Translations under genes and position numbers: made by a program
The notes under the pieces: generated by a model
The model's input: the letters and a program-made list of their open reading frames with translations, nothing else
Database searches by the model: none
Told to the model about the DNA's origin: nothing
In this document: in pieces, positions 1 through 64,000 of the stretch
Position numbering within the stretch: the stretch's first letter is position 1
Layout: the number at the start of each line of letters is the position of its first letter
Source of the DNA: a virus
Taxonomy: Duplodnaviria > Caudoviricetes
Strand: one strand, 5' to 3'
Length of the DNA: 64,000 nucleotides
IMG/VR virus record: IMGVR_UViG_3300005336_000003
Span: 237 to 64,236 of that record

Positions 1-2
1 AT

Positions 3-404
3 GTTACCAAAGCTCCGGATGCCAACATTGCATTCCTCAACGAGCTAGCGGCTCAAGAGAGCCAGAGAGCAGACTCCCTCATCGCCCGGAATGAGGTCGA
101 GCGCAATCAGCACCAGATCGATGCCGAAGGCCCCAAGATCGTCTTGGAGGCCTACGACATGCTGAATCCTGACTTGGCCCTATACCCCAATCCTACAAGG
201 GATTGTTCGTGGGACTGTGATTTCAGGACAGCCTGCCTAAACATGGATGATGGCAGCGATTGGGTGCATGAGATTGAACAGAGCACCATCAACCGGGAAG
301 AGGATGACTTATCATGGCGGAGCAGAGTACAGTATCCGGAGCTGCCGGAACCCCTACCACGCCTGCACCTAGCACGGCTGCGCCGTCGGCAGCCCCCGCG
401 GTAA
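3..404 (+). CDS. C-terminal part of Cas4/RecB-like PD-(D/E)XK exonuclease (5' truncated)
   Basis: Frame is open from position 3 and ends with YPNPTRDCSWDCDFRTAC, a C-terminal Fe-S Cys cluster. The N-terminal half is at 63428-64000. Confidence 0.8.
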   Translation, partial: VTKAPDANIAFLNELAAQESQRADSLIARNEVERNQHQIDAEGPKIVLEAYDMLNPDLALYPNPTRDCSWDCDFRTACLNMDDGSDWVHEIEQSTINREEDDLSWRSRVQYPELPEPLPRLHLARLRRRQPPR

Positions 405-1405
405 AGGCAGGAGCGGTTGTCCAGGCAGCGGGAGGACAGAAGGTTCAGAGCGGTCCGCCCGCAGGGCAAGTCGCGACTAAGCCAGGCGATCCAAAGCCTG
501 CACCAGGCACTGCTCCAGCTGCCGGAACCAGCCCAGTCCGAGGTCCAACGTTCGTCATTCCTACCGACGCTCAAAAGACCAACCTACCCCACTTCAAGGG
601 CTTGGTATATGGGGACTTCGGAGTTGGCAAAACATGGCTATGGGGAACTGCTGCCGCCGTCCCTGAGATGCGAGACGTCCTGATGATCAGTGCAGAGGCT
701 GGAGAGCTAACACTGAACGATCCGGACAACAAGGTCCCCTTTCACCTGATCGATCCTGTACGTGTGGGGGACTACAAGACGGTTGCAAGGATCTACGACT
801 TCCTCAAGATCCACTGCCTACTTCGTGACAAGGAGGACGAGGAGTCAAAGGAGCGGCTGGTAAAGCTGCAGAAGCTCGTCATGCCGAACATGGCAGAGAA
901 CGAACGTATCCGGCGATACCGGACGGTGATTGTGGATTCCCTCACTGAGGTCGAGTCCTATTGCATGGCGCAGCTACTCGGCATCAACGATACCACCAAG
1001 ATGGACGAGGAGGTCCAAGGAGCAGAGTGGTCCGAGTACAAGAAGCAGCATCAGATGGTGCAGCGGATGATCCGCAACTTCCGGGATCTCCCAATGCACG
1101 TACTGTTCACTGCGTCTCGAGCCTACGTGCAGGACGAGATGAAGCGCCACATCTATTCGCCCATGATGACAGGCAAGCTCTCCAGCCAGATCCAAGGTTT
1201 CATGGATGTGGTGGGATATCTTGTCATCGGACAGGGCGAAGAAGGACAGCCGGCACCGCGACGGCTGTACGTGCAGCCTGGAGCTCGCTATGCAGCGAAG
1301 TCCAGGTTCTCACGGTACCGCGGAACCTTCTTCGACAACCCAACCATGGCAGGAATCCTGCACGATGTAGGGCTGTTGAAGGCAGCTACCCCGACGAAGC
1401 CATAG
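314..1405 (+). CDS. Sak4-like AAA_24 ATPase (ssDNA annealing recombinase)
   Basis: Walker A YGDFGVGKT, Walker B VIVDSLT, DVVGYL and AKSR motifs; lies between an exonuclease and an SSB; Ala/Pro-rich N-terminal extension. Confidence 0.85.
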   Translation: MAEQSTVSGAAGTPTTPAPSTAAPSAAPAVKAGAVVQAAGGQKVQSGPPAGQVATKPGDPKPAPGTAPAAGTSPVRGPTFVIPTDAQKTNLPHFKGLVYGDFGVGKTWLWGTAAAVPEMRDVLMISAEAGELTLNDPDNKVPFHLIDPVRVGDYKTVARIYDFLKIHCLLRDKEDEESKERLVKLQKLVMPNMAENERIRRYRTVIVDSLTEVESYCMAQLLGINDTTKMDEEVQGAEWSEYKKQHQMVQRMIRNFRDLPMHVLFTASRAYVQDEMKRHIYSPMMTGKLSSQIQGFMDVVGYLVIGQGEEGQPAPRRLYVQPGARYAAKSRFSRYRGTFFDNPTMAGILHDVGLLKAATPTKP

Positions 1406-1481
1406 GCAGTCGCAGCTGCATGAACTGACCGCAACAGCAACCACAATCCGGGCCGTACTGGCGCCGGCAAAGGAGACTAGC

Positions 1482-1985
1482 ATGCCAAGCGACACGTTCG
1501 AAGAAACTGCCGGAGTGACCGCCGAAGAGGGTGACGGCGCTCTCATGGTCAATCTGGGGGAGGTCAACGAGAACGGGAACTTCGAGGCGGTGCCTCGCGG
1601 TAACTACCCGGTCACGGTCTCCCAGCTGGACTTCTCGATGAGCCAGCGCTCGAACAACCCAATGTGGACCTGGGTGTTCGAGGTTGAGGAGGGTGAGTAC
1701 GCAGGACGCAAGTTCTTCTACCACACCGTCTTCAACGAGGGAGGCATGCCTCGGGTGAAGCGCACCCTCGCGCGGATCAAGACCGAGGACGGCTACGAGA
1801 AGGTCCTTCTCGGTGGAGCGTTCAGCCCCGAAGCAGTGGCCAACGAGGGTCGGCTGCTCGGAGCACGGGCGAAGATCCGGGTCGACATCCGGACCTACGA
1901 AGGCCAGAAGCGGAACGATGTGAAGGACGTTCTGCCTCCGAGTGAGACCGGCGGTGCCGGTGGCACGGGCTTTGCGGGGGTCTAA
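1482..1985 (+). CDS. DUF669-like single-stranded DNA-binding protein
   Basis: FEAVPRGNYPV..S..NPMW..FEV.EGEYAGRKFF and Y.GQKRNDVK pattern; AAGGAG RBS; follows Sak4. Confidence 0.8.
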   Translation: MPSDTFEETAGVTAEEGDGALMVNLGEVNENGNFEAVPRGNYPVTVSQLDFSMSQRSNNPMWTWVFEVEEGEYAGRKFFYHTVFNEGGMPRVKRTLARIKTEDGYEKVLLGGAFSPEAVANEGRLLGARAKIRVDIRTYEGQKRNDVKDVLPPSETGGAGGTGFAGV

Positions 1986-2250
1986 CCACTCTCCCGAAGC
2001 CAACGAGAAGCGGGCAGCCATTCTTCGGCTGCTCGCCGATCGTGGCTGGGTATCGCTCAGCCAGTTCGCGTTCCTGGTAGGATCCGCCTATCCGACAGTC
2101 TTGCGGATGCGAGATGCCGGTCAAATCCAAACCCACAGGGTAGGAGGTATCTACAGGGTCTACTTGGAAGAGTACAACAGATTTCAACGTAGTGGCAACA
2201 GGGAAAGAATAGATGACACATGTGACGAGGAGAGCCTACGTTCTTCATAG
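1942..2250 (+). CDS. Excisionase-like HTH DNA-binding protein (start uncertain)
   Basis: WVSLSQFAFLVG..YPTVLRM..AGQI.THRVGG.YRV matches the HTH_17 pattern; only GTG/TTG starts are available. Confidence 0.6.
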   Translation: MRPAVPVARALRGSNHSPEANEKRAAILRLLADRGWVSLSQFAFLVGSAYPTVLRMRDAGQIQTHRVGGIYRVYLEEYNRFQRSGNRERIDDTCDEESLRSS

Positions 2251-3016
2251 CGGGGGACTCGACAGCTCCACTGCTTTGGCAGTGGCCTGTCATCGGCTCG
2301 AGGCTGAGATCGACGTGATCTCGGTATCGGTGAATTACGGGCAACGTCATCTGGTTGAGACCGGCTATGCCAAGAAGCTCTGCGAGTGTCTCGGCATCGA
2401 GCACATGGCTGTGGACATGGCAAGGCCTCCCAAGTCGATGCTCACCAACAAGGCCGAGGCAGTGCCGAACGTCAGCTACGACGAGATCCAAGGCATGTCT
2501 CCAACCTACGTTCCCTTCCGCAATGGCCAACTGCTGAGCCGTATTGCCGGCATCGCGCAAGCCTGGGTGATGGAAGGTAAGGAGCAGATCCTCGAGAACC
2601 AGGGAGTTGGCGTTGTCGAGGAGCTGATCCGCCTGCATGGATCCTCGGCAGTTAGCCTCCTGCCTGATGGCAAGGTACAGCTGGACGAAGACCGCGAGGC
2701 AACCGTCTGGTTCGGAGCGCATGCAGAAGATGCCCACAACTGGGCGTATCCGGACTGCACTCCGGAGTTTGTCGGTGCGATGGCCAATGCCATCTACATT
2801 GGCACATACCACAAGGTGCGGCTCGTCACACCATTCATCCACTCTCTCAAGAGCGACATCGTCCGTTACGGTGACGAGCTCGCCCTGCCTTTCGAGCTGA
2901 CGTGGAGCTGCTATGTTGGAGGCGACAAGCACTGTGGGATTTGTCCAACCTGCAGGGCGCGCAAGGAAGCGTTCATCCAGGCAGCCGTCAGGGATCCGAC
3001 AGTCTACGCCGCCTGA
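2213..3016 (+). CDS. queC: 7-cyano-7-deazaguanine synthase
   Basis: SGGLDS, YGQRH, TYVPFRN, YPDC and TWSCY..HCGICPTC..R motifs. Confidence 0.95.
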   Translation: MTHVTRRAYVLHSGGLDSSTALAVACHRLEAEIDVISVSVNYGQRHLVETGYAKKLCECLGIEHMAVDMARPPKSMLTNKAEAVPNVSYDEIQGMSPTYVPFRNGQLLSRIAGIAQAWVMEGKEQILENQGVGVVEELIRLHGSSAVSLLPDGKVQLDEDREATVWFGAHAEDAHNWAYPDCTPEFVGAMANAIYIGTYHKVRLVTPFIHSLKSDIVRYGDELALPFELTWSCYVGGDKHCGICPTCRARKEAFIQAAVRDPTVYAA

Positions 3017-3057
3017 CTGTCCTCCACAACCACAACCACCATACAAGGGGACATATC

Positions 3058-3348
3058 ATGAGTGACGGGCGAGTTGACTTGGGAGACCTGGTGAGGGATC
3101 CTATCACGGGGTTCGAAGGCGTGGTCTCAAGCCGTACTGAGTTCTTGTACGGCTGTGTACGATGCGGCGTCACCTCCCAGACGTTGGACAAGGATGGCAA
3201 GGAGCAGATCCTGTCCTTCGACGAGGCAGGGCTGCAGATAGTGGAGGTAGGGAAGTTCAAGCTGAAGCCCAGCAATGTCTCAACGAGGCCGCCAGGAGGG
3301 CCGGAGAGGCGTATCGACAACCTTCCCGAAGCCCCGGCGAGGAGATAG
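3058..3348 (+). CDS. Conserved phage hypothetical protein (SH3-like beta barrel)
   Basis: LGDLVRDPITGFEGVV..R.E.LYGC pattern; ATG at 3058 after AAGGGG. Confidence 0.6.
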   Translation: MSDGRVDLGDLVRDPITGFEGVVSSRTEFLYGCVRCGVTSQTLDKDGKEQILSFDEAGLQIVEVGKFKLKPSNVSTRPPGGPERRIDNLPEAPARR

Positions 3349-3351
3349 CCG

Positions 3352-3552
3352 ATGGGGCCAGACCAGGAAGCTTTGCTGCAGTTCTTCGAGTACAGCCATC
3401 TGCCTGTCGCTCTCCAGGCCGCCTCTCAGCCGTTCCACACTCTGGCTCACCACCTAGTGGAAAGCCTGCCAAGGAATCCGGAGCGTACGACAGCACTGCG
3501 CAAACTGCTCGAGGCCAAGGATTGCGCCGTGCGCGCATCCATCTTCAAGTAG
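3352..3552 (+). CDS. Small helical phage protein, possibly related to Acb2/Tad1 hairpin proteins
   Basis: LQFFEYSHLP..LQ..S.PF..LA..LP..PERT.ALRKLLEAKDCAVRA; GGAG RBS. The functional link is tentative. Confidence 0.5.
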   Translation: MGPDQEALLQFFEYSHLPVALQAASQPFHTLAHHLVESLPRNPERTTALRKLLEAKDCAVRASIFK

Positions 3553-3576
3553 CCCCAACATCAAGTGAGGCCCAGA

Positions 3577-4155
3577 ATGCCGTTTGGAATGAGTCGGCGG
3601 ATTGAGATCGACATGGCTCACCGTGTACCGACACACGGATCGAAATGCTGGAACGTGCATGGTCACCGCTACGTGATCATCGCAGAAGCCCAGTCGCAGG
3701 CATTACAGGAGGGCGGAGAGCAGACGGATATGGTCGTCGACTTCGGTTTCCTGAAGAACGTCATGGTGGGGCAGATCTACGACTTCTGCGACCACGGCAT
3801 GTGTCTATGGATCGACGATCCTTGGCTGGATCGATTCCTCCTGCGACACACCAGTAAGGCTCGCAAGGTCTGCGAGGAGGAAGGCTGGTACTTCGAGCCT
3901 GAAGATAAGGCTCTCGCTCAGACCAAGCTCCTGGTGGTGAATTTCATCCCAACGGCTGAGCGGCTTGCCGAGTTCTGGTTTCGCCGGATGCTGGCAGGAG
4001 TGTCACAGATATCGGGAGGCAAGGCAGCCCTCTCCCAAGTGGTTGTCCAGGAGACTCCCAACGGGATCGCCTATTACCCTCCAACGATGAAAGCCGCTCC
4101 TGGATCGATGTTCACGTCGCTTATCCGGGATAATATGGGGACAACCAATGTCTGA
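3577..4155 (+). CDS. queD: 6-carboxy-5,6,7,8-tetrahydropterin synthase
   Basis: AHR..KCWNVHGHRY, VDFG, DH, PTAE and ET motifs. Confidence 0.92.
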   Translation: MPFGMSRRIEIDMAHRVPTHGSKCWNVHGHRYVIIAEAQSQALQEGGEQTDMVVDFGFLKNVMVGQIYDFCDHGMCLWIDDPWLDRFLLRHTSKARKVCEEEGWYFEPEDKALAQTKLLVVNFIPTAERLAEFWFRRMLAGVSQISGGKAALSQVVVQETPNGIAYYPPTMKAAPGSMFTSLIRDNMGTTNV

Positions 4156-4915
4156 TGACAAGCCCAATATCGGGGGCTATCGTAAGCACCCGGTGATGGA
4201 GATGTTCGGCCCCACAATCCAAGGTGAGGGGATGCTGTGCGGCCAGGTATCGCACTTCATCAGGTTCGGAGGTTGTACCTATCGATGTACCTGGTGCGAT
4301 AGCATGCATGCAGTAGATCCGGATCAGATCAAGGCGCATGCCAAGTACCTGACGGACAACCAGATCATGCAGGCAGTCCACCAGCTCAACCCCTCTCCGT
4401 GGGTCACGCTGTCCGGAGGAGATCCTTGCATCCACGAGCTGCAGGATCTGGTGGTGAGGCTCAGGCATGATGGCTTCAAGATAGCGGTTGAGACCCAAGG
4501 AGTAATGCGCCGGAGGTGGATTCAGTACTGCCAGGCTGTAACAGTATCTCCGAAGCCTCCAAGCTCAGGCATGGCTGGCAATCTCAACAGCGCAACGCTT
4601 GACTGGTACGTGGATAATCTCGAACCTATCAGGCATCTCGGAATACCCGTCCTAAGCTTCAAGGTAGTGGTATTCGATCGCGTGGATCTTGATTGGGCTT
4701 TGCTCCTCCACCAGAGGTATCCCCGAGTCAGGTTCTTCCTCTCGATCGGGACTGACCGGCCTGAAGAGGCCGAAGGTCTGATTCTCACCACACAGGGGAT
4801 CCTGGATCGCTTCAGGACTATCTCCAGTGAGGTGTTGGCCAATCAGGAGTGGCGTAATGTAACAATCCTACCCCAGATGCATGCTTTGCTCTGGGGTCAT
4901 ACTCAAGGAGTCTGA
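4148..4915 (+). CDS. queE: 7-carboxy-7-deazaguanine synthase (radical SAM)
   Basis: FGPTIQGEG, CTYRCTWCD, SGGDP, ETQG, VSPK and LPQMH motifs. Confidence 0.95.
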   Translation: MSDDKPNIGGYRKHPVMEMFGPTIQGEGMLCGQVSHFIRFGGCTYRCTWCDSMHAVDPDQIKAHAKYLTDNQIMQAVHQLNPSPWVTLSGGDPCIHELQDLVVRLRHDGFKIAVETQGVMRRRWIQYCQAVTVSPKPPSSGMAGNLNSATLDWYVDNLEPIRHLGIPVLSFKVVVFDRVDLDWALLLHQRYPRVRFFLSIGTDRPEEAEGLILTTQGILDRFRTISSEVLANQEWRNVTILPQMHALLWGHTQGV

Positions 4916-4917
4916 TC

Positions 4918-5673
4918 GTGGCAATTCGGAAGAACCGGAAGACCTCCACATCGCGCAAGGCTGGCAAGAAGGTAAGCTCTCCTCGGAAGCCCCACAAGAC
5001 CGTCGAGAACTTCGAGACCTTCGATTATGCGCCTGCCGATATGATGGGAGCAGCAGAGGAGACGGCCGGCGAAGAGATCTGGAAGGGAACTCCCGTGCAT
5101 CCCCAGCAGAGCTACCGCGAGGAGCTGATTCGGGACGCCCTGTGGGGAATATTCGGCTCAACCCTGAGCACCGAAGCCTACCAGAAGACTCCTGGGAGGT
5201 TCCTACGATACCTCGGGGAGTTCAACCGTCAATCTGACACCTCCGAAGTATTGGGAGAGCTATTCGAGGGACCGCGAGCCGAGGGGATCCACGGCTTGGT
5301 TGTCCAACGCAACATCCCTTTCCGGATGTGCTGCGAGCACCATCTGCTTCCGGCTGTAGGGAAGGCCTTCCTCGGCTACATCCCCAACACTAAGGTCGTA
5401 GGGCTGAGCAAGCTGGCTCGCCTGGTGGATGCTATCGGCACCAGCCGCCCGAGCATGCAGGAGCTGCTGTGTGAGGAGATCGTCGATACCCTCGACCGCT
5501 ATACCAATGCCAAAGGAGTGATCTGCGTCATCGACTCCGAGCACTCCTGCATGGCTTGCAGGGGAGTCAACGTTCCGGGAGTGTCAACCTCAACCTCATG
5601 CGTGCGGGGAATCTTTCGGGATGTCCCAGCAGCGCGGAGTGAGTTCTTCTCGCTCATCGGCCGGAGGGAGTAG
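4918..5673 (+). CDS. folE: GTP cyclohydrolase I
   Basis: TPGR, MCCEHHLLP, VVGLSKLAR, QE and HSCMACRGV motifs; basic N-terminal extension. Confidence 0.95.
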   Translation: MAIRKNRKTSTSRKAGKKVSSPRKPHKTVENFETFDYAPADMMGAAEETAGEEIWKGTPVHPQQSYREELIRDALWGIFGSTLSTEAYQKTPGRFLRYLGEFNRQSDTSEVLGELFEGPRAEGIHGLVVQRNIPFRMCCEHHLLPAVGKAFLGYIPNTKVVGLSKLARLVDAIGTSRPSMQELLCEEIVDTLDRYTNAKGVICVIDSEHSCMACRGVNVPGVSTSTSCVRGIFRDVPAARSEFFSLIGRRE

Positions 5674-5677
5674 CCAC

Positions 5678-6457
5678 ATGACCCAATTCGCACCTGTTGC
5701 TCCTCCCCAATTGCTACGTGCCCTGAGGGAGCAGGGCGAGCATGTGGTGGGCAGGTACCACCTCTTGCTGGCTCACGATGTAGCAGCCAAGCCCCATGAG
5801 TACAAGGAGCTGCTGCCTCCCAACAGCATGGTGATCATGGACAACAGCATCATCGAGCTGGGCTACCCTGTGACTCCGCAAGTCATGGGGACGGCTCTGA
5901 GTATCGTACCCTCCCAAGTAGTCGTACTTCCTGACGTGATCAGGAAGAAGGACGAGACTCTGGAGCTGTCCTTCAGGGGTGCCGACTTCTTCAGCAACCT
6001 GCTCAACTTCGGTACGCAGCAATTCATGGTCGTTCCTCAAGGCAACTCCCTGGAGGAACTGAAGGAATGTGCCTACGAGATGCGCTACATCGAGGGTGTA
6101 GGCTGTTGGGGAGTCGGGAGGTTCGTGACCGAGATGCTCGGCAGCCGCGCAGAGTTCGTCAAGTGGCTGTGGGAGACTCGGGAGCTGCACCTAGCAGCTC
6201 GCAAGCATGGGCCGTTCATTCACCTGCTTGGGTTCTCCGAGAATATGGAGGATGACATCGCGTGCGCCAAGCTGCCAGGCGTTCTGGGGATCGATTCGGC
6301 TGTCCCAGTACGTATGGGCCAGAACAGGCAGATGATCTCTCGGAAGCAGAAGGCACACGCACCTCGAGGCGATTGGTGGGATACCGCAGTGCCTTTCATC
6401 CATCCGGAGACGGTCGCGAATCTCAGCCTCGTGCGCAGCTGGATCCAATACGGCTAG
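5678..6457 (+). CDS. Divergent TGT/DpdA-like TIM-barrel protein (candidate preQ0 transferase)
   Basis: IMDNS..ELG, VLPDV, VVPQG, IHLLG and GIDS motifs occur in TGT-fold order; directly after folE with GGAG RBS. Confidence 0.7.
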   Translation: MTQFAPVAPPQLLRALREQGEHVVGRYHLLLAHDVAAKPHEYKELLPPNSMVIMDNSIIELGYPVTPQVMGTALSIVPSQVVVLPDVIRKKDETLELSFRGADFFSNLLNFGTQQFMVVPQGNSLEELKECAYEMRYIEGVGCWGVGRFVTEMLGSRAEFVKWLWETRELHLAARKHGPFIHLLGFSENMEDDIACAKLPGVLGIDSAVPVRMGQNRQMISRKQKAHAPRGDWWDTAVPFIHPETVANLSLVRSWIQYG

Positions 6458-6517
6458 GCACAACACACGCGACTGGATCCAATCCAAGTGCTTGCGCACT
6501 AGTTCGGAGGCCCGCTA

Positions 6518-6802
6518 ATGTCGACTCCTGATACCGAAGAAGCCATCCTAAGGGAGATAGAGTTCCTGGATGTAACATTCCCGGAATACATCGTCGCCGA
6601 GCATGGCAACTTCGTGTATCAGGACTACGACGGCTATTTTGAGATGCTGCCTGCCTGGCGAGCTGCCAGGCTAGCCGAGCTGAAGGAACAACTCGTATGG
6701 CTCAGAACCCGCCCAGTGTCTACCGAAGTACCTTCATCAGCCGATGGGCTCACAACGACCGGGTCATCATCGACGGAGACCCCTCCATCAAAGGAACCGT
6801 AA
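6518..6802 (+). CDS. Hypothetical protein
   Basis: ORF with GGAGG RBS, in operon direction. Confidence 0.5.
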   Translation: MSTPDTEEAILREIEFLDVTFPEYIVAEHGNFVYQDYDGYFEMLPAWRAARLAELKEQLVWLRTRPVSTEVPSSADGLTTTGSSSTETPPSKEP

Positions 6803-6915
6803 CAGGCTTCCGTTGGCACTCTGACGGAGCCCACGAGGTGGAGGTATCCTGGATGCACAACGGAACATCCTATGCTGTTTGGTTTGCCGATAGCCGGCTG
6901 GCGGAGGCTACCTGA
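6697..6915 (+). CDS. Small SH3-like hypothetical protein
   Basis: DRVIIDGD.SIKGTVTG..EVSWMHNG..WF..RL; AAGGA RBS; overlaps the previous ORF by 106 bp. Confidence 0.55.
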   Translation: MAQNPPSVYRSTFISRWAHNDRVIIDGDPSIKGTVTGFRWHSDGAHEVEVSWMHNGTSYAVWFADSRLAEAT

Positions 6916-7121
6916 TGATTGCAGCGATCAGGAGACTCGTCAGGACGTCTTACGGGAGCCACGAACTAGCGCGCGGCGCTTCTGACAGGGTTTCCGCGAG
7001 ATCTGAGCCTCCCGACGTTACCTGCAAGCCCGCAGGGCCGGTGATCTACACGGCTACAAGTGGGGCCGATGTGTTCCCAGCGTTCCTGAAGCGACGCGGC
7101 AGTACTAAGCAGGAGGATCCA

Positions 7122-7361
7122 ATGACCATGGTAGTGGAGTCAGCATCTTTCAAGCGTGACGGGGCTTGGCGCGAGCTGACGTTCATGTACACGAACTACA
7201 AGATGGAGACCGAGCGTCGGCATGTCCTGCCGATGCGTGTCTGGTACGGTAGCTCAGCCTACCATCAAGGTGAGCAGTGGTTCCTGAATGCTCTGGACCT
7301 GGACAAGAACGAGTACCGCAATTTTGCCATGCGTGACATGAAGGACGTAGCCACCCGATGA
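7122..7361 (+). CDS. Stand-alone WYL-domain protein
   Basis: FMYTNYK.E..RR.V.P..VWYG..YH..EQWFL.ALDLDK..YRNFAM; AGGAGG RBS before ATG 7122. An alternative in-frame ATG lies at 6915. Confidence 0.75.
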   Translation: MTMVVESASFKRDGAWRELTFMYTNYKMETERRHVLPMRVWYGSSAYHQGEQWFLNALDLDKNEYRNFAMRDMKDVATR

Positions 7362-10030
7362 AGCAATCCGGGCCGGCTCAGAAATATGAGAGCTGTCTCC
7401 TACCGTGTGAGAACTGCCCATATGGTGGTCCGAAGGTAGGATCAAGAGGAAACCCTAAGGCCAGGGTTGTTTTTGTAGGGGAAGCTCCTGGTACTCAGGA
7501 GATGGTGCACAAGACACCTCTGACGGGCCCATCAGGAGAGGTGTTCTGGAGAACCCTCCCGCTTGCAGTCCAGCTACTGGAGTGGGGTATCGACACCTCA
7601 GATGACATACTGATCCTGAACGCTTGCCAATGCTTACCGCCACGTTCAAAAGACGCCCAGAAGAATATGGCGGCAGTGACAAAAGGAGCGGCTGCATGCC
7701 AATCACGATTGCTTGGGCAGGTTATGGAGCACCCCCGAGACCTGATAGTGGCAATGGGGAACCACGCATTACGTTCACTGACTGGGAACTCTGGCTACAA
7801 GATCACCCAGATTCGGGGACAACTTTTGCCATCTTCGATGGCTCGTATCGGCTTGTTGCCTGTCTTACATCCTGCAGCGCTGTTACGTGGAACAGGGAAT
7901 TATCGGCAGTTCCGGGAGGACATCGCATACTGCTTCGACCTCCTGAACGGAATACCGCCGAAGAAGCCTGTGGTTCCTCGGTGGTTGGTTCTACGTAACG
8001 GATTCCAAGTAAGGCAGCTCGCTAAAGCGTTGAAATCTAAACCGTTTATCGCGTGCGATACGGAGACTGGGGGTTTCAATCAGCTGACCGATGAGGTCCT
8101 GGCGGTTGGGATTTGCGCGGACGCGGACCTTGTTTACATCATCCCTGAGCGGTTGGTGCCTCTCCTGAAGGCTCTATTTGAGGAAGCCGAGGGTAGGTTC
8201 ATCTGGCACAACGGCAAGTTTGATATGCGGTTCATGAAGCGGGAGCTTGGTGAGATAGCCCGCTGCGATGAAGATACCATGCTCCTGTCCTACGCTCTGG
8301 ATGAACAGGGAGGGATTCACGATCTGGAGCAGGTAGGGAACGACCTCATCGGAGCGCCCGACTACAAGCATATGCTCAAACCCTACCTGCCAAACAAGAA
8401 GACCTCTTACCGAGTTATTCCTAAGCCTATTCTATATCGTTACCTGGCTCTCGATACGAGCAATACCAGGCAGGTATTCGACATCCTCAGGGCGAGAGTT
8501 TCCGCTGATCCAAACCTGGAAAAGCTCTACACCAAAGTCCTGATGAAGGCATCTGAGTTCCTGTACAGAGTCGAGACCCAAGGTATTGCCGTATGCCCCA
8601 ACAGGGTGGAAAACCAATCCAAGAGGCTGCAGGGAGAGATCGATGATGCCTATGCAAGGCTGCAAGCTGTGGCTAAGCAGGCCGGATACGTAGGGGAGCT
8701 TAACCCGAATAGTCCCAGGCAGCTAGCTGTAGTCCTGTTTGACCTACTCAAGCTGAAGCCGAAGAGGCCAGGCAATCGCTCGACTGCTAAGGCAGTCCTA
8801 CTTGAGCTCCCTGCGCATCCAGTTATCAAAGGGTTGCAGGACTACCGGAAGGCCAAGAAGGCCAAGAGTACCTATGTAGACTCCCTAGTGCGCAACGTCA
8901 ACATTGATGGAAGAGTCCATGCCACATACCTCATTCACGGGACCCGCAGTGGGCGGCTTTCTTCTCGTGGACCAAACATGCAAAACGTACCGCGCGGGCC
9001 TGCTATCCGCAGTATGTACATGGCCTCAACTGCTCACGTATTCATTAAGGCAGACCTCAATCAGGCTGAATTGCGGTCACTTGCTGTACTCTCGGGAGAC
9101 GAGTACCTGCTGGGAGTGTATGCGCCAGGCAGTAAGAGAAAGCTTCACCATGAGACTGCTGAAGAGTTCTTCCCCGGCTGGACTGCGCGCGGCAGGGATA
9201 AGAATCCTGAAGGCCTAGAGCAGCTGATGAGGGCCAAGGCTGTGAACTTTGGGATTGTGTACGGGAGAACCGCCCCGTCGATTGCCGAGGAGTTCAAGAT
9301 CAGTGTAGGGGAAGCCCAGAAGTTCATCGACAAGTGGGCTAAGCGTAGTCCGAAGGCTTGGGAGTTTATCGGCAAATGCCGAGCTGCACCTTTGAAGGGC
9401 CAGAACTTGGTGACGGTATTCGGCCGCAAGAAGCGGCACTGGATAGTCACGCAAGAGAACCTGATGGGTCTGCAGAACGAGGCTTCCAACTTCCCGCATC
9501 AGTCCATCGCACACGATATCTGCCTACTAGGAGGAGCAAAGGCAGCTCCTATCCTGAGGCCGTTTGGAATCAATCCGGTTAATGAGGTACACGATGAGGT
9601 AATGTTCGAATGCCCAGATATCCCAGAGGTGATAGCCTGGGCTAAGCATGTGATCGTCACCTGTCTAGAGTCGATAGCCCCTGAGTGGGGTCTGACTAAG
9701 ATACCGTTCATAGCCGAAGCCGACGTTGGCCGTAGGTGGTCTATATACAGGAATCCAAGGGAGTTCAGGTATGAATACCAGCCCAGCAATCCAGAAGAGT
9801 GGTACATCCCCAATGAAGCCGTCCTTAGGGCTCTTGCCTCTAGGGATGCGCACGGAGATGTACTGGAAGGTCAGCTCGGGGTGGAGAAACCCGCGCCTAC
9901 CTGGAGTGCCTCTGAGTTGGGCTCTGACGACGATGAGGACGATTCAGACTGGACTTCCGACGACGGCTCGACTGTCTGGGGCTTTGCTCCAACTACAGAC
10001 CGAGATGATCTCTGGCCCGAAGCAACCTAA
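7358..10030 (+). CDS. Family A DNA polymerase with N-terminal family-4 uracil-DNA-glycosylase-like domain and 3'-5' exonuclease
   Basis: UDG: CENC, VFVGEAPG, CLPP, HPAA. Exonuclease: DTET, HNGKFD, YLALD. Polymerase motifs: DLNQAELR, RAKAVNFGIVYG, VHDE. Acidic C-terminal tail. Confidence 0.95.
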   Translation: MKQSGPAQKYESCLLPCENCPYGGPKVGSRGNPKARVVFVGEAPGTQEMVHKTPLTGPSGEVFWRTLPLAVQLLEWGIDTSDDILILNACQCLPPRSKDAQKNMAAVTKGAAACQSRLLGQVMEHPRDLIVAMGNHALRSLTGNSGYKITQIRGQLLPSSMARIGLLPVLHPAALLRGTGNYRQFREDIAYCFDLLNGIPPKKPVVPRWLVLRNGFQVRQLAKALKSKPFIACDTETGGFNQLTDEVLAVGICADADLVYIIPERLVPLLKALFEEAEGRFIWHNGKFDMRFMKRELGEIARCDEDTMLLSYALDEQGGIHDLEQVGNDLIGAPDYKHMLKPYLPNKKTSYRVIPKPILYRYLALDTSNTRQVFDILRARVSADPNLEKLYTKVLMKASEFLYRVETQGIAVCPNRVENQSKRLQGEIDDAYARLQAVAKQAGYVGELNPNSPRQLAVVLFDLLKLKPKRPGNRSTAKAVLLELPAHPVIKGLQDYRKAKKAKSTYVDSLVRNVNIDGRVHATYLIHGTRSGRLSSRGPNMQNVPRGPAIRSMYMASTAHVFIKADLNQAELRSLAVLSGDEYLLGVYAPGSKRKLHHETAEEFFPGWTARGRDKNPEGLEQLMRAKAVNFGIVYGRTAPSIAEEFKISVGEAQKFIDKWAKRSPKAWEFIGKCRAAPLKGQNLVTVFGRKKRHWIVTQENLMGLQNEASNFPHQSIAHDICLLGGAKAAPILRPFGINPVNEVHDEVMFECPDIPEVIAWAKHVIVTCLESIAPEWGLTKIPFIAEADVGRRWSIYRNPREFRYEYQPSNPEEWYIPNEAVLRALASRDAHGDVLEGQLGVEKPAPTWSASELGSDDDEDDSDWTSDDGSTVWGFAPTTDRDDLWPEAT

Positions 10031-10047
10031 TCTGAAAGGAATCTACG

Positions 10048-10338
10048 ATGTCAAGTGACTCTTCACTGGCAAGCCTGAAGAACATCATGCCTGTCAAGGA
10101 TCTGCCCGAGCGTAGCTGCGGCAGGTGCATATACGCCCAGGCAGTAGCCCAGATTGGCGGCCAGGTTGACTTCTCCGTCAGGGAGTGTCACGGTGACGTT
10201 CCGAAGGTCCAGTACTTCCTCATCCCGCCGAAGAAGCAAGGAGAGACGCCAGGAATCATGGAGCATTCTGGCTGGCCGAAGGTGGAATCCAAAGCTCCTG
10301 CATGTCGACACTTCAGCACCCGAAAGGACTCCGAATAA
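10048..10338 (+). CDS. Cys-rich (probable Zn-binding) hypothetical protein
   Basis: CGRC...C.G..P...WP.V....C.HF; AAGGA RBS. Confidence 0.55.
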   Translation: MSSDSSLASLKNIMPVKDLPERSCGRCIYAQAVAQIGGQVDFSVRECHGDVPKVQYFLIPPKKQGETPGIMEHSGWPKVESKAPACRHFSTRKDSE

Positions 10339-10805
10339 TGGCTCGGTATACCTCCTCCTCAATGACCGCCCTCGAGGCTCGTGAGTATCTGGCGTCCTAT
10401 ACTTTCACCCACCACATATCCGCTGCTGCTATCCGGATTGACGAGTTCTGCCGCATGAGCCATGGGCTATCAGCGGCTCCCGGCTGGTGGTCCGATCTGG
10501 ACCACTTCAAGGCCACAGGAGAGATCGTCCCTTCGAACCGCAACTGCGGTGAGCTGATCGCTCTGATCCACAGCGAGATCAGCGAGGCGCTGGAAGGCAA
10601 TCGTACTGAGGCTCCCAGTACCAAAATCCCAGGCTTCACCAACGAGGAGGAGGAGCTGGCCGACGCTCTGCATCGGATCTTCGATTATGCCGGCGCCAAG
10701 GGACTGCGTCTGGGCGAGGCCTATGAGGCAAAGGCCCGCTACAACATGACCCGGGAGGATCACAAGCTGGAGAACCGGGCAGCAAAGGGAGGGAAGCAGA
10801 TATGA
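10338..10805 (+). CDS. MazG-like all-alpha NTP pyrophosphohydrolase
   Basis: LIHSEISEALEG..EEEELADALHRIFDY..KARYN; TAATG coupling to the upstream gene. Confidence 0.8.
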   Translation: MARYTSSSMTALEAREYLASYTFTHHISAAAIRIDEFCRMSHGLSAAPGWWSDLDHFKATGEIVPSNRNCGELIALIHSEISEALEGNRTEAPSTKIPGFTNEEEELADALHRIFDYAGAKGLRLGEAYEAKARYNMTREDHKLENRAAKGGKQI

Positions 10806-11182
10806 ACGAGCCGTTCTCGGCTGTCTCCATGTCCATGCATACCCCAGCGAACTACGGCTCGAAGGAGAACCCTGGGAAGTTCTGCTGCGAAGAGTCTGCC
10901 CTGCCTGGAGAGCCGAAGTTCTGCTTGTTGGGGCGAGACCCTAAGGCTCCGGAGAAGGTCAAGCTGTGGGCGTATGAACGTCTTGAAGAGGTCTCTCGGG
11001 GGACTCGGCCTCTGCTTGATCTCGAACAGGTTGTCGAGGCTCTGAAGATTGCAGATGCCATGGCTATCTGGCTCACCCTCAACCGCAATCCCGGGGCGGT
11101 TCCTACCTGGCGTCTCCAGAAGACTGCTCGCGCGCAAGCTGCGGTAGAGGCTGAGCCTCTGCAGGTGATCGAGGAGAGGTGA
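10802..11182 (+). CDS. Conserved phage hypothetical protein
   Basis: EP.F.LLGRD..AP..V..WA..EA..IA.AM..W pattern; ATGA overlap. Confidence 0.6.
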   Translation: MNEPFSAVSMSMHTPANYGSKENPGKFCCEESALPGEPKFCLLGRDPKAPEKVKLWAYERLEEVSRGTRPLLDLEQVVEALKIADAMAIWLTLNRNPGAVPTWRLQKTARAQAAVEAEPLQVIEER

Positions 11183-11191
11183 GCTCCGGGT

Positions 11192-11217
11192 AAAAAGGCG
11201 GGGCCCGAAGGCCCCGC
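11192..11217 (-). terminator. Rho-independent terminator ending the late operon at the convergence point
   Basis: GCGGGGCC-CGAA-GGCCCCGC hairpin with AAAAA on its 5' side, which is a U-tract on the minus strand. Confidence 0.85.
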
Positions 11218-11272
11218 AAGTTCACGCCTAAGCGTGGTTGGCCGGAGGATTCTCAGGTCCCGGCCAACCTCC

Positions 11273-11974
11273 TTACTTCGATGGGGCTGGGGCTGGCGCT
11301 GACGCGGGAGCCACAGCTGAAGGGGTCGCCCCGATAGCATCGCAGGCAGCCACCACCGAAGGATGGACGATCAGCTCATCCAGGGAGACTCCCGCAGCCG
11401 CTTGCGGCAGAAGTACCGGAACGACCTGCTTCAGCAAGGGCTGCTGGATCTTGTCCCAGGTGCAGGTTGCCATGATGACCTTCTGCTGCTGGGGTGTCAG
11501 ATCGCTGCAGGCCGAGATCGACAGGACGAGGCTGCATACCAGCAGCATCCCCAGAGTCTTGACTGTGGCTGATACCGGCGCTGGTGAGGGGGCCAGCGTT
11601 ACGGCCGTATCTGCAACCAGCTTGTCGCTGTAGGCGGCCAGCAGCTTCTGGTGGACGGCATCCTGGGTTAGGCCCAGCGAGGCAATCAACCCTGGAGCCT
11701 CGTCGATGATCTCGGTCAAGACCCGTGCGAGGAGCTCGTTCTTGACGTTCACCGACAGATACGTCAGGCCCCTCTCGGCAAGGTACGCGTACACCTTGGA
11801 GGCCTTATCATCCACCAGGGCTGTCATTTGAGCCATCTGCGCATCGGTGTACTTGATGTGCAGCAGCATTGCCAGCTTGCGGAGGATGAACGGGGAGAAT
11901 ACCGTGACGATCGCGAGGAGTATCGGCCCCAGGATCGGAACCAGTAACGTCAGGTCAACTGTGTGCATTGTCAT
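11273..11974 (-). CDS. Holin-like membrane protein with internal lipobox (lysis gene)
   Basis: N-terminal TM helix; Met-Thr-Met double start after AAGGAAGGA; internal MLLVCSLVLSISAC; follows the endolysin. Confidence 0.6.
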   Translation of the reverse strand: MTMHTVDLTLLVPILGPILLAIVTVFSPFILRKLAMLLHIKYTDAQMAQMTALVDDKASKVYAYLAERGLTYLSVNVKNELLARVLTEIIDEAPGLIASLGLTQDAVHQKLLAAYSDKLVADTAVTLAPSPAPVSATVKTLGMLLVCSLVLSISACSDLTPQQQKVIMATCTWDKIQQPLLKQVVPVLLPQAAAGVSLDELIVHPSVVAACDAIGATPSAVAPASAPAPAPSK

Positions 11975-12506
11975 ATCCTTCCTTTGATGGCCATAGACGG
12001 CCAGCAGTGAGAGCGTTCTTGGCAACTCGGTATGACCAGCCCTCACCGTCATTGGGCCATAGCGAGGATCGTGAGTAGACAACCAGTCGCATGGCGAGCA
12101 TCCTGGCTGTAAGCTCCCAAGGCTCCTGAGCTAGAAGAGCCTTCATGGAGACATCGCCTATCCGGCCATCCACCTTCAGATTGCTTCCGAACTTGTTCAG
12201 AGCCATCTGCAGGAGCTTCGGGCCGAGTCCGGGCCCTTGATTGACGTTGGTGTCGAATACCATCAGGCACAGAGGCCAGGGCATCTCACCACAACGGTCC
12301 GCATCCCAGTACTGGTGGCGGTAGATCAGGACGGCTCCATCCTGAGTCAGTGAGGCTACATCCACCTCAGGGTGCTGAGTCTGTGAGATGCCGAACTTGG
12401 TCAGGCCTCCGCTGGGATCATTCACAGGATCGTCGGACATCCGGCCCTCATCCAGCAGGATGATCTTGACTGCCATGTTGAATATGTCGTCTTTAGTCAG
12501 AGGCAT
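11955..12506 (-). CDS. Endolysin, glycoside hydrolase family 108 with peptidoglycan-binding domain
   Basis: EG..SDDP.ND..GG.TKFGIS, FD..VNQG, LQ.AL, VDG.IG and GW..RV motifs. Confidence 0.92.
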   Translation of the reverse strand: MPLTKDDIFNMAVKIILLDEGRMSDDPVNDPSGGLTKFGISQTQHPEVDVASLTQDGAVLIYRHQYWDADRCGEMPWPLCLMVFDTNVNQGPGLGPKLLQMALNKFGSNLKVDGRIGDVSMKALLAQEPWELTARMLAMRLVVYSRSSLWPNDGEGWSYRVAKNALTAGRLWPSKEGYDNAHS

Positions 12507-12524
12507 GTTACGGCTCCTTTGCGT

Positions 12525-13001
12525 TCAGGCTTCCGGCTCGCCACCCGTATCCTCTCCCGCAGTTCTGGTACGCCTTAGGCGGGGAGGGCTAGATCTCTGC
12601 CTCATCGGAGAGTATACCGAGGTGATGGAATCTACAACCCGATCAATCTCGTCGATCACCCTATCAATCTCTCGGTGCACATCGTTCTTACTGGCCATCA
12701 TGGTTAGGATGTTGGATCTATAGTGCTCCGCCTCAGTATGGTGGGACTCGATAACAGTGCGTAGCTCTCCGTAAGCCGTACGGCTCTCAGCTCGGATGGC
12801 CGAGATCTCAGCCCAGAGTTTGGCATCCCCTTTTGATGCAACCTCCCTAGCAGTAGCCTCGACTGCCTCGACTCGGGCGAACAGGTGCTTCAGGAGATGT
12901 CCCAGCCCTCCTAATACTGCAAGGATCAGAGCAACAGCAATACCTATGAGCCATCTGACCCAGTCGGAAGCACCCTCCAGAAACGGGGTTGGATCTGACA
13001 C
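12525..13001 (-). CDS. Membrane-anchored coiled-coil lysis-region protein (holin-like)
   Basis: One N-terminal TM helix followed by a helical region; directly upstream of the endolysin; GGAGGA RBS with GTG start. Confidence 0.55.
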   Translation of the reverse strand: MSDPTPFLEGASDWVRWLIGIAVALILAVLGGLGHLLKHLFARVEAVEATAREVASKGDAKLWAEISAIRAESRTAYGELRTVIESHHTEAEHYRSNILTMMASKNDVHREIDRVIDEIDRVVDSITSVYSPMRQRSSPPRLRRTRTAGEDTGGEPEA

Positions 13002-13015
13002 TTGAAGTCCTCCGG

Positions 13016-13426
13016 CTATACGTACACTTGAAGGTAAGGTCTACTCTGCGAGAATGCATGGGCTAGATGCCTTGCATTCAGCCAAGGCGTAGTGTCCTCA
13101 GGAGGCTCGGCCAGCATCCGTCTTAAAGGAGGCGGAGGACCGCTATAGCCTGTTGATGGAGGTACGTACCTTCGAGCCTTATAGGCTCTCCAGGGCGTAT
13201 CATCCTCCGGCTCACCATCTGATAGCCTTATCTGGTGGGGCTCTACCCCCTTGTATCTGGGTATCTGGGAGGAGGTGATCACCTCCATGATAGCCTGAGC
13301 CGCCCGTGCAGGAGGCGAAGGGTTGGCAGCAACAGTCTCCATCAACCCCTGTGCTGCACGAGCATCAGGCGAAGGGTTGGAGGCTATGCTCTCCTGTATT
13401 GCTTGGGCTGCACGGACGTCGGTCAT
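13016..13426 (-). CDS. Repeat protein (3x RAAQxxxE and 2x PEDxTPW)
   Basis: Three ~18-aa repeats are visible in the translation. Confidence 0.65.
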   Translation of the reverse strand: MTDVRAAQAIQESIASNPSPDARAAQGLMETVAANPSPPARAAQAIMEVITSSQIPRYKGVEPHQIRLSDGEPEDDTPWRAYKARRYVPPSTGYSGPPPPLRRMLAEPPEDTTPWLNARHLAHAFSQSRPYLQVYV

Positions 13427-13427
13427 A

Positions 13428-14435
13428 CTATGCGCTCACAGCATACCCAGGTTTGGCCGCGTTGACGTTAGCCACAGTCCATTGGGCTGAGGTGTTTGGG
13501 TCCGTCTGGTACATAGTCCGAAGCTGCTGGCCTGAGGTAGATAGGGCAGTCGAAGCCCCTGCTACCTGGGTTGCTCCGGACTTGAGGATGGTCTCGCCGG
13601 AGCGAGCACCTGCATCGCTCTTGAGCAGGATGTCCTTGACACATACCCCAAAGACGGTGGTAGTGCTAGCTGAGATCGTCCCGCAATTGAAGGTGTCCTG
13701 GTCACCAACAGTGCTATCGGAGTTGAAGTCGGTTGCAGGAACAGGAGGGATCTTGGCTGCATTCTGCCAGTTGTTGGCCAGGCCGTTGGGGGTGAAGTTC
13801 ACGGCGTCGTTGGACGTTGGGATGAGCGTCTGTACACGGACATCGCCAAGGAAGGTGTTCCACGGACCCGACCCAGTATCATCGCACAGGTAGAGGTGGG
13901 CAAAGGACACCTGAGTGCCTGTATTGGTGGTCATAGATACCTGCGTGATAGTCGAGGTCGCAGAGCCTTTATTGTTGAGGCCTGTCAAGCTCCAGATCGT
14001 GACACCATTGAGGCGCAGGAAGAAGGTTCCGACGGTAGCACTGATGAAGCTACCGGCCTCCAGGTAGCAGAAGCCAGTAGTCGGGATCCCCGATCCTGCC
14101 AACGATCCGATGTTGGTAGCCGTGCCTCGTGCCAATGACACGGCGCCAGTTGAGCACACGTACTGCAGCCGCATCTGGACGCCGGAACCATCCTTGAAGT
14201 CAATCGTGATGGTGTCGGCTACCAGCCCGTTGTTGTTGAAGCGCCACCCAAAGAAGAAGGTTGCGCTGGTCGTGGGGACTGACCACAGCATCGTGCCAGA
14301 ACCTAGACCTGCGAAATTGTCCCCGAGAGGGCCGCCTGTGCTGATAGAGGCTGGCCCTGTGACGAAAGATCCGTACGCAGCGTAGTCGGCTGCAGTGGTA
14401 GACCAGCCAAACCCCTCGCTCGCAAGAAGTGACAT
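13428..14435 (-). CDS. Virion beta-sandwich protein, paralog of 20221-21273
   Basis: Shares EGF/W start, LY..D.T..GP..N.F.GD.RV.TL, N..V..TP....NWQ, DTFN.G and TDPN..A.WT...VN..K.GY with the paralog. Confidence 0.7.
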   Translation of the reverse strand: MSLLASEGFGWSTTAADYAAYGSFVTGPASISTGGPLGDNFAGLGSGTMLWSVPTTSATFFFGWRFNNNGLVADTITIDFKDGSGVQMRLQYVCSTGAVSLARGTATNIGSLAGSGIPTTGFCYLEAGSFISATVGTFFLRLNGVTIWSLTGLNNKGSATSTITQVSMTTNTGTQVSFAHLYLCDDTGSGPWNTFLGDVRVQTLIPTSNDAVNFTPNGLANNWQNAAKIPPVPATDFNSDSTVGDQDTFNCGTISASTTTVFGVCVKDILLKSDAGARSGETILKSGATQVAGASTALSTSGQQLRTMYQTDPNTSAQWTVANVNAAKPGYAVSA

Positions 14436-14446
14436 ACTGCCGACTC

Positions 14447-14914
14447 CTAGAACAGTTCGCCGAAGGCCATGTGGCCATTCGCCACCAGAGAACCTGGCGT
14501 GCTATCGAGGGATACTATGAAGGCCTGGCTGGGCTTGATGATGATGCGGTCACTCTCCGGAGGCATCCAGAGATAGCCGAACGGCAGATCCCAGGTATCA
14601 GGCAGATCGATGGCGGTACCTGAGGTGGTAGCCTGAACCGTATCATTCACTCGCGCGGTGACTGTTGCTGCCGCATCGTTCGGGAAGATAGGAGCAGGCG
14701 TTGGGGCAGTACCACCTGAGCCAACCGTAACTGTGGCAGGCAGTCTCCGCAGCCTGAGACGCAGTCCTCCAATCGCCGATTGGGTGACTTGGCCGAACTT
14801 CACGTAGTGGACCTCAAAGGCCATATTGGCTGTAGCCAGCAGGGAGAACAGATCCTGAACAGCTGCCAGGGTGACGTTGTTGAAGCCGACGGTGTAGACT
14901 CGCGACCGGGACAT
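14447..14914 (-). CDS. Putative virion protein
   Basis: Thr/Ala-rich, beta-prone ORF in the tail module; AAGGA RBS. Confidence 0.6.
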   Translation of the reverse strand: MSRSRVYTVGFNNVTLAAVQDLFSLLATANMAFEVHYVKFGQVTQSAIGGLRLRLRRLPATVTVGSGGTAPTPAPIFPNDAAATVTARVNDTVQATTSGTAIDLPDTWDLPFGYLWMPPESDRIIIKPSQAFIVSLDSTPGSLVANGHMAFGELF

Positions 14915-14925
14915 GTTACTGATCC

Positions 14926-17853
14926 TTACCTTGACCCGTAGAAGGAGAACGAGATGCCCTTGCCGGTAGGGTCCTGCGCGGTCGGGGCATTGAAGCTGAA
15001 CGTGTCATCCGCGGCAAAGCTTACGTTGGACAGGAACGAGAACGTGGCAATATTGCGACCAGTTGTACCCGAAGGTATTGTGGCAGTCCCGATTGAGATC
15101 CCGTTCTTGTACAAGGTAAACACCGCAGAGTTGGTGAAGGCTACCTCGCAGCTACCGGCACTATTGGTCAGCCCTGAAGGCAATCCGGTAGCGTAGGATA
15201 GCGTGATGAGGAATAGCTCCTCGTTGGGATTCGGCCTTCGATCCGTTAGGGATACGACCGGATTCCACAGGTTCTGCTGGGTGAGAACAGTCCCATCTAC
15301 TCCGGCTGTATGTCCTGAGCTGCCTGCTGCATTCGAGGCAATGAGGAAGTAGGTGTACACGGATCCAGGGCTTAGCCCCGTATCCGTATAGTTCAGATCG
15401 CTGGTGATAGCAAGGGTTGTAGCCGATCCAAAGGCTCCTCCAGGACCTGGAGCCCTAAGCAGGGTGTAGGATAGAACGGCGTCTCCTACAGCATTAGCAT
15501 TCCAGGTGAGAGCAATCTGCCCGATGCCTCCGGTAGTCGAGAGCCCCGTAGGCGTGGAAGGCACTACGATGTTCAGTGTGCCTGAATTGACGACTGCTGA
15601 GGTTAGCCAGGAAGATATGGCCAAACCACTCTGGGATACCGCTCGCACACGAGCCTGATAGCTGGTTGAGGCAACGGCAGGTGATAGGGTGTAGGATACG
15701 GCAGTGGCTCCAACGGAGTTGTCAGTGAACCAGCTTACGCCTCCGTCCCTAGAGAACTGCACCTCATACGAACCCAGCATCGGTCCTGTGCTAGCTGCCC
15801 AACCAAGAGTCATAGCAAGGATGGTGGTAGAGTCAGCCTGGACAACTCGGGAGGCTACCAGAGTTGCGGAGGTAGGAGGAGCAATCGTGAATGCGACGCC
15901 TGTAGGAGTGTACGGGTAAGATGGGACCGTAGCAACATCTTGCTGAGCATGGCCAAACTGGTTGAAGCTGGCAAACTTGAAGTACAGGGGTATTCCAACG
16001 TACTGCTGAGGCAGTGCGTAGACAAAGGCTACCGTCGGATCAATACGGGTCCACTGAACCCCTGAAGTATGGGAAGCAGGAGAGGTATTGTACACTCCAC
16101 GGCGTAGGCCTGTCAGTGAATACTGATCGGGCCCGGTTAAGGTAACTGTGCCATAGGACACGATCTCGCCGTCGATCAGGGAGGCTGTCCTGAATGCATC
16201 GGCATCGGCTGCAGTAACAGCTGTTGAGACTACCGCCCCGCTCTCCGAGGTGTCGATTGCCAGGGTATTGACGTTATCCGGATCCGCATGGTTGGCAAGC
16301 GGGGCAGTCAATACGCCTTGCTGTGAGGGAGTATTGACTACTCCAATCCAACCGAAGTTGACATTGTCCGCGGAGATGTAGACATTGGCTCCTCCCCAAT
16401 TGGGGCCTCCGCTCAAACCGATCCATACCTCGGGCTGTCCATTTGTGACAACCGGGCTTGGTTCGATAATGGCAGGAGGGTTCACATTCCCAGGATCCGC
16501 AAGCACTTCGGGCGGAGGAGTAGACTCGGAAGGCTGGCTAGTGAAGGCCGCTGCTCGACCCGCCCCCAAAGGAAACTCCTCTGCCGTGAGGGACAGGATG
16601 TCATCACTGTCCTCCTCAACAGTCAGGATACGCACAGGGAACCTTGACAGGCCAATCCCATCCTGTGTGAGGGTTACCAGATCCCCAGGCTCTAGAAGCA
16701 CGTACGCGTACGAGAGCTTGAACGAGTAGTTGTTGCGGATGTAGACCGCACGCTGCTTGATCAGCTCCGCCATGATGTTGGCGACGCCGGGATCGCAGAT
16801 CTCGTTGGCCTGAATAATCTGCGACTGCAACTGCCCGTACAGGTCTAGCGAGACCTGATCCTCGGCACGGATAGGTGTGTTATTGTAGGAGTTGGGCCTA
16901 CTGAGGATGTCCAGCTCAACGATATTGTACCCATCGGTTGGATCTGTCCTGTTGACCGTCAACGGCTCATCAGAAGAGGTCGCCTGGACGAAGTCGTCAG
17001 GCCCGAGATCGAACAGGGGGGTAACATTGGCAAGGAACGTGGTAGTGTTGGCGATGATATTGACATCACCCAGAGGGACGAACTTAATCTGGTCGCCTGA
17101 CCAGAAGATGAAGGAGTTGGACAGCTGAGCCCAGCGGGTGATTATGGAAGTCGCCTGCTCCTGCGAGTTCAGATAGGGAGAAGCCCACAAGCTCTGGGCT
17201 TGGCAGTAGTTCTTGTAGTTAGCCCAGCTCGTCGCATCGATGTACGTTGCGTTGGGATCAATCCCATACTGAGGATTGGTGATGAAATCCTGGATGATGT
17301 CAGCAAAGTTCGCATCCGGCAGATGGGATGGCGCAAAGTTCTGGGAGCCTGAGAGGTAGCCATCTACCTCGAAGTTGTGCTGCGGTACAGTCGGAGATGA
17401 GCCCAGATCGTACAGGCTGGAGAACAGATAGGCAGTGCGAGCATAGGACTCTGCATGGGAAGGGAAGTTGCTCGACATCCAGGCAGGAGGAGTCTGGACA
17501 GCCGTACCCGTGAAGAGCGTCAGGTTGAGGGCTGCAAGGGTGGTGGTTGTCTGATCGGACCAGACAGTTGTCACATCCTGGATCGGGCCCTCGCACAGGC
17601 TCAGAATCAGGGCTGTCGAGTACTTGTAGGAGGATGCTCCTCCCTTGCCGCCACCACCACCCTTGCCTCCCTTGCCTCCCGACTTCACAGGAGTGGCAAT
17701 GAAGTTCACGGCATCAATGATGTTGGTGCCTGCTCTGAAGCGGCCCCAGCCAATGGGTATGCAGAGGCCTTGAGAGCTAGTCTGGATATTCAGCCCAGTG
17801 TACTTGGTAACCTGGGTATTGGAGCCCTTGCCGCCTCCGAATATGCCGGCCAT
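14926..17853 (-). CDS. Central tail tip/host-specificity protein (Phage-tail_3, GTA megatron-like) with FN3 repeats
   Basis: IPIGWG, GGKGG linker, LCEGPI, LEPGDLVTL, WGGANVY.S.D, YFKF.SFN.FG; FN3-like C-terminal domains. Confidence 0.88.
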   Translation of the reverse strand: MAGIFGGGKGSNTQVTKYTGLNIQTSSQGLCIPIGWGRFRAGTNIIDAVNFIATPVKSGGKGGKGGGGGKGGASSYKYSTALILSLCEGPIQDVTTVWSDQTTTTLAALNLTLFTGTAVQTPPAWMSSNFPSHAESYARTAYLFSSLYDLGSSPTVPQHNFEVDGYLSGSQNFAPSHLPDANFADIIQDFITNPQYGIDPNATYIDATSWANYKNYCQAQSLWASPYLNSQEQATSIITRWAQLSNSFIFWSGDQIKFVPLGDVNIIANTTTFLANVTPLFDLGPDDFVQATSSDEPLTVNRTDPTDGYNIVELDILSRPNSYNNTPIRAEDQVSLDLYGQLQSQIIQANEICDPGVANIMAELIKQRAVYIRNNYSFKLSYAYVLLEPGDLVTLTQDGIGLSRFPVRILTVEEDSDDILSLTAEEFPLGAGRAAAFTSQPSESTPPPEVLADPGNVNPPAIIEPSPVVTNGQPEVWIGLSGGPNWGGANVYISADNVNFGWIGVVNTPSQQGVLTAPLANHADPDNVNTLAIDTSESGAVVSTAVTAADADAFRTASLIDGEIVSYGTVTLTGPDQYSLTGLRRGVYNTSPASHTSGVQWTRIDPTVAFVYALPQQYVGIPLYFKFASFNQFGHAQQDVATVPSYPYTPTGVAFTIAPPTSATLVASRVVQADSTTILAMTLGWAASTGPMLGSYEVQFSRDGGVSWFTDNSVGATAVSYTLSPAVASTSYQARVRAVSQSGLAISSWLTSAVVNSGTLNIVVPSTPTGLSTTGGIGQIALTWNANAVGDAVLSYTLLRAPGPGGAFGSATTLAITSDLNYTDTGLSPGSVYTYFLIASNAAGSSGHTAGVDGTVLTQQNLWNPVVSLTDRRPNPNEELFLITLSYATGLPSGLTNSAGSCEVAFTNSAVFTLYKNGISIGTATIPSGTTGRNIATFSFLSNVSFAADDTFSFNAPTAQDPTGKGISFSFYGSR

Positions 17854-18401
17854 CAGACGGACCCCCCAGCAATCTGCCGGATCTTGGCCCACACATCGAA
17901 GAACTTCCGGGGCCTCAAGGTCATGGTCTTCCCGAGGTATCTTACCCAAGCCTCATTCAGATCGGCCTGAGAACACTTGCCGTCTGCTGCCCAGGCATGA
18001 ACCATCTGGGTCTCGTTGACCAAGACGCCTGAATGGGAGAAGCATCTGCCGAACTTGAACAGGACTACATCTCCGGCTTTAGGCTGCTCAACCTCCAGAG
18101 CGCACTTGTCCATCCAATGAAGATACCGCTCCTCATCGTTATTCATGTGCCAGTTTGGTGGGTATGGCCGAGGATCGAAAGGCTGTACCGTTCCGGAATC
18201 CACCCAAGCACGCACCAGCAGCATCGAGCAGTCAATCCCCGCTCCCAGAATGTCAGCCTGCTGCCGATATGGAGTACCGATCCATTTCTGGGCCTCCTGG
18301 ATAACCTTCAGCCTCAGGTCGGCCTCTCGCTCAGGAGTAAGAGGCAGACAGGCGGCCAGAGGGATTGGATCGGTAGGGATGCCGAATTCTTGACTGCTCA
18401 C
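17853..18401 (-). CDS. NlpC/P60 tail-associated peptidase
   Basis: WIGTPY..GIDCS, GDVVLFKFGRCFSH, VHAW motifs. Confidence 0.92.
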   Translation of the reverse strand: MSSQEFGIPTDPIPLAACLPLTPEREADLRLKVIQEAQKWIGTPYRQQADILGAGIDCSMLLVRAWVDSGTVQPFDPRPYPPNWHMNNDEERYLHWMDKCALEVEQPKAGDVVLFKFGRCFSHSGVLVNETQMVHAWAADGKCSQADLNEAWVRYLGKTMTLRPRKFFDVWAKIRQIAGGSV

Positions 18402-19258
18402 AGCCCTGTCTCCGCAGGCGGGATATTCTTGAACCCTCGGAAGTTCTGCTGGTTGCTGAAGAAGGCGCAGCCCTGACCTCCGTCGCGAGTCTTGTCACAG
18501 CCAAAGGTAACATTCATGGTATCCCCAGCAACAGGAGTGCTGAAGAGAGGATATGCCATGGAGAACGAAGTCCCATCGGACGACGAGATAGTCCGCCGCT
18601 GGCCGTTAGAGCTGCCGCTGGTGAAGGTTACATAGCCCTTGGTATAGTTCACCGCATTGGCAGGTGACGTGCCCCAGACAATGGTGTTGGTATCAGAGCC
18701 TACGCCAACAGTGTTGGCCGAGGTAAATGACACCCTGTTCAGTGTGCAGCCTGCGTCATACAGCGCATGAATACAGCCGAGCTCATATCTGTTCCGTGGC
18801 ATGAATTGCTCCATCAGGACATTGGACCCTTTGAAGGTGATCTTGGCTCCCCGCGCCGTAAGCTCCACAGGGCCAGCGCGTCCGCCAAATAGCGTAACCA
18901 AGCCTAATGAGGTATCGCCTAGTGCAGGCATGAATGCTCTCTGCAGTAGGAGGTTACAGCCGTCGAACAGCCCTTGATGGATGAGCAGCTTGATGTTCTG
19001 CCCGTTGTAGTCCTCCCCATTGGAGAACAGGTTGACCTCCAAGGTAGGGACCTCGATCGTGTTCTTGACTGACCATTTGGAGCGTTGTACTAGTGGCCCA
19101 ACAGCCACCCACTCCAGAAGGCCATAGATAACCGGGTAGTCAAAGCTCGTCACCAGAAGCTGACTGCCTCCCTGGAACGTGAACGTGAATAGGTCAGCCT
19201 TCAGATAGGGCTGCTTACTCAGCAGGAAGGAGACCAGTGCAGGGCTGGCAGTTCGCAT
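18398..19258 (-). CDS. DUF2163/BR0599 baseplate hub protein
   Basis: C.H.LYD.GC, GCDKT..C..F.N..NFRGF..IP motifs. Confidence 0.9.
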   Translation of the reverse strand: MRTASPALVSFLLSKQPYLKADLFTFTFQGGSQLLVTSFDYPVIYGLLEWVAVGPLVQRSKWSVKNTIEVPTLEVNLFSNGEDYNGQNIKLLIHQGLFDGCNLLLQRAFMPALGDTSLGLVTLFGGRAGPVELTARGAKITFKGSNVLMEQFMPRNRYELGCIHALYDAGCTLNRVSFTSANTVGVGSDTNTIVWGTSPANAVNYTKGYVTFTSGSSNGQRRTISSSDGTSFSMAYPLFSTPVAGDTMNVTFGCDKTRDGGQGCAFFSNQQNFRGFKNIPPAETGL

Positions 19259-20221
19259 CTACGCCCCCTTCAACGACCGGAGAGTCACCTTCTTCGTCAG
19301 CCATATCTGGTTGACGAACTTCTCGAAGTCATACTGGTCATCCTTGAACCTGACGTAGAAGTAGTACGACATGTCTACAGTGACGGTGACCCCTGCAGTG
19401 GGAGTCGAATGCATCCGCAGAAGCTGATTGTACGGATCGGTAGTCACTACGTCATAGGTCGAGGGGTCAATCGGGACGCCGTCGAAATATACCGTGAAGG
19501 GCTTCGTGAGGTTTACGAACCCTACAGGTTCAAAGGGAGTCTCGGACACGATCGAGGGGGAGACTGTACCCCAGCCAAAGTTGCGGCAGAGCTGCCAGGT
19601 ATTGGTCGTCCCATCGGTAACTGCAATACCCTGACCTACGATTGCGTGATCGTCAGGATCTGTGAACAGGAAGCCGAACAGTCCTCCATGCGATGCCAGG
19701 AAGAAGCCCATAAGGGTCTTCAGATCCGTAGCAGTGGTACCGTTCGCCTGCATATCAGGCAGGTAGTCGTACGAAAGATCCCACTCCCAGATATTGTTCT
19801 GAGCGTAGCCTATGCGAGCCTCACGTAGGCTAGTGGCTTCACTGACCCCGGTCTTGAAGATAGGCCGCTTGAAGACGCTGTAGCCCAGGCCGATCAGGTC
19901 AGGATAAACTAGTGCCACAGGACCATCTCCTGGTGGTGGAGGCCCTGGTGGAGGAGGAATAGGCACCAGGAGGTTGAGGATAAGTATTTCAAGAACAAGC
20001 TGAGAGCACCGGAGGGTCTGAAGGAATCCAAGAACCTCGGTAACAATCTGTGACACCCGAGCAGTACTCGTGTCGACAGCCGCCACTTCCGTGACCAGCT
20101 GAGTAACCCGGATAAAAGACACATCGACAGCCGTAGCCTCAACCACGATCTGCGAGACACGGATGAACGAAACATCGACACCTAGGATCTCCGCTACGAT
20201 TTGGGAGGCGTTCTCAGCCAT
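19259..20221 (-). CDS. DUF2460-like distal tail protein with N-terminal 5x RVSQxxxE repeat extension
   Basis: KRP.F.T..S.RE.R..W..L.Y..L, GFF...G....FLF.DP.D and YYF.VRF.DD motifs; N-terminal repeats and a polyproline linker. Confidence 0.85.
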   Translation of the reverse strand: MAENASQIVAEILGVDVSFIRVSQIVVEATAVDVSFIRVTQLVTEVAAVDTSTARVSQIVTEVLGFLQTLRCSQLVLEILILNLLVPIPPPPGPPPPGDGPVALVYPDLIGLGYSVFKRPIFKTGVSEATSLREARIGYAQNNIWEWDLSYDYLPDMQANGTTATDLKTLMGFFLASHGGLFGFLFTDPDDHAIVGQGIAVTDGTTNTWQLCRNFGWGTVSPSIVSETPFEPVGFVNLTKPFTVYFDGVPIDPSTYDVVTTDPYNQLLRMHSTPTAGVTVTVDMSYYFYVRFKDDQYDFEKFVNQIWLTKKVTLRSLKGA

Positions 20222-21273
20222 TAGACGGTGATGTCTTTGTAGCCAACCTTGATGCTGTTGACTGCTGTGGTTGTCCAGGCGGCTCCCGAATTAGGATCCG
20301 TCAGGTAGAGATCGGTGAAGTACGCATAGTTGTTGCCTGCTGACTGCAACGTACCGTAGACTTCGGTCACCCCGGAGATGACGGCTTGCTGGAACGTGAC
20401 AGTCGATGCATTGGTCTTACGGTAAGCTCCTGTTGCCTGCACACCGATGACGTGGTTGATTGTGGCCGGAAGAGCTCCATAGTTGAAGGTATCCTCCTGG
20501 CCAGGAGTGGTGGTGGAGTTGTACGTCGTATCCCCGTCAAAGGCTACCTCGCTGATCTCCTGCCAGTTAGTGCCTGCCAGAGGCGTCCACTGTACCGAAT
20601 TGTTGCCTACAGCAAACAGGGTAACGACTCGGAGATCGCCGGCAAAGTCGTTCATCGGATAGGGGCCCGGATCGACGGTGATATCGTTGATGTACAGGTC
20701 GTCAACGTTGGCCGTCCAGCCCGAGCCTGCTGGGAAGGTGGTTATCTCGAGTACGTTAACCCACGAGTTGATCGTAGTCTGAGTGTCAAGACCTGAGACG
20801 CTGTCCTTCAGGATGCTGTTGACCTGGAAGGCGAACGTTCCGGTGGTATTGTCAACCTTCAGCTTGAACTCAAAGAAGCACCATACGCCGACAGGAAACT
20901 GATTCAGCAGGCTGCTGTAGATGAGGGTTGTACCCGGACCTCTGTACAGGTTAATCTGGCCAGTACTCGGCTTCAGCTCGATCTCGACCTGGGTACCTAT
21001 GCTTCCATCCAACAGGAATATGCGGAAGTTATCGTTGCCGCTACTCTGGTTGAATATGATCCCCATGCCGAAGATGATCGTGCCAAAGTTCTGGGACAGG
21101 GATCCGAATAGGGAACCTCCCTGGCCGAATGCTAGACTCTTTCCTGTTCCTGCCCTATTAAGAGCAGAGATTGCACAGGAAGAGCTCGTCCACTGCAGCC
21201 GGCCGCTCCTGGTGAGCATGTCAGTGCTGGCGCTGCCGTAGTGGTCCCAGCCTTCGAAGACAAATAGGCCCAT
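20221..21273 (-). CDS. Virion beta-sandwich (LamG/lectin-like) protein, paralog of 13428-14435
   Basis: W.F.E.K.......G.....VN, DDLYI.D and WT...VN...GYK motifs; inserted between tape measure and distal tail genes. Confidence 0.7.
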   Translation of the reverse strand: MGLFVFEGWDHYGSASTDMLTRSGRLQWTSSSCAISALNRAGTGKSLAFGQGGSLFGSLSQNFGTIIFGMGIIFNQSSGNDNFRIFLLDGSIGTQVEIELKPSTGQINLYRGPGTTLIYSSLLNQFPVGVWCFFEFKLKVDNTTGTFAFQVNSILKDSVSGLDTQTTINSWVNVLEITTFPAGSGWTANVDDLYINDITVDPGPYPMNDFAGDLRVVTLFAVGNNSVQWTPLAGTNWQEISEVAFDGDTTYNSTTTPGQEDTFNYGALPATINHVIGVQATGAYRKTNASTVTFQQAVISGVTEVYGTLQSAGNNYAYFTDLYLTDPNSGAAWTTTAVNSIKVGYKDITV

Positions 21274-24272
21274 TACGCCAGACCCCTTCCAGGAAGTCGC
21301 AAACCCCCATTACGGGTGATGCTATTCAGATAGGAGAACATATCCTTCCTGGAGAGGGACAGCATCGACTCGATCTGGTTAGCAGTCACACCTCCTCCGG
21401 AAGCGCTTATGCTGGGAGAGTGGTTCACTACAACGCCTGAGCTGCTCTCTCCCCCAAATCCGCCTCGCTGCCTTACGCCTTCAGCGAAGGTTGCAGGAAC
21501 CACCATCTCGTCCTTGTGGATCTGAGCGACCATATCCTGAGGAACATTCCAAGCACCCACATCCAGGGCGGCTATGGCTGCATAAGGCTGGAGGGCTGCA
21601 TAGGTAGAAGCAGCGGCAGCTACAGCCAATTCAGGTCCGATAAACGGAGTGGCTGCGACAGAAGCTGCCGCTCCAGCTGCTGCAATCGCCGCATAGGACT
21701 CGACCTGACCAACATTGACCGTTGCTGCGGTGACTTCCGTCTCAGCTGCCGCAGCTGCCTGTTCGGTGGCGCGTGCGGCTGTTCCTGCCGTAGTGGCTTC
21801 AGTCATCCCCAGCTCGGAGGCAATCCACCTCAAAGCCCTAAGGATGAAGCTGCTATTCTCCGCGGCGGTTTCTGCTTGGGTAAGGCCAGTACGTGTAGCC
21901 GTGCCGGCAGCTGTTGCAGCTGTCTTTGCGGCCTCTGTTGAGCTCGTCCCCGCTAGCTCTAGGGCTCGGTCAATCAACCAACGAGCAGCCATCTTCAGGC
22001 TGTAATCTAGCACCTTCGTCATCAGAGACTGCAGGATTGAGCCGATGCCCTGCGCTACCGTCCTGGTACCAGTGAGCATGCCCGATAGGGAGTTAGCTAT
22101 GCTGCTGGCGATGCCGTTTCCAACACTCTCCCAAGCCTTACGGGTTGAATCGGCCGCCTGCAGCTGGACTCTCTGCATCTGCTCGGCAAAGCTCTGATTC
22201 TCCCTGATCTCGGTATCCAAGGCCTTCTGCATCTGCAGAGGGTCGACGGCCTCAGCCTGTTGCTCCTTGATGGCATCGATAGCCTGCTTATGCGCCTCGG
22301 TGATCTGAGCAAGCTGATCCTTGAACTGGGCAGTTCCGTCGGTACCTCCGAGCAACTCAAGGAGGCTAAAGGTACCTCCATGGCTTTGGGACTTGAAGAG
22401 CTGCTCAGCCATACGCTGCTGTGAGCGCGAGACCTCACGCTGAGTGTTGGCTACGTCCCTTGCGATCGCAGATTCCTGCTTAGCTGCGGCAACCTGCAGC
22501 TCTTCCCTATGGATCAGCTCCTTCTGGTACTCGATCGAGGCCTGCCCATAGTGATCCTTCAGCATGCCAAGGATCTGGTTCTCGATGTTCAGCTGGAACT
22601 GATAGTCTCCAGCATGAGCAGCCTGCTTGGCTCTGAGAGCCTCAATGTCCATGGTGGTTGAACGGTTACCGGCCGTAACCGTCAGAGCCGTACGCCTGTT
22701 CAGCTCCTCCTGATACTCAATGGTACCTTGCTTACCATAGGCCCTAAGGACTGCAAGCTTCTGATCCTCGATGGCAATCTGGGCGCCTACGCTATTACGT
22801 ACGGCTACTTCCTGCCCCTGGAGTTCGGCCAGTTTCAGCCGCAGAGCTGCATCGCTTGCAGCGCGCTGCCCCTCAGCAATCTGGTTCTGCGCTGTACGAG
22901 CCTGAGCGCTGCTCTCCCCGTAGAACTTCGACTCCTCCGTAGCGATTGACTTGAGGATAGGTATACGGCGATCTGCGAAGTCCCTCTGCGCTGCAAGGTC
23001 TTGCTGCAGCCTGCCCAGGGTAGCCTCATGTTGCTGCTGCTCAGAGACCGTATGGGTCTGGGTGAGCTTCTGCTCGACTGCGGTAATAGCCTCGTTGGCC
23101 GCAATGATAGCCGGAGCATCTCCTGACTCCTGAGCCCTCATCAAAGCTGTCTGGGCTGCAGCCAGCTCCTGCGTGTACTGAGTCCTACGTCTTAAGGCCT
23201 CGTTGATCTTATCAACAGTCGCACTGTCCTCGGCTGCGCGAGGATCGGCAACCTTCTGATCTGGAAGGGGCTGAGGAGACGCAATTTCAGGAGTGAATGC
23301 TAATCCAGTGCCTTCTCCAGAGACCAGTGCCTGGCGCCGCATCTCTTGGGAGGCAGACACTCTATCCTTAGCAGCCTTGACAAACCTGGTGTTGGCCGCA
23401 TCGACGATGATCTGCATTGCCTGGGTTTGCTGCCCAGCCTTGATCAGGTCATCTACGTAGGTATGGAGCGTCGAGCCGTTGCTGGCTGTCTGGCCATCGA
23501 GCAGATGAATACTGTCAGCCCAGGTGAGAGCGCCCTCGGCACCCTCGTTGAACTTCTTGGCAATCTCCTCGGTGTACTTGACAACGTCGCCACCCATGAG
23601 AGTGGCATGAGCTGCCGCGATGTCCTTTATCTGCTGGGAGTACTGGGCTGAGGGCCCTCCCAGAGACCGGATTGCAATCTCAACTTTACGTGCATCGCTC
23701 CCCCACATATCCCAGGTCTTGGAGGAGTCAGCCAGGCTGTTCTTGATTGCATTGACCGCCCCAGCACCATGCTGCCCGACGATGAGCATCTCACCTTCGG
23801 CATGGTTGATAGCAGTAGCTGTTGCTGCCCACTGATAGGCTAGGACAGCTACACCTGCTGCGAGAGCAGCGACAATGCCGATCTGAGCAGTAAGGATCGG
23901 GTTGGCTTGGGCCATCGTGCCAACCACGTTGGCTATCGTACCGCTGAATTGGGTCCAGCGGCCCGTGATGGTTTCATCGACGATTGCATGCAGCTCTCGG
24001 CCTACGAAATTAGCACGTAGGCCTAAAGTATTGAGCTGGGTAGTCGTCTTGCCTATGGCAGGCGAGACGTTGTTGAACGCGCCTGTGACTTGATTGGCTG
24101 ACGCGTTGATGGAGGCTGCGGCCGTAGCCATCGACGCGGCTGCCTGGTTGGCGGCATTCTGGGAAGCTGTGGTGAACTGTTGGACTGAGGCAGCTGCTGC
24201 CGCCATCGCCGCAGTAAACTGGGCAATGTTAGCAGTAAGCTGAGCATTGACGTTACCCGCTGAGCCCGACAT
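21273..24272 (-). CDS. Tape measure protein
   Basis: 999 aa, Ala/Gln-rich and helical; C-terminal DVGAWNVPQDM.A.IH..EMVVPA; follows the tail chaperones. Confidence 0.92.
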   Translation of the reverse strand: MSGSAGNVNAQLTANIAQFTAAMAAAAASVQQFTTASQNAANQAAASMATAAASINASANQVTGAFNNVSPAIGKTTTQLNTLGLRANFVGRELHAIVDETITGRWTQFSGTIANVVGTMAQANPILTAQIGIVAALAAGVAVLAYQWAATATAINHAEGEMLIVGQHGAGAVNAIKNSLADSSKTWDMWGSDARKVEIAIRSLGGPSAQYSQQIKDIAAAHATLMGGDVVKYTEEIAKKFNEGAEGALTWADSIHLLDGQTASNGSTLHTYVDDLIKAGQQTQAMQIIVDAANTRFVKAAKDRVSASQEMRRQALVSGEGTGLAFTPEIASPQPLPDQKVADPRAAEDSATVDKINEALRRRTQYTQELAAAQTALMRAQESGDAPAIIAANEAITAVEQKLTQTHTVSEQQQHEATLGRLQQDLAAQRDFADRRIPILKSIATEESKFYGESSAQARTAQNQIAEGQRAASDAALRLKLAELQGQEVAVRNSVGAQIAIEDQKLAVLRAYGKQGTIEYQEELNRRTALTVTAGNRSTTMDIEALRAKQAAHAGDYQFQLNIENQILGMLKDHYGQASIEYQKELIHREELQVAAAKQESAIARDVANTQREVSRSQQRMAEQLFKSQSHGGTFSLLELLGGTDGTAQFKDQLAQITEAHKQAIDAIKEQQAEAVDPLQMQKALDTEIRENQSFAEQMQRVQLQAADSTRKAWESVGNGIASSIANSLSGMLTGTRTVAQGIGSILQSLMTKVLDYSLKMAARWLIDRALELAGTSSTEAAKTAATAAGTATRTGLTQAETAAENSSFILRALRWIASELGMTEATTAGTAARATEQAAAAAETEVTAATVNVGQVESYAAIAAAGAAASVAATPFIGPELAVAAAASTYAALQPYAAIAALDVGAWNVPQDMVAQIHKDEMVVPATFAEGVRQRGGFGGESSSGVVVNHSPSISASGGGVTANQIESMLSLSRKDMFSYLNSITRNGGLRLPGRGLA

Positions 24273-24567
24273 TCTTTATTTTCCCACCTGCCGCCATGAT
24301 CATGTCGAATAGCTTCTTGCCTCGGATCACTTCCCCTTTAGGCTCAGCTCCCTTCAGACCATACCGGGCAGCCATGAGGACGGAGATCGGAGGAACCTTA
24401 GCCCAATAGGCTCTAAGAGCTCCAAGCCTGGGAAGTGTGATGGTAGTCTCCACAGTATCCCAGTTTCCCCCTCCGATCCCCAGCGCGGTCAGCTCTGCAA
24501 TGATCCCGTCCCAGTTGCCGTCGAATCCTGGCTCACTGCTGCCTCGGCCGACGGCTGAGCTTCCCCC
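24253..24567 (-). CDS. Tail assembly chaperone, -1 frameshift extension (gpGT-like)
   Basis: A -1 shift at GGGGGAA (24567-24561) reads GSSAVGRG...NWDGIIAEL..NWDTVETTITLPRLGALRAYW..PP to the stop at 24253. Confidence 0.8.
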   Translation of the reverse strand, partial: GGSSAVGRGSSEPGFDGNWDGIIAELTALGIGGGNWDTVETTITLPRLGALRAYWAKVPPISVLMAARYGLKGAEPKGEVIRGKKLFDMIMAAGGKIKNVGLSG

Positions 24568-24950
24568 GACTTATCGAGCCCGGATATCACCAGCAGATCG
24601 GTGAAGGTCTGAAGCATCAGTACGGTCTCATCGTACACCATCAGCTGCTCGAACTTGTCCAAGTTCATGCCGGGATCAGCCTGCTGGAGGCATGCAACCA
24701 TCACCTGAGCGATGAGGTCCATCCGATTGGCGTGGGCCGCCATCAGCTTCTCTCCCGAATCAGGATCGGAGGCCAGAGAGTCCGATAGCTTCTGCTGCTC
24801 TTCGGTGAGGCGATTCAACCGCGAAAGAATGGGCCAGGCAACCTTCAGGGTGCGAAGGTTCATTGGCAGGAGGGTATACTGTGCCCCTCCAAGGAGGAGG
24901 CTCGCTGTCCGTGTCTGGGTATCGGGAGAATCCATATCGTGTAACTCCAT
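24489..24950 (-). CDS. Tail assembly chaperone (gpG-like)
   Basis: Lies between major tail and tape measure genes; ends ..SGL..SGEA at the slippery site. Confidence 0.8.
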   Translation of the reverse strand: MELHDMDSPDTQTRTASLLLGGAQYTLLPMNLRTLKVAWPILSRLNRLTEEQQKLSDSLASDPDSGEKLMAAHANRMDLIAQVMVACLQQADPGMNLDKFEQLMVYDETVLMLQTFTDLLVISGLDKSGEAQPSAEAAVSQDSTATGTGSLQS

Positions 24951-25046
24951 TACCCCTCTAACGGGGGCTAGTTGCTAGGGAAGTTCTGATGGACGCGAAC
25001 GAAGGTCCTTCGGCTCTAGGACCCTGTCCGCTTCGTTGTGCCCTCC

Positions 25047-25778
25047 TTATGCTGCCGAGGAGAATTCGTAGACGTTGCCGCCAGCATCCTGGTACGCGCT
25101 GAAGTCCAGCTCCGGGATGGTATAGTCGTCCAGCTTGGTGGCAAACGACAGCTTGTTCGACGCCGCGGAATAGAGGATCAAGGTCATCTGATTCCCCTCG
25201 TACGTGTCGTTGAACACCAGCTTGAAGCGGGGCGAGCTGCCCATCAGCTGGTTGTTGACGTGGACCTTCTTGCCGGTGACCGCGGTGTAGGCGTAGTCGA
25301 ACAGCACCGTCTTGGTGGTATCCGCTGCGGCGAAGGTGTACACGCCTCCGGTTGCAACCGAATACTGCCCCGTTGCGGGCGCCGACGCCACGAGCGTCAG
25401 GGGCAGCCCTGTGGTGCCATCACGGACACCCAGATCCAGGAGGAAGGTGGCGCCGTTGGCCACCGTGATCTGGTATGGGGTTCCTGGGATGGTACCCGCT
25501 TCATCGGATGCCACAAGGTTCTGCCCGGTGCTCGCGGTGCCGCCGAAGAACAGGTTGTTGAACTGGACGGCGATGATCTGCGCCATCTTCGCCTTGCCTG
25601 TGATCTTCGTCTTGCCGCGTGCGACGTCAACCGGGAACGTGTACTGGCTGAACAGTTCCTTGAGTTCACCGTCGAAGTCGACCGAGACATCCTGCATGGC
25701 CCCGAAACGGACAGGCGTGGAATTTGCCACGTCGGTCCTCGAGCCCCACAGGAGTCCGGAGCCAAACGAAAACTGCAT
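25047..25778 (-). CDS. Major tail (tube) protein
   Basis: MQFSFGSG.LWG..P..FG.MQDVSVDF..KEL..FPVDVARGK...K.DDY.IPELDF; strong C-ending codon bias. Confidence 0.88.
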   Translation of the reverse strand: MQFSFGSGLLWGSRTDVANSTPVRFGAMQDVSVDFDGELKELFSQYTFPVDVARGKTKITGKAKMAQIIAVQFNNLFFGGTASTGQNLVASDEAGTIPGTPYQITVANGATFLLDLGVRDGTTGLPLTLVASAPATGQYSVATGGVYTFAAADTTKTVLFDYAYTAVTGKKVHVNNQLMGSSPRFKLVFNDTYEGNQMTLILYSAASNKLSFATKLDDYTIPELDFSAYQDAGGNVYEFSSAA

Positions 25779-25779
25779 G

Positions 25780-26016
25780 TTATGCGAGCTCCTTCATGAT
25801 GGATTCGCGGAGGGCTCCCAAGGAACCACTCACGTGGTTCAGTGATTCCCCCGACCGCGAGACAGGGGAATTGTGGATGTATTCGACGAACCAGGAGCGG
25901 ATACCTGCGTCGATCTTGTCGCGCATGGTATCGCTCTTTGCAGGCTCGTCATGAGACTCATGGTCGCTATGCTCGATAGCACCGAGCTCTTCGACCATTT
26001 CTTCGTCACCAGTCAT
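25780..26016 (-). CDS. Small hypothetical protein in the tail module
   Basis: AAGGAG RBS; IRSWF...IHNSPVSR motif. Confidence 0.6.
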   Translation of the reverse strand: MTGDEEMVEELGAIEHSDHESHDEPAKSDTMRDKIDAGIRSWFVEYIHNSPVSRSGESLNHVSGSLGALRESIMKELA

Positions 26017-26027
26017 CTCTGTGCTCC

Positions 26028-26492
26028 TTACGGTGGTCGGATCTTGATCGGATAGAGAGCCAAGCATTGACCCTCCAGGTCACCCGGGTCTTTGATGATG
26101 TCACCTTCGGCCCAGATACGATAGACAGTGCCGTTGAGGGTGAGAACGTTGTTTGGTGTGGTCTTGGCTGTTCCAGGATCCAATCCTAGAGCCGCCTCAA
26201 CCGCATCAAGCAAGTTGTTCAGGGTAGTCGCCCCGACAGTACCCTCACCATCAGCCCTGGCATAGATGAACAGCATGACGTCCCACTCAGCCTTACGTGG
26301 GAGGCCTCGAGGAACTGCAAGTGCCTTCTCCGTGTGCTCGACCATGAACAGTGCAGGTTGCTGTTCTGCTCCAACGTCATCCCACATCCTGAGCTTACGG
26401 CTGACGGTTGGGAATGTATTGGGAGACAGAGGTGTCAGCTTGGCTAGCAGCGCCGTCATGACCGATTCACGAGTCGAAGGAGGAATGCTCAT
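26028..26492 (-). CDS. Tail terminator/completion protein
   Basis: RE....AL..L, SRKL..W.DV..QQPALF..E, LN.LLDA.E.AL and DPGDL.GQ motifs; position in the neck module. Confidence 0.75.
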   Translation of the reverse strand: MSIPPSTRESVMTALLAKLTPLSPNTFPTVSRKLRMWDDVGAEQQPALFMVEHTEKALAVPRGLPRKAEWDVMLFIYARADGEGTVGATTLNNLLDAVEAALGLDPGTAKTTPNNVLTLNGTVYRIWAEGDIIKDPGDLEGQCLALYPIKIRPP

Positions 26493-26495
26493 GAG

Positions 26496-26993
26496 CTACA
26501 CCTCCAACGATTTGGCTATTGCAGCACGGCAGACTCTTTCGAACTCTGCTCGCTTGTTCACCATGGCATTGCGGATGTAATGCTTTGGGGTGATGGTTGC
26601 TCCCGGCCAGCTGACCGAGGTGAAGAAGGCGTAGCCGCCAGCATGAGCTCCCGAGCCTCCCCAAACGAAGGCTAGTGCTCTCGCCTTGGCTGCAGATATG
26701 ATCCGAGCAGCGATTGTTCCGCCACGCTCCTGGATGGCTGCGTAAGGGACCCCCTCCGAGAATAGGACAACGGATACGGCATTCGATGTCGCTACAACCC
26801 GGCCTTGGATTGAGGCACCCAACTTTCCGGATCTGCTGCCTGCAAGCCTTGCCGCTAGGTCACGGGTATCCGCAGCAACAAACACCAGGTCCGTTTTGAG
26901 GAACTGCAGAAGCCTTGGCGGAGCTCCCTTGAGCTTGGCAACAAGGGCTTCCTGACCTTTGAAGGTGAAGCTAACGTCGATGCTGCCGCTCAT
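26496..26993 (-). CDS. HK97 gp10-like neck/tail completion protein
   Basis: RSGKL..SI, YA.IQE.GG and V..PG....YIR motifs. Confidence 0.75.
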   Translation of the reverse strand: MSGSIDVSFTFKGQEALVAKLKGAPPRLLQFLKTDLVFVAADTRDLAARLAGSRSGKLGASIQGRVVATSNAVSVVLFSEGVPYAAIQERGGTIAARIISAAKARALAFVWGGSGAHAGGYAFFTSVSWPGATITPKHYIRNAMVNKRAEFERVCRAAIAKSLEV

Positions 26994-27826
26994 AGCGGGA
27001 TCACCGACTTGTAGGGCTGCAAGACCCGAACAGCATACCTCGGGATGTCCGAAGGAACGTAGGATGCAGTTTCCTGGCCTGCAAGTGATCGGGATGCCTG
27101 GCTCGGGCGAGACCTACGAGCGAGTGCGTCACTCACCATATCCCAGACCACCCCTTCGACAGTGTAGGGACAGTAGCTGTAGGACAGGTTGACGGATGCG
27201 GCATCGTCAGCTGCGTTGAAGATGTACCCTCCAAGAACGGCCGGATTCAGAGCATACTGGCCAACAGCCGGAGCTGTAGCAACCTTTACCAAGGCTGCTC
27301 CCGTACTGACGTAGGTGACTCCTGCATCAGCTAGCCATACGCCGTAGGGCATGCTGGCAGCTGCCAGCCCCGAGGCAACAACCTGGACATCAGCCAGCTC
27401 GAGGTAGCCAGCGGTGTACTGGAACAGACAATTCTGCCTGCCCCTGCAGTAGGTGTAGCCGATAAGCTCGATTGCCTGAGGCTCACCAGGAGGGATACCA
27501 TCGTAGGTTTCGATCCGCCAGCCGATGGAGTTGGCGTTCGTAGAGCCGTCAGGCGAGACGATATTGGCAGGCTGGATGGTACGATTGTCTACCACCACGG
27601 CAATAACACTGTTGACCGGCCAGCGCTCCGTGAACTGGAAGGAGCTGTTCTGCCCGTCGAAGTACTCGCGGTATTCCTGGTTGAGGAAGGACCCTCTCTC
27701 GAGGTATCCCATGACGTCTGCACTGATCCGGGTGATAGCCCGAGCAATGACAGTGTCGCTGGTGCTACCTGAGATCGATAGCCAGTCCTTAACTCGGGCA
27801 ACCGTGGTCAGGTCAAGCGATGCCAT
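26990..27826 (-). CDS. Head-tail adaptor (connector) with inserted beta domain
   Basis: DLTT...VK.WL, E..DG, YTAGY, C-terminal S.SLAG.ET.SY...IP.....L.PY motifs. Confidence 0.75.
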   Translation of the reverse strand: MASLDLTTVARVKDWLSISGSTSDTVIARAITRISADVMGYLERGSFLNQEYREYFDGQNSSFQFTERWPVNSVIAVVVDNRTIQPANIVSPDGSTNANSIGWRIETYDGIPPGEPQAIELIGYTYCRGRQNCLFQYTAGYLELADVQVVASGLAAASMPYGVWLADAGVTYVSTGAALVKVATAPAVGQYALNPAVLGGYIFNAADDAASVNLSYSYCPYTVEGVVWDMVSDALARRSRPSQASRSLAGQETASYVPSDIPRYAVRVLQPYKSVIPL

Positions 27827-27850
27827 TGAGTCCTACTGTGTGGTTACAGT

Positions 27851-27903
27851 GGTTGGTCTCATGAATGGGCCCTAGCTAGTAGGGCCCAAACATCAGACTA
27901 ACC
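27851..27903 (-). terminator. Long stem-loop after the major capsid gene (terminator, stabiliser or processing site)
   Basis: TGGGCCCTA-GCTAG-TAGGGCCCA core extended by GGTTGGTCT/AGACTAACC; no clear U-tract. Confidence 0.5.
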
Positions 27904-27925
27904 GAATGGAGCCGAGTACACCCGG

Positions 27926-29521
27926 TTAGCTGACCTTGTTGGCGATGTTCGCGATCACGCCCATGCCGAAGTTGGCGTAGACCGCAAGCACCTCCTCCAT
28001 GTAGATGCCGTACTCGCGCTGGCGAGTCCGGAGCGGCCAGTCAATGCGGTAGTAGTCGCGGCGCAGCAGCATCTCCGCAACGTTCGGCACCTCGTTGGAC
28101 TGGTACCACGGCGGCAGATTCTCGCACCACGCGAGGATCGTGCCGGCCGGGATGTCCGGATGCAGCTTGATCGGCAGCTTGTAGCCGCCGTCGGCTGCAT
28201 GGGGGTTGTAGTAGAAGTCCACCACACCACCCGCGACGATGCCGTAGGCCTGGCCAGGAGTCGTCGGAACCTCATAGCGCAGCAGCGGCCCCGAGGAGTT
28301 CGAAAGGCATGCCGTGGTGATGTTCTTCTGCTCCTGCGAGTTCACGTACAGAACGGTCGGCCCGATCTGGTACGTGTCCCACATGGTCTTCAGCATCTCG
28401 TCGATCTCGTTCACCGAGCCGCGACCGGATGCCGAGAGGCCCGTGCCAACGCCATCGGCGGTGTTCGCGAGATACTTGACGTACGCCTGCGCAGGCGTGG
28501 TGTTCGCGTAGAACGGCGCATTGACGTTCAGCGCGCACGACAGCAGTCCATCGAAGGCCAGTCCAGGGTTGCGACTGTTGTCCTGGGTGATGGCCGCGAT
28601 CGACTGCCGGCCTCCCACGATCGCCGTGCTGAGCGTCATGGAAGCCTTGGTGGTGATGGCCTGCAGCGTGGTCGAGCCACTGACCGTACCGACGAACCAC
28701 GCGTACGCCACGGCACCCTGCAGTGGCGTGACCACCGTGATCAGGCTATTGCCTGCGCCGACGACGATGCCTGCCGAGTCCGCGGACTTGTTCGAACTGC
28801 CGCCGTACAGCGTGAAGTTCTTGCCGTCCGCACCGGTGATCACCTTCGAGGTCGCGACTCCGTTCGCCAGGCTGGAGTTCTTGAAGCCCTCGAGGGTGAG
28901 TGCCACCACGTTGACGAGATAGGTGGCCGCCGCCAGCGTTCCGCCGGACCCGGTGTTGCCGGTACCAGTGGGAGTGGCTGGGGTGCCCAACGCCATCGTG
29001 GCATTGCCGCCCAGGATCGCGATCTCCTCCTTGCGCATCGTCTTCTGCAGGAGGCGGAACGTCACCATGGCGTTCTCGTCTTCGAACCCTTCGGCGGCGC
29101 TCTCCGCCTCGAAGGTCAGGTAGTCTTCCTCGCCCAGCGTCACGTAGGAGGCTGCGAGGTTCGCCGTGGTGTACGACATCGTTCCCGAGCGCTGACCTTC
29201 CGGCACCCAACCCATGGCGTCGTATCCGGAGCCGATCAGCGCGCTGACCTGCTTCCAGTGTGCGGCGTCACCAGGGTTCTTCCGCTTGACGCGCGGAATG
29301 CTGTTCCGGAGAGGCGTGATCGTCGGGTAGATGTTCTTCGCCGGCGCCTCGAGGTCGTACCACGTGAGGCCGGTGGAGATCGAGACGCCCTTCGAAAGGG
29401 GCTTCCCGAATCGATCGGTTGGCGCTCCCAGAGACCCCTTCATCATATCCAGGGTCTGTTGGGTGAGCGACAAACCGTTTTGGTTGAACGGTTGCATGTC
29501 TTTCATCCTGTTGAGTTGCAC
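27926..29521 (-). CDS. Major capsid protein
   Basis: 531 aa after the protease; YDLEAPAK.IYP..TPLRN.IPR and Y...WPLRTR..EYG.Y.EEVL motifs; strongest codon bias in the window. Confidence 0.88.
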   Translation of the reverse strand: MQLNRMKDMQPFNQNGLSLTQQTLDMMKGSLGAPTDRFGKPLSKGVSISTGLTWYDLEAPAKNIYPTITPLRNSIPRVKRKNPGDAAHWKQVSALIGSGYDAMGWVPEGQRSGTMSYTTANLAASYVTLGEEDYLTFEAESAAEGFEDENAMVTFRLLQKTMRKEEIAILGGNATMALGTPATPTGTGNTGSGGTLAAATYLVNVVALTLEGFKNSSLANGVATSKVITGADGKNFTLYGGSSNKSADSAGIVVGAGNSLITVVTPLQGAVAYAWFVGTVSGSTTLQAITTKASMTLSTAIVGGRQSIAAITQDNSRNPGLAFDGLLSCALNVNAPFYANTTPAQAYVKYLANTADGVGTGLSASGRGSVNEIDEMLKTMWDTYQIGPTVLYVNSQEQKNITTACLSNSSGPLLRYEVPTTPGQAYGIVAGGVVDFYYNPHAADGGYKLPIKLHPDIPAGTILAWCENLPPWYQSNEVPNVAEMLLRRDYYRIDWPLRTRQREYGIYMEEVLAVYANFGMGVIANIANKVS

Positions 29522-29571
29522 AAAGTCTACGCGTAGGCACTCAGGCTCGTGCTTACCTCACCGTCCCCGGA

Positions 29572-31374
29572 TCAGTCGAAATGAGCCACTGGGTTTGCCA
29601 AGGACATCTTGATCAGTTCGCGCGCCCGCTGCTCGGGAGTCATCACCTCGAGACGCTTCCGATAGGCATCAACCACGTCCTGATCGTCCTGTGACAGTTG
29701 ACCTGTCCCAGCAAATCCTGCGTCCATCGCCTTGGTGATGACGCGCAGGACTCCCTTTGGAGGCTCTGGCTGCGCGGCGATCTTCTCGATCCTCGCAGTC
29801 ATGGCCTCAACAATCTTGTGCAGCTTCTCGTACCGGAATTCCAGCCCGTTGGACTTCGCAAGCAGCGAAGCTACTGCCGGAGGCAGGTTCGGGTTGTCGA
29901 GAAACAGATCCGCTTCCTGCAGACCCTTGAAGTTCTTGCCGAACTTCTGGGTCATCTCGTCCGCGGCAGCGCTTGCAGTCTTCAACATGCCAGCCAGCTT
30001 GGTGAAGACTTCGACCTTGTCGCCTTCGGTGGGGAGGATATCCAGTAGGCCCTTCCTCAGGCCTTCCGGCATCGTGTTCACCGCGTTGGCGATGATGATG
30101 ATGGTGTCCTCTTCCTCCAGCTGCACGTCCGTGTTGGACATGATCTCCTGGACTTCCTCGGTCACCAAGGTGAGGAGGAACTCACAGAGGGCGTCGGTAG
30201 CCTTCTGCACTGCGCTGGGCAATGCTGAGGTGCCGTCGCCTTCGAGGGACTCTTCCACCAGGATGTCCGTGCGGATCCACTTGAGCTCGCTGATGATGCA
30301 GGCAATCCGGCCCACATCGTAGAGCCCCTTCTTCAGGCCCTCCTTCGTGGAGAGGTCGAATGCCTTCTTCGGCTGCTCGGTGTTCTTCTCGAGCGGCTTC
30401 GTCACCTTGGGATCGCCCGCCTTGATGGGCTCGTCTTCGGGCTTCGTGCCGCCAAGGAGCTGGTCAAGCTTGGTGAGAGCCGCTTCCGTAGGGCCAGCAA
30501 CAGCTTCCACGGCTGCAGCAGTCGCCGCAGTGCTCATATGCTTGACTGCCTCGGCCTTCTTGCTGAAGGTCTGGCCGTCCGGAGTCTTCCAAACCTGCTC
30601 CAACTCCGATGCCAGAGTCTTCAGGACCTGCTCGTCGGGGAGAGCCTCGAGGCCTCGCTCGATCCGGGCCTCATTGAGGGTCTTGACACCCTTCTTGACT
30701 CCCTCATCCTCAGCAGCTTCGGTTGCCAACTGCTCGGGAGTCTTCGTCGCCTCGGTGCTGGTAGCCTCCTTGGTCTCCTCCTCGGTCTTGGTCTCGGAAG
30801 CTGCAGACTTGATGACCGTATTGGGAGGAGCGCTCAGCGGCGGTGGGGGCTCCTCCGGCTCGCCAACGCTGGTGAATGCGCGGGCTTCCGGAGCGGCGCC
30901 TTCCGCCTTGAAGAACTCGAAGGTGGCTCCCTTCACGCAGGGGAGATCCACGAGGGAGACCTCGGTGGGGATCGCCTCATAGCGGATCAGGCTCGGATTC
31001 TCCGGATCGGCCCACCGCTTGCCGTAGCGGCCTCCGACGCTGAATCCGGTGTAGACGCCCTCTTCCACCTTCCGCCACTCGTCGTCATCGACAATACGGG
31101 CGCACCCGTACATCTTCTTGACGTCGTCCTGGAAGTCGATCGGCTGAGCGAACAGCCCGGCCGCGATGTTCTTGTGCATAGCGCGGATATTGCCGTAGTT
31201 CTTGCCGCCGCTCGCGCCGTACATGTCGTTGGACCATTTCTCGAAGTTGGGCTTCGAGGAGGCGTAGTCCATGATTTCACCGGAGCGATCTCCTGCCTCC
31301 TCGGTGAAAACGCCGTACACCAGACGCTGTGCCGCGTCTACCTTGGTGATTGGCAGGAAGATCCTCAGACTCAT
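29572..31374 (-). CDS. Prohead protease with long scaffold-like C-terminal region
   Basis: KVD..QRLVYG..D..GE, RAMH, GFSVGG and EVSLVD.P HK97-protease motifs; acidic helical tail. Confidence 0.88.
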   Translation of the reverse strand: MSLRIFLPITKVDAAQRLVYGVFTEEAGDRSGEIMDYASSKPNFEKWSNDMYGASGGKNYGNIRAMHKNIAAGLFAQPIDFQDDVKKMYGCARIVDDDEWRKVEEGVYTGFSVGGRYGKRWADPENPSLIRYEAIPTEVSLVDLPCVKGATFEFFKAEGAAPEARAFTSVGEPEEPPPPLSAPPNTVIKSAASETKTEEETKEATSTEATKTPEQLATEAAEDEGVKKGVKTLNEARIERGLEALPDEQVLKTLASELEQVWKTPDGQTFSKKAEAVKHMSTAATAAAVEAVAGPTEAALTKLDQLLGGTKPEDEPIKAGDPKVTKPLEKNTEQPKKAFDLSTKEGLKKGLYDVGRIACIISELKWIRTDILVEESLEGDGTSALPSAVQKATDALCEFLLTLVTEEVQEIMSNTDVQLEEEDTIIIIANAVNTMPEGLRKGLLDILPTEGDKVEVFTKLAGMLKTASAAADEMTQKFGKNFKGLQEADLFLDNPNLPPAVASLLAKSNGLEFRYEKLHKIVEAMTARIEKIAAQPEPPKGVLRVITKAMDAGFAGTGQLSQDDQDVVDAYRKRLEVMTPEQRARELIKMSLANPVAHFD

Positions 31375-31420
31375 GTGCTTATTTCCTTCAGGTTATGACT
31401 CAGGATTTGTTCGTAGACAC

Positions 31421-32578
31421 TCAAGTCTGCATTATCCTGCTGAGTTGGGGCAGAAGTAGGTTCGGTAGACGTCCAGGAAACAGAGCGAAGCGGCGGATGT
31501 AGCCGCCTAACTGAGCATTGCCGTTCAGATTGCTGAGACCCAGCGACCCCAAGGTCAGGAACCCTGTGGTGGCTACAAGCGCCGCAGTAGCTGACACGCT
31601 CGTCGCCTGGCCGTTGACCGACATGGCGATACTCTTGGAATCGGTAGCAACGACAATCCGATTGAGGACATTCAGGCCATTGCTGTTCTGGGTCAGTGTC
31701 GCCAAAGCTGCGCCGACGGCGCTGTTGGATGTGGCAGTGACCTGAGTCGAGGAGGTGGAGGATATCAGCAGACCGGAGTTGGCGGTTCCTACGGTGCTGG
31801 GGCCGGCGCAGGCAATGTAATTGCCGCCTTGCAGCGAGGTCACATCGGCCACCAGTAAGGCCGGGATTATGTAATCGATCAGCAGAGTGAAATCTGGGCG
31901 CTTAGCGCCAACCGAGCCGACCGTAGCCAAATTGCATTGCAGCGACTGGCCAGCGATGGTGTCGTTGAACGCGCCGACCGTCATGCCCATCGCTTGCGAG
32001 CGATTCTGATCGCATTGCACGAACGACGGCGAGCCTGCCACCGTGAACGTGCAGGAGGCCGGAGCTCCTGCGATTGTGAATACCAGGGGCGAACCATCCG
32101 TTGCCACTCCTGATGCGCCGCCGGACAGTGTAACCGAGCCTGAGCCGACCATCCACAGAGTATGGGTGCCAACCGGCAGCGTGTTCGTCTGCGTCACGTA
32201 GCCGGCGGAATTGTCGAAGCCCAGAGTCGTCGAAGGAAACAGGCCAATTCCCAGAGCTTTGGTACCTGTGACATCATAGGCTGGCGATCGGGTCTTTGCG
32301 ATGGCGCCAGATGACGGCGAAACGACCACAGCGCCCGGCGTGACGCCCGAGAAAGTTGCCGGCAATCCTGCTGACGCTGATGCGGTGATGACGAAGCGAC
32401 CAGGTGCCCCGACCATGCCATCGGTAAAGTCGGCAGAGATCAGGGGCCGCTGAAGACTGCCGAGGAGTGCATCCTTCAAGGTTGGATAGGCAGCAATCGC
32501 CTCATCCGCATGCATCTGGGCTGCTGCGGCAAGCGCAGCTGCACCAAATAGCAGGCCTCGGCGAGGCAGACAGATCAT
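31421..32578 (-). CDS. Head spike/fiber-like protein with Tat-like N-terminus
   Basis: N-terminus PRRGLLFGAAALAAAA; P.YD.TG...G and C-terminal GYIRR...P.RL lectin-like pattern; ATGA overlap. Confidence 0.6.
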   Translation of the reverse strand: MICLPRRGLLFGAAALAAAAQMHADEAIAAYPTLKDALLGSLQRPLISADFTDGMVGAPGRFVITASASAGLPATFSGVTPGAVVVSPSSGAIAKTRSPAYDVTGTKALGIGLFPSTTLGFDNSAGYVTQTNTLPVGTHTLWMVGSGSVTLSGGASGVATDGSPLVFTIAGAPASCTFTVAGSPSFVQCDQNRSQAMGMTVGAFNDTIAGQSLQCNLATVGSVGAKRPDFTLLIDYIIPALLVADVTSLQGGNYIACAGPSTVGTANSGLLISSTSSTQVTATSNSAVGAALATLTQNSNGLNVLNRIVVATDSKSIAMSVNGQATSVSATAALVATTGFLTLGSLGLSNLNGNAQLGGYIRRFALFPGRLPNLLLPQLSRIMQT

Positions 32579-33372
32579 TGCAGGAAACCCATCGTGATGA
32601 ACGGCTTGGTCGTGGTATCGGCCGACGTCAATGTGGCTGCTGCATCCAATACCAGGGCCGCATACAGCGTGGTACCTGAGGCAAGAGGGATAGGAGTCTG
32701 CAGCTGGGAAGCCTGGCAGATTGCGGGCGTACCTACGGCAATGCATGCTCCGATAGGAATGTAGCCGATCAGCTTGCCCAGATCAGCCACAGCCTGCGTG
32801 ATCGCCGTCTTATCGGTTACGGTTGAGCCGCTTGGGTTGGCGTTCCACATCACCAGGTGCATCGGCGGTAGGATACCGCTGGCAAAGGTGACCGAAAGGT
32901 TTTGCAGGATGGATTTCTGCGCCGGTGCGGTAAACTGCAGCAGCCCGCCGATGGTGTTGCCTGACGAGTAGGCAGCTGCCTGTACCGATGCTGGCTGGAT
33001 CTGAACTCCCGTGATGGCGCTGTTGACCGTCACTGAGACTGGGAGGTTGCTCTGATCACTGGCCAGAACCACCGGAATGGAAGCGGCCATCGCAGCCTGG
33101 CCCAAGGATACCGCAGCCGCCCCTACCTTTCCAAGGTTGATCGAGATGGGGTGGGTCGGAGACGCATCGTTGCCTGCCCCGTCCCCGACCGATACCCGTA
33201 GCTGCCTCAGGGAAGTGATCGAGGGCTGATCAGTTCCCGTTGGGGTGGGGAGAGTACCGGGAGCCGCCTCCATTGGGTAGGCAGGCAACTCCCACCCGTA
33301 TGCAGGCAAGCTTAGCCCGGAGCAGACGATAGCCCCTCCGAGTAACAGACCTGCCCGCATACCTTTACTCAT
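32575..33372 (-). CDS. Putative head decoration protein with Sec-like signal peptide
   Basis: MSKGMRAGLLLGGAIVCSGLSLPAYG; LGQ..MAAS.PVVLASDQS motif; beta-rich C-terminus. Confidence 0.55.
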   Translation of the reverse strand: MSKGMRAGLLLGGAIVCSGLSLPAYGWELPAYPMEAAPGTLPTPTGTDQPSITSLRQLRVSVGDGAGNDASPTHPISINLGKVGAAAVSLGQAAMAASIPVVLASDQSNLPVSVTVNSAITGVQIQPASVQAAAYSSGNTIGGLLQFTAPAQKSILQNLSVTFASGILPPMHLVMWNANPSGSTVTDKTAITQAVADLGKLIGYIPIGACIAVGTPAICQASQLQTPIPLASGTTLYAALVLDAAATLTSADTTTKPFITMGFLQ

Positions 33373-33421
33373 TTGTTCCCCCACCGTCAAAGCTGCTCAG
33401 CCGTGAATCAGGCTGCTCTGA

Positions 33422-33958
33422 TCACCAGTAGACGTCGCCGTAGACGTAGATGTCGGCCGTTGCCGGCGCGCCTTGTCCCGTGGTCAGGGAGAAGAACAGC
33501 GAGGAGCCGCTGTACTGGGTCTTGCCGGGCGTCGTTGCGATGGTGAGATCCAGCACCAGACCTGAGGTTGTCAGGGCCGTATAGGCCTGAGCCGCCGCCA
33601 CGATGGCGTCACCTCCCTTGGAGGCTGCCGAATACAGGCCGCCGGCTGCAGTGGTCAGCGAGACCGAGGCATTCAGCACCGAGACTTTCGTCACCCGGAA
33701 GCTCTGCCCCACAGGAACGTCCATCGCGATCGCCTGATCGGTGGTGACGTTCATGTTCGCGCCGATGAGGCGTCCGAGCCACTGCTGTGTTGACAGTACG
33801 CATCCCGAGTTCAGCAGGTCGACCACATCGCCGTTTGCGACGGCTGTGGTGATCTTGCCGGTGCTGTCGGACTGATAGACGTTGCCGCTCCGCGTCTCGA
33901 AGGACTGGTTGGCTACGGGAGCGATCATGTAGACGCGGTTCAGAAGGGCGAGGGACAT
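33422..33958 (-). CDS. Putative head decoration/structural protein
   Basis: AAGGAG RBS; ANMN.TTDQAI...A.ADIYVYG jelly-roll-like pattern. Confidence 0.6.
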   Translation of the reverse strand: MSLALLNRVYMIAPVANQSFETRSGNVYQSDSTGKITTAVANGDVVDLLNSGCVLSTQQWLGRLIGANMNVTTDQAIAMDVPVGQSFRVTKVSVLNASVSLTTAAGGLYSAASKGGDAIVAAAQAYTALTTSGLVLDLTIATTPGKTQYSGSSLFFSLTTGQGAPATADIYVYGDVYW

Positions 33959-33980
33959 ACGGAACTCCTTGGTTGTAGCG

Positions 33981-35843
33981 TTACGTCTTCGGCTGGGCCT
34001 TCAGAAACAGCTTGCACCAGTAGTCAGGATTGATCTCCCCTTCCACTAGTAGGCACTCTCCGCTCCTGTAGTTGTGGCAGATACCACAATGCTCTGCGAG
34101 CCCTCCAGGGCTGTAGTCTACGCTGCTCTTCGGGTGCTTGGGGGAAGCGACAGCCGCGCCACTGACGTCTGAGACTCCACCAGTGCCGCTTTCAACGCCA
34201 CCAGTCGCAGCCTTACCAAACGCATTCGGAGTAACGCCCCCATCATCTCCTGTCTCTGTTCCGGCGACAGCGTTCGCTCCTGGGCTTCCGGTAGAGGCCA
34301 GTGCGGCAGCAGCCCCAGGCCCCGTGAGTGCACCGAGCGGAACATATCCTGAAGTGGTTGCCAGCATGGGCTGCTCAGCGACTCCTCCTGCTGGGAGCCT
34401 TCCACGATCGCGCCGGACCTCGTCGATTGAGAACACTCCTGCCTTGACGTATCCAATGTCAATCTCCATCTGGGCTTTGGGGTCCTGCTCCCGGTCATCC
34501 AGGAAGACGAACTCCAGACCGGGCTCCTTGAGCTCGAACCTGATGATGAGGTCCATCAGGAACTTCCACCACCTTTGGAGAGGCAGAAGTCCTTCCTCTA
34601 GGGCCCTCGAGCGCGCCGTACCAGCAGTTGCCCGGTTCAGATGCTCGATGAAGGGCTCAGGGGATACTGAGAAGGCAAAGCAGACGATACGGGCTAGCCA
34701 CTCGTCGTACGAGTCCTTCAGGGGCGGAGCTTTTGTCTCCTGGTACTTGAATTCCCCAGGCATGAAGCGCGTCTTGCGGCGGTTTGCAAGGTTGCCTTCC
34801 ATCAGGCCATCGAACCAGGACTGGAAATCCTTGACGTTCTGTAGCGTCCAGGTCGTAGGCAGGCCGACGAATGCATCCGGGTTGCTGCCCGAGAGGTAAT
34901 ACTCTAGCTGGAAGATCGAGCGGCGGATCGCCGTATTGACGGTCACGACGATCTGCTCAACGGGGCTAAGCCCGTAGACACGGTTCGTCGTGCGATTGCG
35001 GGGCAGGTAGATCAGCTCCGACGCCGTGTAATCCGCCGCCGGGATACCATGCAGGATCTGCTGGTAAGCAGGATCTGCAGGTCCAGAAGGCCTACGACCA
35101 GAAGCATCCAGAAGGGGAAAGATGGTAGCACCATCCATGAGCTCCAGAGCATACAGGTCTCCACCGCGAGTCCTCCGCTTCCACAGGGTAGGCGCATCGA
35201 GGACAAACATGTCCTCGTTCAGCTGCCTCATCCACTGATCCCAGTTGTTCTCCTTGTCTGGGAACGAGAAGAAGTCCGTCACGTTGCGAATCCGCTGCCG
35301 GACGTCGGCAGGCAGCTTCAGCGTGTTGAGCTGGGATCTCGGGATCGCGGCCGGCCGAATAGCCGAGCTAGCATTGCCCATTCCAGCGCCGCCAGGACCT
35401 CCTGAAGGCCCTCCGGCAAGCTTCCCTGCAAAGATCGGCTGATCGGGATTGTCGAGAGTCCCGTCGTCAAGGTTGACCCCTTCGGTAGGCCGGATAGCCC
35501 AGTCGAGCGCAGCCAGCTGATCTTTCCGGGCCTCGATCACCCCTCTCAGGATGTCGCAGTTCAGGCTCAGGGATCGCAGATCGGCAAAGGAGATGGGAGA
35601 GTCTGCGCGGGGCGTATAGTTGAGGTTGCGCCCTGTCGGGTAATCATAGCGCCGGCCTTTGACTCCTGCCTCTTCGCTCTGATCCGCAAAGGGTGCAAGG
35701 GGCTGCAGCGGCCCAAACCACGTTGCAGGCGTAATCCCTGCGATGGCATAGCGGATAGCCTGCTGGCTCCTCATGACGAATGAGGGGATCACCGGCGATA
35801 CGGTACCGACAGCTCCGCGAGGGCCGACTGGCAAAGAAGGCAT
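33981..35843 (-). CDS. Portal protein with C-terminal HiPIP-like domain
   Basis: DG.TI, AYQQILHG.P, YGLSPVEQI, DEWLARIVCFAF, IDEVR..RG..P; C-terminal CxxC-x7-C-x12-C. Confidence 0.92.
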   Translation of the reverse strand: MPSLPVGPRGAVGTVSPVIPSFVMRSQQAIRYAIAGITPATWFGPLQPLAPFADQSEEAGVKGRRYDYPTGRNLNYTPRADSPISFADLRSLSLNCDILRGVIEARKDQLAALDWAIRPTEGVNLDDGTLDNPDQPIFAGKLAGGPSGGPGGAGMGNASSAIRPAAIPRSQLNTLKLPADVRQRIRNVTDFFSFPDKENNWDQWMRQLNEDMFVLDAPTLWKRRTRGGDLYALELMDGATIFPLLDASGRRPSGPADPAYQQILHGIPAADYTASELIYLPRNRTTNRVYGLSPVEQIVVTVNTAIRRSIFQLEYYLSGSNPDAFVGLPTTWTLQNVKDFQSWFDGLMEGNLANRRKTRFMPGEFKYQETKAPPLKDSYDEWLARIVCFAFSVSPEPFIEHLNRATAGTARSRALEEGLLPLQRWWKFLMDLIIRFELKEPGLEFVFLDDREQDPKAQMEIDIGYVKAGVFSIDEVRRDRGRLPAGGVAEQPMLATTSGYVPLGALTGPGAAAALASTGSPGANAVAGTETGDDGGVTPNAFGKAATGGVESGTGGVSDVSGAAVASPKHPKSSVDYSPGGLAEHCGICHNYRSGECLLVEGEINPDYWCKLFLKAQPKT

Positions 35844-35844
35844 T

Positions 35845-36057
35845 TTATCCCCTACCCATCTTCACGACTAGCCCGCCTCGAGGATCTGCAATGATCTCCT
35901 CATAGGCTTCGCTGAAGGCCTCGACCTCTTTCAAGGTCATATTCCGTCCGGAGATCAGAGACTCCCGGATTGCATGCCAGGCAATGATACCTACAGTGTT
36001 GCCCGCAAGGGCGGCATCCACCGTCTTTGCAACCTGCTCGCCATTCACGGTTATCAT
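35845..36057 (-). CDS. Hypothetical protein
   Basis: Fills the terL-portal gap with an ATGA overlap. Confidence 0.55.
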   Translation of the reverse strand: MITVNGEQVAKTVDAALAGNTVGIIAWHAIRESLISGRNMTLKEVEAFSEAYEEIIADPRGGLVVKMGRG

Positions 36058-37946
36058 TGCTTGGGGCCCCCAGATGCTCTGTTCAGAATCTCCTGTGCTT
36101 TCCGAGCCTCCTCGCGATAGTACGCAAGGAATCCCGCACCGTCGATCATGGGCTGTGCGAAGGCGTTGATTATCGCGTCCCCTTTGTCTGGGCTACGCCG
36201 AATACGCTCTTTGACCTTCTTCTTGTCCTCGACCGCGATGCCCGTGCTCTTGAGTGTCCAGCGTGTTGCTGCCAGATCTGCTGCGGCTTCGGCGTCAGGA
36301 GGTAACGCAATCTCCAGGCCAAGCTGCGGATCAAGAGCTTCTCGGAAGGTCCAGAACCACTCACTACGAGCATTGGCGAACCCCAATACGCCCGATCTGT
36401 CCGTTGCAACCGACGAATTCGCGCCGTTCATGGCTACGACTTCGATCCCGCGTAGCCTTCCCACGTCGACAGGCGAGGATCCGACACCAACCACGTCGAT
36501 CTTGCACCGCAGGTGCTGCAGTTTCAGCTCAACCAGCTTGTCGATCACAGCCGTTCCATCAGGAGTCTGCACTCCTGGAACGCACTGAAGAGCAGCAAAC
36601 CAAGCGCCGATGCGCTCGGAATACACGGTCTTATCGCGCCCACCGCGCGAAACATCCACGCCAACCTCATGGGAATGGGGGATTTCGTGAGACAATCCCT
36701 GGATGATGCTGAGGTTATCAGCGTTGAGCTTGCGCTGGTCAGGCGTCAACAGGGAGCTGGTATCCACTCCGGCAAAGGGGATTCCCTTGATCCCCAGCCA
36801 TAGCGGGGAGCCAGACTCATGACGCGAAGCGTTGGAAAGGGTTCCGCTGGTTTCCCCGCCTGCTCTATCCGTCACTCCGGCAGCCTTCATGGCCGCTTCT
36901 TCCTTGCGACGGTCGGCAAGCTTCTGTAGATACTCTGCGTATGTCGGTGCCCAGCGAGCCTGAGCTAGCAGGATCCAGGCTGTCGGGATCACCTGCCACT
37001 CATTATCCTCCTCGCCCACGCCAAAATCGCCCTGAAGCATGCGCGAACGCAGCGGCTCCGGCAGAGATTGCAGGACACTGAGGTACCCGGACTGCATCAG
37101 GTACGCATTATCCTGCACCCTTGCGCGGATAAAGGTCCTGCTGCGGGGCTGGACTGCGGATTCCAGGCCGTTGATCTTCATGTAAACGGGCTCGGGCCCG
37201 CTTACTTCACGGTCATTTCCTTCCTCATCCGTGATGAACCAACGCAATTCGCCAGGTTTTGCTGGATTTGCGTGGTGAGGATCCAGCCAAGGAGCCCAAT
37301 AGTCGATTACCCAGGTACCTTCTGGCGTGGTTGGCGGGTTTCCTGCACAGATGACCCGGGTCTTGTAGAACTGGCCCGTCTTAGGATCGATCTTGGTGGT
37401 GCGGTTCCAGCCCTTCAGGAACATGAACTGGCTGCGGGAAAAGTGCGTGATCTCGTCAAAGGCCTTCAGATCGTGCGGACGGCCCTGATACTTCTGCTCA
37501 TCCCCCTCGTACTGGCACGCGCCGAACTCGATCCGGCGGCCATCTTCAATCCGCCAGAGCATGTCTGCGCCATTGTACTTGCCCAGATCCCCGTAGATCT
37601 CCTGGCTCCGATCGCGGATACCCTTGAGCTGCTGGAACTCCCGGCGGAAAATGATGCTCCGCCAGTGACTATCCAAAGCAGTACCCAGCAGGAGGTCGGT
37701 TTTCCCGCCTCCAGCAGCGCCACCATAAAACAGCTCGTCCGCTTCGCAGTAGTAGGCTTCAGTCTGCGGCCCAGGGAGTGGACTCCATACTGGAATGTCC
37801 ACTCCCGATAGGATGCTATCCAGCTCGGCGAGCTCTTGCTCGGTCAAGTAGGGTAGCAATGCGTCGAGTTCTGTCGTCAGGGGCGAGAGCTCCGCTCCTT
37901 GTGGAGTCTGGAGCATTGGGTTGGGCACCTCCTGTGTTGGCGGCAT
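36054..37946 (-). CDS. terL: Terminase large subunit
   Basis: P.PGPQ, YGGAAGGGKT, FDEITHF, NPP, GVDVSRGG.D and RSPDKGDA motifs. Confidence 0.95.
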   Translation of the reverse strand: MPPTQEVPNPMLQTPQGAELSPLTTELDALLPYLTEQELAELDSILSGVDIPVWSPLPGPQTEAYYCEADELFYGGAAGGGKTDLLLGTALDSHWRSIIFRREFQQLKGIRDRSQEIYGDLGKYNGADMLWRIEDGRRIEFGACQYEGDEQKYQGRPHDLKAFDEITHFSRSQFMFLKGWNRTTKIDPKTGQFYKTRVICAGNPPTTPEGTWVIDYWAPWLDPHHANPAKPGELRWFITDEEGNDREVSGPEPVYMKINGLESAVQPRSRTFIRARVQDNAYLMQSGYLSVLQSLPEPLRSRMLQGDFGVGEEDNEWQVIPTAWILLAQARWAPTYAEYLQKLADRRKEEAAMKAAGVTDRAGGETSGTLSNASRHESGSPLWLGIKGIPFAGVDTSSLLTPDQRKLNADNLSIIQGLSHEIPHSHEVGVDVSRGGRDKTVYSERIGAWFAALQCVPGVQTPDGTAVIDKLVELKLQHLRCKIDVVGVGSSPVDVGRLRGIEVVAMNGANSSVATDRSGVLGFANARSEWFWTFREALDPQLGLEIALPPDAEAAADLAATRWTLKSTGIAVEDKKKVKERIRRSPDKGDAIINAFAQPMIDGAGFLAYYREEARKAQEILNRASGGPKQ

Positions 37947-39279
37947 TACCGCTGGTGTTGACTTGAGGGCTGCCGGCTGCTCCCGACCTGACGGCCTTGC
38001 CTGTCAGGAACGACGCGCTGGAACTACCGGATTCCGCCCCTGTGCTGGAGGACCTCCGAGAACGCGCCGCAGGACCGCTGCCAGATCCGCCGAGGATGGC
38101 TAAGTCACTGGGGGCAGCAGCCGGCATTCCGAGTGAGACCCTCTGCATGTGCGTGAGGGTCTTCATAAGATCGATCGCCACCTTCGGGGTCATATTCTCC
38201 CAGAACAGAGAGTCCCCGTCAGCGTTGACGGACGTAGGCATCCGGAGCTTGTCGCCATTGATGTAGGCGGTCAGCTTGTCCCAGATCTTGTTGGCCTCGA
38301 CCAGGTGGGTATTCTCGAGCAGGATCGCCTGCATATCCCGCGACCGCTTGATCGAGTCCACGTAGAACAGGTCGTGCGCAAGGGCGCGCCATGCCCAATG
38401 GTACAGGTAGAACCAATCCACCAACTCGGAGTGGGAGGCGCCATTGATGACGGATACACTACCTGACCGCATAGGATCGGCACTGGCAGACTGTATGAAG
38501 CCTGAGCCATCCAACGATCCCGTGGTCTCCGTCATCCCGTCGGGATTGGTGGTTGCGGAGCCGTGGAAGAACTCCTTGGTGGGGCCGCCAAGCCCCTGGC
38601 TAGAGCGCTCCTGCAGACGGACCGAATTTGTCCGCTCCGAGCGAGCTTTGGCAATGCGCTGCTGGACACCCGTACGCTCTGCCAGGACAAACAGTTGCCG
38701 GCTGCCTGAGGTACCCTGCTCGATATACGCCTGGAATGCCACATAGGCATCCAGAGGCTCATAGGATAGCCTCTGCCAGAAGGGATGACCCTCATCCAGC
38801 ATCGGGTACCCCTCGTCATAGTTCAGAGGGACGTACGCCTGCCGAAGGACGCGCTCATCCAGCACCAGTACGGGGACTCGATAGTCCTCCGACAGCTCTG
38901 GGGTACCCTTGAGATTCACCTTCTCGGACGGCGTTGGGGACCCTGCACTCGGAGCTGCAGGAGCGTCTGGTGCTGCAGGGGACCTCTGCTGGTTCTGAAC
39001 AACCTGTCGAGCTGCGAAGTTGCCATGGGTTGCGGCATCCGCAGCGCTTCCCGCCAGGCGATGCACCTCATCCAAGGTGATAGGGGCTAGACGCCCCTTT
39101 ACAACCAGCTCGGGATCCAGCAGGTCTGCGCGGTGATAGCCCTCCGGAAGACCCAAGCCATTGAGAGGGACTCGCTGGGAGGCATCACGTATGATCTGCG
39201 CACGGGTAGGGAGATCGCTCCCTCCTCCAGCGTCAGGGCCGTTTGGACCGCTCGGGGTACTGGTGGATCCTATGTCCAT
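37816..39279 (-). CDS. Putative terminase small subunit with long disordered extensions
   Basis: First late gene; W.RL..E...AY.AF..Y and W..RA.A.D motifs like those of terS-position proteins; overlaps terL. Confidence 0.55.
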   Translation of the reverse strand: MDIGSTSTPSGPNGPDAGGGSDLPTRAQIIRDASQRVPLNGLGLPEGYHRADLLDPELVVKGRLAPITLDEVHRLAGSAADAATHGNFAARQVVQNQQRSPAAPDAPAAPSAGSPTPSEKVNLKGTPELSEDYRVPVLVLDERVLRQAYVPLNYDEGYPMLDEGHPFWQRLSYEPLDAYVAFQAYIEQGTSGSRQLFVLAERTGVQQRIAKARSERTNSVRLQERSSQGLGGPTKEFFHGSATTNPDGMTETTGSLDGSGFIQSASADPMRSGSVSVINGASHSELVDWFYLYHWAWRALAHDLFYVDSIKRSRDMQAILLENTHLVEANKIWDKLTAYINGDKLRMPTSVNADGDSLFWENMTPKVAIDLMKTLTHMQRVSLGMPAAAPSDLAILGGSGSGPAARSRRSSSTGAESGSSSASFLTGKAVRSGAAGSPQVNTSGNAANTGGAQPNAPDSTRSGALAPDDRTRRIATLLDRARARRAG

Positions 39280-39331
39280 ACATCCATGCGATTGTTTGGT
39301 AGGTAGGTCCCTGTAGCCCTAGTATGTTGAT

Positions 39332-39361
39332 ATTATACGCGTGTTGCCTCATGTAAATCAA
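39332..39361 (-). promoter_or_regulatory. Late-operon promoter TTGATT-N18-TATAAT lacking the 16-bp box
   Basis: Minus strand reads TTGATT (39361-39356), 18 nt, TATAAT (39337-39332). Confidence 0.75.
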
Positions 39362-39515
39362 GGAAGAAATGTAGTACGGAAGATTAAATCTTGTTAATGC
39401 ATAAGGACATGTGCCTCAGGTTTGAACTGGGATTTTACCTTTTGGTAATGAACGCCAGGCGCTGCCGAACTAGAACGAATTAGTTGGTTTTTTAACACAT
39501 TATTACATGAATAAA

Positions 39516-39543
39516 TGTTAATAATTTAACTGAATTATTAACA
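39516..39543. repeat. Perfect 11-bp inverted repeat in the AT-rich divergent intergenic region
   Basis: TGTTAATAATT-TAACTG-AATTATTAACA. Confidence 0.75.
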
Positions 39544-39641
39544 AACTTTACTGATTTGTCCATCTTTATGTAATATAAAGGGGGGTATAATATAACTGTA
39601 ATAAAGAAGAACCTTTATTACCCAACATAAGGAACACCAAC

Positions 39642-39851
39642 ATGAACACCATTTACGATCAGGTCGAACTCGAGGTCAACACCACCATCCACTCCCGTCC
39701 CGTGGGGTCCTACGATCACCTTCCTACCAAAAGTGCAAAAATCCGTGCCATGAGGTCCGATGGGTTCAAAACCACCCAGATCAGCAAGATCCTGGGGATC
39801 CGGTACCAGCACGTCCGGAATGTCCTCAATACCCCCCTGAAATCCCACTAA
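39642..39851 (+). CDS. Small HTH DNA-binding protein
   Basis: LPTKSAKIRAM...G....QISKILGIRYQHVRNVL; TAAGGA RBS; TATAAT at 39586. Confidence 0.8.
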   Translation: MNTIYDQVELEVNTTIHSRPVGSYDHLPTKSAKIRAMRSDGFKTTQISKILGIRYQHVRNVLNTPLKSH

Positions 39852-39856
39852 TCCGA

Positions 39857-39882
39857 TTGGGGATCCCGAAAGGGATCCCCAA
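39857..39882 (+). terminator. GNRA-capped hairpin
   Basis: TTGGGGATCCC-GAAA-GGGATCCCCAA; no U-tract. Confidence 0.55.
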
Positions 39883-39911
39883 CCAACCATCCCAATAAGG
39901 AGACCCCCGTC

Positions 39912-40058
39912 ATGTTAGCAGGTGCTTGGGTAATAGTCGGACTGATCGTTTGGGTCCTAATCTGCAGGTCCTTAATCTCGTGGCATACAGACCGGACACG
40001 TAGGTCGGTCGTTTCCGAGGCCAGACTGTCCGCAGTGTCCAACCAGTATAGGAACTGA
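39912..40058 (+). CDS. Small membrane protein (48 aa, not in ORF track)
   Basis: MLAGAWVIVGLIVWVLICR...; TAAGGAG RBS. Confidence 0.6.
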   Translation: MLAGAWVIVGLIVWVLICRSLISWHTDRTRRSVVSEARLSAVSNQYRN

Positions 40059-40063
40059 TCCCT

Positions 40064-40204
40064 ATGGCACAGACTATCCTAGACATGTTCCCCGATTCGG
40101 TCAACCAGTTCGGCCTACTGGGGTGCGGAGCGTTCATACTCCCCTGGGCCATGGCGGCAGCCTATATAGGGTCATACATCAGCTGGTTCGTCAGATCCCG
40201 GTAG
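40064..40204 (+). CDS. Small membrane protein (46 aa, not in ORF track)
   Basis: MAQTILDMFPDSVNQFGLLGCGAFILPWAMAAAYIGSYISWFVRSR; AGGA RBS. Confidence 0.5.
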   Translation: MAQTILDMFPDSVNQFGLLGCGAFILPWAMAAAYIGSYISWFVRSR

Positions 40205-40218
40205 GGCTATAGGGACGG

Positions 40219-40239
40219 GGGGCGGAAAACGCCCCTTTT
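40219..40239 (+). terminator. Rho-independent terminator
   Basis: GGGGCG-GAAAA-CGCCCC-TTTT; a second GC stem with a T9 run follows near 40252-40277. Confidence 0.7.
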
Positions 40240-40385
40240 CCTTGGCCCTATAGGGCCCGGGCGGCCTGTTTTTTTTTGCAGCGCAAAAGGGGAGGTCCCG
40301 GTCGCAACTATCCGCCCAGTAAGGCCCTACCTGACTTGTCGGTCAAGAGCAGCCTGAATCACGGTCATTTTGGCCCGGGGTAAAA

Positions 40386-40440
40386 TGAGTGTCGCCCAGC
40401 ATTTTGCCACTAGCTGGCCCATCAATGGGTGCTATATAAT
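40386..40440 (+). promoter_or_regulatory. Boxed promoter 1
   Basis: TGAGTGTCGCCCAGCA, 9 nt, TAGCTG, 18 nt, TATAAT. Confidence 0.65.
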
Positions 40441-40521
40441 TATGTCAGTTGTTGCAGCGGAGCTGCTGCATCAACGACCCCGAGCCGGATCATCGGCACG
40501 GAAACAAGGAGACCGAGTACC

Positions 40522-41064
40522 ATGGCACGCAATCCCGAGTCCACCACCACCACCACCTCCGCACCTGAGCACGATCCGGTGGTGAATGCCGACAAGCCCA
40601 TCAACGAGAATCCGGTTGCCGAGGGCGGCGCCGAGAACAACGCCGAGCAGAAGCAGGACATCCTCGTCGAGGAGAAGGCGAAACCGGAAACCGTCGGCAA
40701 GGGTTTCACCTTCCCGCCCTCCAACGACTACAACAAGATGCTCGACGGCCTGCCCAACAAGAGCGCACGGATCCGGCGGATGCACGCCGATGGGTACAAG
40801 ACCACCCAGATCGCAAAGCACCTGAACATCCTGTATCAGCACGCGCGGAACGTGCTCACACAGGTGGTCAAGCGCCCTACCGAAGCGGCGATGCCGCAGG
40901 GTGAGCCGAACAACGTGGTTCAGATCACCAACGGCAAGCTGGCCGAGATCGCCGAATCCCAGGGGCTTTCCCCTGAGGAGCTGGCGGATGCGGTCCGTCA
41001 GGTCACCGGCATGGAGCTGAACATCGTGGTCGACGAGCCGGCGGAGCAGAAGGCCGCAGCCTAA
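40522..41064 (+). CDS. HTH DNA-binding protein, paralog of 39642-39851
   Basis: LPNKSARIRRM...G....QIAKHLNILYQHARNVL; AAGGAG RBS; strong codon bias. Confidence 0.8.
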   Translation: MARNPESTTTTTSAPEHDPVVNADKPINENPVAEGGAENNAEQKQDILVEEKAKPETVGKGFTFPPSNDYNKMLDGLPNKSARIRRMHADGYKTTQIAKHLNILYQHARNVLTQVVKRPTEAAMPQGEPNNVVQITNGKLAEIAESQGLSPEELADAVRQVTGMELNIVVDEPAEQKAAA

Positions 41065-41079
41065 CGGCGGTACGAGCGG

Positions 41080-41280
41080 GGGAGGGCGAAAGCCCTCCCT
41101 CCTTCCCTAAGGGCTAGCTCGGTCTAGCCCTTTGAGAAGGAGGTGGTACAGACAGATGAGGCTCCCTAGCGGGAGCCAGAACTAGCGCTAAGGCGCTTGG
41201 ACGAGCGAAGGGGCGGTCCTTCGCGGCTCGGATCACAGACCTGAAGGTCGGGGTTGTACTCGGCCGTATGGGACCGACGT
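41080..41280 (+). ncRNA. Tandem hairpin array (terminator plus candidate structured RNA)
   Basis: Consecutive stems GGGAGGGC/GCCCTCCC, AAGGGCTAG/CTAGCCCTT, GGCTCCC/GGGAGCC, AGCGC/GCGCT, GCGAAGG/CCTTCGC and GACCT/AGGTC. Confidence 0.4.
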
Positions 41281-41303
41281 GTTGGGAGGGCGATCGAAAC
41301 CTT

Positions 41304-41752
41304 GGGCAAATTATGGTCATCTAGAGGACGTTATAGATAAGTCCTTTGGGTGATCTCTGTGTCAACTTGAGGCTAACTACTGGAACTCCAAAAGGCAACA
41401 TTAGTTAACTCGTTGAAATCATTAGGTTTTTTGTGGTGCAGTAGTTAGTTAGTTTTTTCTACTAGTATATAAATCTAGTAAATCAAGTATATCCTGTCAC
41501 TATACCATAACCTGTACGTCCCTCCGGACCAATTTGACCTGCCAATGACCTAACCTGAACAGCATTAGGCAATACCTGCAATTGCCTAAAAGTCTCCAGT
41601 GATCTACTTTTTACCTTAATATAACTAACTACATAACTACTACTTCCTTAATGATTTCAATGAGTTAGCTTAGTTATACCTAAGTAGTTATAGTAGTTGC
41701 CTTTTTTGAGGATCCTAGATAAGACCATAGGGTGATCTGGCATGATTTGCCC
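41304..41752. repeat. AT-rich region with nested inverted repeats and a direct repeat (origin-like)
   Basis: IR pairs 41390-41399/41696-41705, 41404-41424/41649-41669, 41441-41451/41622-41632; DR 41334-41356/41716-41738. Confidence 0.7.
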
Positions 41753-41797
41753 CCATTGTGCTACCGTGAGCCTCAGTTGAGCGGCCGAACAGCATTC

Positions 41798-41852
41798 TTA
41801 GGGGCGACCATCACTTAGACAGTTGATACCAGCTGGATCACCAGAGTATAAT
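41798..41852 (+). promoter_or_regulatory. Boxed promoter 2
   Basis: TTAGGGGCGACCATCA, 9 nt, TTGATA, 18 nt, TATAAT. Confidence 0.8.
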
Positions 41853-41885
41853 AGGGATCCGCAGCCAATAAAGGGAGCACCCATA

Positions 41886-42353
41886 ATGGTGACACGGACG
41901 CCTGAGACACCAACAACAGCCATACCTAGGATGCCTGAGACACCAACGTCCGAGACACCAACGCTTCTGGATGGTAAGGGCTTCTACTTCTACGTGGCGA
42001 CGAGGGCGAGCATGAGAGGTTGCCAGTATAACATGTCCACTATGTTGGCGGCCTTGTGTGAGGCACTACATAGGATCCCGGAAGAGTACAGACCCAGACT
42101 GTACCGTAAGCGGAAGGGAGGTGACTACTATGACCTCCTGTGCATCCGTCAGGACTATGGCAGTACCAAGGAGGAGCTAGGCGAGAACGAGCTCCGAGCA
42201 ATGCGGAAGCTCCTCGAGAGTGCTGTACGACGTGTCCACCCTAAGGCGGCCTACCAGTTTGGGTTCGACAACCTAAGTAGCCAGGTAAGACCCTCCTTAG
42301 CGTACCTGCTAACAAGGACTGATCCCACTACGGAGGTGACGTGGATTACCTAG
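41886..42353 (+). CDS. Hypothetical early protein
   Basis: GGGAG RBS downstream of the promoter; N-terminal PETPT repeats. Confidence 0.6.
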   Translation: MVTRTPETPTTAIPRMPETPTSETPTLLDGKGFYFYVATRASMRGCQYNMSTMLAALCEALHRIPEEYRPRLYRKRKGGDYYDLLCIRQDYGSTKEELGENELRAMRKLLESAVRRVHPKAAYQFGFDNLSSQVRPSLAYLLTRTDPTTEVTWIT

Positions 42354-42422
42354 GTTAAGCCTCGTCCGCGCAAGCGACAAAGTCGCTAGTTCTAGCCCCC
42401 GCTAGTGCGCGGTTAGGTAAAA

Positions 42423-42477
42423 TAGTGGTAGCCCATCATTTGGACGCTTGCGGGCCTCGAGTGTAATACTGTATAAT
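42423..42477 (+). promoter_or_regulatory. Boxed promoter 3
   Basis: TAGTGGTAGCCCATCA, 9 nt, TTGCGG, 18 nt, TATAAT. Confidence 0.75.
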
Positions 42478-42561
42478 AGAAAGAAAATACCGACTCACGC
42501 AGACGAAACAGTTCAACTAGCACGTGCCTACACCAAACAGCAGATAACAGGAGAGTCAACT

Positions 42562-42789
42562 ATGGCCACACCTTACAATCCTGACGTCCACAGCAGCGTC
42601 GTCAGCAACTTCCGGCAGATGTGGAGTCAGTACGTTCCGGACAGGCAGCTCGTGCTCTCGGACGAGAAGATCTGGGCCATCTTCGATACCTGGGGAACAT
42701 GGCAAGCTGCCGACACCGAGTTTCCCGAGGTCGAGAACCGCTACGATGCAGCTGTCCTGGCAGAAATGGTGGACAGCAACATAGGGTGA
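42562..42789 (+). CDS. Hypothetical early protein
   Basis: AGGAG RBS; ATG at 42562. Confidence 0.65.
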   Translation: MATPYNPDVHSSVVSNFRQMWSQYVPDRQLVLSDEKIWAIFDTWGTWQAADTEFPEVENRYDAAVLAEMVDSNIG

Positions 42790-42821
42790 GATCGAGGGCA
42801 TATCCAGTAAGGAGTAGTAAC

Positions 42822-43082
42822 ATGAGCACCGAAAACGGAGATAAGGTCGTAGTCTGGGAACCCGGAAAGCCAGTCACGGTAAAGGGCATTCGGGGCCCCA
42901 CCGTAGACAAGGAGTATGCCAGGATTGATGGGCAGGGACCTTATCACCTAGCCTTCGTCATTAAGGACACCCTCCGCAATACCCAACTGATAGACCTATT
43001 CAACGAGCAGTACAAGAGCTTGGAGAGGGCAAGGTCGACCCTCCTGGGTATGGCCATGATCGCTTTCCGTGAGGAGGGCTGA
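42822..43082 (+). CDS. Hypothetical early protein
   Basis: TAAGGAG RBS. Confidence 0.65.
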   Translation: MSTENGDKVVVWEPGKPVTVKGIRGPTVDKEYARIDGQGPYHLAFVIKDTLRNTQLIDLFNEQYKSLERARSTLLGMAMIAFREEG

Positions 43083-43084
43083 CA

Positions 43085-43546
43085 GTGGAGACGGTATTCA
43101 TCCCGTACTTGCACCGGGAAGGTGGAGTCCATGCCTCTCTGAGGATTCCTGACCCGACGAAGCAGATTCACACCCACATTGATCTCCTTGGCGTCCAGAG
43201 GCACTATTACGTGCCCGACCTCATTGCAATGACCCTGGCTGAGCCGATGAGATACGAGCTCGTCAGGTATCAGGTGGATGCCAAACAGGCAGGCCATATC
43301 GTTGCCTACCACGGTATCGAGCTAAGCCATCTGACAGCCATCTCCTCATTGAGACTGGATGTTCCAGGCATCATAGTCTCATTCCCTGACGGTACTGAGA
43401 TCATCGTCGACGGGAATCACCGATATGTCAAGAGGTTCAGCCTCGGCAAGACAGCTATGGCGTTCTGGAGGATCCCCGAGGAACAGGCCAAGCAGTCGAT
43501 GCTGAATCTCCCACAGGTAACGCTTCTGGGAAGGAGGAGACCATGA
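43085..43546 (+). CDS. ParB/Srx-fold-like protein
   Basis: P.II.......IIVDGNHRY motif; GAGGAGGG RBS with GTG start. Confidence 0.6.
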   Translation: METVFIPYLHREGGVHASLRIPDPTKQIHTHIDLLGVQRHYYVPDLIAMTLAEPMRYELVRYQVDAKQAGHIVAYHGIELSHLTAISSLRLDVPGIIVSFPDGTEIIVDGNHRYVKRFSLGKTAMAFWRIPEEQAKQSMLNLPQVTLLGRRRP

Positions 43547-43824
43547 TATACAACCTCATCAAGAAAGACGGATGCTATCACCTCGTGGGCACCTCAGCCA
43601 AAGGTGAGAAGGTCGACGAGCTTCTGATCGTCCGATACAATGAGGGCGATGTCGATACGATCAGCAAGGACGGAGAGAATATGTATCACGCCCTCTACGA
43701 TCTGTACCAGACATCCGATGCTCTGAAGGATGGAGACGTGTTCACCCTTGATGGCGTGGCCATCTACAAGTGTGAGGGCGTCCATGTGATCGAACTAACC
43801 CAAACCAAGGAGGCTACCCAATGA
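43543..43824 (+). CDS. Hypothetical protein
   Basis: AGGAGG RBS; ATGA overlap. Confidence 0.6.
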   Translation: MIYNLIKKDGCYHLVGTSAKGEKVDELLIVRYNEGDVDTISKDGENMYHALYDLYQTSDALKDGDVFTLDGVAIYKCEGVHVIELTQTKEATQ

Positions 43825-44057
43825 GTACCATACTTGACATCCAACACGAGCCGAAGCAGGACGAGAAACCGACAGTCAGTGAGACCCGTACCCGCTACTT
43901 TATCGAGTTGTTCCCTGGTCCTCTAAATGACCAGAGCAGCGACCTGCTAGACCTGAGAACCTTATTGGTCTCCTTGGTGAACCTGAGCACAGGCAGAAAC
44001 TCAGCCAGGAGCATCGATGTTGAGGAGGTTCACTACCACCCCCAAAGGCGAGGTTAA
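43821..44057 (+). CDS. Hypothetical protein
   Basis: AAGGAGG RBS; ATGA overlap. Confidence 0.55.
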   Translation: MSTILDIQHEPKQDEKPTVSETRTRYFIELFPGPLNDQSSDLLDLRTLLVSLVNLSTGRNSARSIDVEEVHYHPQRRG

Positions 44058-44092
44058 CAAGGGTTAACAAGCCATAACAAGGAGTTGAATAG

Positions 44093-44302
44093 GTGAAACA
44101 CGAAATAACCCTCGAGCTGGTAACGGTTACAAAAGGAGCAGTGCGGTATGCCGAGCTGGATAGCAATGGCAAGATTGCACAAATGACCGAGCCCAGTACT
44201 GTCATTGGTACTGTTTACCTCAGGAAGCCTGCCCTAGCGAGAGCTACGAATCCTGGAGGGGCCTATCCCCAGAAGCTCAAGCTCACTGTCGAGACCTTCT
44301 GA
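44093..44302 (+). CDS. Small hypothetical protein
   Basis: TKGAVRYAE...IGT.YLRK.AL pattern; AAGGAG RBS. Confidence 0.6.
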   Translation: MKHEITLELVTVTKGAVRYAELDSNGKIAQMTEPSTVIGTVYLRKPALARATNPGGAYPQKLKLTVETF

Positions 44303-44568
44303 TGGCAGGAAGGATCTCGGCAAGGGAGCTGCCTCATCTTGCTCCGCACCTGCAGAAGGCCATTGCTGATGCGCTGGCAAAGCAGGGAGCCCCAATCCCA
44401 CCAGCTATCGATCCCAACAGGCCTCCTCCGGCGAAGCAGCCCCATATCAAGGGGAGCATCTTCGTGATGGTCTGCATCAGCCTTGGGATCCTGATCATCA
44501 TGATGGCATTCGGACTAGGCCATAGTGGTGGGCATAGTCTCAGCCACAATGGATTAATCCGCTACTGA
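44302..44568 (+). CDS. Hypothetical membrane protein
   Basis: One TM helix; TGATG coupling. Confidence 0.5.
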   Translation: MAGRISARELPHLAPHLQKAIADALAKQGAPIPPAIDPNRPPPAKQPHIKGSIFVMVCISLGILIIMMAFGLGHSGGHSLSHNGLIRY

Positions 44569-44584
44569 TCAACAGGAGTACAGC

Positions 44585-44794
44585 ATGCCTCAGTACCGTG
44601 TCGATTTTCCCGAAGGCCCTACTACATATAAGGACGAAGAAGACCTGGTTGAGCATTTTGGTACCATAGCCACATACAAACAGGTGCCTGGTGGAATCAT
44701 GATATACCACCCGATCAATCCGGGCAAGCCTATGATGGCTACCGAAGTGCCTAGCGTAGGCCAGGAAATTCACGAAGGGCCAACAACCGAATAG
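44585..44794 (+). CDS. Hypothetical protein
   Basis: AGGAG RBS. Confidence 0.55.
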   Translation: MPQYRVDFPEGPTTYKDEEDLVEHFGTIATYKQVPGGIMIYHPINPGKPMMATEVPSVGQEIHEGPTTE

Positions 44795-44808
44795 GACCAC
44801 CAGAAAAA

Positions 44809-44863
44809 TGATGGTCGACCGCAATTTGGACACTTGATGTCCCTTTGGGCGATATTGTATAAT
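44809..44863 (+). promoter_or_regulatory. Boxed promoter 4
   Basis: TGATGGTCGACCGCAA, 9 nt, TTGATG, 18 nt, TATAAT. Confidence 0.85.
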
Positions 44864-44907
44864 TGAAAGAAATAACCCAAATACACCACGGAGCGGGACC
44901 AAAGTGA

Positions 44908-45186
44908 ATGAGCAGTACGACAGACAAGCACAGCAAGTCCCTGCAGTTCTTAGTTACAGTAGAGGGTGTACCTGACGACATGACGCGATCTGAGGTGAAG
45001 AGATTCCTTGAAGGAGCAGCGACAGGAGCTCTCCTGCCATTTGTTCGCAACATCCGTGTCGTGAGGTACAATCTCCCGATTCAGATCAGGCGTGCCCGCG
45101 ATTTGGAGCGCGCAGCAAGGGATGTAATAGCTAAGGCGTTAGATCCTGCAAAAGCCCGTGAAGCCTACAAGCAAGGTGGGAAGTGA
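44908..45186 (+). CDS. Hypothetical protein
   Basis: First ORF after the promoter. Confidence 0.55.
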   Translation: MSSTTDKHSKSLQFLVTVEGVPDDMTRSEVKRFLEGAATGALLPFVRNIRVVRYNLPIQIRRARDLERAARDVIAKALDPAKAREAYKQGGK

Positions 45187-45569
45187 TGAATACCAGGGCT
45201 CTGAAGAAGATCGCGTCGGGGCAGGATCCCAACTTCCACTACGTGAACGACCTTGCAACTCACTTTGGGCTGGACACTCACAGGGACTTCGAAGGCCTAG
45301 TGAGTAGGGATGTAGTCATCAAGGCCTGTATGAATGCAGACGAGGATGACTATGTCTGGGATCTGGTATGTGCTGAAGGCACGCCGGAGCTTGTGGCGGC
45401 AGTTCGTGATATCACCCTGAACATCATGCACGAGCAGATGGAGCAAGTGGATACAGTCCCTCCTTGGGCCGAGGTATTCCAGATTGCTTTCACCGTGCAT
45501 GCAATGCTTACGTGTAATGCCTGGTTAAAGGTCGAGACATTCGATCCACCATCAACGGAAGAGCCGTAG
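45183..45569 (+). CDS. Hypothetical protein
   Basis: Overlap-coupled ORF. Confidence 0.55.
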   Translation: MMNTRALKKIASGQDPNFHYVNDLATHFGLDTHRDFEGLVSRDVVIKACMNADEDDYVWDLVCAEGTPELVAAVRDITLNIMHEQMEQVDTVPPWAEVFQIAFTVHAMLTCNAWLKVETFDPPSTEEP

Positions 45570-45571
45570 AC

Positions 45572-45916
45572 ATGAAGACCATAGCAGTAGAGATCAGGGA
45601 TCGGCATACTTTCATCCCGGCGCTCGTCATAGTACTGGGGCCTACTATAGGGCCAACTTTCAGAACAGACCCTGGCGAGGAATACCTCCTAAGGAGGGCT
45701 GGCTGGCATAACTTCACCAATCCAGGAATCATCCTCACCAGGCTAGATGCAGGCAAGGGTGTTATAGATCCATTCTCAAGCGGCAGGACAATAGATGCGG
45801 CGTACAGCTACTGCAGCGAGCATTGGGCAGATCTCGAGAACGGCGACGTCATTGACATTGAGTTCATCCTGGGGGAGAGCAGTGTCAAGAAGGTCTCCGA
45901 GAGGGAAGAATCCTAA
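45572..45916 (+). CDS. Conserved phage hypothetical protein
   Basis: EIRDR.TFIPAL..YLLRRAG..DP...RT...A..Y..EHW..L..GDVID.EFILGE pattern. Confidence 0.65.
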   Translation: MKTIAVEIRDRHTFIPALVIVLGPTIGPTFRTDPGEEYLLRRAGWHNFTNPGIILTRLDAGKGVIDPFSSGRTIDAAYSYCSEHWADLENGDVIDIEFILGESSVKKVSEREES

Positions 45917-46161
45917 TGCCCTTCTTCGGATTCCGCTGGGCGAGACTGCATCCCAAATCTAGTCCTGATGGGCCAAGATGGCAGCTGAGTGAGGCTGATG
46001 CCTTCGACATGCTCTGTGCTCAGGCTCTGATGCAGGAGAAATTCCCCCAAGAGGTAATCACCAGGGGAATAGCTACCGGATGGTACAACCGCATCCGGAT
46101 ACTAGGAGAGACGCACGGTTGGGACGTTACAATCACCATCAAGGACAAGAAGGGGTCATAG
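45916..46161 (+). CDS. Hypothetical protein
   Basis: TAATG coupling. Confidence 0.5.
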   Translation: MPFFGFRWARLHPKSSPDGPRWQLSEADAFDMLCAQALMQEKFPQEVITRGIATGWYNRIRILGETHGWDVTITIKDKKGS

Positions 46162-46163
46162 AC

Positions 46164-46526
46164 ATGAGCTATACCGCACGGAGAAACGTTGTTGCTCTGC
46201 CTATCAAGAGGGACAACACTGCCGATATGGGCAAAGCCCAGAAGAGGAGCGGCAGCGCGGCAGTCGATCGGGTGTTCTTCCTGAAGGAGGATATCAGCCT
46301 GGGCACTGAACTGCAGTTCTGGGGAAGGTCCGATGCGGGGGTGATCTACAAGGTCACCCGAATCCGTTCTTGGTATTCCGGGAAGAAGTTCGGCAACTGG
46401 GTGCTGAAGAACGTCAACACCGTCAGGCATACCACGGACGAGATCGAGATGGTGAGCTCTGATGGTGGAACGAAGCAGGGCACCTTCTCCTACATCTCGT
46501 ACTCTGGGATCTGGTGGTTGGCATGA
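46164..46526 (+). CDS. Hypothetical protein
   Basis: AAGGGG RBS; ATG at 46164. Confidence 0.55.
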   Translation: MSYTARRNVVALPIKRDNTADMGKAQKRSGSAAVDRVFFLKEDISLGTELQFWGRSDAGVIYKVTRIRSWYSGKKFGNWVLKNVNTVRHTTDEIEMVSSDGGTKQGTFSYISYSGIWWLA

Positions 46527-46945
46527 GTGCCCGAATCAGTATCGGTGGCATAACCCTCACGATTCCTGAGGGAGCCACCATCGGACTTGAGCTGTCCAAC
46601 GGCAGCGAGGGCCCCACGGTAAATCTCTCTGGCAGACCTCCGAAGCAGAAGGCACTGACGGGGCCTGTACGAGTTCCCCTCCTTGCTCTGGAGGCTCCTG
46701 CAATGACTATCAAGGAGAACACTCCATCCAGTGAGGTGCGTACGAGGATCCTCAAGGAACTCGGCGAGATCTCCGAGCCCATAACAACCGTGGCGCTCGT
46801 ACGGAAGATCCTGGGTGGAGGATCACCTGCCAAGCATCGTGCCGGACTTGCACGGCTCTTGCATCAGATGCAGGAGGAGGGTGAGATCCGCAGAGCCCGG
46901 AGGTCATCGACACAGAAACACCACAGGTGGAGCCTCAAGACCTAG
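46523..46945 (+). CDS. Hypothetical protein with C-terminal winged-helix-like domain
   Basis: IL..L......TT..L.......L.RLL..M..EG.I pattern. Confidence 0.5.
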   Translation: MSARISIGGITLTIPEGATIGLELSNGSEGPTVNLSGRPPKQKALTGPVRVPLLALEAPAMTIKENTPSSEVRTRILKELGEISEPITTVALVRKILGGGSPAKHRAGLARLLHQMQEEGEIRRARRSSTQKHHRWSLKT

Positions 46946-46980
46946 AGCCTACAAACCAGAAACGGGGAGGGTACAATAAC

Positions 46981-47475
46981 ATGCCAAGTATCTGGCAACC
47001 TTGGGCTCAGGAGATAGGGCTCAGACACCAGGGGGTTCTCATCGCTGGAGTAGGCCGAGGCTGCGATATAGCCATCAGGCACGATCCTAGCAAGGTATCC
47101 CAGAGACTGCTGAGAGGTGCGGTACTCGTACCCCACTGTGGGAGGTTTGCCAACCCCAAAACCTATATCTGGCAAGAGCGTGATGCCGGGAAATGGTGGG
47201 CGGGGCTCGTACCCTTCATGAATTCCTGGGATCACTACCCGAATCACTATGTGGTCCACTTCGTCCATGCAGCAGAGGTGATCGGGTACTGTGGGCCTGA
47301 TGAGTTCCCAGTTTTCTCCTCAAGGTGGAAGGAGTTCTACGAGAGGGCATGCAAGACTCTCCACGTGAACCCTGAGATGGCTGATCAGCTAAATGCCCGA
47401 CTCGACGCCGACGAGGAGGAGTTCTACAAGAACCAGGACGTAGTACGAGGCTTAGACAAACTTACACAGGAGTAG
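46981..47475 (+). CDS. Conserved phage hypothetical protein (His-rich, possibly metal-binding)
   Basis: LRHQGVL...RGCD, DHYP.HY..H..HAAEVIGY and LH.NPE motifs. Confidence 0.65.
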   Translation: MPSIWQPWAQEIGLRHQGVLIAGVGRGCDIAIRHDPSKVSQRLLRGAVLVPHCGRFANPKTYIWQERDAGKWWAGLVPFMNSWDHYPNHYVVHFVHAAEVIGYCGPDEFPVFSSRWKEFYERACKTLHVNPEMADQLNARLDADEEEFYKNQDVVRGLDKLTQE

Positions 47476-47481
47476 CACAAA

Positions 47482-47745
47482 GTGGCTGAGTTCAACGAGA
47501 AGGCTGTGTGGTCCAGAGCTGGTTCCCGAGGGGTCTCTATGAGACACGGGCCCGTTCGCGAGCGGGGAGGGTACCGTGCGAGTACCTACGACGCGACGAT
47601 GAGCCTCCGACTGGAAGCGCAGAGACGGAGAGCTAAGAAGAGGGCCGTGATCGCCTTGGCTATCAAGGCAAGCTTCGTGGTCCTGATGCTCCTACTGACA
47701 GGGGTTACCTATTACCTCGCAACCCACAATCTGCAGGTGCATTGA
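47482..47745 (+). CDS. Hypothetical membrane protein
   Basis: Basic N-terminus and C-terminal TM helix; AGGAG RBS. Confidence 0.55.
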   Translation: MAEFNEKAVWSRAGSRGVSMRHGPVRERGGYRASTYDATMSLRLEAQRRRAKKRAVIALAIKASFVVLMLLLTGVTYYLATHNLQVH

Positions 47746-48551
47746 TGGTCGAGAACCCTGATGCCGCCAGAGTCGTCCACTCCCATACTTATCGGCTGGC
47801 TGAGTCCCTTGTCGAGGTCACGGAGACTCTGGATAAATGGACTACCGCAGACTTGATAGCGGCAATGGAGAAGAGGGGGATGAAGATTGTCGACGCCCCA
47901 CCGGACAAGGATGCTCGAATCAGACGGATCTCCGTTGAATTTCCCTTCCTCGTAGAGCTGCCTCCTGATATGGAGCAGACTCTACTTGCGGTGGTAGAGG
48001 GCATCTGTGCTTCCTACGAGATTGACCACCCTACAGAGATGCTGGGGGTACTATATTCCGGCAGATCGGAGGGAGCGCTGGGGGACCGACGTACCTATGA
48101 AGTGCGTCTGGAGCGGTGGCCCAACCACAAGATGGTATCAGCTCCTACACTCGAGAAGGTGGTGGCCTCCTTCCGAGCCCTGCTTAGCCCGATGGAAGTA
48201 ATAAGCCCCGAGCTACTCGAGAGTCTCTTGCAGGAGCTCCATAAGGCCTACGCTATCGGGCACAGAGATGGCACAGGATCCAAAGCAGCCAGCGATCTCT
48301 GCAACCTACTGCGTTACGAGTTACAGGTAGGCAAGGAGAACCCCAATCGGAGGCAGTACGGCCTACTGATTACCCTGATGCACCTCGTCAGAAAGACCGA
48401 GGACAACCGGATCGTCATTGCGGCAGGAGATCTGAAAGGCCTCATGACGGCCCAGGGCAGTATTGAGGTTGTGAAGGGGATGAACGACGAGACAATCATC
48501 TCCTACACCAACTATGGGAGCAACGTGCCCTCGGAGAAGTCAGGTGGCTGA
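47745..48551 (+). CDS. Hypothetical protein
   Basis: 268-aa ORF; TGATG coupling. Confidence 0.55.
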   Translation: MVENPDAARVVHSHTYRLAESLVEVTETLDKWTTADLIAAMEKRGMKIVDAPPDKDARIRRISVEFPFLVELPPDMEQTLLAVVEGICASYEIDHPTEMLGVLYSGRSEGALGDRRTYEVRLERWPNHKMVSAPTLEKVVASFRALLSPMEVISPELLESLLQELHKAYAIGHRDGTGSKAASDLCNLLRYELQVGKENPNRRQYGLLITLMHLVRKTEDNRIVIAAGDLKGLMTAQGSIEVVKGMNDETIISYTNYGSNVPSEKSGG

Positions 48552-48921
48552 GGATCCGACCGGCCCGCTTGAGTTCGAGAGGCTCTCCGAGGAGGCTCTG
48601 GAGGCTCTGGGAGTGCGAGCTACTGGAGAGCCTAAGAGCTTCGAGCAGCTCCTAAACGCGTATGACCCTCAGGCTGTGGCAAAGGAGTTCTCGGAGGCTC
48701 TGAAGGGGTGGACTCTCGATCAGCTTGTTGACGAGTCTGCAAGAGTGAAGGCAACACTGGATAAGGCTCAGGAGGTACTTGACGCTGCAACCCACACTAT
48801 AGCTGAGTTTGGGAGAGCGGCAGAACTCCTCCAGGAGGCGATAGACCTCAGGATCGAGCAAGCCATCCGAGATAAGGCTAAGACGCTCAGAGAGGGAGAA
48901 GCGGTAGATGAACGACAATAA
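48544..48921 (+). CDS. Hypothetical coiled-coil protein
   Basis: Acidic and helical; GTG start after GGAG. Confidence 0.5.
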   Translation: MAEDPTGPLEFERLSEEALEALGVRATGEPKSFEQLLNAYDPQAVAKEFSEALKGWTLDQLVDESARVKATLDKAQEVLDAATHTIAEFGRAAELLQEAIDLRIEQAIRDKAKTLREGEAVDERQ

Positions 48922-49318
48922 GCGCGACGAGGATACCAGGCTGTTGAGCGTAAGGCTGCCAGAACAGCTGATGAACAACCTGGATGCCGTGCTTACTTCC
49001 CGAGGGATCACAGCAACTGACCTTGTCAGGATTGCTGTCAAAGCCGTCCTCAGGCAGACGAAGTACTACGACCTGCAGGATCCATTGCAGTTTGGCAGGT
49101 ACTACGGAGAGACTCTCGAGACCGTAGCGAGAGCCAATCCCTCGTACGTTGACTGGTGCTTACGGAATATAGAGGGGTTCTGTGTGAGCGAGGCAGCTTT
49201 AGATCTGCTGCGGTCCTTGAATTCCAGGCAGAGAGTTGCGACATCCTCCCTGGGGGATGATCTCGATCCGGGCCCCCCAGTAAGCCTGTGGGACGACAAC
49301 GACGACATACCATTCTAG
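48908..49318 (+). CDS. Ribbon-helix-helix domain fused to an ExoX C-terminal-like (FGxYxG) domain, with SSB-like DDIPF tail
   Basis: LLSVRLP..L...LD......TDLVR.AV, FGRYYGETL..V...NP.YVDW and terminal DDIPF. Confidence 0.65.
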   Translation: MNDNKRDEDTRLLSVRLPEQLMNNLDAVLTSRGITATDLVRIAVKAVLRQTKYYDLQDPLQFGRYYGETLETVARANPSYVDWCLRNIEGFCVSEAALDLLRSLNSRQRVATSSLGDDLDPGPPVSLWDDNDDIPF

Positions 49319-49328
49319 GAGGGCTACA

Positions 49329-49529
49329 ATGAACTACATTAACATCCTGTCGGCGCAAGCTGGCTACTACGAGGCTCTGGGGCTCCTACACAAATCTCAG
49401 GGGAGGCAGGCATCCATCGACGGCCATGTCGAGGTTTCAAGACGACAGGCTATGGCAGCTGATATGGCCCTGGGAGTAGCCGAGGCAATACGCAAGGAGA
49501 TCCCTAATGGGGAAACCGTACAGGGCTAA
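49329..49529 (+). CDS. Hypothetical protein
   Basis: AGGAGG RBS. Confidence 0.5.
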   Translation: MNYINILSAQAGYYEALGLLHKSQGRQASIDGHVEVSRRQAMAADMALGVAEAIRKEIPNGETVQG

Positions 49530-49872
49530 GCCCGCAAGCTACTACATCCGTGAGACCTCTCCAGGAGTTTGGCAACTTGCCAAATTCGAAGGGGCTGGAG
49601 GAGGAGATGATGGATCTCCTAGCCAGACCTACGAGGTCAAGGGAGACCCGTTGACACCCAAGAAGTGGAGCTGTAACTGCCCAGCAACCTGGGGAGGCAA
49701 AAACAGGCCAGTTCAGGAGTGCAAGCATGGCCCCTGGATTGCTCGCTGGATCCGAATTCAGGTACAGAACTTGGCAGGAGGACAGCCTGTCTACTACAAC
49801 TCCCTAGACGATCGGTTCTACCCGATGCCGGGGCTAGCAGAGAGCGCCCTGTCGATCAGTGAGGAGGGCTAG
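49507..49872 (+). CDS. SWIM zinc-finger protein
   Basis: Y.V...WSCNCP....CKH motif. Confidence 0.75.
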   Translation: MGKPYRAKPASYYIRETSPGVWQLAKFEGAGGGDDGSPSQTYEVKGDPLTPKKWSCNCPATWGGKNRPVQECKHGPWIARWIRIQVQNLAGGQPVYYNSLDDRFYPMPGLAESALSISEEG

Positions 49873-50190
49873 ATGCCCGTCAAGCAAATGTTTGAATGCG
49901 ACCGTTGTGGCTACGAACGGGAGGCATCCAAGAGCACCCGGAAGTTCTACACGATAACCATGCTTGTCTATGAAGGCAACTATGGGCACAGCAAAGAGGG
50001 GCACTGGACCAGAGGAGTACCCCAGAGAAAGACCTTCTGGTGCGACCAGTGCTTCGATACCTTGGGAGGTCAGAAGCTGGTTAGCAAGCCAGAGGATCCC
50101 GATCCAAGAGCGAGCAGCCAGACGATCGAGGATACCATCCGGGAGATAGTCCTCGAGACAGTCCGGGAAGAGCAGAACAGAAGGGGGTAG
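49873..50190 (+). CDS. Zn-ribbon hypothetical protein
   Basis: CDRC...CDQC; GAGGAGG RBS. Confidence 0.6.
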   Translation: MPVKQMFECDRCGYEREASKSTRKFYTITMLVYEGNYGHSKEGHWTRGVPQRKTFWCDQCFDTLGGQKLVSKPEDPDPRASSQTIEDTIREIVLETVREEQNRRG

Positions 50191-50194
50191 CATA

Positions 50195-50485
50195 ATGGTG
50201 AGTAAGGCAGTCTGGAAGTACCCGCTGGAGGCAGTAGATGAGATGCAGATTAGCATGCCTGCTAATGCTGTGGTCCTACACGTAGGTACCCAGATGAAAA
50301 GGCAGCCCTGCATGTGGGTTCTGGTGAGCCCGACATCCGAGAGAGTCACTCGGATATTCAGGATCTACGGTACGGGCCATACTATACCGGAAAATCCAGG
50401 ATCCTATATGGGCTCATTCCTGCTCGAGGAGGGCGTTCTGGTATTCCACGTCTTCGAGGCAGCAGCAGAACCTCCTGGCTCCTAG
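50195..50485 (+). CDS. Conserved phage hypothetical protein
   Basis: VWKYPL..MP..A.VL....Q....W.LV..R.F..YGTGH..Y.GS....LVFHVFE pattern. Confidence 0.7.
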   Translation: MVSKAVWKYPLEAVDEMQISMPANAVVLHVGTQMKRQPCMWVLVSPTSERVTRIFRIYGTGHTIPENPGSYMGSFLLEEGVLVFHVFEAAAEPPGS

Positions 50486-50512
50486 TGCGTATTCATTACA
50501 TGCCGAAAATAA

Positions 50513-50567
50513 TTATGGTCGCATAACATTTGGACTCTTGATATGCCTAATAGACATATGATATAAT
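50513..50567 (+). promoter_or_regulatory. Boxed promoter 5
   Basis: TTATGGTCGCATAACA, 9 nt, TTGATA, 18 nt, TATAAT. Confidence 0.8.
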
Positions 50568-50599
50568 TATGGTAACATTGAGCATTGGGAGGATGAGTA

Positions 50600-50926
50600 A
50601 TGGCTAAGCAGGCGATGCCGGATCTACGCAATGCGACAGTCCAGTACCTTGTGGACGAGACCAAGAGTATTCGGGACGAGTTCAATCGCCTGAAGGAGCT
50701 GGAAGCCTACTATTCTACCGCGTTAAAAGCCCGAATGGAGGGCACGAAGGCTGAGGGGGAAAAATACGTCGCAACTCTGACGACGGAGACACAGGAGAGG
50801 ATCTCTGCCGAGAAGTGCCGTGAGGTACTCGACGCCGACACCCTTGCGAAGGTTATGGCGACACTGACAATGAAGAAGTTGCTGTTCTCGCCGAAACCAG
50901 TACCTGTCGATCCAAAAGCGCCGTAA
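50600..50926 (+). CDS. Hypothetical protein (coiled coil plus beta hairpin)
   Basis: GGAGG RBS after the promoter. Confidence 0.6.
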   Translation: MAKQAMPDLRNATVQYLVDETKSIRDEFNRLKELEAYYSTALKARMEGTKAEGEKYVATLTTETQERISAEKCREVLDADTLAKVMATLTMKKLLFSPKPVPVDPKAP

Positions 50927-50950
50927 GCCTTGGACTAAGGAGAACGACTA

Positions 50951-51301
50951 ATGGGTACGACTTCAGTTACTGGCGCTCAGGGCAACGAGGAAGCCGAGAG
51001 CGACAGCGCTTTGGGCGAGAAGATCGTGTTCACGCTCACACTCTTCCCGCGCCTGACTCCCACGATGCTTCAAGTAGGCATCGGCCCGCACGTCCCTCCA
51101 CGCAGGTGGAGGCCTATTCTCGAGCGGCTGGTAACGGAGGGCAAGATCTCCCGAGAGGAACGAGGAGTAACCACCCCTATCGGACAGTATCGTACGGTAA
51201 CGATCCTGAGCTTGTCCGAGCCAGTTCCGCTGGAGGAGCTGATGGAGAGCTACAGGCAAGTGGATTCTGGAGCGGCTGCGCCAAACGTAGCAGCGGCTTA
51301 G
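50951..51301 (+). CDS. Winged-helix-like protein
   Basis: TAAGGAG RBS; I..TL..FP.L.P.ML.VG.G......W.P.LE.L..EG pattern. Confidence 0.55.
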   Translation: MGTTSVTGAQGNEEAESDSALGEKIVFTLTLFPRLTPTMLQVGIGPHVPPRRWRPILERLVTEGKISREERGVTTPIGQYRTVTILSLSEPVPLEELMESYRQVDSGAAAPNVAAA

Positions 51302-51335
51302 GCTAGCTCGGTCGACGTTCGAGAGAAGCGGAACC

Positions 51336-53915
51336 ATGAGTCATGCTGTGAGTGGACCTGGTACTCCCCAAAACAGGGTACTAGTGCCGGACGAGATCCT
51401 GAACGACCTGAAGAAGTCCGGACTAGTACCTTCCGACATGAAGATCCGCCAGTTAGGGCCTCAGGAGAGGGCTACCACTGGATGCGGCGTAGCTACTCGA
51501 GGGTATGTAATCCCGTACTTCGAGATGGACGGGCTGATGCTTCCCTTCTATCGGGTCAAGGTATTGAACCCGGACGAGGAAGTAGGAGCGAAGTACAAGC
51601 AGCCCAGATCAACTCCCAACCATATCTACTTCCCACCAGACCTCGAAGATGTGCTGCATACGTGGTGCAAGAAGCACCCATCAACCAAGCTCATCGTTAT
51701 TACCGAGGGTGAGAAGAAGGCTGCCTGTGCAGTCAAGATGGGTATACCCTGCATAGCTTTGGGAGGTGTCGACAGCTGGAGATCCAAGACTATCATCCTA
51801 CCCAAGGAATCGGAGCTCACAGCTACCAAGAAGTCCATCAGAGCAAAGCTGCCTTCGACCGATGTGACCATTCCTGAGATGCAGATGCTTGCACAGGGAT
51901 TTGGATCCTTGATCGACAAGGTCCTACAGCACGGGCTCACGCCGATCATCATCTACGACTCTGACCGGAATGGAACTCTGAAGTCGGAGGTACAGCGAGC
52001 GGCAACCATGCTTGCGTATGAGTTCAGGTACCTAGGCATCAAGACTAGCCAGGTCAAGCAAGTAATCCTCCCTGACATATACACCCTCCGAGATCAGCCT
52101 GACGGAGACCCGAGCAACTATCCCAAGACAGGTCTCGACGACTTCCTGATGGCCCGAGGAGCTGCTCCGCTCATCGACATGCTGATAAAGGCGCACGGGG
52201 ATCCCGAAGCATTCCCTATGCATCCGAATCCTCGAGGCTTCCTGAACGTACACTTGAATGGGCTTCAGGACCGAAGAAGCCTATTGCAGATCTCCAGTGT
52301 GGTACTGAGCGAGCTGGATGCCGCAGGTATCAGGTTCCGAGAGAAGCACAGCGGCAAGCCCTACTACTTTGACCGATCAAGTCACAAGCTCATGCCTGCT
52401 CAGATCGTCAATCGTGGCGGCGAGGTAATGCATGAGACTCCCTTTGGTACGTTACTGTACCAGAAGTTCGGCTTGACTGCGGTGGACAATAAGGTCCTGC
52501 TATTCCTTGCTAGCCAGTTCACGGGTGAGGAGCCTATCAAGGAGGTAACTCCCAGACGTATCCGAACGTTGATCACGGAGAAGGAGGATCCGACAAACCC
52601 GTTTGGCTTAGCTCTGCAGATAAGTGACTCGCAGTTCCTTGCAATCTCTCCCGATCCAAAGAAACCAGTGGAGCTGTGTACCAACGGGACGAAGAGCATC
52701 CTATTTGAGCAGGATCATGTCGAACCCCTCGACGTTGACTATATGTTCGACCTGTTTGACCAGTATCGTACAGAGGCTCCTACCTTAACTCCCTGGTGGA
52801 GAGAGGTCCTTGAGGACACGAATCTGGGGAAGACCTTCCCTGACGTAGAGGGCGGTATAACTACCGTTACGGAAGAGGGAAGGAGGATGCGAGACTATGC
52901 AACCCTCCTATTCTACATCTCTCCGTTCCTGAACCGATGGAAGGGAGCTCAGATGCCAGTCGAGCTCATGATCGGCGAAGCGGGTAGTGGCAAGTCGTCC
53001 ATCTTCAACATGCGTCTACAGGTTATGACAGGGCGGCCTCATCTGAGGAACATCCCGAGTGACCTGAAGGACTGGAACGCCTCCGTCACAAACAGTGGCG
53101 GGCTCCTCGTCTTCGACAACGTCCACTTCACCAAGAGGGACCTTAAGCAGCAGATCAGTGACGAGGTCTGCCGGCTCATCACAGAGCCTGTTCCTCACGT
53201 CGAGCTGCGTAAGTACTTCACCACCAACGAGCTCGTACGGATCCCTGTTGACGTCTCGTTTGCCTTTACTGCTATCAACCAACCGTTCCAGAATGCCGAC
53301 CTCTTCCAGAGAGCCGCCATCTTCCACTTCATCAAGCTTGGGCAAGCTCCGGACGGAGACTGGGTGCTCAAGAAGATCGAGGAGAAGGGTGGCCGTGAGG
53401 CGTGGGTAGCTCATCACCTGGTCTTCCTCCACAGGTTCCTCAGGATCGCAGCACACGAGGGGCCGGGAGGATGGAATCCCGAATACAAGTCCTCCCATCG
53501 CCTGTCGCACTTTGAGCAATGCCTAGAGATCGCAGGCCGCATCCTAGGCATTAAGGCTGAATGGGCTGGAGAGGTAATCCAGAAGACTCAGGATCGGACC
53601 CTCACAGAGGCTGACTGGACGTTTGAGGCTATTACCTGCTTTGTCACGGAGATGCTCGAGAGCAATCCAGGCATCAGGTTCATGGCAAGAGACGTCTACG
53701 AGTGGGGATTAGGCCAGACGGACTTCTGCGAGAACCCTATCATGAGCAATGTGCGCAAGCTCGGGAGGTATATGGCAAACCATAACCACCAACTCATGCA
53801 GAGTCTGGGAATCATTCCAGCAGGCATAGCAGGTAATGCCATGAAGTACCGGCTGGTAATCAGTGACAAGACTAAGGAGCGTTACGGAGTTAAGATCGAT
53901 GACAAACCGGCCTGA
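51336..53915 (+). CDS. Primase-helicase (DUF3854-type TOPRIM plus P-loop NTPase)
   Basis: KY.QP, ITEGEKKA, LGGV.SW, YDSD, K.GLDDFL; Walker A GEAGSGKS; FDNV. Confidence 0.88.
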   Translation: MSHAVSGPGTPQNRVLVPDEILNDLKKSGLVPSDMKIRQLGPQERATTGCGVATRGYVIPYFEMDGLMLPFYRVKVLNPDEEVGAKYKQPRSTPNHIYFPPDLEDVLHTWCKKHPSTKLIVITEGEKKAACAVKMGIPCIALGGVDSWRSKTIILPKESELTATKKSIRAKLPSTDVTIPEMQMLAQGFGSLIDKVLQHGLTPIIIYDSDRNGTLKSEVQRAATMLAYEFRYLGIKTSQVKQVILPDIYTLRDQPDGDPSNYPKTGLDDFLMARGAAPLIDMLIKAHGDPEAFPMHPNPRGFLNVHLNGLQDRRSLLQISSVVLSELDAAGIRFREKHSGKPYYFDRSSHKLMPAQIVNRGGEVMHETPFGTLLYQKFGLTAVDNKVLLFLASQFTGEEPIKEVTPRRIRTLITEKEDPTNPFGLALQISDSQFLAISPDPKKPVELCTNGTKSILFEQDHVEPLDVDYMFDLFDQYRTEAPTLTPWWREVLEDTNLGKTFPDVEGGITTVTEEGRRMRDYATLLFYISPFLNRWKGAQMPVELMIGEAGSGKSSIFNMRLQVMTGRPHLRNIPSDLKDWNASVTNSGGLLVFDNVHFTKRDLKQQISDEVCRLITEPVPHVELRKYFTTNELVRIPVDVSFAFTAINQPFQNADLFQRAAIFHFIKLGQAPDGDWVLKKIEEKGGREAWVAHHLVFLHRFLRIAAHEGPGGWNPEYKSSHRLSHFEQCLEIAGRILGIKAEWAGEVIQKTQDRTLTEADWTFEAITCFVTEMLESNPGIRFMARDVYEWGLGQTDFCENPIMSNVRKLGRYMANHNHQLMQSLGIIPAGIAGNAMKYRLVISDKTKERYGVKIDDKPA

Positions 53916-54147
53916 CCAGGCAGAGGAAGAGGAAGAGGACATCGAAGTCCTTGCGCAGAGGCACTCCGATGCCACTAGGCTCTCCATGTGGCTGATTACC
54001 GGCCCGAGCGGGGTACAAAAGTACACGATCTTCAACCCAGTTACTCGGGAGGCGCAGACTTTGAAGGCTGCAGGCTTCACCTACGGCAAGAGGATCGACC
54101 CTAATCTCAAAAAAGAGAATGATGGTCGCCCTCAAGAAACCACTTGA
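53899..54147 (+). CDS. Hypothetical protein
   Basis: ATG at 53899 overlaps the primase end; the 3' end overlaps a promoter box. Confidence 0.4.
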   Translation: MTNRPDQAEEEEEDIEVLAQRHSDATRLSMWLITGPSGVQKYTIFNPVTREAQTLKAAGFTYGKRIDPNLKKENDGRPQETT

Positions 54148-54173
54148 TTACCCCTATGGGATTACGCTATAAT
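54120..54173 (+). promoter_or_regulatory. Boxed promoter 6
   Basis: TGATGGTCGCCCTCAA, 8 nt, TTGATT, 18 nt, TATAAT. Confidence 0.85.
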
Positions 54174-54259
54174 AGGGGTGTTGAATAAGAGAGGGTAGCT
54201 ACGCCTGCGGCCGCAGACCCTCCGCGGCCTTACGAAACACACAGGAGTCGAAACACGCC

Positions 54260-54706
54260 ATGAGTAAGCACAAGAACCAGGAGAGTGGCGCCGTGACCGA
54301 ACATCAGACCGGATCCGAAATGCAGCAGGAAGACACGGGTGCCCAGGCGCAGACGGGCGCGGTCACGGAGGAAGGCGCGGTCACCGAGCAGGCAGCCACG
54401 GCAGCCACGGAAGCCTCGGCCAGCGGCAAGGACGGCAGCAAGGTCCTGCTGAAGGATGGCACGCCGCGGATCGACTTCATCCGCAAGCGTTGGGCGGAGA
54501 AGGCCAGCCGGGCGCAGATCACCAAGGAGATCAACGAGCGGCGCATCGATGGCTCGCCGGTGGTTCCCTACCAGATCGTGTTCTCTGCGACCAAGGGCAA
54601 GCCAGGTGGCCCGGATGCTCCGGCGGCAGCCGAGCAGGCAGAAGCCGCTGCGGCAGGGGCACCGACAGGCGCTGGTGCAGGCGAAGGCGAGGCTGCTGCG
54701 GCGTAA
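54260..54706 (+). CDS. Probable HTH DNA-binding protein with disordered acidic/Ala-rich tails
   Basis: R.DFIR......SR.QI.KEI....VPYQIVF resembles the 39642/40522 HTH core; strong codon bias. Confidence 0.55.
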   Translation: MSKHKNQESGAVTEHQTGSEMQQEDTGAQAQTGAVTEEGAVTEQAATAATEASASGKDGSKVLLKDGTPRIDFIRKRWAEKASRAQITKEINERRIDGSPVVPYQIVFSATKGKPGGPDAPAAAEQAEAAAAGAPTGAGAGEGEAAAA

Positions 54707-54731
54707 TTGCCGCTTCGGCTAATCCTCGACT

Positions 54732-54768
54732 TGAGTTCCCGAGCTGCTTAACGGCGGCTCGGGATTCT
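54732..54768 (+). terminator. Stem-loop after gene 54260-54706
   Basis: TCCCGAGCTGC/GCGGCTCGGGA stem. Confidence 0.5.
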
Positions 54769-54799
54769 CCCAACCAGACCTTCGAACGGCAGATCACCT

Positions 54800-55345
54800 G
54801 TGATACCTGCCTTTGATGCCCTCTACAAGACGAGAGTGGACCGCCTTAGCATCAGGGCTGCTCCTAACTGCTTGCTTTGCTTTGACCCTGGAGAGACCAC
54901 AGGGGTAGCGATCTTTCACGGACCGAAGCTGTTTGCAAGCGGCCAACCAAACACCTCCAGCGTTGATACAGCCCTGAAGGAGCTGTCTGAGCTCTTCGCC
55001 AAGTTCCAGCCTAACGAGGTAGTCCTAGAGGACTATCGAGTATACGGCAATAGAGCCGAACAGCATATCGGATCGAGTCTCTCAACCCCACGACTAATCG
55101 GGATGATCGAGACTCTCTGCCTCCAAGGCAAGATTCCCTTTCACAAGCAGCCCGCTCAGACTCCCAAGCAGTTTGTCACCGATGACAAGCTCCGAGCCTG
55201 GGGGTTCTACAAGACAGGGCATAGACATGCCCGTGATGCTATCAGGCATGGTTGCTATTACATCCTTTTCCCGCCGAAGGCCCTAACCAGCCAGCAGATC
55301 CTGAGAGGTGTGCGCTCGAAGACTGCTGGCCAACATGTAGGATAA
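54800..55345 (+). CDS. RuvC-like Holliday junction resolvase
   Basis: FDPGETTGVA, VVLEDY and HARDAIRH motifs. Confidence 0.85.
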   Translation: MIPAFDALYKTRVDRLSIRAAPNCLLCFDPGETTGVAIFHGPKLFASGQPNTSSVDTALKELSELFAKFQPNEVVLEDYRVYGNRAEQHIGSSLSTPRLIGMIETLCLQGKIPFHKQPAQTPKQFVTDDKLRAWGFYKTGHRHARDAIRHGCYYILFPPKALTSQQILRGVRSKTAGQHVG

Positions 55346-55349
55346 CGTC

Positions 55350-55949
55350 ATGCGCAAACTGCACGGAACGTTCATCGGATTCTGCGGAGCCGGAGGGGTC
55401 GGCAAGACATCTACAGCTCTCAGCCTTTGCGAGAAGCTGGCGGACTACGAATTCCTCCCGAGCGTCTCGCGAGCAGTCTTTGCCCGGAGGGGAGTCGAGT
55501 CTGAGGAGGCCCAGCTCAATATGACCCCTCAGGAACGTTGGGAGCTACAGCGAGACATCCAGATGTCTCACCTGAACGAGTCACTCAAGCTCTCCGGGCA
55601 AAAGAGGATCGCCGACCGCACACAGATGGATCAGTTTGCCTACGCTCTCCAGTACTGCCACGAAGTCCTAACAGCTCGAGACTTGGCAGACCTGATGGAC
55701 TTTGTGGATGCCGCCATATCGCAGTACCGACTCGTCTTCTACTTCCCCCTGACGACTTTCCCCGGTCAGACGGACGGGATGCGCACCAGCTCCTTTGGAT
55801 CCCGAATGCTATTCGATCGCACCCTGAGGGGGATTATCGAGATGTTCCAGGTACCCACTATTGAGGTGCCGATCATGAACATTGGCTCTCGGTGTACGTT
55901 CATCATCGAGAACATGAGCGCTCGAGGGCTGCCATATAACAGGGCGTAA
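55350..55949 (+). CDS. P-loop nucleotide kinase-like ATPase (AAA_28)
   Basis: GAGGVGKTS, Q..IQ, DRT.MD..AY, Y.LVFYFP and DG.R motifs. Confidence 0.8.
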   Translation: MRKLHGTFIGFCGAGGVGKTSTALSLCEKLADYEFLPSVSRAVFARRGVESEEAQLNMTPQERWELQRDIQMSHLNESLKLSGQKRIADRTQMDQFAYALQYCHEVLTARDLADLMDFVDAAISQYRLVFYFPLTTFPGQTDGMRTSSFGSRMLFDRTLRGIIEMFQVPTIEVPIMNIGSRCTFIIENMSARGLPYNRA

Positions 55950-55956
55950 ATTTTTC

Positions 55957-56010
55957 TTGCGGTCGCCCTCAATTTTGACCCTTGAGGTCAATTAAGGATT
56001 GTTGTATAAT
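55957..56010 (+). promoter_or_regulatory. Boxed promoter 7
   Basis: TTGCGGTCGCCCTCAA, 9 nt, TTGAGG, 17 nt, TATAAT. Confidence 0.85.
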
Positions 56011-56060
56011 AGCATAGATTAATACCAGCGCCGTAGCAAGAGCAGGAGGCGTGTACTCAC

Positions 56061-56306
56061 ATGAGCAAGAGCAAGAGCGCTGAGTCAAGCAGCTCTACGT
56101 CCAATGATTATCTCCGATGCAGGTACTGTGACTTCAAGGTCGGCAAGTACCGAAGGCTTGCTAGCGGCCGAACCGTAAGCGGGTTCGGCCAGCTAGAGAA
56201 CCACATCGAGGACTTTCACCTCGACGAAGCAATGCGCCTTCAGGAACAGCTGGAGGAGCATGATGCATCTATCGATGAGGAGCTCAAGCGGGCGAAGGAG
56301 AGATAG
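56061..56306 (+). CDS. C2H2-like zinc-finger protein
   Basis: CRYC...L..H....H; AGGAGG RBS. Confidence 0.6.
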   Translation: MSKSKSAESSSSTSNDYLRCRYCDFKVGKYRRLASGRTVSGFGQLENHIEDFHLDEAMRLQEQLEEHDASIDEELKRAKER

Positions 56307-56308
56307 GC

Positions 56309-56671
56309 ATGAGTGTGAGTGAGCATCCTGGTAAGATAGAAGAGAGACCCCTTCTCGACGGTGATTACCTCCTATTCCTATGGGAGAACTTGCCGAGATA
56401 CGAGTGGGATAAGGCACTGCAATACTGGCCTAAGCTGGGCCACAAGATCATCGTCAAGATCCAGATGCCCATTGTGGGAAATACGGCACTGCTGTACAAC
56501 GAGGACAGCAGCTTCATGCTGGAGCTCTCCATGCGCCAGGGGAGATATCTGATGAGGGATCGACTCAAGGCCTACTTCTGGGCTACCTATACTGTGGATG
56601 CTGCCTCCAAGGAGCCTCAAGGAAAGTACGGCCTGATCATCGGGGAGATGGCGGAGGACCAGCCCTGGTAG
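56309..56671 (+). CDS. Hypothetical protein
   Basis: AAGGAG RBS. Confidence 0.6.
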   Translation: MSVSEHPGKIEERPLLDGDYLLFLWENLPRYEWDKALQYWPKLGHKIIVKIQMPIVGNTALLYNEDSSFMLELSMRQGRYLMRDRLKAYFWATYTVDAASKEPQGKYGLIIGEMAEDQPW

Positions 56672-56886
56672 AAGATCCTGATTGGCCCGAGTGCACCAGA
56701 AGAACGAGTGATAGATGCGAAGGGGATGTAAATCCTGTACGATGGTACCTAGGCTATCACTGGTGCTTAGCTTGTGCTGACGGGCCAAAGACGTACGTAT
56801 CCGTACAGATGCACAAGTCAAACGCAGTGCTTGTAACTAGCCGTGAGGAATTGAAGTATGTCGGAGTCAAGACCCCCCGAGAGTAG
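56665..56886 (+). CDS. CTG-initiated C4 zinc-finger protein (TraR/DksA-like), absent from the ORF track
   Basis: GGAGGA-6nt-CTG; translation MVEDPDWPECTRRTSDRCEGDVNPVRWYLGYHWCLACADGPKTYVSVQMHKSNAVLVTSREELKYVGVKTPRE. Confidence 0.7.
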   Translation: MVEDPDWPECTRRTSDRCEGDVNPVRWYLGYHWCLACADGPKTYVSVQMHKSNAVLVTSREELKYVGVKTPRE

Positions 56887-57352
56887 CCCGCGCGAATATC
56901 TCACCTGGGGTTACATCTCATCCCTGTGCGAGATCATCTGCGTCAAGATGTCGAGGATCCCGTTCAAGCCTATAGGTATTATTGCAGTGTCTCGTGGAGG
57001 GCTTGTACCTGCTGCGATCATTGCCAACAAACTCGGGATCAGAGACGTCCATGTATTGGCAATCCAATCGTACGAGGATATCGTCAGCAAGATCATCCTC
57101 GACAAGGTACCTAAAGCCCAGCCACTGTATCCCCTGTTTGTCCCTGATATCCCCTACAAGGGTCACCTATTCTTGGTGGTGGACGACATCTGCGATTCCG
57201 GTGCTACGCAGGCATTCATCCGCGAGACTTGGCCCATAGCCATGAGGGCATGTTTGGTCGTAAAGACTCCCCCAAGACTTGCAGGTACTCCCCACATAGC
57301 GGGAGCTTACCGGCCGCAGGGACAGTGGATAGTCTTCCCGTGGGAGGAGTAA
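56858..57352 (+). CDS. Type I phosphoribosyltransferase (Gpt/Xpt-like)
   Basis: IIAVSRGGLVPA, PRPP-binding motif LVVDDICDSGAT, WIVFPWE. Confidence 0.92.
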   Translation: MSESRPPESSPREYLTWGYISSLCEIICVKMSRIPFKPIGIIAVSRGGLVPAAIIANKLGIRDVHVLAIQSYEDIVSKIILDKVPKAQPLYPLFVPDIPYKGHLFLVVDDICDSGATQAFIRETWPIAMRACLVVKTPPRLAGTPHIAGAYRPQGQWIVFPWEE

Positions 57353-57660
57353 AACCCTTCAAGCCTAGAAAGCCTGGAGGAGGCAGGAAACCTGCTACGG
57401 AGTGCTCGGAATGCAGAGTAGCTCTGAGCCGCCGAGGATCTAGGAACGGAGCGAGATGTCCCGCATGCCTAGCAAAGGCAGCCAAAGCCTACCGGAAGAA
57501 GAACAAGGAGAAGATCCGAGCCTACGGGAAAGCCCGAAGAACGGATCCGGATTACATAGCCTATCAACGTGCTTACCAGAAGGAATACGTGAAGCTCTAT
57601 GGTAGCAACCCCAAAGACAAGAACAAAGAGGCACGGAAGGAAGCCCGGGAAAGCCCGTAA
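57340..57660 (+). CDS. Basic Zn-finger protein (resembles HNH N-terminal regions)
   Basis: CSEC...CPAC followed by a YRKKNKEKI basic helix; start uncertain. Confidence 0.45.
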   Translation: MGGVKPFKPRKPGGGRKPATECSECRVALSRRGSRNGARCPACLAKAAKAYRKKNKEKIRAYGKARRTDPDYIAYQRAYQKEYVKLYGSNPKDKNKEARKEARESP

Positions 57661-58201
57661 AGGGTCCAAGGCCGACCTGAGAGCCCGAACCTACCAGTCT
57701 TGGAATAACATGCTGCAGAGGTGTTACAACCCCAAGCATGTTAGCTACCAGGAATATGGCGGCAGAGGGATCGAAGTCTGTGTCCGCTGGAGACCCAAGC
57801 TCGCTTCGAACGGCGTTGGGGATACGGAGATAGGCGAGACAGAGGTTCCCGAGGTCATACGTTTTGAGAGGGCGATAGCCTTTGCCTGCTTTGTGGCTGA
57901 CGTTGGAGTCAAACCCAGCTGGCGACACACCCTCGATCGCAGTGATGCAAACGGGCACTACGAGCCTACGAACTGTAAGTGGGCTACGCCTAAGGAGCAG
58001 GGAGTCAACAAGCGGAGTACCCATTTCGTCCTGCATCCGAAGACCGGCCAAAGAATTGCTGCCGCTACCTTAGCGGACGAGTTGAAGATCTCATACCAGC
58101 AGTTGCGTGCCCGAATGATGAAGGCTGGTACGTGGTATGCTCTGAGAGACAAAGCAATAGACGTAACCGTCATACTCAAGCCTGGTGGGGAACCTCTATG
58201 A
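57599..58201 (+). CDS. HNH homing-endonuclease-like protein
   Basis: Y.SW.NM.QRC.NP....Y..YGGRGI.VC.RW...F..DVG.KP...TLDR.D.NG.YEP.NC.WAT..EQ..N. Confidence 0.88.
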   Translation: MVATPKTRTKRHGRKPGKARKGSKADLRARTYQSWNNMLQRCYNPKHVSYQEYGGRGIEVCVRWRPKLASNGVGDTEIGETEVPEVIRFERAIAFACFVADVGVKPSWRHTLDRSDANGHYEPTNCKWATPKEQGVNKRSTHFVLHPKTGQRIAAATLADELKISYQQLRARMMKAGTWYALRDKAIDVTVILKPGGEPL

Positions 58202-59142
58202 CTGTACCATTCCGCCCAATGCTGGCATTCGACGCTCAGCTGCCCTACTACGAGAAGCTCCTGAACGAAGGCCCTCTCTGGGTAAGCTACAAGTTGGATG
58301 GCATTCGCTGCATCGTCCGTGAGGGCAAGTTGGTGTCCCGGACTCTAAAGCCCATACCCAATCAATTTGTGCAGCAGAAGTTCAGTCGGGAGTGGGCTGA
58401 AGGCTTCGACGGAGAGCTGATCGTGGGAGATCCTTCTGGAGAGGGAGTGTTTGCTCGAACCTCCTCTGGAGTGATGTCCCACGCAGGGACGCCCAATGTG
58501 GTCTTCCACGTGTTTGACGTTGCTGCCCAGCATAATGATCCCTACTTTAAGCGATTCCTATTCCTGCAGAACGTGATGGGATCCGTTGCTACTCTGGAGA
58601 AGGATCTGGGAGTGTGCTTCCAGGTCAATCTTGTTGAACAGGTTGTAGTGGGCAGCATTGCGGAGCTGGAGGCCTTCGAGGAGAAGGCTGTGGAACTGGG
58701 CTACGAGGGGGTGATAGTCCGTAAGCCAGGAGCTCCCTACAAGCAAGGACGTGCTACTCCTCGTGAAGGCTACATGGGGAAGCTCAAGCGGTTCGTAGAC
58801 CGTGAGGCTGAGATCATTGGGTTTGAGGAGATGATGCATAATGGCAACCCTGCAACAACCGACTCTCGAGGCTTCACTACTCGAAGCAGTCACAAGAGTG
58901 GTCAGAGAGCATCAGGGATGCTTGGAACAATTCTGGTTCGAGATACAGCTGGGCCCAGATGGGAGTTTGGAATTGGAAGCGGGTTTGACCATACGACAAG
59001 AAGGACAATCTGGGCCCGAAAAGAAGCCTACCTAGGGAAGATTGTCAAGTACAAGTACCTCCCTGTGGGAATGAAGGATGTCCCGAGGCACCCTGTATTC
59101 CTCGGCTTCCGAGATCCCATCGATATGGGATCCCCTGCATGA
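58198..59142 (+). CDS. ATP-dependent DNA ligase
   Basis: PMLA, KLDGIR, DGEL, FHVFD, GYEGVIVR, KLKRF and PRHPVF.GFRD motifs. Confidence 0.95.
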   Translation: MTVPFRPMLAFDAQLPYYEKLLNEGPLWVSYKLDGIRCIVREGKLVSRTLKPIPNQFVQQKFSREWAEGFDGELIVGDPSGEGVFARTSSGVMSHAGTPNVVFHVFDVAAQHNDPYFKRFLFLQNVMGSVATLEKDLGVCFQVNLVEQVVVGSIAELEAFEEKAVELGYEGVIVRKPGAPYKQGRATPREGYMGKLKRFVDREAEIIGFEEMMHNGNPATTDSRGFTTRSSHKSGQRASGMLGTILVRDTAGPRWEFGIGSGFDHTTRRTIWARKEAYLGKIVKYKYLPVGMKDVPRHPVFLGFRDPIDMGSPA

Positions 59143-59303
59143 AGGACTCTACCCGACTATTCATCCTCTGGATGATCTGGATATTCCTATTGCTCGTCCA
59201 GTTTGACGTGGCGAGCATCAAGAACAGTGCCAGAGCCACTGAGAAGTATACCTGCCTACGGCTCAAGGAACTACCAAGCTATGGGGAGTTAGTCTGCAAA
59301 TGA
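59139..59303 (+). CDS. Small membrane protein (54 aa)
   Basis: ATGA overlaps at both ends; LFILWMIWIFLLLV TM segment. Confidence 0.5.
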   Translation: MKDSTRLFILWMIWIFLLLVQFDVASIKNSARATEKYTCLRLKELPSYGELVCK

Positions 59304-59617
59304 ACGACAACGAACCGCGTCGGCGGGGCAGATCCTACACAACCCCATTCAAGGCGAGGTTCCCTGCTGCTTGGGCCATGTTAGGCAACGGTGTCAATAT
59401 GGCAAACATCCCTGTCAAAGATAGGTACAACTACAAGGATGGGGTCTATCAGCCTAGCTATGCCAACTTCCCTCCTCAGGTAGTCGAGCGACTCGCAGAC
59501 GTTTGCCTCCACCTGATGGACTGCTACGAAGAGGGAGGCTCGCATCACGATCGCAAGGATGCACTCGAGCACTACATCCGTGCGCAGGCGGCAGCTATCT
59601 CCTGGCTCAGTAGGTAG
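59300..59617 (+). CDS. Hypothetical protein
   Basis: ATGA coupling. Confidence 0.55.
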   Translation: MNDNEPRRRGRSYTTPFKARFPAAWAMLGNGVNMANIPVKDRYNYKDGVYQPSYANFPPQVVERLADVCLHLMDCYEEGGSHHDRKDALEHYIRAQAAAISWLSR

Positions 59618-59624
59618 GATAGGA

Positions 59625-59828
59625 ATGAGACTAAAGGATAAGATCTTGGCAGTACTTTACGGTAGCACTAGCTGGAGCTCGGAGTCATACCCAGAGCTCG
59701 CTAGGCGTATTGCCGAGGAGGTATCGACGCACCCTGCTGTAGGGTTTAAAGGCACCTTTCGTAAGGAGAGGTTGAACAGGACTCAAGCAGATCCCAATCA
59801 CAGGCAATCGGAAGGACACAAAACATGA
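59625..59828 (+). CDS. Hypothetical protein
   Basis: AGGA RBS; fills the gap. Confidence 0.45.
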   Translation: MRLKDKILAVLYGSTSWSSESYPELARRIAEEVSTHPAVGFKGTFRKERLNRTQADPNHRQSEGHKT

Positions 59829-60532
59829 AGGCGTTCCTCATTGACTCTGCTGCACGGAAGATTACCGAGGTGGAGTACGAGTTGGGTGATGTCTCCAGGC
59901 TCATTGGCGGCGATGGGATCTGCTTGGGCTTCAGGTTCCGTAACGGAGACCTTCTCTACGTCGACGACAAGGGACTGCTGAAGCCTCAGGAGCACTTCTT
60001 CTGGATCTCAGATCGTACCGATCAGCCCTTAGCGGGTAATGGCCTTGTGGCAGGGCCTGACAGGCTCGATGAAACCCTCGACGTTCAGATGAGCTACGAT
60101 ACCTTGAAAGCCAAGGTGACGTTCATCGATCGAGAGGGAGTAGATATGTGGACCGAAGGCTTGCCTCTGAATATCCCCGGTACGACCCTCAACGGCCGAC
60201 TGATTACCACCCTCAAGGAGACTTTCCAGAGCATCCCTCGTCCTGATGGTTATGTCTCCCCTGTGATTCAGATGGTGCCTGTAGCAGATAAGCCCTGGCT
60301 TGACTACCTGGAGAAGCATAAGGTCGACATCACAGCCGCAATCCGGAAGTTCGCTCCCAGCATTGCCTCTAGCGGCCTGTGGGAGAAGGCTCTGGAGGAG
60401 AAGAATATTTCTGCTCTCATCCGCCTCATGCAGATCGCCCGGCAATCCATCTATGCAAAGCATGACTTCCCCGAACTCTGCGCCCTCCTCGATGGTACTG
60501 TCGGCAACATAACAATAAAGCCCCGGAAGTAA
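59825..60532 (+). CDS. DUF3846-like hypothetical protein
   Basis: A.LID.....TEVE, LYVDD.GLL and PLAGNGL..G.D motifs. Confidence 0.65.
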   Translation: MKAFLIDSAARKITEVEYELGDVSRLIGGDGICLGFRFRNGDLLYVDDKGLLKPQEHFFWISDRTDQPLAGNGLVAGPDRLDETLDVQMSYDTLKAKVTFIDREGVDMWTEGLPLNIPGTTLNGRLITTLKETFQSIPRPDGYVSPVIQMVPVADKPWLDYLEKHKVDITAAIRKFAPSIASSGLWEKALEEKNISALIRLMQIARQSIYAKHDFPELCALLDGTVGNITIKPRK

Positions 60533-60536
60533 CTAG

Positions 60537-60560
60537 CCTGAACCTGAACCTGAACCTGAA
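60537..60560 (+). repeat. (CCTGAA)x4 tandem repeat
   Basis: Seen directly upstream of the RBS of 60570. Confidence 0.8.
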
Positions 60561-60569
60561 GGAACTCTT

Positions 60570-61193
60570 ATGACCGACCAGCCCTTCTCGATTGATATCC
60601 CCGCCATACCCGAAAAGTGGCAGCGGATCCTCTCTGAGGTGAGAATAGTGTTTCCTGAGGCCGTCATAGGGGGAGGCTGTCTACGAGACCTCATCCTGGA
60701 GAAGGAGCACAAGGACATTGACGTGTTCGTACCTTGGAGGACCTCTGAGGACCTGTCTCAGACCGCGGCCCTACTCTACTCCAGGATGGGCGATCTGCCC
60801 TACGACAGTCGGGCCCTCTCCGAGCTGAAGGTCTACGCGATGAACTTCAGTGATGTGGTGCAGGTCTTCGGGCTGAGGATAGAACGCGAGGACGTCCAGA
60901 TCATTGCTCTTGACGCTCCCGTGAGCTCAGAGTACATTGCCTCCAGATGCGACTTCGGCATCTGCCGGCTTGCTTGGGATGGGGAGTGCTTGAACATCCG
61001 GGAGGACTTCCTGACGGACGTCAAGAACAAGACATTCACCCTCCTACGGTGCTCTGACGTGGAGAGCCACTGGCGTCGATGGCTACGTCTGAAGGAAAGA
61101 TTCCCCGGCTGGACCCTGGTTGCTCCTGAGATTAGGGAGTGGCTAGAGGCTTCAGGTATGGATCCCAACGAGGCTGACTTCGACTTTACCTGA
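60570..61193 (+). CDS. Nucleotidyltransferase (CCA/poly(A) polymerase head-like)
   Basis: GGGCLRD......KDIDVF, VQII, DFGIC and R..RL.ERFP motifs. Confidence 0.8.
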   Translation: MTDQPFSIDIPAIPEKWQRILSEVRIVFPEAVIGGGCLRDLILEKEHKDIDVFVPWRTSEDLSQTAALLYSRMGDLPYDSRALSELKVYAMNFSDVVQVFGLRIEREDVQIIALDAPVSSEYIASRCDFGICRLAWDGECLNIREDFLTDVKNKTFTLLRCSDVESHWRRWLRLKERFPGWTLVAPEIREWLEASGMDPNEADFDFT

Positions 61194-61211
61194 CAATACG
61201 GAACCAGTCAC

Positions 61212-62615
61212 ATGCAAGAGCTACCCCTGACAAAGACGCCTCGTCCCTATCAGCAGGAGTTTGTAGACTGGTTCATCAAGGAAGCCCAGAGCAGGGCAAT
61301 CAATGCAGATGAGATGGGTCTGGGTAAGACGTGCGAGGCTTACCTAGCCTGGAGGGCTCTAGGCTACCCGATGCCTTGCCTGATCCTAGCAGGCGTCAAT
61401 GCCCAGGTGACTTGGGCAGCCCAGGCTAAGGACTGGGGATGCCCTGCCCCTAATCGTATCAGAGGTACCCCTGCTGAGAGAGCTCACCAGTGGAGTAAGT
61501 ACGGTAAAGGGCTCACTACTACAACCCGAGAGGCCCTGAAGCGGGACATCAAGAGCGGAGTAGTTAAGCCTGAACAATTCAAGTTTGTCATAGTCGACGA
61601 GGCTCACAAGGACTCGAACCGTAAGGTCGGCAACTGGAGGCTGATCAAGAGCCTCTTCGGTAACAGTACTAAGGGCATGCTATTATCGGGCAGTGCCTCA
61701 CGCAGAGGTAACCAGAATCTGTGGGGCCTCCTGCACGTAGTGCGGCCTTGGCAGTATAAGTCCTTCTACCAGTTCATTGATAAGTACTGCGAGATTGACA
61801 AGGAAGGCCCGTTTGGGTGGGAGATCTTAGGACCGAAGAATGAGGAAGGCCTACAGCGAGAGCTGGCTAAGATTATGATCCGCAGAACCAAGAAGCTGGT
61901 TAGGCCCGACATGCCTCCTAAGACTCGGGATCTGGACTCTAACGTGCTCGTCATGACTCCCGGACAGCAGGAGCTCTACCGGAATATATCTGAAGATGCC
62001 GTAGCAGAACTGGCTGCCGGTGGATACATTACAGCACCCAATCTCCTGGCTAAGATCCTACGTCTACGCCAGGTTCTCGTCACCCCCAAGCTGCTTGATC
62101 CCAATGCGGAGGATGGCGCAGGAATAGACCGAGTAGTGGAGATGCTTGATGAGGCGGACGATAAGCACATGTGTATTTTCAGCCCCTTCGCTGCCGCCCT
62201 GCCTCACGTACAGAAGCGCCTTGTTGCTGAAGGGCATGATCCAGGAAGTATCATTCAGCTCTCTGGCGGACTGTCCGTCGAGGAACTTGTGCGACGTATT
62301 GATGTCTTCAGAGCGCGCCGAGGGATATGCATATGTAGTATCCGTTACGCTGAGTCATTTGATCTCATCCCAGCCACCTGGGGAGTATTCCTTGGTTATG
62401 AATGGGACGCCTGGGACAACTTGCAGGCTGAGGATCGACTTCACCGTGGCGAGATAGTTGATCCTGTCACGCTGTACTACATCTCCCACTCCGGAGGAAT
62501 CGATAGGGAGCTAATGCTGGGGGCTTTGGATACCAAGGTCAACAACGTTATGCAGGTGCTCGGGAACATGGAAAGGGTACGTCAAATGCTCAAGGCCAAC
62601 ATAGGCAGACCGTGA
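61212..62615 (+). CDS. SNF2-family (SF2) helicase
   Basis: RPYQ, ADEMGLGKT, VDEAH, LSGS, IRRTK and QAEDRLHR motifs. Confidence 0.92.
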   Translation: MQELPLTKTPRPYQQEFVDWFIKEAQSRAINADEMGLGKTCEAYLAWRALGYPMPCLILAGVNAQVTWAAQAKDWGCPAPNRIRGTPAERAHQWSKYGKGLTTTTREALKRDIKSGVVKPEQFKFVIVDEAHKDSNRKVGNWRLIKSLFGNSTKGMLLSGSASRRGNQNLWGLLHVVRPWQYKSFYQFIDKYCEIDKEGPFGWEILGPKNEEGLQRELAKIMIRRTKKLVRPDMPPKTRDLDSNVLVMTPGQQELYRNISEDAVAELAAGGYITAPNLLAKILRLRQVLVTPKLLDPNAEDGAGIDRVVEMLDEADDKHMCIFSPFAAALPHVQKRLVAEGHDPGSIIQLSGGLSVEELVRRIDVFRARRGICICSIRYAESFDLIPATWGVFLGYEWDAWDNLQAEDRLHRGEIVDPVTLYYISHSGGIDRELMLGALDTKVNNVMQVLGNMERVRQMLKANIGRP

Positions 62616-62815
62616 TGGGCTACGTTATAACAGTGCTAATAATAATCCTGACAGTCATGCTGGGCATTGAGCTTTTTGCCGAGTCAGGGGATTTCAAGTG
62701 CACAAAGGGGCACAATGAGACCATGTTGATGCCGATAGTCATCAACAACATTACCATCTACATGCCTGCCGACAACTTCGTATGCGACCAGTGGACAAGG
62801 AAGAGCAGCCAGTGA
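62612..62815 (+). CDS. Small membrane-anchored Cys-pair protein
   Basis: N-terminal TM helix; C..GH...CD.W. Confidence 0.55.
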   Translation: MMGYVITVLIIILTVMLGIELFAESGDFKCTKGHNETMLMPIVINNITIYMPADNFVCDQWTRKSSQ

Positions 62816-63258
62816 AGTTCGCCGAACTAGCTACTGTTAGTCACAACATCCAGGAGCGTACAGGTGAGTACCCCGAGAACATGTACATCACCGAGGAGTC
62901 TGCCGCTGAGCTGATCGGGGATCTCACCACCTCGGGACTATGGTCAGTACCTGCTGGAGAGCTGATGCAGGCAATTAGGGACCGGAAGTTCAAGCTGAGC
63001 GGTATCCGAATCCTCCTGCTTCTTCCCTGGCCAAGAGAGACCCTCCATACAAAGCCGGGCCCAAAGCCAAAGACAAAGGCAAAGGCAAAAGCTCAGACAG
63101 AAACACCGGCTGGGGACTCGGAGCAGGCTCGGGCTGCCATGGATGCTGCTAGAGAATTCCGACATAAGATTATGGGCGGCAATGCAGGACGTCTGAGCCC
63201 AGAAGATCTAGAACGTGTTATGTTTGGCCTTTGGGATCTGCCTCCTCGAAGGGGTTGA
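62812..63258 (+). CDS. Hypothetical protein
   Basis: GTGA overlap; Lys/Ala linker. Confidence 0.5.
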   Translation: MKFAELATVSHNIQERTGEYPENMYITEESAAELIGDLTTSGLWSVPAGELMQAIRDRKFKLSGIRILLLLPWPRETLHTKPGPKPKTKAKAKAQTETPAGDSEQARAAMDAAREFRHKIMGGNAGRLSPEDLERVMFGLWDLPPRRG

Positions 63259-63297
63259 GCTCACGCAGATTTTATCTGGACCCTGCATAAATTTTTC

Positions 63298-63351
63298 TTG
63301 CGGGCGACCATCAGATTCCTCTTGATTAGCCTCCTTAAAATGTTGTATAAT
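63298..63351 (+). promoter_or_regulatory. Boxed promoter 8 (would drive the exonuclease-Sak4-que-polymerase operon across the junction)
   Basis: TTGCGGGCGACCATCA, 8 nt, TTGATT, 18 nt, TATAAT. Confidence 0.85.
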
Positions 63352-63427
63352 AGCGGTATAGAAACAAGATGGTCCCCGCATACCGCTTAAAGTGACCTAA
63401 TTCCAGTTTGGTGAGGAGGAGTCCCCG

Positions 63428-64000
63428 TTGGACATCGACGAAGTATTTCCCGTGCAAAGAGTGGCCCGGGTCGCGTTCATCAGAACGTCCGACCGGATCA
63501 CCTTCAGGAGATGCCGACGCAAGTTCAACTGGTCCTACATTCACCGAGAGAATCTGACAGGCCGTAAGGCTAAGGCTCCTCTGTGGTTTGGAACAGGCTT
63601 CCACTTTGCAATGGAGGACTACCATGGTCTTCGGATGTTCGAAACTCCTACCGATGCCTTCAGGGCATACGTTAGCGCATGTCGTCGAACGCCAGGATTC
63701 GAAATGCCCTCTGACTGGGAGGAGCATCTCGAGCTTGGAATTGGAATGTTCGACTATTATGCCGAGTGGCTCGGATACCGAGATCCACTTGTCACTCTGG
63801 AAGTTGGCGGGGTTCCGCAGGTTGAGGTCAATTTTCAGGTCCCTATCAATCTGGACCCTCAGTTCCTTAATAGCCTGGGTTATGACCGAGCTGTATACAC
63901 AGGGACAATCGATCGGGTTGTTCTAGACGACGAGGGGAGAATCTGGCTGGTAGATTACAAGACAGCCAAGGCCATCCAGACTTCCCACCTTGAAACCGAT
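63428..64000 (+). CDS. N-terminal part of Cas4/RecB-like PD-(D/E)XK exonuclease (3' truncated; not in ORF track)
   Basis: GAGGAGG RBS with TTG start; MDIDEV...RTSDRITFRRCRRKFNW..LWFGTGFHFAME...YTGTIDRVV...WLVDYKT; open to the window end. Confidence 0.88.
   Translation, partial: MDIDEVFPVQRVARVAFIRTSDRITFRRCRRKFNWSYIHRENLTGRKAKAPLWFGTGFHFAMEDYHGLRMFETPTDAFRAYVSACRRTPGFEMPSDWEEHLELGIGMFDYYAEWLGYRDPLVTLEVGGVPQVEVNFQVPINLDPQFLNSLGYDRAVYTGTIDRVVLDDEGRIWLVDYKTAKAIQTSHLETD

What the first reader, a model, noticed from the sequence alone, without database searches (positions are those of the whole stretch)
2213..57352. Possible pre-replicative route: preQ0 pathway plus PRTase, kinase, MazG-like pyrophosphatase and own polymerase
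Besides the que genes, the phage encodes a Gpt-like phosphoribosyltransferase (56858-57352), a P-loop NMP-kinase-like protein (55350-55949), a MazG-like NTP pyrophosphohydrolase just after the polymerase (10338-10805) and its own family A polymerase. This parallels the logic of Z-genome phages (make the modified nucleotide, destroy the canonical one, use a selective polymerase), here applied to guanine: preQ0 -> nucleotide -> dNTP, with dGTP removal. The grouping is pure inference. These genes also occur in unmodified phages, are not adjacent, and no ribonucleotide reductase is encoded.
Basis: inference. Interest (0 to 1): 0.7.

Follow-up and report, generated by a model that had tools for sequence, protein, structure and literature searches.

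The report
Deazaguanine phage with accessory guanine-salvage enzyme
This phage most likely swaps modified guanine (preQ0) into finished DNA with a DpdA3-like base-exchange enzyme, and its guanine-type phosphoribosyltransferase looks like an optional helper tied to that pathway rather than part of a nucleotide-pool route.

Summary
All the named genes are real. They are queC, queD, queE, folE, a UDG-exo-PolA polymerase, a MazG-like pyrophosphatase, a kinase-fold AAA_28 protein and a Gpt-like PRTase. No RNR is encoded.

The proposed four-part pre-replicative route is not conserved. A 259-aa TGT-fold, DpdA3-like transglycosylase (5678-6457) lies between folE and polA. The order que genes, DpdA3-like, PolA holds in 79 of 80 related viral loci.

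Among 25 long relatives:
- a PRTase occurs in 5
- the MazG-like gene occurs in 6
- the AAA_28 gene occurs in 5, which are only the closest relatives
- none of the 25 has all three

The five closest relatives lack the PRTase. In the window it sits in a variable slot.

Viral Gpt-like PRTases are strongly tied to deazaguanine clusters:
- QueE lies within 5 kb in 51 of 80 PRTase loci
- FolE lies within 1 kb in 30 of 80
- homologues occur in the phiST-type phages that replace all G

The best reading is post-replicative DpdA3-like exchange, with the PRTase recycling released guanine into the GTP that FolE consumes. A TubE-like deazapurine nucleotide route stays possible but unlikely here.

This scan has already noted the PRTase-deazaguanine pairing on other DNA.

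The parts
2213..3016 (+). queC, 7-cyano-7-deazaguanine (preQ0) synthase
   Evidence: Pfam PF06508 9e-47. TIGR00364 scores 139.6 bits, below its cut-off of 150.
3565..4155 (+). queD, 6-carboxytetrahydropterin synthase, with a CxxxHGH motif
   Evidence: Pfam PF01242 5e-22. The motif C-W-N-V-H-G-H is seen in the translation. The motif definition comes from Cui 2023, section 16.
4148..4915 (+). queE, 7-carboxy-7-deazaguanine synthase (radical SAM)
   Evidence: TIGR03365 scores 235 bits, over its cut-off of 206.
4918..5673 (+). folE, GTP cyclohydrolase I
   Evidence: Pfam PF01227 1e-43.
5678..6457 (+). DpdA3-like guanine transglycosylase (259 aa, TGT-fold TIM barrel)
   Evidence: There is no Pfam, PHROG or NCBIfam hit. 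The AF2 model has pLDDT 94.2. All top Foldseek hits are tRNA-guanine transglycosylases, E 3e-8, prob 1.0. hhalign to phiST DpdA3 gives prob 96.8%, E 3e-10. The family profile finds the phiST gene at 6e-14.
7358..10030 (+). DNA polymerase: family-4 UDG-like domain + 3'-5' exonuclease + family A polymerase
   Evidence: Pfam PF03167, PF01612 and PF00476. The DpoZ models score 73 and 38 bits against cut-offs of 500 and 350.
10338..10805 (+). MazG-like (all-alpha) nucleotide pyrophosphohydrolase candidate; substrate unknown
   Evidence: PHROG 5658 'pyrophosphatase' 7e-39. Atlas structure neighbours are listed. ExxE and ExxD-type acidic motifs are conserved in 9 relatives. There is no Pfam hit.
55350..55949 (+). 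AAA_28 P-loop protein with a nucleoside/nucleotide-kinase fold; substrate unknown
   Evidence: Pfam PF13521 1.5e-13. AF2 pLDDT 89.8. Foldseek neighbours are the NadR RNK domain, thymidylate kinases and deoxynucleoside kinases.
56858..57352 (+). Gpt-like 6-oxopurine phosphoribosyltransferase, in a variable accessory slot
   Evidence: PF00156 34.9 bits. PDB 1a98, E. coli XGPRT, 8e-15. Invariant active-site motifs in 6 phage homologues. The slot between the AAA_28 gene and the HNH gene holds other genes in 3 close relatives.

Best explanation
**Route.** The phage makes the free base preQ0 from GTP with FolE, QueD, QueE and QueC. It then puts preQ0 into its DNA by base exchange, using the DpdA3-like transglycosylase encoded between folE and polA. 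This happens after or alongside replication, not through the dNTP pool.

**PRTase.** The Gpt-like PRTase is an optional helper. It most likely converts free guanine plus PRPP into GMP. Each exchange event releases one guanine, and host nucleic-acid breakdown supplies more. Host kinases would then return GMP to GTP, the substrate of FolE. This closes a loop in which excised guanine becomes the next preQ0. It would also remove guanine that competes with preQ0 at the transglycosylase.

**Other two genes.** The kinase-fold AAA_28 protein and the MazG-like pyrophosphatase have no demonstrable tie to the pathway. They are best treated as lineage-specific nucleotide-metabolism accessories.

**Shown versus inferred.** The gene identities, folds, synteny and co-occurrence are shown. 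The DNA-level exchange, the PRTase substrate and the loop are inferred.
For: 1. **DpdA3-like enzyme.**
   - AF2 pLDDT 94 with a TGT fold.
   - Homology to phiST DpdA3.
   - The family has 442 members at E<=0.001.
2. **Core module.**
   - In the 80 IMG/VR loci anchored on this family, PolA is detected in 79, FolE in 75, QueE in 72 and QueC in 63. Most misses are in short contigs.
   - 25 relatives of 44 kb or more were chosen out of the 80.
   - PF00156 PRTase is in 5 of 25, and in 3 of 13 that are at least 90% complete.
   - The MazG-like gene is in 6 of 25.
   - The AAA_28 gene is in 5 of 25, which are exactly the five closest relatives.
   - No record has all three. The five closest relatives, two of them 100% complete, have no PRTase.
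4. **The PRTase is an insertion-like accessory.**
   - RuvC-like, AAA_28, variable stretch, HNH, ligase, SNF2 is syntenic in 3 relatives, with other genes in the variable stretch.
5. **The PRTase tracks FolE.**
   - FolE lies within 1 kb, on the same strand, in 30 of 80 PRTase loci, in either order.
   - PRTase follows FolE directly in Brevundimonas phage StAshley and in G018.
   - The same holds in L052, L053 and L060, where folE has moved away from the other que genes.
6. **The PRTase occurs with different end products.**
   - QueC is present in 14 of 80 loci.
   - DpdL-like ORFs with the HRHxF motif are present in 21 of 80.
   - This fits a substrate common to all these clusters, such as guanine.
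7. **6-oxopurine PRT motifs.** They are invariant in six phage homologues and align to E. coli XGPRT.
8. **Literature.** Cui et al. 2023 (PMC10516641; abstract, section 16 and discussion passages read) find a DpdA in all deazaguanine phages. They propose post-replicative insertion and link DpdA3 with complete replacement.
Against: - No biochemistry exists for any DpdA3. [quoted passage not shown]
- PRTases that use 7-deazaguanines exist. TubE is a CDG-specific PRTase and ToyH is its homologue (PMC6112128; passages read). A PRTase clustered with FolE, QueD and QueE is therefore also the signature of deazapurine nucleotide synthesis.
- phiST replaces 100% of its G. It carries a MazG-like gene and a P-loop ATPase inside its cluster, and elsewhere a PRTase and an RNR large subunit.
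- PRTase and FolE are not consecutive enzymes under the salvage model, because Gmk and Ndk lie between them. Adjacency shows co-function only.
- In this window the PRTase is not adjacent to any que gene.
- Sequence cannot tell guanine from preQ0 or CDG as the PRTase substrate.
Confidence: 0.55

Rival explanations
1. The PRTase converts preQ0, or its precursor CDG, plus PRPP into a 7-deazaguanine ribonucleotide, as TubE and ToyH do. The kinase-fold protein and host enzymes, including the host RNR, raise it to the dNTP. The MazG-like enzyme lowers dGTP, and the phage PolA incorporates the modified nucleotide. In this model the DpdA3-like enzyme only patches residual G, or has another role.
For: - There is biochemical precedent: TubE is a CDG-specific PRTase in a FolE/QueD/QueE cluster (PMC6112128).
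- Viral Gpt-like PRTases are embedded in deazaguanine clusters.
- PRTase homologues occur in the phiST, phi13:1 and phi19:2 phages. Cui 2023 reports complete G replacement in phiST and the same base, dDG, in the other two.
- phiST has a MazG-like gene and a P-loop ATPase inside its cluster, and an RNR large subunit three genes after its PRTase.
- DpdA3 activity has never been shown.
- Cui 2023 cites the detection of an ADG nucleoside in CP220-infected cells.
Against: - The DpdA3-like gene is present in all 80 related loci, with PolA detected downstream in 79. PRTase is in 5 of 25 long relatives and in none of the five closest.
- No relative carries PRTase, MazG-like and AAA_28 together.
- The AAA_28 gene is absent from every PRTase-bearing relative, and lies within 10 kb of only 1 of 80 PRTase loci.
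- The window encodes no RNR.
- The window's MazG-like and kinase-fold proteins show no detectable similarity to the phiST ones.
- The polymerase is not DpoZ-like.
- The PRTase sits next to FolE, the first enzyme, rather than QueC or QueE, the last ones.
Confidence: 0.15
2. The PRTase, the kinase-fold protein and the MazG-like enzyme are unrelated general nucleotide-metabolism accessories. They serve purine salvage from degraded host nucleic acid, pool sanitation or counter-defence, with no specific tie to DNA modification in this phage.
For: - All three are sporadic among relatives.
- The PRTase lies in a variable slot next to an HNH endonuclease-like gene, far from the que genes.
- Some complete jumbo viral records carry a PRTase relative with no DpdA3-like or TGT match, and with QueD far away. 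These are G052 and G061.
- A complete provirus record, G027, has a PRTase relative and no QueD or DpdA3-like match.
Against: - For the PRTase, the link to deazaguanine genes is far above any plausible base rate. A QueE family lies within 5 kb in 51 of 80 loci. QueD/PTPS is in 33 of 50 records of 20 kb or more, most of them fragments. By contrast, QueE tblastn matches occur in 219 of 50,697 phage records, which is a lower bound.
- 7 of the 11 phage records with a PRTase match are DpdA3-type phages.
Confidence: 0.2

Closest known systems
DpdA3-type 7-deazaguanine DNA modification systems (Cellulophaga phage phiST, Flavobacterium phage immuto 2-6A, Campylobacter phage CP220; Cui et al. 2023, PMC10516641)
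   Same: - The base-synthesis genes are followed by a short (259 aa) TGT-fold protein placed just before the replicative polymerase.
- The window's family is homologous to phiST DpdA3.
- phiST also has a Gpt-like PRTase.
   Different: - Identity to phiST DpdA3 is only about 22%, and BLAST does not connect the two. tblastn finds only two Brevundimonas phages.
- The window has QueC, so preQ0 is the expected base, whereas phiST makes dDG through DpdL.
- The polymerase is PolA here and Pol III alpha in phiST.
- Neither the modification itself nor its level has been measured for this lineage.
E. coli xanthine-guanine phosphoribosyltransferase (Gpt; PDB 1a95, 1a97, 1a98, 1nul)
   Same: - It is the best solved relative, at 8e-15.
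- The SRGG loop, the acidic PRPP motif DDxxDxG and the C-terminal W-I..PW purine-stacking segment all align.
   Different: - The window protein scores below the NCBIfam equivalog cut-off, 85 against 138 bits.
- It has an insertion of about 12 residues in the middle.
- It is virus-encoded, and its family is linked to FolE and deazaguanine clusters.
TubE / ToyH, deazapurine phosphoribosyltransferases of tubercidin and toyocamycin biosynthesis (PMC6112128)
   Same: A purine-type PRTase is encoded together with FolE, QueD and QueE homologues.
   Different: - TubE builds a nucleoside antibiotic, not DNA.
- In the viruses a DpdA3-like transglycosylase usually accompanies the PRTase.
Z-genome (2-aminoadenine) phage system PurZ / DatZ / MazZ / DpoZ
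   Different: - Here the components are not co-conserved.
- The polymerase is not DpoZ.
- A base-exchange enzyme is present and universal in the lineage.

Membership tests
DpdA3 (phage DNA guanine transglycosylase subfamily) | TGT-type TIM-barrel fold | tested here: met
   AF2 pLDDT 94.2 and pTM 0.91. The 50 listed Foldseek PDB hits are all tRNA-guanine or archaeosine transglycosylases, with E from 3e-8 and prob 1.0.
DpdA3 (phage DNA guanine transglycosylase subfamily) | Sequence homology to a named DpdA3 (phiST CGPG_00065 / gp042) | tested here: met
   hhalign prob 96.8%, E 3e-10, over 203 columns. The motifs IMDNS/TLDNG, PQG, HLLGF/HFLGA and GIDS/STDS align. The HMM finds the phiST gene at 6e-14. 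That gp042 equals CGPG_00065 is my inference from gene order and length. Whether the window's family falls inside DpdA3 or is a sister group was not resolved, because the paper's member list is in supplements that are closed.
DpdA3 (phage DNA guanine transglycosylase subfamily) | Encoded with 7-deazaguanine base-synthesis genes | tested here: met
   It lies directly after folE in the window. FolE is in 75 of 80 related loci, QueE in 72 and QueC in 63.
DpdA3 (phage DNA guanine transglycosylase subfamily) | Inserts a 7-deazaguanine into DNA; high or complete replacement of G | not testable with these tools
   This needs LC-MS of virion DNA and an enzyme assay. It has not been shown for any DpdA3.
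Canonical TGT / DpdA1-DpdA2 as seen by Pfam PF01702 | Match to Pfam TGT | tested here: not met
   There is no match at E<=1 in the whole record, and none in the protein scan.
Gpt/XGPRT 6-oxopurine phosphoribosyltransferase | Type I PRTase domain with the PRPP motif | tested here: met
   PF00156 scores 34.9 bits against a cut-off of 26.3. D110, D113, G115 and R46-G47-G48 are invariant in six phage homologues.
Gpt/XGPRT 6-oxopurine phosphoribosyltransferase | NCBIfam equivalog score (NF006613) | tested here: not met
   85.1 bits against a cut-off of 138. It is a relative, not an equivalog.
Gpt/XGPRT 6-oxopurine phosphoribosyltransferase | Uses guanine, xanthine or hypoxanthine | not testable with these tools
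   The conserved Lys (K136) and the W157-I segment align with XGPRT. Their roles in 6-oxo recognition and base stacking are recalled knowledge. These residues would also fit 7-deazaguanines.
TubE/ToyH-type deazapurine PRTase | Clusters with FolE/QueD/QueE and uses CDG or preQ0 | tested here: inconclusive
   Clustering is met for the viral family but not in this window. The substrate is untestable here, and no TubE sequence was available for comparison.
MazG / all-alpha NTP pyrophosphohydrolase | Match to a curated MazG or dUTPase_2 model | tested here: inconclusive
   There is no Pfam or NCBIfam hit. PHROG 5658 'pyrophosphatase' hits at 7e-39. Atlas structure neighbours include a pyrophosphohydrolase family at TM 0.64 and dUTPase_2 at TM 0.51. 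Paired acidic motifs are conserved; reading them as the MazG metal site is recalled knowledge.
Nucleoside / nucleotide monophosphate kinases | P-loop kinase fold with a lid and substrate domain | tested here: met
   Foldseek neighbours are the NadR RNK domain (8x7f, 4e-7), thymidylate kinases and deoxyadenosine kinase. The substrate cannot be assigned. There is no NCBIfam hit.
Pre-replicative substitution system (Z-genome logic) | Components co-conserved across relatives that share the modification genes | tested here: not met
   PRTase is in 5 of 25, MazG-like in 6 of 25 and AAA_28 in 5 of 25. None has all three.
Pre-replicative substitution system (Z-genome logic) | Dedicated selective polymerase (DpoZ-type) | tested here: not met
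   NF038380 scores 73 bits against a cut-off of 500. NF038381 scores 38 bits against a cut-off of 350.

The most novel reading that the evidence does not exclude
Viral Gpt-like PRTases act like TubE/ToyH and turn CDG or preQ0 into 7-deazaguanine nucleotides. DpdA3-type phages, possibly including this one, would then replace G at least partly through the nucleotide pool. In that case complete G replacement would not be purely post-replicative, contrary to the published proposal.
Probability: 0.13. Interest if true: 0.85.

Novelty: new member of a known kind. Interest (0 to 1): 0.4.

Why it matters
Whether 7-deazaguanines enter phage DNA only by base exchange is still an inference. No DpdA3 has been assayed. 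A purine PRTase that recurs in these clusters is the one gene that could point to a nucleotide-level branch or to a guanine-recycling loop. It is not mentioned in the deazaguanine-phage papers I could search. The word 'phosphoribosyltransferase' occurs 0 times in Hutinet 2019 and Cui 2023, and no relevant paper turned up.

This window adds a useful natural comparison. Its closest relatives share the same que, DpdA3-like and PolA module but lack the PRTase. A PRTase-plus versus PRTase-minus comparison of modification level would therefore be informative. For this particular window the four-gene 'route' is mostly a coincidence of accessory genes.

Tried and rejected
- **Megablast, window 2000-11200 against phages:** no match.
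- **Sequence and profile searches of the DpdA3-like family against PDB sequences:** only chance-level hits. The fold search was needed.
- **tblastn of the DpdA3-like protein against phages:** only 2 Brevundimonas phages. It does not reach phiST; hhalign and the HMM do.
- **BLASTP and hhalign of the window's MazG-like and kinase-fold proteins against the phiST cluster's MazG (gp039), its ATPase (gp041) and a MazG-like ORF in L111:** no similarity. The recurrence of 'MazG plus kinase' in phiST is at most analogy. The hhalign templates were single sequences, so sensitivity was low.
- **PHROG scans of 20 further early-region ORFs for more nucleotide-metabolism genes:** only a nucleotidyltransferase (60570-61193) and a weak repressor hit.
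- **Search for PRTase-FolE fusions among my 160 loci:** none found. Earlier notes of this scan report such fusions elsewhere; I did not verify those.
- **NAD-salvage reading of AAA_28 plus PRTase:** rejected. The PRTase is Gpt-like, not a nicotinamide PRTase.
- **Limits of the counts:**
  - The genome search uses a loose first look and many viral records are fragments, so absences are soft.
  - The single-sequence phmmer under-detects QueD: 3 of 80, against 33 of 50 with Pfam.
  - The 42 PRTase clusters are not a phylogenetically corrected sample.
  - The base rate is a tblastn lower bound.
- **Supplements:** the supplementary tables of Cui 2023, which list the DpdA3 members, are closed. I could not see whether this lineage or the PRTase is listed there.

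Full report
**What the window is.** It covers bases 237-64236 of a 64,236-bp virus record with direct terminal repeats, so it is an essentially complete phage genome. It has no tRNA genes and a G+C content of 54-61%. Plus-strand early and replication genes occupy about 1-11,200 and 40,400-64,000. Minus-strand structural genes lie between them.

**Check of the observation.**
- QueC, QueD, QueE and FolE are supported by Pfam and NCBIfam.
- The polymerase is a UDG-like + 3'-5' exonuclease + family A fusion.
- The PRTase is a type I PRTase whose best solved relative is E. coli XGPRT, at 8e-15. The PPi loop, the PRPP motif and the C-terminal W-I..PW segment all align. It scores below the NCBIfam equivalog cut-off.
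- The 'kinase' is an AAA_28 P-loop protein. Its AF2 model has pLDDT 89.8 and matches the NadR ribosylnicotinamide-kinase domain, thymidylate kinases and deoxynucleoside kinases. The fold is confirmed but the substrate is open.
- The MazG-like protein has no Pfam or NCBIfam hit. It matches PHROG 5658 'pyrophosphatase' at 7e-39, and it has pyrophosphohydrolase and dUTPase_2 structure neighbours in the Atlas.
- No RNR large subunit, no QueF and no Pfam-type TGT is found in the record.

**The gene that decides the reading.** A 259-aa ORF (5678-6457) lies directly after folE. It has no Pfam, PHROG or NCBIfam hit.
- It has 442 homologues at E<=0.001.
- With a 36-sequence alignment, AF2 gives a confident TIM barrel with pLDDT 94.2.
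- All 50 listed Foldseek PDB hits are tRNA-guanine or archaeosine transglycosylases, with E from 3e-8 and prob 1.0.
- The family profile aligns to the 259-aa protein of Cellulophaga phage phiST at prob 96.8%, E 3e-10, with the conserved motifs in register. By gene order and length this protein corresponds to the DpdA3 of Cui et al. 2023.
- An HMM search of the phiST genome finds that gene at 6e-14.
My result agrees with that note.

**How conserved each piece is.** I anchored on the DpdA3-like family in IMG/VR and kept 80 loci with flanks of up to 10 kb.
- PolA was detected in 79 of the 80, FolE in 75, QueE in 72 and QueC in 63. The order QueC-QueD-QueE-FolE-DpdA3-like-PolA holds in most.
- I searched the whole records of the 25 loci whose contigs are 44 kb or longer:
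  - the window's PRTase matched in 4 of 25, and any PF00156 gene in 5 of 25
  - the MazG-like protein matched in 6 of 25
  - the AAA_28 protein matched in 5 of 25, exactly the five closest relatives
  - no record had all three
- None of the five closest relatives has a PRTase. Their DpdA identity to the window is 45-70%, and two of them are 100% complete.
- In three of these relatives the stretch RuvC-like, AAA_28, about 2.3 kb, HNH-like, ligase, SNF2 is syntenic with the window. The 2.3 kb holds other genes. The PRTase therefore sits in a variable slot.

The modification module of this lineage works without the PRTase. The four-gene 'route' is not a unit.

The PRTase family is tied to deazaguanine synthesis.
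- *Isolated phages.* tblastn against 50,697 phage records gives 11 matches:
  - 2 Brevundimonas phages with QueC-QueD-QueE, a DpdA3-like gene and PolA; in StAshley the genes for dNMP kinase, FolE and PRTase are adjacent
  - 5 records of Cellulophaga phages phiST, phi13:1 and phi19:2
  - 1 unannotated fecal phage without a DpdA3-like match
  - 3 fragments of 2-5 kb
- *Reported modification.* Cui 2023 reports complete replacement of G by dDG in phiST, and the same base in phi13:1 and phi19:2.
- *Metagenomic loci.* A six-sequence PRTase alignment found at least 319 IMG/VR relatives, and 80 loci were kept.
- *Whole records.* In the 50 of these 80 whose contigs are 20 kb or longer:
  - PF01242 (QueD or DpdL) occurs in 33
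  - a DpdA3-like match occurs in 16
  - Pfam TGT occurs in 0
  - most of these records are fragments
- *Flanks of all 80 loci.*
  - FolE is within 10 kb in 38, always on the same strand. The gap is 300 bp or less in 23 and 1 kb or less in 30, with FolE on either side.
  - A QueE family lies within 5 kb in 51 loci, covering 25 of 42 PRTase clusters at 60% identity.
  - FolE lies in 35 loci, DpdL-like ORFs in 21, and a MazG-like family in 13.
- *Scale.* QueE tblastn matches occur in 219 of 50,697 phage records, which is a lower bound.

**Mechanism.** The conserved core argues that preQ0 is inserted by the DpdA3-like enzyme. This is also the published view for all known deazaguanine phages (Cui 2023; abstract and discussion passages).

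For the PRTase I favour guanine salvage. Each exchange frees one guanine and each preQ0 costs one GTP, so guanine to GMP, then to GTP and FolE, closes the mass balance. It also removes a competitor of preQ0. This is inference. Three observations support it:
- the PRTase travels with FolE, even where folE has left the other que genes (L052, L053, L060, StAshley, G018)
- it occurs with both QueC-type and DpdL-type clusters
- it is accessory to DpdA3-like genes rather than an alternative to them

I stated this reading before opening the scan's notes. Earlier agents reached the same reading on other genomes.

**Why the rival is not dead.**
- TubE is a biochemically shown CDG-specific PRTase in a FolE/QueD/QueE cluster (PMC6112128; passages).
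- phiST carries a MazG-like gene, a P-loop ATPase, a PRTase and an RNR.
- These phiST genes are not detectably similar to the window's MazG-like and AAA_28 proteins.
- Sequence cannot settle the PRTase substrate.

I put the nucleotide-route reading at about 0.13-0.15 for this phage.

**Comparison and novelty.** The system is a new, divergent member of the DpdA3-type 7-deazaguanine modification systems, with preQ0 as the expected base.

The PRTase link is not mentioned in the deazaguanine-phage papers I could search. One search shows zero occurrences of 'phosphoribosyltransferase' in Hutinet 2019 and Cui 2023. Searches found no paper that makes the link. The jumbo-phage review discusses PRTases only for NAD and Ter systems. 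This scan has, however, already recorded the link several times on other DNA. In this window it is the weakest form of the pairing, because the PRTase is not adjacent.

**Verdict.**
- Observation: confirmed.
- Interpretation: partly supported. The PRTase is tied to the pathway, but the pre-replicative four-gene route is not supported.
- Interest: 0.4.

Noticed in passing
window 5678-10030; loci L002-L081: PolA is detected in 79 of 80 loci anchored on the DpdA3-like gene, downstream of it in the loci inspected. In phiST, DpdA3 lies just before Pol III alpha. This may mean that base exchange is coupled in time or place to replication.
   Followed up: partly
window 55949-57599; L169 2400-4740, L170 2130-4280, L171 2590-4690: The slot between the AAA_28 gene and the HNH-like gene is hypervariable. 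The window has two small ORFs plus the PRTase there. Relatives G002 and G003 have a 431-447-aa protein with an N-terminal Cys-rich (zinc-ribbon-like) start.
   Followed up: partly
L117 3526-3948 and 20 further PRTase loci: ORFs with the LxxxHRHxF signature that Cui 2023 gives for DpdL, the predicted CDG decarboxylase, recur within 5 kb of viral PRTases. They occur in 21 of 80 loci, covering 11 of 42 PRTase clusters.
   Followed up: no
L087 443-1057 (G013, 112.5-kb viral record): One DpdA3-like-bearing virus carries an Hpt-type (HGPRT-like, 204 aa) PRTase about 4.5 kb upstream of its DpdA3-like gene, instead of a Gpt-like one. This may be a non-orthologous replacement with the same activity.
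   Followed up: no
window 3017-3564 and 6458-7357: Extra small ORFs interrupt the otherwise compact module. Two lie between queC and queD (about 3050-3348 and 3352-3552). Three lie between the DpdA3-like gene and polA, including a WYL-domain protein at 6915-7361 (Pfam 6e-6).
   Followed up: no
window 7358-7960: The polymerase carries an N-terminal family-4 UDG-like domain (PF03167, 3e-20). UDG-PolA fusions are described for N4-like, SPO1-like and SP15-like polymerases (PMC13697223; passages). I did not examine whether this one is active.
   Followed up: no
window 60570-61193 and 51336-53915: There is a nucleotidyltransferase-like protein (PHROG 1614, 4e-17). There is also an 859-aa protein whose only Pfam match is DUF3854. 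Neither was studied further.
   Followed up: no
G052 (321.7 kb) and G061 (273.6 kb) viral records; loci L125, L140: These complete or near-complete jumbo viral records have a Gpt-like PRTase relative and a distant PTPS/QueD-like gene. They have no DpdA3-like or Pfam TGT match. Here the PRTase may serve another purpose.
   Followed up: no

Follow-up and report, generated by a model that had tools for sequence, protein, structure and literature searches.

The phage genome studied here carries a self-contained 7-deazaguanine unit within its replication module. Since four genes for the synthesis of preQ0 lie beside a relative of the DpdA3 transglycosylases, the phage most likely exchanges the guanine of its genome and thereby evades restriction by the host. 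We consider it probable that a DpdA3-type transglycosylase places preQ0 in the phage DNA, possibly at every G. The stretch of 64,000 nucleotides that was analysed (the window) represents nearly all of a complete 64.2-kb tailed-phage genome. All cassette genes lie on the + strand, in the order queC, queD, queE, folE and an ORF of 259 aa, each intact and in the arrangement described by the first-pass annotation. The cassette and the other genes discussed below are the following:

2213..3016, + strand: queC, 7-cyano-7-deazaguanine (preQ0) synthase, 267 aa, without an added or amidotransferase domain (PF06508, E 9e-47; phrog_1550)
3052..3348, + strand: cassette ORF of 98 aa without an assigned function (phrog_16275, E 4e-14; unmatched in Pfam)
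3352..3552, + strand: cassette ORF of 66 aa without an assigned function (phrog_1761, E 9e-28)
3565..4155, + strand: queD, 6-carboxytetrahydropterin synthase of 196 aa that contains an internal insertion (PF01242, PTPS, E 5e-22)
4148..4915, + strand: queE, radical-SAM 7-carboxy-7-deazaguanine synthase (TIGR03365, E 7e-70, 235 bits, above the 206-bit cut-off)
4918..5673, + strand: folE, GTP cyclohydrolase I (PF01227, E 1e-43, residues 79-247)
5678..6457, + strand: DpdA3-like transglycosylase, 259 aa, single TIM barrel (AlphaFold2 and Foldseek; BLASTP and HMM links to DpdA3)
6915..7361, + strand: accessory WYL-domain protein, encoded after the transglycosylase gene and before polA (PF13280, E 6e-6)
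7358..10030, + strand: family A DNA polymerase (polA) that carries a UDG-superfamily domain at its N-terminus and also a 3'-5' exonuclease (PF00476, PF03167, PF01612)
10302..10805, + strand: MazG-like nucleotide pyrophosphatase, accessory (phrog_5658, E 7e-39)
55350..55949, + strand: P-loop kinase-like protein (AAA_28), accessory (PF13521, E 1.5e-13; phrog_2107 'thymidylate kinase')
56858..57352, + strand: xanthine-guanine phosphoribosyltransferase (XGPRT)-like enzyme, accessory (PF00156, E 1e-8)

FolE, QueD, QueE and QueC convert GTP to the free base preQ0. All four are present and uninterrupted, and each was recognised above cut-off by Pfam. NCBIfam models did so for QueE only, with QueC (TIGR00364, E 9e-41, 139.6 bits against a cut-off of 150.3 bits), QueD (TIGR03367, E 2e-16) and FolE giving best matches below the equivalog cut-offs. 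The catalytic domain of FolE begins at about residue 79, so that the protein may have a basic N-terminal extension, or its true start may lie further downstream. With the four-enzyme pathway complete, preQ0 is the last base that the visible genes can make, as had been proposed from the first reading. PF14489 (queF) had no match across the whole 64,236-bp record, and Pfam scans of 84 further ORFs, which returned complete lists of 1, 14 and 10 families, contained no QueF, ArcS, amidotransferase, formyltransferase or DUF3109. Together with a QueC that lacks any added domain, this upholds, within these searches, the earlier statement that no queF, arcS or gat-queC is visible. Scanning 93 ORFs turned up nothing recognisable as a modifying enzyme, and the lack of dpdL, dpdM, dpdN, queF, arcS and an amidotransferase gene in the genome leads us to predict dPreQ0 as the final base in the phage DNA. 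The cassette also holds a pair of short, conserved ORFs that the first-pass annotation did not mention (3052-3348 and 3352-3552), and these could change the final base.

The ORF of 259 aa begins with an ATG at 5678, 4 nt past the folE stop codon (TAG 5671-5673) and preceded by GGAGG at 5663-5667; we assign the gene start to this position, rather than to the upstream ATG at 5621, because its homologues share this starting residue. The protein is unmatched by any Pfam, NCBIfam or PADLOC model. The TGT-fold motifs noticed at first reading are confirmed as conserved features: D55, N56, P85, D86, Q121, H182, G185, G204-I205-D206-S207 and P210 do not vary across an alignment of 38 family sequences, and D55, N56, D86, H182, G185 and D206 are also invariant among six sequences from four deep lineages. 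In the AlphaFold2 model, an 8-stranded barrel of alternating strands and helices (pLDDT 94.1, pTM 0.91), these six residues are located at the C-terminal ends of strands 3, 4, 7 and 8. A Foldseek comparison, proposed earlier as a check for a TGT-like barrel, agreed with this fold, since all 50 matches listed from the PDB were tRNA-guanine transglycosylases (TGTs; best E 4.5e-8, TMq 0.68). Against viral models, phiST M4SLA5 ranked third (E 4.8e-12, TM 0.74/0.74), with annotated phage TGT/DpdA proteins after it. Residues D55, D86 and D206 are putatively catalytic. The protein ends 53 residues past D206; the Zn subdomain of TGT and bacterial DpdA is absent, and no added element is an obvious candidate for holding DNA.

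At the sequence level, PF01702 (TGT) did not match the protein at E<=10, and neither did PF23859 or the PADLOC DpdA models, whose silence says little given that they miss or barely touch the 9g and Rosebush proteins. The family HMM reached only E 1.4 against TGTs of the PDB, and hhalign against the single E. coli TGT sequence gave a non-significant probability of 1.3%, in a colinear alignment that, non-significant as it is, sets D86 on D143, Q121 on Q187 and D206 on the nucleophile D264. As the sequence models are silent on TGT and DpdA, the homology link therefore rests on the fold and on the bridge provided by DpdA3. The protein shares the TIM-barrel fold with bacterial DpdA and TGT (PF23859, PF01702), and its three putatively catalytic Asp residues (55/86/206), which may correspond to 95/130/256 of Salmonella DpdA and 89/143/264 of E. 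coli TGT, come in the same order at similar distances, but it is about 60-120 residues shorter, lacks the structural Zn site and has DN[SG] in place of DSG. Bacterial DpdA is described as using three invariant Asp residues in like manner (PMC10164549). An identity as a tRNA TGT was rejected, as there is no PF01702 match, no Zn site (CxCxxC...H) and no conserved Cys.

The DpdA1 and DpdA2 cassettes of Queuovirinae and mycobacteriophages (9g, CAjan and Rosebush) likewise combine phage folE, queD, queE and queC with a transglycosylase and replication genes beside the que genes; their enzymes replace 0.1-30% of G, at motifs. Membership in these groups was discarded, since similarity to the 9g and Rosebush DpdA proteins is not significant (BLASTP E>2) and the window protein has DNS rather than DSG. 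DpdA4, from Halovirus HVTV-1, is likewise a distant TGT-like enzyme adjoining que genes, but it comes from archaeal viruses and has 386 aa against the 259 aa of the window protein. It was set aside because PF20314 (DUF6610) does not match the window protein at E<=10, compared with E 2.7e-56 for HVTV1_69. Weak sub-threshold PF20314 matches over the HLLG...D region were seen in BSP7, CP220 and one member of the window's clade (P0015).

By every measure used, the protein falls within the range of variation of DpdA3 as published (phiST CGPG_00065 and CP220; Cui, Hutinet et al., NAR 2023, PMC10516641), and on this sequence evidence it is not a new subfamily. It resembles DpdA3 in its length of about 260 aa, its single barrel, the motifs D-N-[SG], D, H-x-L-G and D-[ST], the lack of a Pfam match, and the position of its gene between deazaguanine genes and a DNA polymerase. 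BLASTP gave 23% identity to phiST over 239 residues (E 1e-6) and 26% to CP220 over 222 residues (E 5e-7), no weaker to either founder than the founders are to each other (22%, E 7e-6), and hhalign between the family and phiST gave a probability of 97.3%. The family HMM scored 92.6 bits on BSP7, 46.7 on CP220, 42.2 on phiST and 37.9 on MA9V-3, compared with at most 0.8 on TGT, DpdA4 and DpdA2. Run on whole genomes, it found exactly one gene in each of the five DpdA3-type phages (CP220, phiST, MA9V-3, BSP7 and StAshley) and none in 9g, CAjan, Rosebush, HVTV-1 or ACP17. At 23-26% identity to the founders, the protein nevertheless belongs to a clade of its own, which includes 48 of the 52 rows of the tree (SH-aLRT 94), with the phiST/MA9V-3, CP220 and BSP7 lineages outside it on long branches.

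The first-pass annotation's proposal of a divergent DpdA accordingly holds for the TGT fold, the missing Zn tail (259 aa against 375 for E. coli TGT, with no Cys conserved in the family or among six DpdA3-like sequences) and the DNS motif (D-S-G in 9g DpdA1, Rosebush DpdA2 and E. coli TGT; D-N-[SG] in the window protein and five other DpdA3-like sequences), but not for a further subfamily beside DpdA3 and DpdA4, as the protein falls within DpdA3. In PMC10516641, DpdA3 had been linked to TGT through HHpred to PF01702.

The clade is virus-borne and deep, with at least 1109 clusters at 50% identity. Guanine replacement, the probable strategy here, is a known one, and the branch of the DpdA3 family in which it is seen is large and lacks annotation. 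In 74 of 75 IMG/VR loci, polA lies directly downstream of the transglycosylase gene, the 75th contig ending inside the gene, and the polymerase aligns from its UDG-like N-terminus in 73 of the 74. FolE was found in 68 of the 75 loci, QueE in 67 and QueC in 54; where the upstream sequence spans at least 5 kb (52 loci), the counts are 50 for QueE, 49 for FolE and 46 for QueC. The related viral loci have their que genes upstream of the transglycosylase gene and contain no queF. The isolated phages StAshley (Brevundimonas) and BSP7 (Bacillus) match this gene order. Among the contigs of 185,579 species genomes, the family occurs at one locus only, on a phage-like 59-kb contig with the same order.

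The only GenBank phages matched by tblastn were vB_BpoS-StAshley and vB_BpoS-MaInes (ON529865, ON529866), at 32.6% identity over the full length. They have the order queC-queD-queE-(orf)-gene-polA with an XGPRT-like enzyme adjoining folE, but, unlike the window, their folE follows polA and lies beside an RNR and a dNMP kinase. Their homologues are annotated as 'hypothetical protein'; a word search of the text of the paper describing these phages (PMC10070969) returned neither 'deazaguanine' nor 'queuosine', and no Brevundimonas phage is mentioned in the main text of PMC10516641.

By analogy with TGT and bacterial DpdA, the 259-aa barrel would act by double displacement on the preQ0 that the four enzymes supply from GTP. 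D206 would attack C1' and displace guanine, with D55 as general acid/base and D86 and Q121 reading the base, and preQ0 would then resolve the covalent intermediate to leave 2'-deoxy-preQ0 in the phage DNA. Judging from relatives, replacement of G may be complete and the DNA protected from restriction, because in the three DpdA3 phages analysed so far every G is replaced (PMC10516641). The function of the DpdA3 group itself is inferential, as these proteins were never active in the E. coli test system used in that study. Palindromes containing G or C have a median observed/expected ratio of 0.985 and show no general avoidance; this agrees with a protected genome, although the signal is too slight to serve as evidence.

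As a substrate of the window's enzyme, preQ0 would be an extrapolation, because PMC10516641 held DpdA3 'unlikely to insert preQ0', on the grounds that phiST and the Campylobacter phages are without the full pathway; the support for it consists of the presence of queC and of a Flavobacterium phage with DpdA3, queC and queF. The window differs from the DpdA3 phages measured in having the full preQ0 pathway and no queF, dpdL or dpdN, and so the predicted base differs from those reported. It is rather unlikely that a DpdA3-type DNA transglycosylase is at work and the final base is dADG or an unknown derivative made through the ORFs at 3052-3552 or 6518-7361. ADG is an intermediate of the QueC reaction. 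Two of these conserved ORFs of unknown function sit within the cassette, and the bases of all DpdA3 phages analysed in PMC10516641 are dADG, dDG or fdPreQ1, and none is dPreQ0. On the other side, the ORFs are small (66-148 aa) and rarely kept: the 66-aa ORF recurs in 5 of 75 loci, four times with queC and queD as its flanks, the WYL gene in 2 of 75 and the 98-aa ORF, by tblastn, in none of 75. The scan of 93 ORFs, with no recognisable modifying enzyme, also argues against this reading.

The first-pass annotation was right to leave both DNA and a free nucleotide as candidate substrates of the enzyme. The minimal barrel could swap guanine for preQ0 on free dGMP or dGTP, with kinases making the triphosphate and the co-transcribed polymerase incorporating it; we regard this as unlikely. 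Incorporation during replication would account for complete replacement, which is easier to attain when the exchange precedes replication, and the Zn subdomain has been lost with no additional nucleic-acid-binding element in its place. In 74 of 75 loci the transglycosylase gene and polA are adjoined, and genes for a MazG-like pyrophosphatase, for a P-loop protein resembling kinases and for an XGPRT-like enzyme are part of this genome; the phiST cluster also has a MazG/dUTPase-like gene. According to PMC10516641, the ADG nucleoside is seen in the cytoplasm of CP220-infected cells and DpdA3 action on DNA was never demonstrated, yet its authors favour insertion after replication. The helper genes, however, are not core (of 24 large related contigs, 6 have the PRTase gene and 6 the MazG-like gene), and every superfamily member characterised acts on polynucleotides. 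No TGT-fold enzyme is known to act on mononucleotides.

That the cassette instead serves auxiliary metabolism, by increasing queuosine precursors or by modification of host tRNA, is very improbable, for although the protein has the TGT fold and phage que genes have been discussed as translation-tuning genes (PMC8265664), it has no Zn or tRNA-binding subdomain and no PF01702 match, no tRNA gene is present in the genome, the neighbour to which the gene is tied in 74 of 75 loci is polA and not a translation gene, related DpdA3 phages have modified DNA (PMC10516641), and among the contigs of the 185,579 species genomes the family was found only at the one phage-like locus.

Among the accessory genes, a link of the MazG-like gene (10302..10805) to DNA modification is only conjecture. 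The XGPRT-like enzyme (56858..57352) matched PRK09177 below cut-off (E 4e-24) and E. coli XGPRT 1a98 with E 8e-15, and possibly serves guanine salvage; folE is immediately followed by its gene in 6 related loci, as it is in phage StAshley.

The region contains an intact preQ0 pathway, a DpdA3 homologue with a TGT fold and a tight, conserved link between the DpdA3-like gene and the polymerase gene. The genes concerned are the following:

2213–3016, plus strand, queC (PF06508, E 9e-47)
3052–3348, plus strand, small ORF with no function assigned (phrog_16275)
3352–3552, plus strand, small ORF with no function assigned (phrog_1761/5120)
3565–4155, plus strand, queD (PF01242, E 5e-22; best NCBIfam match TIGR03367 QueD)
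4148–4915, plus strand, queE (TIGR03365, E 7e-70)
4918–5673, plus strand, folE (PF01227, E 1e-43)
5678–6457, plus strand, fifth gene of the cassette, encoding the 259-aa DpdA3-like protein
7358–10030, plus strand, family A DNA polymerase, polA (N-terminal UDG-superfamily domain PF03167, E 3e-20)

By their Pfam and NCBIfam matches, queC, queD, queE and folE are intact and lie where the first-pass annotation had placed them. QueE scores 235 bits vs a 206-bit NCBIfam cut-off; the NCBIfam equivalog scores of QueC, QueD and FolE are below the curated cut-offs, their Pfam scores above theirs. The GTG start of folE at 4918 immediately abuts the queE stop, and a basic Lys/Ser-rich stretch of ~75 residues (window 4918–5150) precedes the catalytic domain, the Pfam match beginning at residue 79; this stretch may be a real extension of FolE; alternatively, translation may begin at an internal Met. 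The two small conserved ORFs between queC and queD (3052–3552) were absent from the first-pass annotation. Five of 75 related loci also contain the second of them, 3352–3552, which in four of these again lies between queC and queD.

ATG 5678, 4 nt past the folE stop and 10 nt downstream of a GGAGG, is the start of the fifth gene, and in a 38-sequence alignment its homologues share the start residue. Its product had no match among the models of Pfam, NCBIfam and PADLOC at a threshold as loose as E<=10, nor among PDB sequences, and PHROGs returned only a weak match to the unnamed phrog_20335 (E 0.0026). A word-indexed search retrieved 480 proteins at E<=1e-3 from 1072 candidates, and an exhaustive HMMER search retrieved 1109 cluster representatives (50% identity), of which 558 reached E<=1e-10. 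Family members are nearly all ~250 aa long. None of 120 relatives among the matches listed carries a precomputed Pfam domain, and one relative was named 'queuine/archaeosine tRNA-ribosyltransferase' by its source.

The model built by AlphaFold2 from the 38-sequence alignment (pLDDT 94.1, pTM 0.91) consists of eight alternating strands and helices. When it was compared with the PDB by Foldseek, all 50 matches listed were tRNA-guanine transglycosylases of bacterial, archaeal and murine origin (best match E 4.5e-8, TMq 0.68), so the objection that the protein might lack a TGT-like barrel does not hold. All the motifs on which the first-pass annotation had relied (IMDNS, PDV, PQG, HLLG and GIDS) are present, each invariant or almost so in the alignment. 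Its overall observation of pathway genes and TGT-fold motifs is thus borne out.

Concerning the affiliation of this protein, we compared it with references for the groups defined by Cui, Hutinet et al. 2023 (PMC10516641), namely DpdA1 (9g_00003 of phage 9g), DpdA2 (Rosebush gp2), DpdA3 (CGPG_00065 of Cellulophaga phage phiST and its homologue in Campylobacter phage CP220) and DpdA4 (HVTV1_69), as well as with E. coli TGT. BLASTP aligned it with the phiST protein (23% identity over 239 residues, E 1e-6) and the CP220 protein (26% over 222 residues, E 5e-7), and gave nothing significant against the DpdA1, DpdA2, DpdA4 and TGT references. The family HMM scored 92.6 bits for BSP7_057 of a Bacillus phage, 46.7 for CP220, 42.2 for phiST and 37.9 for Chryseobacterium phage MA9V-3, and 0.8, 0.5 and -2.8 bits for TGT, DpdA4 and DpdA2. 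Run over whole genomes, it found exactly one gene each in CP220, phiST, MA9V-3, BSP7 and StAshley, and no gene in those of 9g, CAjan, Rosebush, HVTV-1 and ACP17, the last being an Acidovorax phage named with dpdL and dpdA in PMC10516641. Genome searches with the PF01702 and PF23859 models came back empty even for 9g and Rosebush, whose DpdA/TGT homologues are annotated, so these negatives count for little. In addition, hhalign of the family against phiST reached 97.3% probability, and in a Foldseek comparison with viral models the phiST protein ranked third (TM 0.74 in both directions), above any TGT. Plain BLASTP at E<=1e-3 linked 158 of 232 family proteins to CP220 and 116 to phiST, and the fifth protein and the DpdA3 references are all 259–266 aa long.

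In a quick maximum-likelihood tree with 52 rows, drawn from every fifth family protein and the references, a branch with SH-aLRT 94 set the 48 rows of the window's clade apart; BSP7, CP220 and phiST with MA9V-3 occupied separate long branches, whose placement the program warned was unsure. Judged from these sequence comparisons, we file the fifth protein as a DpdA3 member in the broad sense, with a deep clade of its own. A new subfamily ('DpdA5') was rejected because the fifth protein is as far from phiST and CP220 as those two founders are from each other (22% identity, E 7e-6 by BLASTP). The first-pass annotation, which had proposed a divergent DpdA subfamily, was therefore right about the kind of protein and overstated its novelty, since BLASTP, HMM, hhalign and Foldseek all lead to the published DpdA3 group. 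That group numbers 1109 clusters or more at 50% identity and so greatly exceeds the few published isolates; the clusters come almost entirely from viral contigs, none has a Pfam match and most are labelled hypothetical. The window's clade is thus a large one without annotation inside the DpdA3 group, and the main text of PMC10516641 makes no mention of Brevundimonas, the host genus of two cultured members of the clade.

Nine residues (D55, N56, D86, T94, G145, H182, L184, G185 and D206) do not vary among six DpdA3-like sequences that represent four lineages. Of these, D55, D86, H182/G185 and D206 mark, in the model, the C-terminal ends of strands 3, 4, 7 and 8, which is where the active sites of TIM barrels lie. 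The hhalign alignment with E. coli TGT was not significant (1.3% probability) and yet colinear, pairing D86 with D143, Q121 with Q187 and D206-x3-P-x-R with D264-x3-P-x-R, D264 being the nucleophile. In Salmonella DpdA, D95 is described as the acid/base, D130 as the base-reading residue and D256 as the nucleophile, and these three Asp residues, together with a structural Zn site, are reported to be invariant in TGT and DpdA (PMC10164549). The 55/86/206 spacing of the fifth protein appears to fit this three-Asp pattern. Unlike TGT and bacterial DpdA, the fifth protein lacks the structural Zn site. Where TGT, DpdA1 and DpdA2 have DSG, each of the six DpdA3-like proteins has DN[SG]. The DNS-for-DSG substitution noticed at first pass is hence real, but it characterizes the group as a whole and is not specific to this gene.

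The genomic context is strongly conserved. Scanning IMG/VR for relatives of the fifth gene yielded 75 loci, and polA follows it in 74 of them (median gap between matches, 102 nt), the 75th contig stopping within the gene. The polymerase alignment begins inside the first 60 residues in 73 of these 74 loci and so covers the N-terminal UDG-like domain. FolE was found in 68 loci, QueE in 67, QueC in 54 and QueD in 39; where the contig extended 5 kb or more upstream (52 loci), the counts were QueE 50, FolE 49, QueC 46 and QueD 29, the QueD figures probably being too low because this short and divergent protein is undercounted by tblastn. QueF (HVTV-1 and E. coli queries) and DpdL were detected neither in the 75 loci nor in the window by tblastn, with distant queries that remote forms may escape. 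This arrangement of genes is shared by three isolates, the Bacillus phage BSP7 and the Brevundimonas phages StAshley and MaInes. A search through the contigs of 185,579 species genomes, which required exact motif patterns and which divergent copies may escape, turned up a single locus encoding a relative; the contig, 59 kb long, comes from a MAG and again shows the phage gene order. A protein atlas also lists a candidate look-alike cluster that is mostly bacterial.

The group can be recognized by a protein of ~260 aa with the pattern DN[SG]...PD...Q-G...H-L-L-G...D-[ST], encoded directly upstream of a UDG-fused polA. What makes the finding valuable is mainly the size of the clade, together with this clean signature, the cultured members and the strict coupling to a polymerase with a fused UDG domain. 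The signature could flag phages whose DNA likely withstands restriction enzymes as well as certain nucleases and sequencing chemistries, and StAshley and MaInes allow the unproven DpdA3 chemistry to be tested.

Complex prediction for the fifth protein and PolA residues 1–430 (UDG and exonuclease domains) gave a score of 0.06, which says nothing either way. The window's PolA has a strongly acidic, Trp-rich C-terminal tail. In BSP7 (locus L013, 6680–9583), two annotated ORFs make up the polymerase downstream of the DpdA3-like gene, and its alignment with the window's PolA falls into two pieces, with the break at residue 633/635, which suggests that polA is split or interrupted in that phage.

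Regarding the mechanism, guanine would be swapped for preQ0 by double displacement, with DNA as the presumed substrate of the fifth protein and dPreQ0, the base predicted from the accompanying gene set, as the end product. Going only by the three DpdA3 phages measured in PMC10516641 (CP220, phiST and a Flavobacterium phage), the replacement of G might be complete; ~302,000 and ~345,000 modified bases per 10^6 nucleotides were given there for phiST and the Flavobacterium phage. Both preQ0 as the substrate base and DNA as the substrate nucleic acid are putative, because the same authors could not make DpdA3 work in E. coli and judged preQ0 insertion unlikely for DpdA3 in phiST and CP220 (PMC10516641).

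It is also conceivable, though we consider it improbable, that the minimal DpdA3-type barrel is not a DNA enzyme but a deoxynucleotide:preQ0 base-exchange enzyme that feeds the adjacent UDG-fused polymerase, every G in the genomes of this large, uncultivated phage clade becoming dPreQ0 before or during replication. If true, no earlier TGT-fold enzyme would have had the nucleotide pool as its substrate, and full base replacement would gain a new route alongside the dZ and hmC systems. As to the protection expected from base exchange in DNA, palindrome counts, used as a proxy, revealed no general avoidance, the AT-only counts being too small. In the study that isolated StAshley and MaInes, a dsDNA-specific nuclease served to eliminate dsDNA from the winter 'ssDNA' virome; all contigs of that virome matched these two phages, whose genomes are dsDNA, and the authors explained this by dsDNA carry-over (PMC10070969). 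Nuclease-resistant modified DNA is another possibility, and we take it only as a lead.

Three further genes are related to nucleotide metabolism:

10302–10805, plus strand, MazG-like pyrophosphatase just downstream of polA (phrog_5658, E 7e-39)
55350–55949, plus strand, kinase-like P-loop protein
56858–57352, plus strand, XGPRT-like phosphoribosyltransferase (PRK09177, E 4e-24, below the cut-off; E. coli XGPRT 1a98, E 8e-15)

The phosphoribosyltransferase gene immediately follows folE in six related IMG/VR loci and in StAshley, and a homologue is also present in phiST, whose deazaguanine cluster includes a MazG/dUTPase-like gene. XGPRT-like genes thus accompany DpdA3-type cassettes in the window and in StAshley and phiST (L001, 15302–15769; L002, 28221–28637). 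In surveys by single-protein queries, which may miss distant homologues, the phosphoribosyltransferase occurred in two of five DpdA3-type isolates and none of four DpdA1/2/4 phages, in 6 of 24 large related contigs and in 3 of the 14 that were at least 90% complete; the MazG-like gene occurred in 6 of the 24 and 4 of the 14, and both were rejected as core partners. The phosphoribosyltransferase might serve guanine salvage or the activation of a deazapurine. It is a reasonable conjecture that it recycles the guanine freed by the exchange to GTP for FolE.

The IMG/VR record, of 64,236 bp, has direct terminal repeats and a completeness rating of 100%, and the window, positions 237–64236 of that record, is in effect the entire phage genome. 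The genome carries no tRNA genes, and megablast of the first 20 kb against 50,697 GenBank phage records gave no match. Early and replication genes occupy the plus strand from ~38.1 kb past the window end on to ~11.2 kb, the replication module including:

51336–53915, plus strand, 859-aa protein containing DUF3854
58132–59142, plus strand, ATP-dependent DNA ligase
60570–61193, plus strand, nucleotidyltransferase (phrog_1614; weak match to a poly(A) polymerase head)
61212–62615, plus strand, SNF2-type helicase

Lysis, tail and head genes lie on the minus strand (11273–37946). This structural module comprises a portal, a GH108 lysin and a tail set of DUF2460, Phage_BR0599, Phage-tail_3 and Rcc01698_C, and its tail part resembles the Rhodobacter gene transfer agent. 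The RcGTA-like tail module, the GH108 lysin and the Brevundimonas relatives together hint at an alphaproteobacterial host.

Follow-up and report, generated by a model that had tools for sequence, protein, structure and literature searches.

Results

The portal gene and its surroundings

The window, by which we mean the whole 64-kb stretch of DNA analysed, is a complete phage record with terminal repeats (a soil phage). On its minus strand, positions 33981..35843 encode a product of 620 aa followed by a TAA stop (open reading frame translation, Pfam and PHROG). Judged from its sequence, this product is an HK97-type portal protein: Pfam Phage_portal (PF04860) matched it with 47.5 bits, against a cut-off of 39.1, over residues 184–478, the portal core (34410..35294, minus strand), and phrog_2662, 'portal protein', matched it at 2e-64. 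The gene adjoins that of the large terminase subunit, which lies upstream (36054..37946, minus strand; phrog_979 at 3.7e-38, phrog_2 at 2e-19). Downstream on the same strand are a head-maturation protease or scaffold-like protein (29572..31374; phrog_21715 at 5.7e-23, phrog_9427 'head maturation protease' at 4.2e-6), a probable major capsid protein (27926..29521; phrog_13692 at 7e-95, function not named) and a head-tail adaptor gene (26990-27826; phrog_442). The capsid label comes from position, since that gene is sited between the protease/scaffold and adaptor genes. The portal gene thus lies in a packaging/head module. The 178-aa product encoded downstream of the portal had no PHROG or PDB match, and a neighbouring 385-aa product had none in a PDB search.

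Similarity to the closest portals extends to about residue 535. A flexible linker rich in Gly, Ala and Thr spans about residues 486–568 (34140..34388, minus strand, assigned from the sequence); its first part is common to close portal relatives, which end soon after ...TGD.GG. In the 620-aa protein the linker leads into a HiPIP-like domain (residues 569–614; 34002..34139, minus strand), delimited by alignment to residues 6–51 of PioC, by a family profile and by an AlphaFold2 model, and the chain closes with ...SPKHPKSSVDYSPGGLAEHCGICHNYRSGECLLVEGEINPDYWCKLFLKAQPKT directly before the stop. An earlier, sequence-only reading had set this module at 33981–34139, and both ends are exact, since K569 has its first base at 34139 and the TAA codon its low end at 33981. 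The peptide that it quoted is correct but falls short of the last seven residues.

Cysteine motif and aromatic residues of the tail

HiPIPs serve phototrophs and iron oxidisers as periplasmic electron carriers. Their superfamily ligand order, C-x2-C-x(n)-C-x(12-13)-C, is found in the portal tail as C586-x2-C589-x7-C597-x12-C610, and their aromatic shield (a Tyr before Cys1, a Trp at Cys4-1 and an aromatic at Cys4+2 or +3) as Y577, W609 and F613. The predicted ligands Cys586, Cys589, Cys597 and Cys610 (codons 34086..34088, 34077..34079, 34053..34055 and 34014..34016, all minus strand) align with the first to the fourth PioC cysteine, and all are invariant in alignment A1, which comprises 121 sequences of the tail's family (Cys586 in 121/121). 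Also invariant is Tyr577 (34113..34115, minus strand), which aligns with the Tyr of the solved HiPIPs 6xyv, 3h31, 1hlq and 1isu when the A1 profile is compared with the PDB. Trp609 (34017..34019, minus strand), at Cys4-1, is at least 90% conserved, and Phe613 follows at Cys4+3. Numbered within the 59-aa piece that forms the tail, the invariant positions across the 121 sequences are Y16, C25, C28, C36, G41 and C49, and those conserved in at least 90% are K11, G19, V39, I43, W48 and F52. All four ligands and the conserved Tyr and Trp claimed from the letters alone are therefore present, with the aromatic at Cys4+3 in addition. Two spacings are commonest in the family: x2/x8/x12 (57 matches), which is PioC's own, and x2/x7/x12 (44 matches). 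The available part of PMC7462912 gives Cys22/25/34/47 as the cluster ligands of PioC, calls the Trp at Cys4-1 and the aromatic at Cys4+3 well conserved among HiPIPs, and ties the aromatic shield to cluster stabilisation.

Homology to HiPIPs and predicted fold

Searched alone against the PDB with phmmer (177,635 sequences), the 59-aa tail matched PioC (6xyv) at E 2.4e-5 with the four cysteines aligned. This match, together with the 284 relatives at E<=1e-3 described below, puts the tail motif far beyond chance. The A1 profile gave 10 PDB matches at E<=1, all of them HiPIPs; PioC scored 4.7e-11, 3h31 1.6e-5 and 1hlq 3.1e-5, the solved HiPIPs spanning 4.7e-11 to 3.7e-3. Neither curated HiPIP model matched the portal tail above its cut-off. 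NCBIfam Iro (NF041615) gave 3e-5 and 24.3 bits, where the equivalog cut-off is 100. Pfam HIPIP (PF01355), the check that the sequence-only reading had proposed, had no match in the portal sequence at E<=10 and fared better within the family, where it reaches 13 of the 121 members at E<=0.01 and misses 108.

With the 121-row alignment, AlphaFold2 modelled the tail at pLDDT 89 and pTM 0.67; a poor model from the single sequence (pLDDT 65) was set aside. In Foldseek, PDB ranks 1–15 for the predicted model were all HiPIPs (TMq 0.47–0.68), among them 1isu with TMq 0.68 and rmsd 1.8. The corresponding E-values were weak (best 0.027, none <=0.001), as may be expected for a domain of only 55 residues. 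By sequence matches and by the modelled fold, the portal's last ~50 residues are related to bacterial HiPIPs: the claim that the portal ends in a HiPIP-like domain is borne out by the PioC match, by an A1 profile that finds only HiPIPs in the PDB and by a model whose 15 best PDB folds are HiPIPs. The domain departs from periplasmic HiPIP carriers in having no Tat signal, being the C-terminus of a 620-aa portal.

The fusion and its spread among portals

The frame runs continuously from portal to domain and ends in a clean TAA, after which AAGGAG precedes the next gene. No in-frame ATG, GTG or TTG occurs in the linker, so that no nested start for a free 60-aa protein was found, and the tail has no foreign base composition (GC 0.576 vs 0.602 for the rest of the gene). 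Over the stretch, the Logan contigs from three runs showed 0 differences and 0 indels, although these runs, which may themselves be the source samples, do not count as independent; run X4, with a small share, covers only 34369-34565, in the portal core. The exact 620-aa protein is on record for five contigs. The continuous frame, the lack of a linker start codon, the matching composition and the identical Logan contigs together argue that the fusion is not an assembly slip.

Relatives of the portal are numerous (1038 at E<=1e-3 among 8000 candidates scored), and a survey of them, which the earlier reading had recommended, did not extend the fusion: the tail is absent from all 119 other portals among the matches listed, and the closest IMG/VR relative (64% identical) terminates without it. 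The tail is thus dispensable for portal function. Among the 120 listed portal relatives, 18 carry PF04233 (MuF), and others carry PF12106 (4), PF18431 (1) or PF01832 (1). PF18431 is named by its source as the CdiA-CT RNase A domain.

When the tail region was searched among proteins of 341-1085 aa, the query alone was found, and a search of longer proteins with profile A1 added a single protein to the query, P0271, which belongs to phrog_5880, is not a portal and has a copy of the domain at its C-terminus; in both searches candidates can crowd out relatives. These results hint that portal fusions of the domain are rare. A second, independent one was nevertheless found in IMG/VR (loci L001/L002), where the domain is inserted between residues 175 and 260 of a 795-aa portal (phrog_1216 at 2.5e-114; PDB 7sxk at 3e-71) that is unrelated to the 620-aa one, the insertion point falling between chain residues 170 and 179. 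A control-free complex prediction that paired the tail (121-row alignment) with portal residues 1-520 (53-row) gave ipSAE 0.00 and 0.00, which weighs neither way on tail docking.

A family of small phage proteins encoded near head genes

At E<=1e-3, a phmmer search of 1.84 billion representatives with the tail found at least 284 relatives (clusters), of which the best scored 7.6e-14. They are mostly proteins of 50-80 aa without a signal peptide, and those nearest to the tail are stand-alone phage proteins, 55-57% identical. A Tat-type leader, SRRGFIEKS, was seen in 1 of the 150 listed family matches (P0252) and links the family to ordinary exported HiPIPs. Stand-alone members are basic (median net charge +4), and of the 112 proteins no longer than 80 aa, 91 are net positive; for the portal tail the net charge is 0.

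Two motifs of the family, GxI[DN]PxYWC[KR] and HCGICEH[YF], had no relative in 185,579 species genomes, while similar motifs gave 15 and 46 loci in IMG/VR, which suggests that cellular genomes and prophages seldom carry these two motif subfamilies. In at least 44 of these 61 loci the domain is located within or close to packaging or head genes; many of the loci are near-duplicates, so that the independent count is smaller. For 10 of the 15 loci in the first set, PHROG scans identified a portal, connector, terminase or head protease that contains the domain or lies no more than 2.5 kb from it; the others are three near-duplicates of the same layout and two that are unexplained. For the second set, whose neighbours were labelled with the HiPIP stretch replaced by X, a terminase or portal lies within 4.1 kb in 24 of the 46, and the domain sits on a DUF2213-type head protease in seven and on a NUDIX protein in one; as labelling was limited and 14 of the 46 carry no label, the head-gene count is a lower bound.

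The domain was met in several settings: as an insertion in the unrelated portal, as a fusion partner of head-maturation protease, NUDIX and ADP-ribosyltransferase proteins, and alone beside a terminase or portal. One stand-alone relative is the 60-aa product of locus L010. In long phage proteins it stands beside ADP-ribosyltransferase, NUDIX, LPD23 and 'DNA transfer protein' regions, and fold matches in BFVD fall inside phage prohead protease, XkdF, SppA, zeta-toxin, ParB and helicase proteins. The best small viral fold match was A0A879R316 of Synechococcus phage S-SRM01 (67 aa; E 4.7e-5, TMq 0.76, BFVD), which is stand-alone and not portal-fused. Its automatic label, 'High potential iron-sulfur proteins family profile domain-containing protein', means that databases already flag the domain in phages; we found no paper discussing it. 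Searches of GenBank phages by tblastn (2.3 Gb), in which such short queries are weak, gave one match at E 0.05 for the tail, none at E<=1e-3 for P0123 and P0147 and nothing convincing at E<=5 for P0183, so that none of the cultured phages in that collection could be named as a carrier of the family.

Discussion

Comparison with known systems

The tail's best solved match is PioC of Rhodopseudomonas palustris TIE-1 (PDB 6xyv, 7a4l, 7a58), with 54 residues the smallest known HiPIP. The two share minimal size, an x2 / x7-8 / x12 spacing and two aromatics around the last Cys, a Trp ahead of it and another three positions on. PioC, however, is a free periplasmic carrier that, in the portion of its literature available, takes electrons from PioA to the reaction centre at +450 mV, whereas the phage tail lacks a signal and a known redox partner and ends the chain of a structural protein of the virion. 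With HiPIPs at large (PF01355, NF041615 Iro) the phage family has fold and ligand pattern in common, but its members lack a signal, are mostly basic and come from genes in head modules.

Lambda gpL is the known case of a phage virion protein with an Fe-S cluster; Tam et al. 2013 is reportedly the original paper. In the available part of PMC10721106, four Cys surround the cryo-EM cluster density. The gpL cluster has been described as oxygen-sensitive; gpL lies in the tail tip, on the outer surface, whereas the HiPIP-like domain is on the portal and would lie in the head. The two folds are presumably unrelated. MuF-toxin fusions and polyvalent proteins offer another parallel, as they too place variable extra domains on proteins assembling at or near the portal, and the 620-aa portal's own family carries MuF and nuclease-type C-terminal extensions. 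Their payloads, however, are enzymes or toxins proposed for delivery to cells, going by the available text of PMC3482391 and PMC5576092, while the HiPIP fold is a cofactor carrier.

A probable cofactor-folded module of the phage head

Our preferred reading, to which we give a probability of roughly 60%, is that the tail is a cofactor-folded module, predicted to be probably a [4Fe-4S] HiPIP, that is tethered inside the capsid in twelve copies. Most likely one [4Fe-4S] cluster would be held by Cys586, Cys589, Cys597 and Cys610, with Tyr577, Trp609 and Phe613 as its shield. The module may have been captured from the small signal-less phage proteins encoded in packaging/head modules, and a flexible linker of ~80 residues would tether it to the portal's C-terminus. 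Portals are dodecamers whose C-terminal crown is inside the head; twelve copies, as the earlier reading too had suggested, would therefore surround the crown within the lumen of the capsid and lie beside the packaged DNA, a placement that follows general portal architecture and not a model of the 620-aa portal. Cluster insertion would take place in the host cytoplasm, before or during procapsid assembly, and the module may persist in the mature virion. Having no Tat signal, it cannot serve as the usual periplasmic electron carrier, and we read it as a putative internal head module with a cofactor-dependent fold. The HiPIP fold buries its cluster, for which reason it may suit a particle that survives outside the cell.

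Alternatively, the tail could be a variable C-terminal payload: released by the prohead protease and kept in the head, it would enter the host along with the DNA and act on a target there. The MuF and other extensions of its portal relatives fit this idea, as does the company that the domain keeps elsewhere (ADP-ribosyltransferase, NUDIX, LPD23, 'DNA transfer protein', zeta-toxin, ParB and helicase regions or proteins), and the accessible text of PMC3482391 and PMC5576092 has MuF fusions proposed as head-packaged and delivered. The tail, however, matched no enzymatic family in Pfam, NCBIfam or PHROG. The HiPIP fold is not known to have any toxic or enzymatic activity, a portal that is not cleaved remains part of the capsid, and the 620-aa portal has no known cleavage site. 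An unsystematic look noticed no immunity-like partner beside the stand-alone proteins, and the few copies of an electron carrier that could be ejected would hardly alter host metabolism; we regard a payload as unlikely. It is quite unlikely, too, that the four Cys bind Zn or nothing redox-active and that the domain, descended from HiPIPs but without their cluster after drift, is only a small structural knot or adaptor. Small phage proteins with four-Cys motifs do often bind zinc, Pfam HIPIP passes over the portal and most of its family, and one member weakly matches PF18524 'HPIP_like' (0.0054). Yet the Cys3-Cys4 spacing is fixed at 12, as in PioC, the model matches HiPIPs and not zinc ribbons among solved structures, and the aromatic shield is kept at 90% or more across the 121 sequences, although a zinc site has no need of the shield, which the available part of PMC7462912 links to a stable cluster.

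A further question is whether the cluster's one-electron couple is put to use, for instance in an oxidant buffer or a sensor that serves the packaged genome or assembly. The residues believed to confer the high potential are conserved and the basic stand-alone members would fit DNA contact, but the portal tail is uncharged overall and no partner, substrate or phenotype is known. Moreover, the lambda gpL cluster, known since 2013, still has no characterised function according to the part of PMC10721106 available, and so the presence of a cluster does not imply a redox role; we think such a use very unlikely. In its broadest form the idea is decidedly doubtful: it would have phage heads carry widespread redox-active HiPIP modules, some free and others fused to portal, prohead protease or injected proteins, which lie against the genome and work as electron donors or redox sensors. 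Finally, mis-assembly or a lost stop codon could have joined what is a separate small gene in the real phage. The tail's absence from the other listed portals would agree with this; the continuous frame with its clean TAA, the lack of an internal start codon, the gene-like composition, the recurrence of the exact protein in five contigs, the identical Logan contigs (perhaps of source samples) and the insertion of the same domain in an unrelated portal make it extremely improbable.

Significance

We found no paper describing the portal tail or its family, and these clusters, at least 284 in number, are without an assigned function. If a cluster is present, the tail of the preferred reading would put an Fe-S cofactor inside a capsid, as compared with that of lambda gpL in the tail tip. 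It would also add iron to the phage particle and so bear on the 'Ferrojan Horse' hypothesis, which, in the available portion of its source, concerns iron in phage tails. Were the doubtful redox modules real, they might, while outside the cell, shield condensed DNA against oxidative damage, or else signal the host's redox or iron state at assembly or ejection, and twelve clusters (48 iron atoms) would ring the portal crown. To biochemists the domain would offer a very small, naturally modular HiPIP. Altogether, a HiPIP fold without an export signal emerges as a recurrent block of phage portals, prohead proteases, multi-domain packaged proteins and small terminase-side genes, and iron-sulfur clusters may sit inside phage heads.

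A portal protein with a HiPIP-like C-terminal domain

The virus record (64,236 bp, with direct terminal repeats and rated complete) is almost entirely covered by the window. Its ORF at 33981–35843 (minus strand, 620 residues) encodes the portal protein: Pfam Phage_portal matches residues 184–478 at 47.5 bits (cut-off 39.1), and phrog_2662, 'portal protein', matches at 2e-64. The large terminase gene (36054–37946) lies just upstream; downstream, on the same strand as the portal, are three genes left unassigned by the PHROG scan, a protease/scaffold-like gene (29572–31374, minus strand), a capsid-like gene (27926–29521) and a head-tail adaptor gene. The portal core is followed by a Gly/Ala/Thr-rich stretch (residues about 486–568), after which the protein ends in KHPKSSVDYSPGGLAEHCGICHNYRSGECLLVEGEINPDYWCKLFLKAQPKT. 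[quoted passage not shown] That linker is the stretch just described, and the coordinates are exact, since base 34139 opens the K569 codon and the stop codon reaches down to 33981. The domain is present as a single copy in the phage's own genome.

The head module holds some further oddities. Of the genes that separate portal from protease, two without an assignment (31421–32746 and 32575–33390, both minus strand) encode export-type leaders, one twin-arginine-like after an internal Met (...PRRGLLFGAAALAAAAQMHA) and the other Sec-like (MRAGLLLGGAIVCSGLSLPAYG); secreted proteins are unusual in such a module. Neither product had a PHROG match, and that of 31421–32746 had none in the PDB. The 600-residue product of 29572–31374 combines an N-terminal protease-like region (phrog_9427) with a long Ala/Glu/Lys/Thr-rich region and probably represents a fusion of protease and scaffold; it further shows a weak match to the C-terminal portion of the portal family phrog_2662.

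We consider it very improbable that the fusion is an artefact. The portal frame runs unbroken to its TAA, with an AAGGAG positioned for the next gene, and the linker contains no in-frame ATG, GTG or TTG before the domain, so that the domain is not produced apart from the portal. The tail, the C-terminal 59 residues (GC 0.576, GC3 0.73; portal core 0.602 and 0.68), falls inside the gene's range. The exact 620-residue protein is recorded for 5 contigs, and Logan contigs from three rhizosphere-metagenome runs show 0 differences and 0 indels over 33700–34700 (in the third run, over the portion spanning tail and linker). These contigs exclude a one-off assembly slip, and as the runs may be the record's source they are not independent biology.

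The tail resembles small HiPIPs in sequence and predicted fold

When 1.84 billion representatives were searched exhaustively, 284 relatives of the tail came up at E<=1e-3 (best 7.6e-14). The Pfam HIPIP search with which the sequence-only reading was to be checked left the tail itself undetected at E<=10; 13 of the 121 members of the family alignment A1 (the tail plus 120 relatives) match that model at E<=0.01. NCBIfam Iro (iron-oxidase HiPIP) matches the tail at 3e-5, far under its equivalog cut-off. Among all PDB sequences, phmmer matched the Rhodopseudomonas palustris protein PioC at 2.4e-5, its four cysteines aligned to those of the tail; an NMR study of PioC calls it the smallest HiPIP known (PMC7462912). 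In the numbering of the 59-residue tail, Tyr16, Cys25, Cys28, Cys36, Gly41 and Cys49 are invariant in A1 (Y577, C586, C589, C597, G602 and C610 of the portal), and K11, G19, V39, I43, W48 and F52 are conserved in >=90% of its sequences. The claimed pattern of four Cys ligands, Tyr and Trp is borne out. When the A1 profile was run against the PDB, all ten matches at E<=1 were HiPIPs (PioC 4.7e-11, 3h31 1.6e-5, 1hlq 3.1e-5, 1isu 3.7e-3, the rest weaker). One relative among the 150 listed, P0252, carries a Tat-type leader as in ordinary exported HiPIPs.

AlphaFold2 modelled the tail with pLDDT 89 and pTM 0.67 using A1, and with a pLDDT of only 65 from the single sequence. Foldseek ranks 1–15 against the PDB were all HiPIPs (TM 0.47–0.68), with modest E-values (best 0.027), as can be expected for so small a domain. 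The cluster ligands of PioC are given as Cys22/25/34/47. According to the same source, HiPIPs share two well-conserved positions, a Trp at Cys4-1 and, at Cys4+2 or +3, an aromatic residue, both believed to make the cluster more stable and its potential higher (PMC7462912); the tail has W609 at Cys4-1 and F613 at Cys4+3. PioC is the protein closest to the tail and differs from it in cysteine spacing, x2/x8/x12 against x2/x7/x12, the two commonest spacings among the listed relatives (57 and 44 matches). We conclude that the tail domain is a HiPIP homologue that retains all of the ligand and shield residues. Within the reach of sequence and fold evidence, the HiPIP-like reading of the portal's end is supported.

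Most relatives are small, free-standing phage proteins

Among the 150 best of the 284 relatives, 124 have <=100 residues, 132 have <=130 and 18 are longer. The short ones begin a few residues before the domain (median first-Cys offset 22) and therefore lack a signal peptide. They are basic (median net charge +4; 91 of 112 proteins of <=80 residues net positive), whereas the portal tail is neutral. By two domain libraries, long relatives are multi-domain phage proteins, in which the domain accompanies DUF2213 or XkdF head-maturation proteases (P0127, P0129, P0134, P0239), NUDIX (P0188, P0239), ADP-ribosyltransferases (P0151, P0184, P0188), LPD23 plus 'DNA transfer protein' regions (P0160), a histidine phosphatase (P0244) or phrog_6216 (P0155, P0236); six long relatives matched nothing in either library. 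A BFVD fold search found the domain within phage proteins named prohead protease, XkdF, SppA, zeta-toxin, ParB, HAD and helicase, and in a 67-residue Synechococcus phage S-SRM01 protein labelled HiPIP-profile by UniProt. ESM Atlas matches, which score <0.9 and serve as leads only, agree: clusters of 50–62 residues, 89–100% viral in the three with recorded taxa, one with PF01355 in 36% of its members.

Several relatives show additional features. P0127 (335 residues) and P0166 (239 residues) each have two tandem HiPIP-like domains, in P0127 after the DUF2213 head-protease domain. In the tail's nearest stand-alone relatives (P0121, P0122, P0124, P0128, P0145, P0146 and those at loci L020, L021, L028 and L035) the domain is followed by an extra motif, G[LV]R.TI..A, that has the look of a short amphipathic helix and is missing from the portal tail; at L021, L028 and L035 their gene comes immediately before that of the large terminase. 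In P0271 the domain ends an 823-residue Ala/Gly-rich phrog_5880 protein. At L003 a 1579-residue protein (L003:5956-10695, plus strand) begins with the domain, has, close to its end, an endolysin-like region, and adjoins a phrog_5880 protein. Both it and P0271 resemble large virion proteins of an internal or ejected kind.

The family is tied to head assembly proteins, as its gene neighbourhoods show. An IMG/VR scan with the motif I[DN]PxYWC[KR] gave 15 loci, and the neighbours of twelve were scanned against PHROG. The domain sits inside a portal at L001, with NUDIX and a head-maturation protease at L005 and L008, in the 60-residue product of the gene immediately before a portal gene (phrog_156 at 1e-136) at L010, in a 66-residue one two genes after a connector-type protein (phrog_332) at L009, and 0.9–2.5 kb from a large terminase at L006, L007, L012, L013 and L015. 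A head link was thus found at 10 of 15 loci and is inferred from identical layout at three near-duplicates (L002, L011 and L014, of L001, L010 and L007); PHROG scans recognised no head gene at the other two, L003 and L004. A second scan (HCGICxH[YF]) gave 46 loci, in which the domain was masked and ORFs of >=120 residues were compared by phmmer (E<=1e-6, at most three rounds) with the terminases, portals and proteases already labelled through PHROG. Terminase or portal lay within 4.1 kb at 24 of these; the domain was C-terminal on a DUF2213-type head protease at 7 (L053 and L058 confirmed by PHROG scans) and on a NUDIX protein at one, and 14 stayed unlabelled, the small reference set making these counts a lower bound. 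The small gene immediately precedes the terminase at L021, L028, L035 and L062, and lies between terminase and a large downstream gene at L039 and L043. Many of the 61 loci are near-duplicates, so independent lineages number well below 61. Two scans of 185,579 species genomes with similar motifs turned up no relative.

Two portal lineages acquired the domain separately

None of the 119 other portals listed carries the HiPIP-like motif. The closest portal relatives (62–68% identical) stop inside the linker they share with it or a little beyond; the nearest one in IMG/VR (L017, 64%) finishes in ...GGTHQV, 17 nt ahead of the next gene. C-terminal additions in the portal family (120 listed) include PF04233 (MuF, 18), PF12106 (4), PF18431 (1; CdiA-CT RNase A domain by the source's naming) and PF01832 (1), and given this variety the portal C-terminus seems a permissive place, a hot spot, for extra domains. 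The tail's nearest relatives are free proteins, 55–57% identical, and this portal lineage probably acquired the module from a stand-alone phage gene. The 795-residue portal at L001 (L001:1963-4350, plus strand; near-duplicate at L002:5419-7803, plus strand) belongs to another family (phrog_1216 at 2.5e-114). Its residues 15–174 and 261–769 align to 12–170 and 179–681 of the solved portal 7sxk (3e-71), leaving an insert of ~86 residues in place of about 8, and the HiPIP-like domain is this insertion, between residues 175 and 260. The window's portal and L001/L002 represent two independent fusions in unrelated portal families.

Possible role of the domain

The portal C-terminus carries, on a flexible tether, a HiPIP-fold domain with its ligands intact. 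Portals are dodecamers with the C-terminal crown inside the head, and a dodecameric portal would place twelve HiPIP-like copies in the capsid lumen. We favour, with a probability of roughly 60%, the reading that the tail is a cofactor-folded internal head module. Such a module would be free-standing in most phages and fused in some to the portal or prohead protease, co-assembling at the start of head formation, or to packaged proteins; it might touch portal, scaffold, DNA or nothing at all. HiPIPs are reported to gain their cluster in the cytoplasm (PMC7462912), so a signal-less copy can be loaded where phage heads assemble. That the tail is instead a payload, cleaved off and ejected, is unlikely. 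That it is a zinc or cofactor-less knuckle seems to us more doubtful still, and a true redox role, for example for packaged DNA, is less probable than either.

For an Fe-S cluster in a virion, the nearest phage precedent is lambda gpL, a tail-tip protein whose function is still described as uncharacterised (PMC10721106). It is cited in a 2026 review of cellular and viral Fe-S cofactors, where neither 'HiPIP' nor 'portal' occurs. In the main texts of openly accessible articles we came across no account of HiPIP-like proteins in phages or of a portal with an Fe-S domain; an earlier description is possible, and some phage proteins are already flagged automatically as HiPIP-type in databases. The find amounts to a HiPIP-type module recruited into phage head proteins, here the portal.
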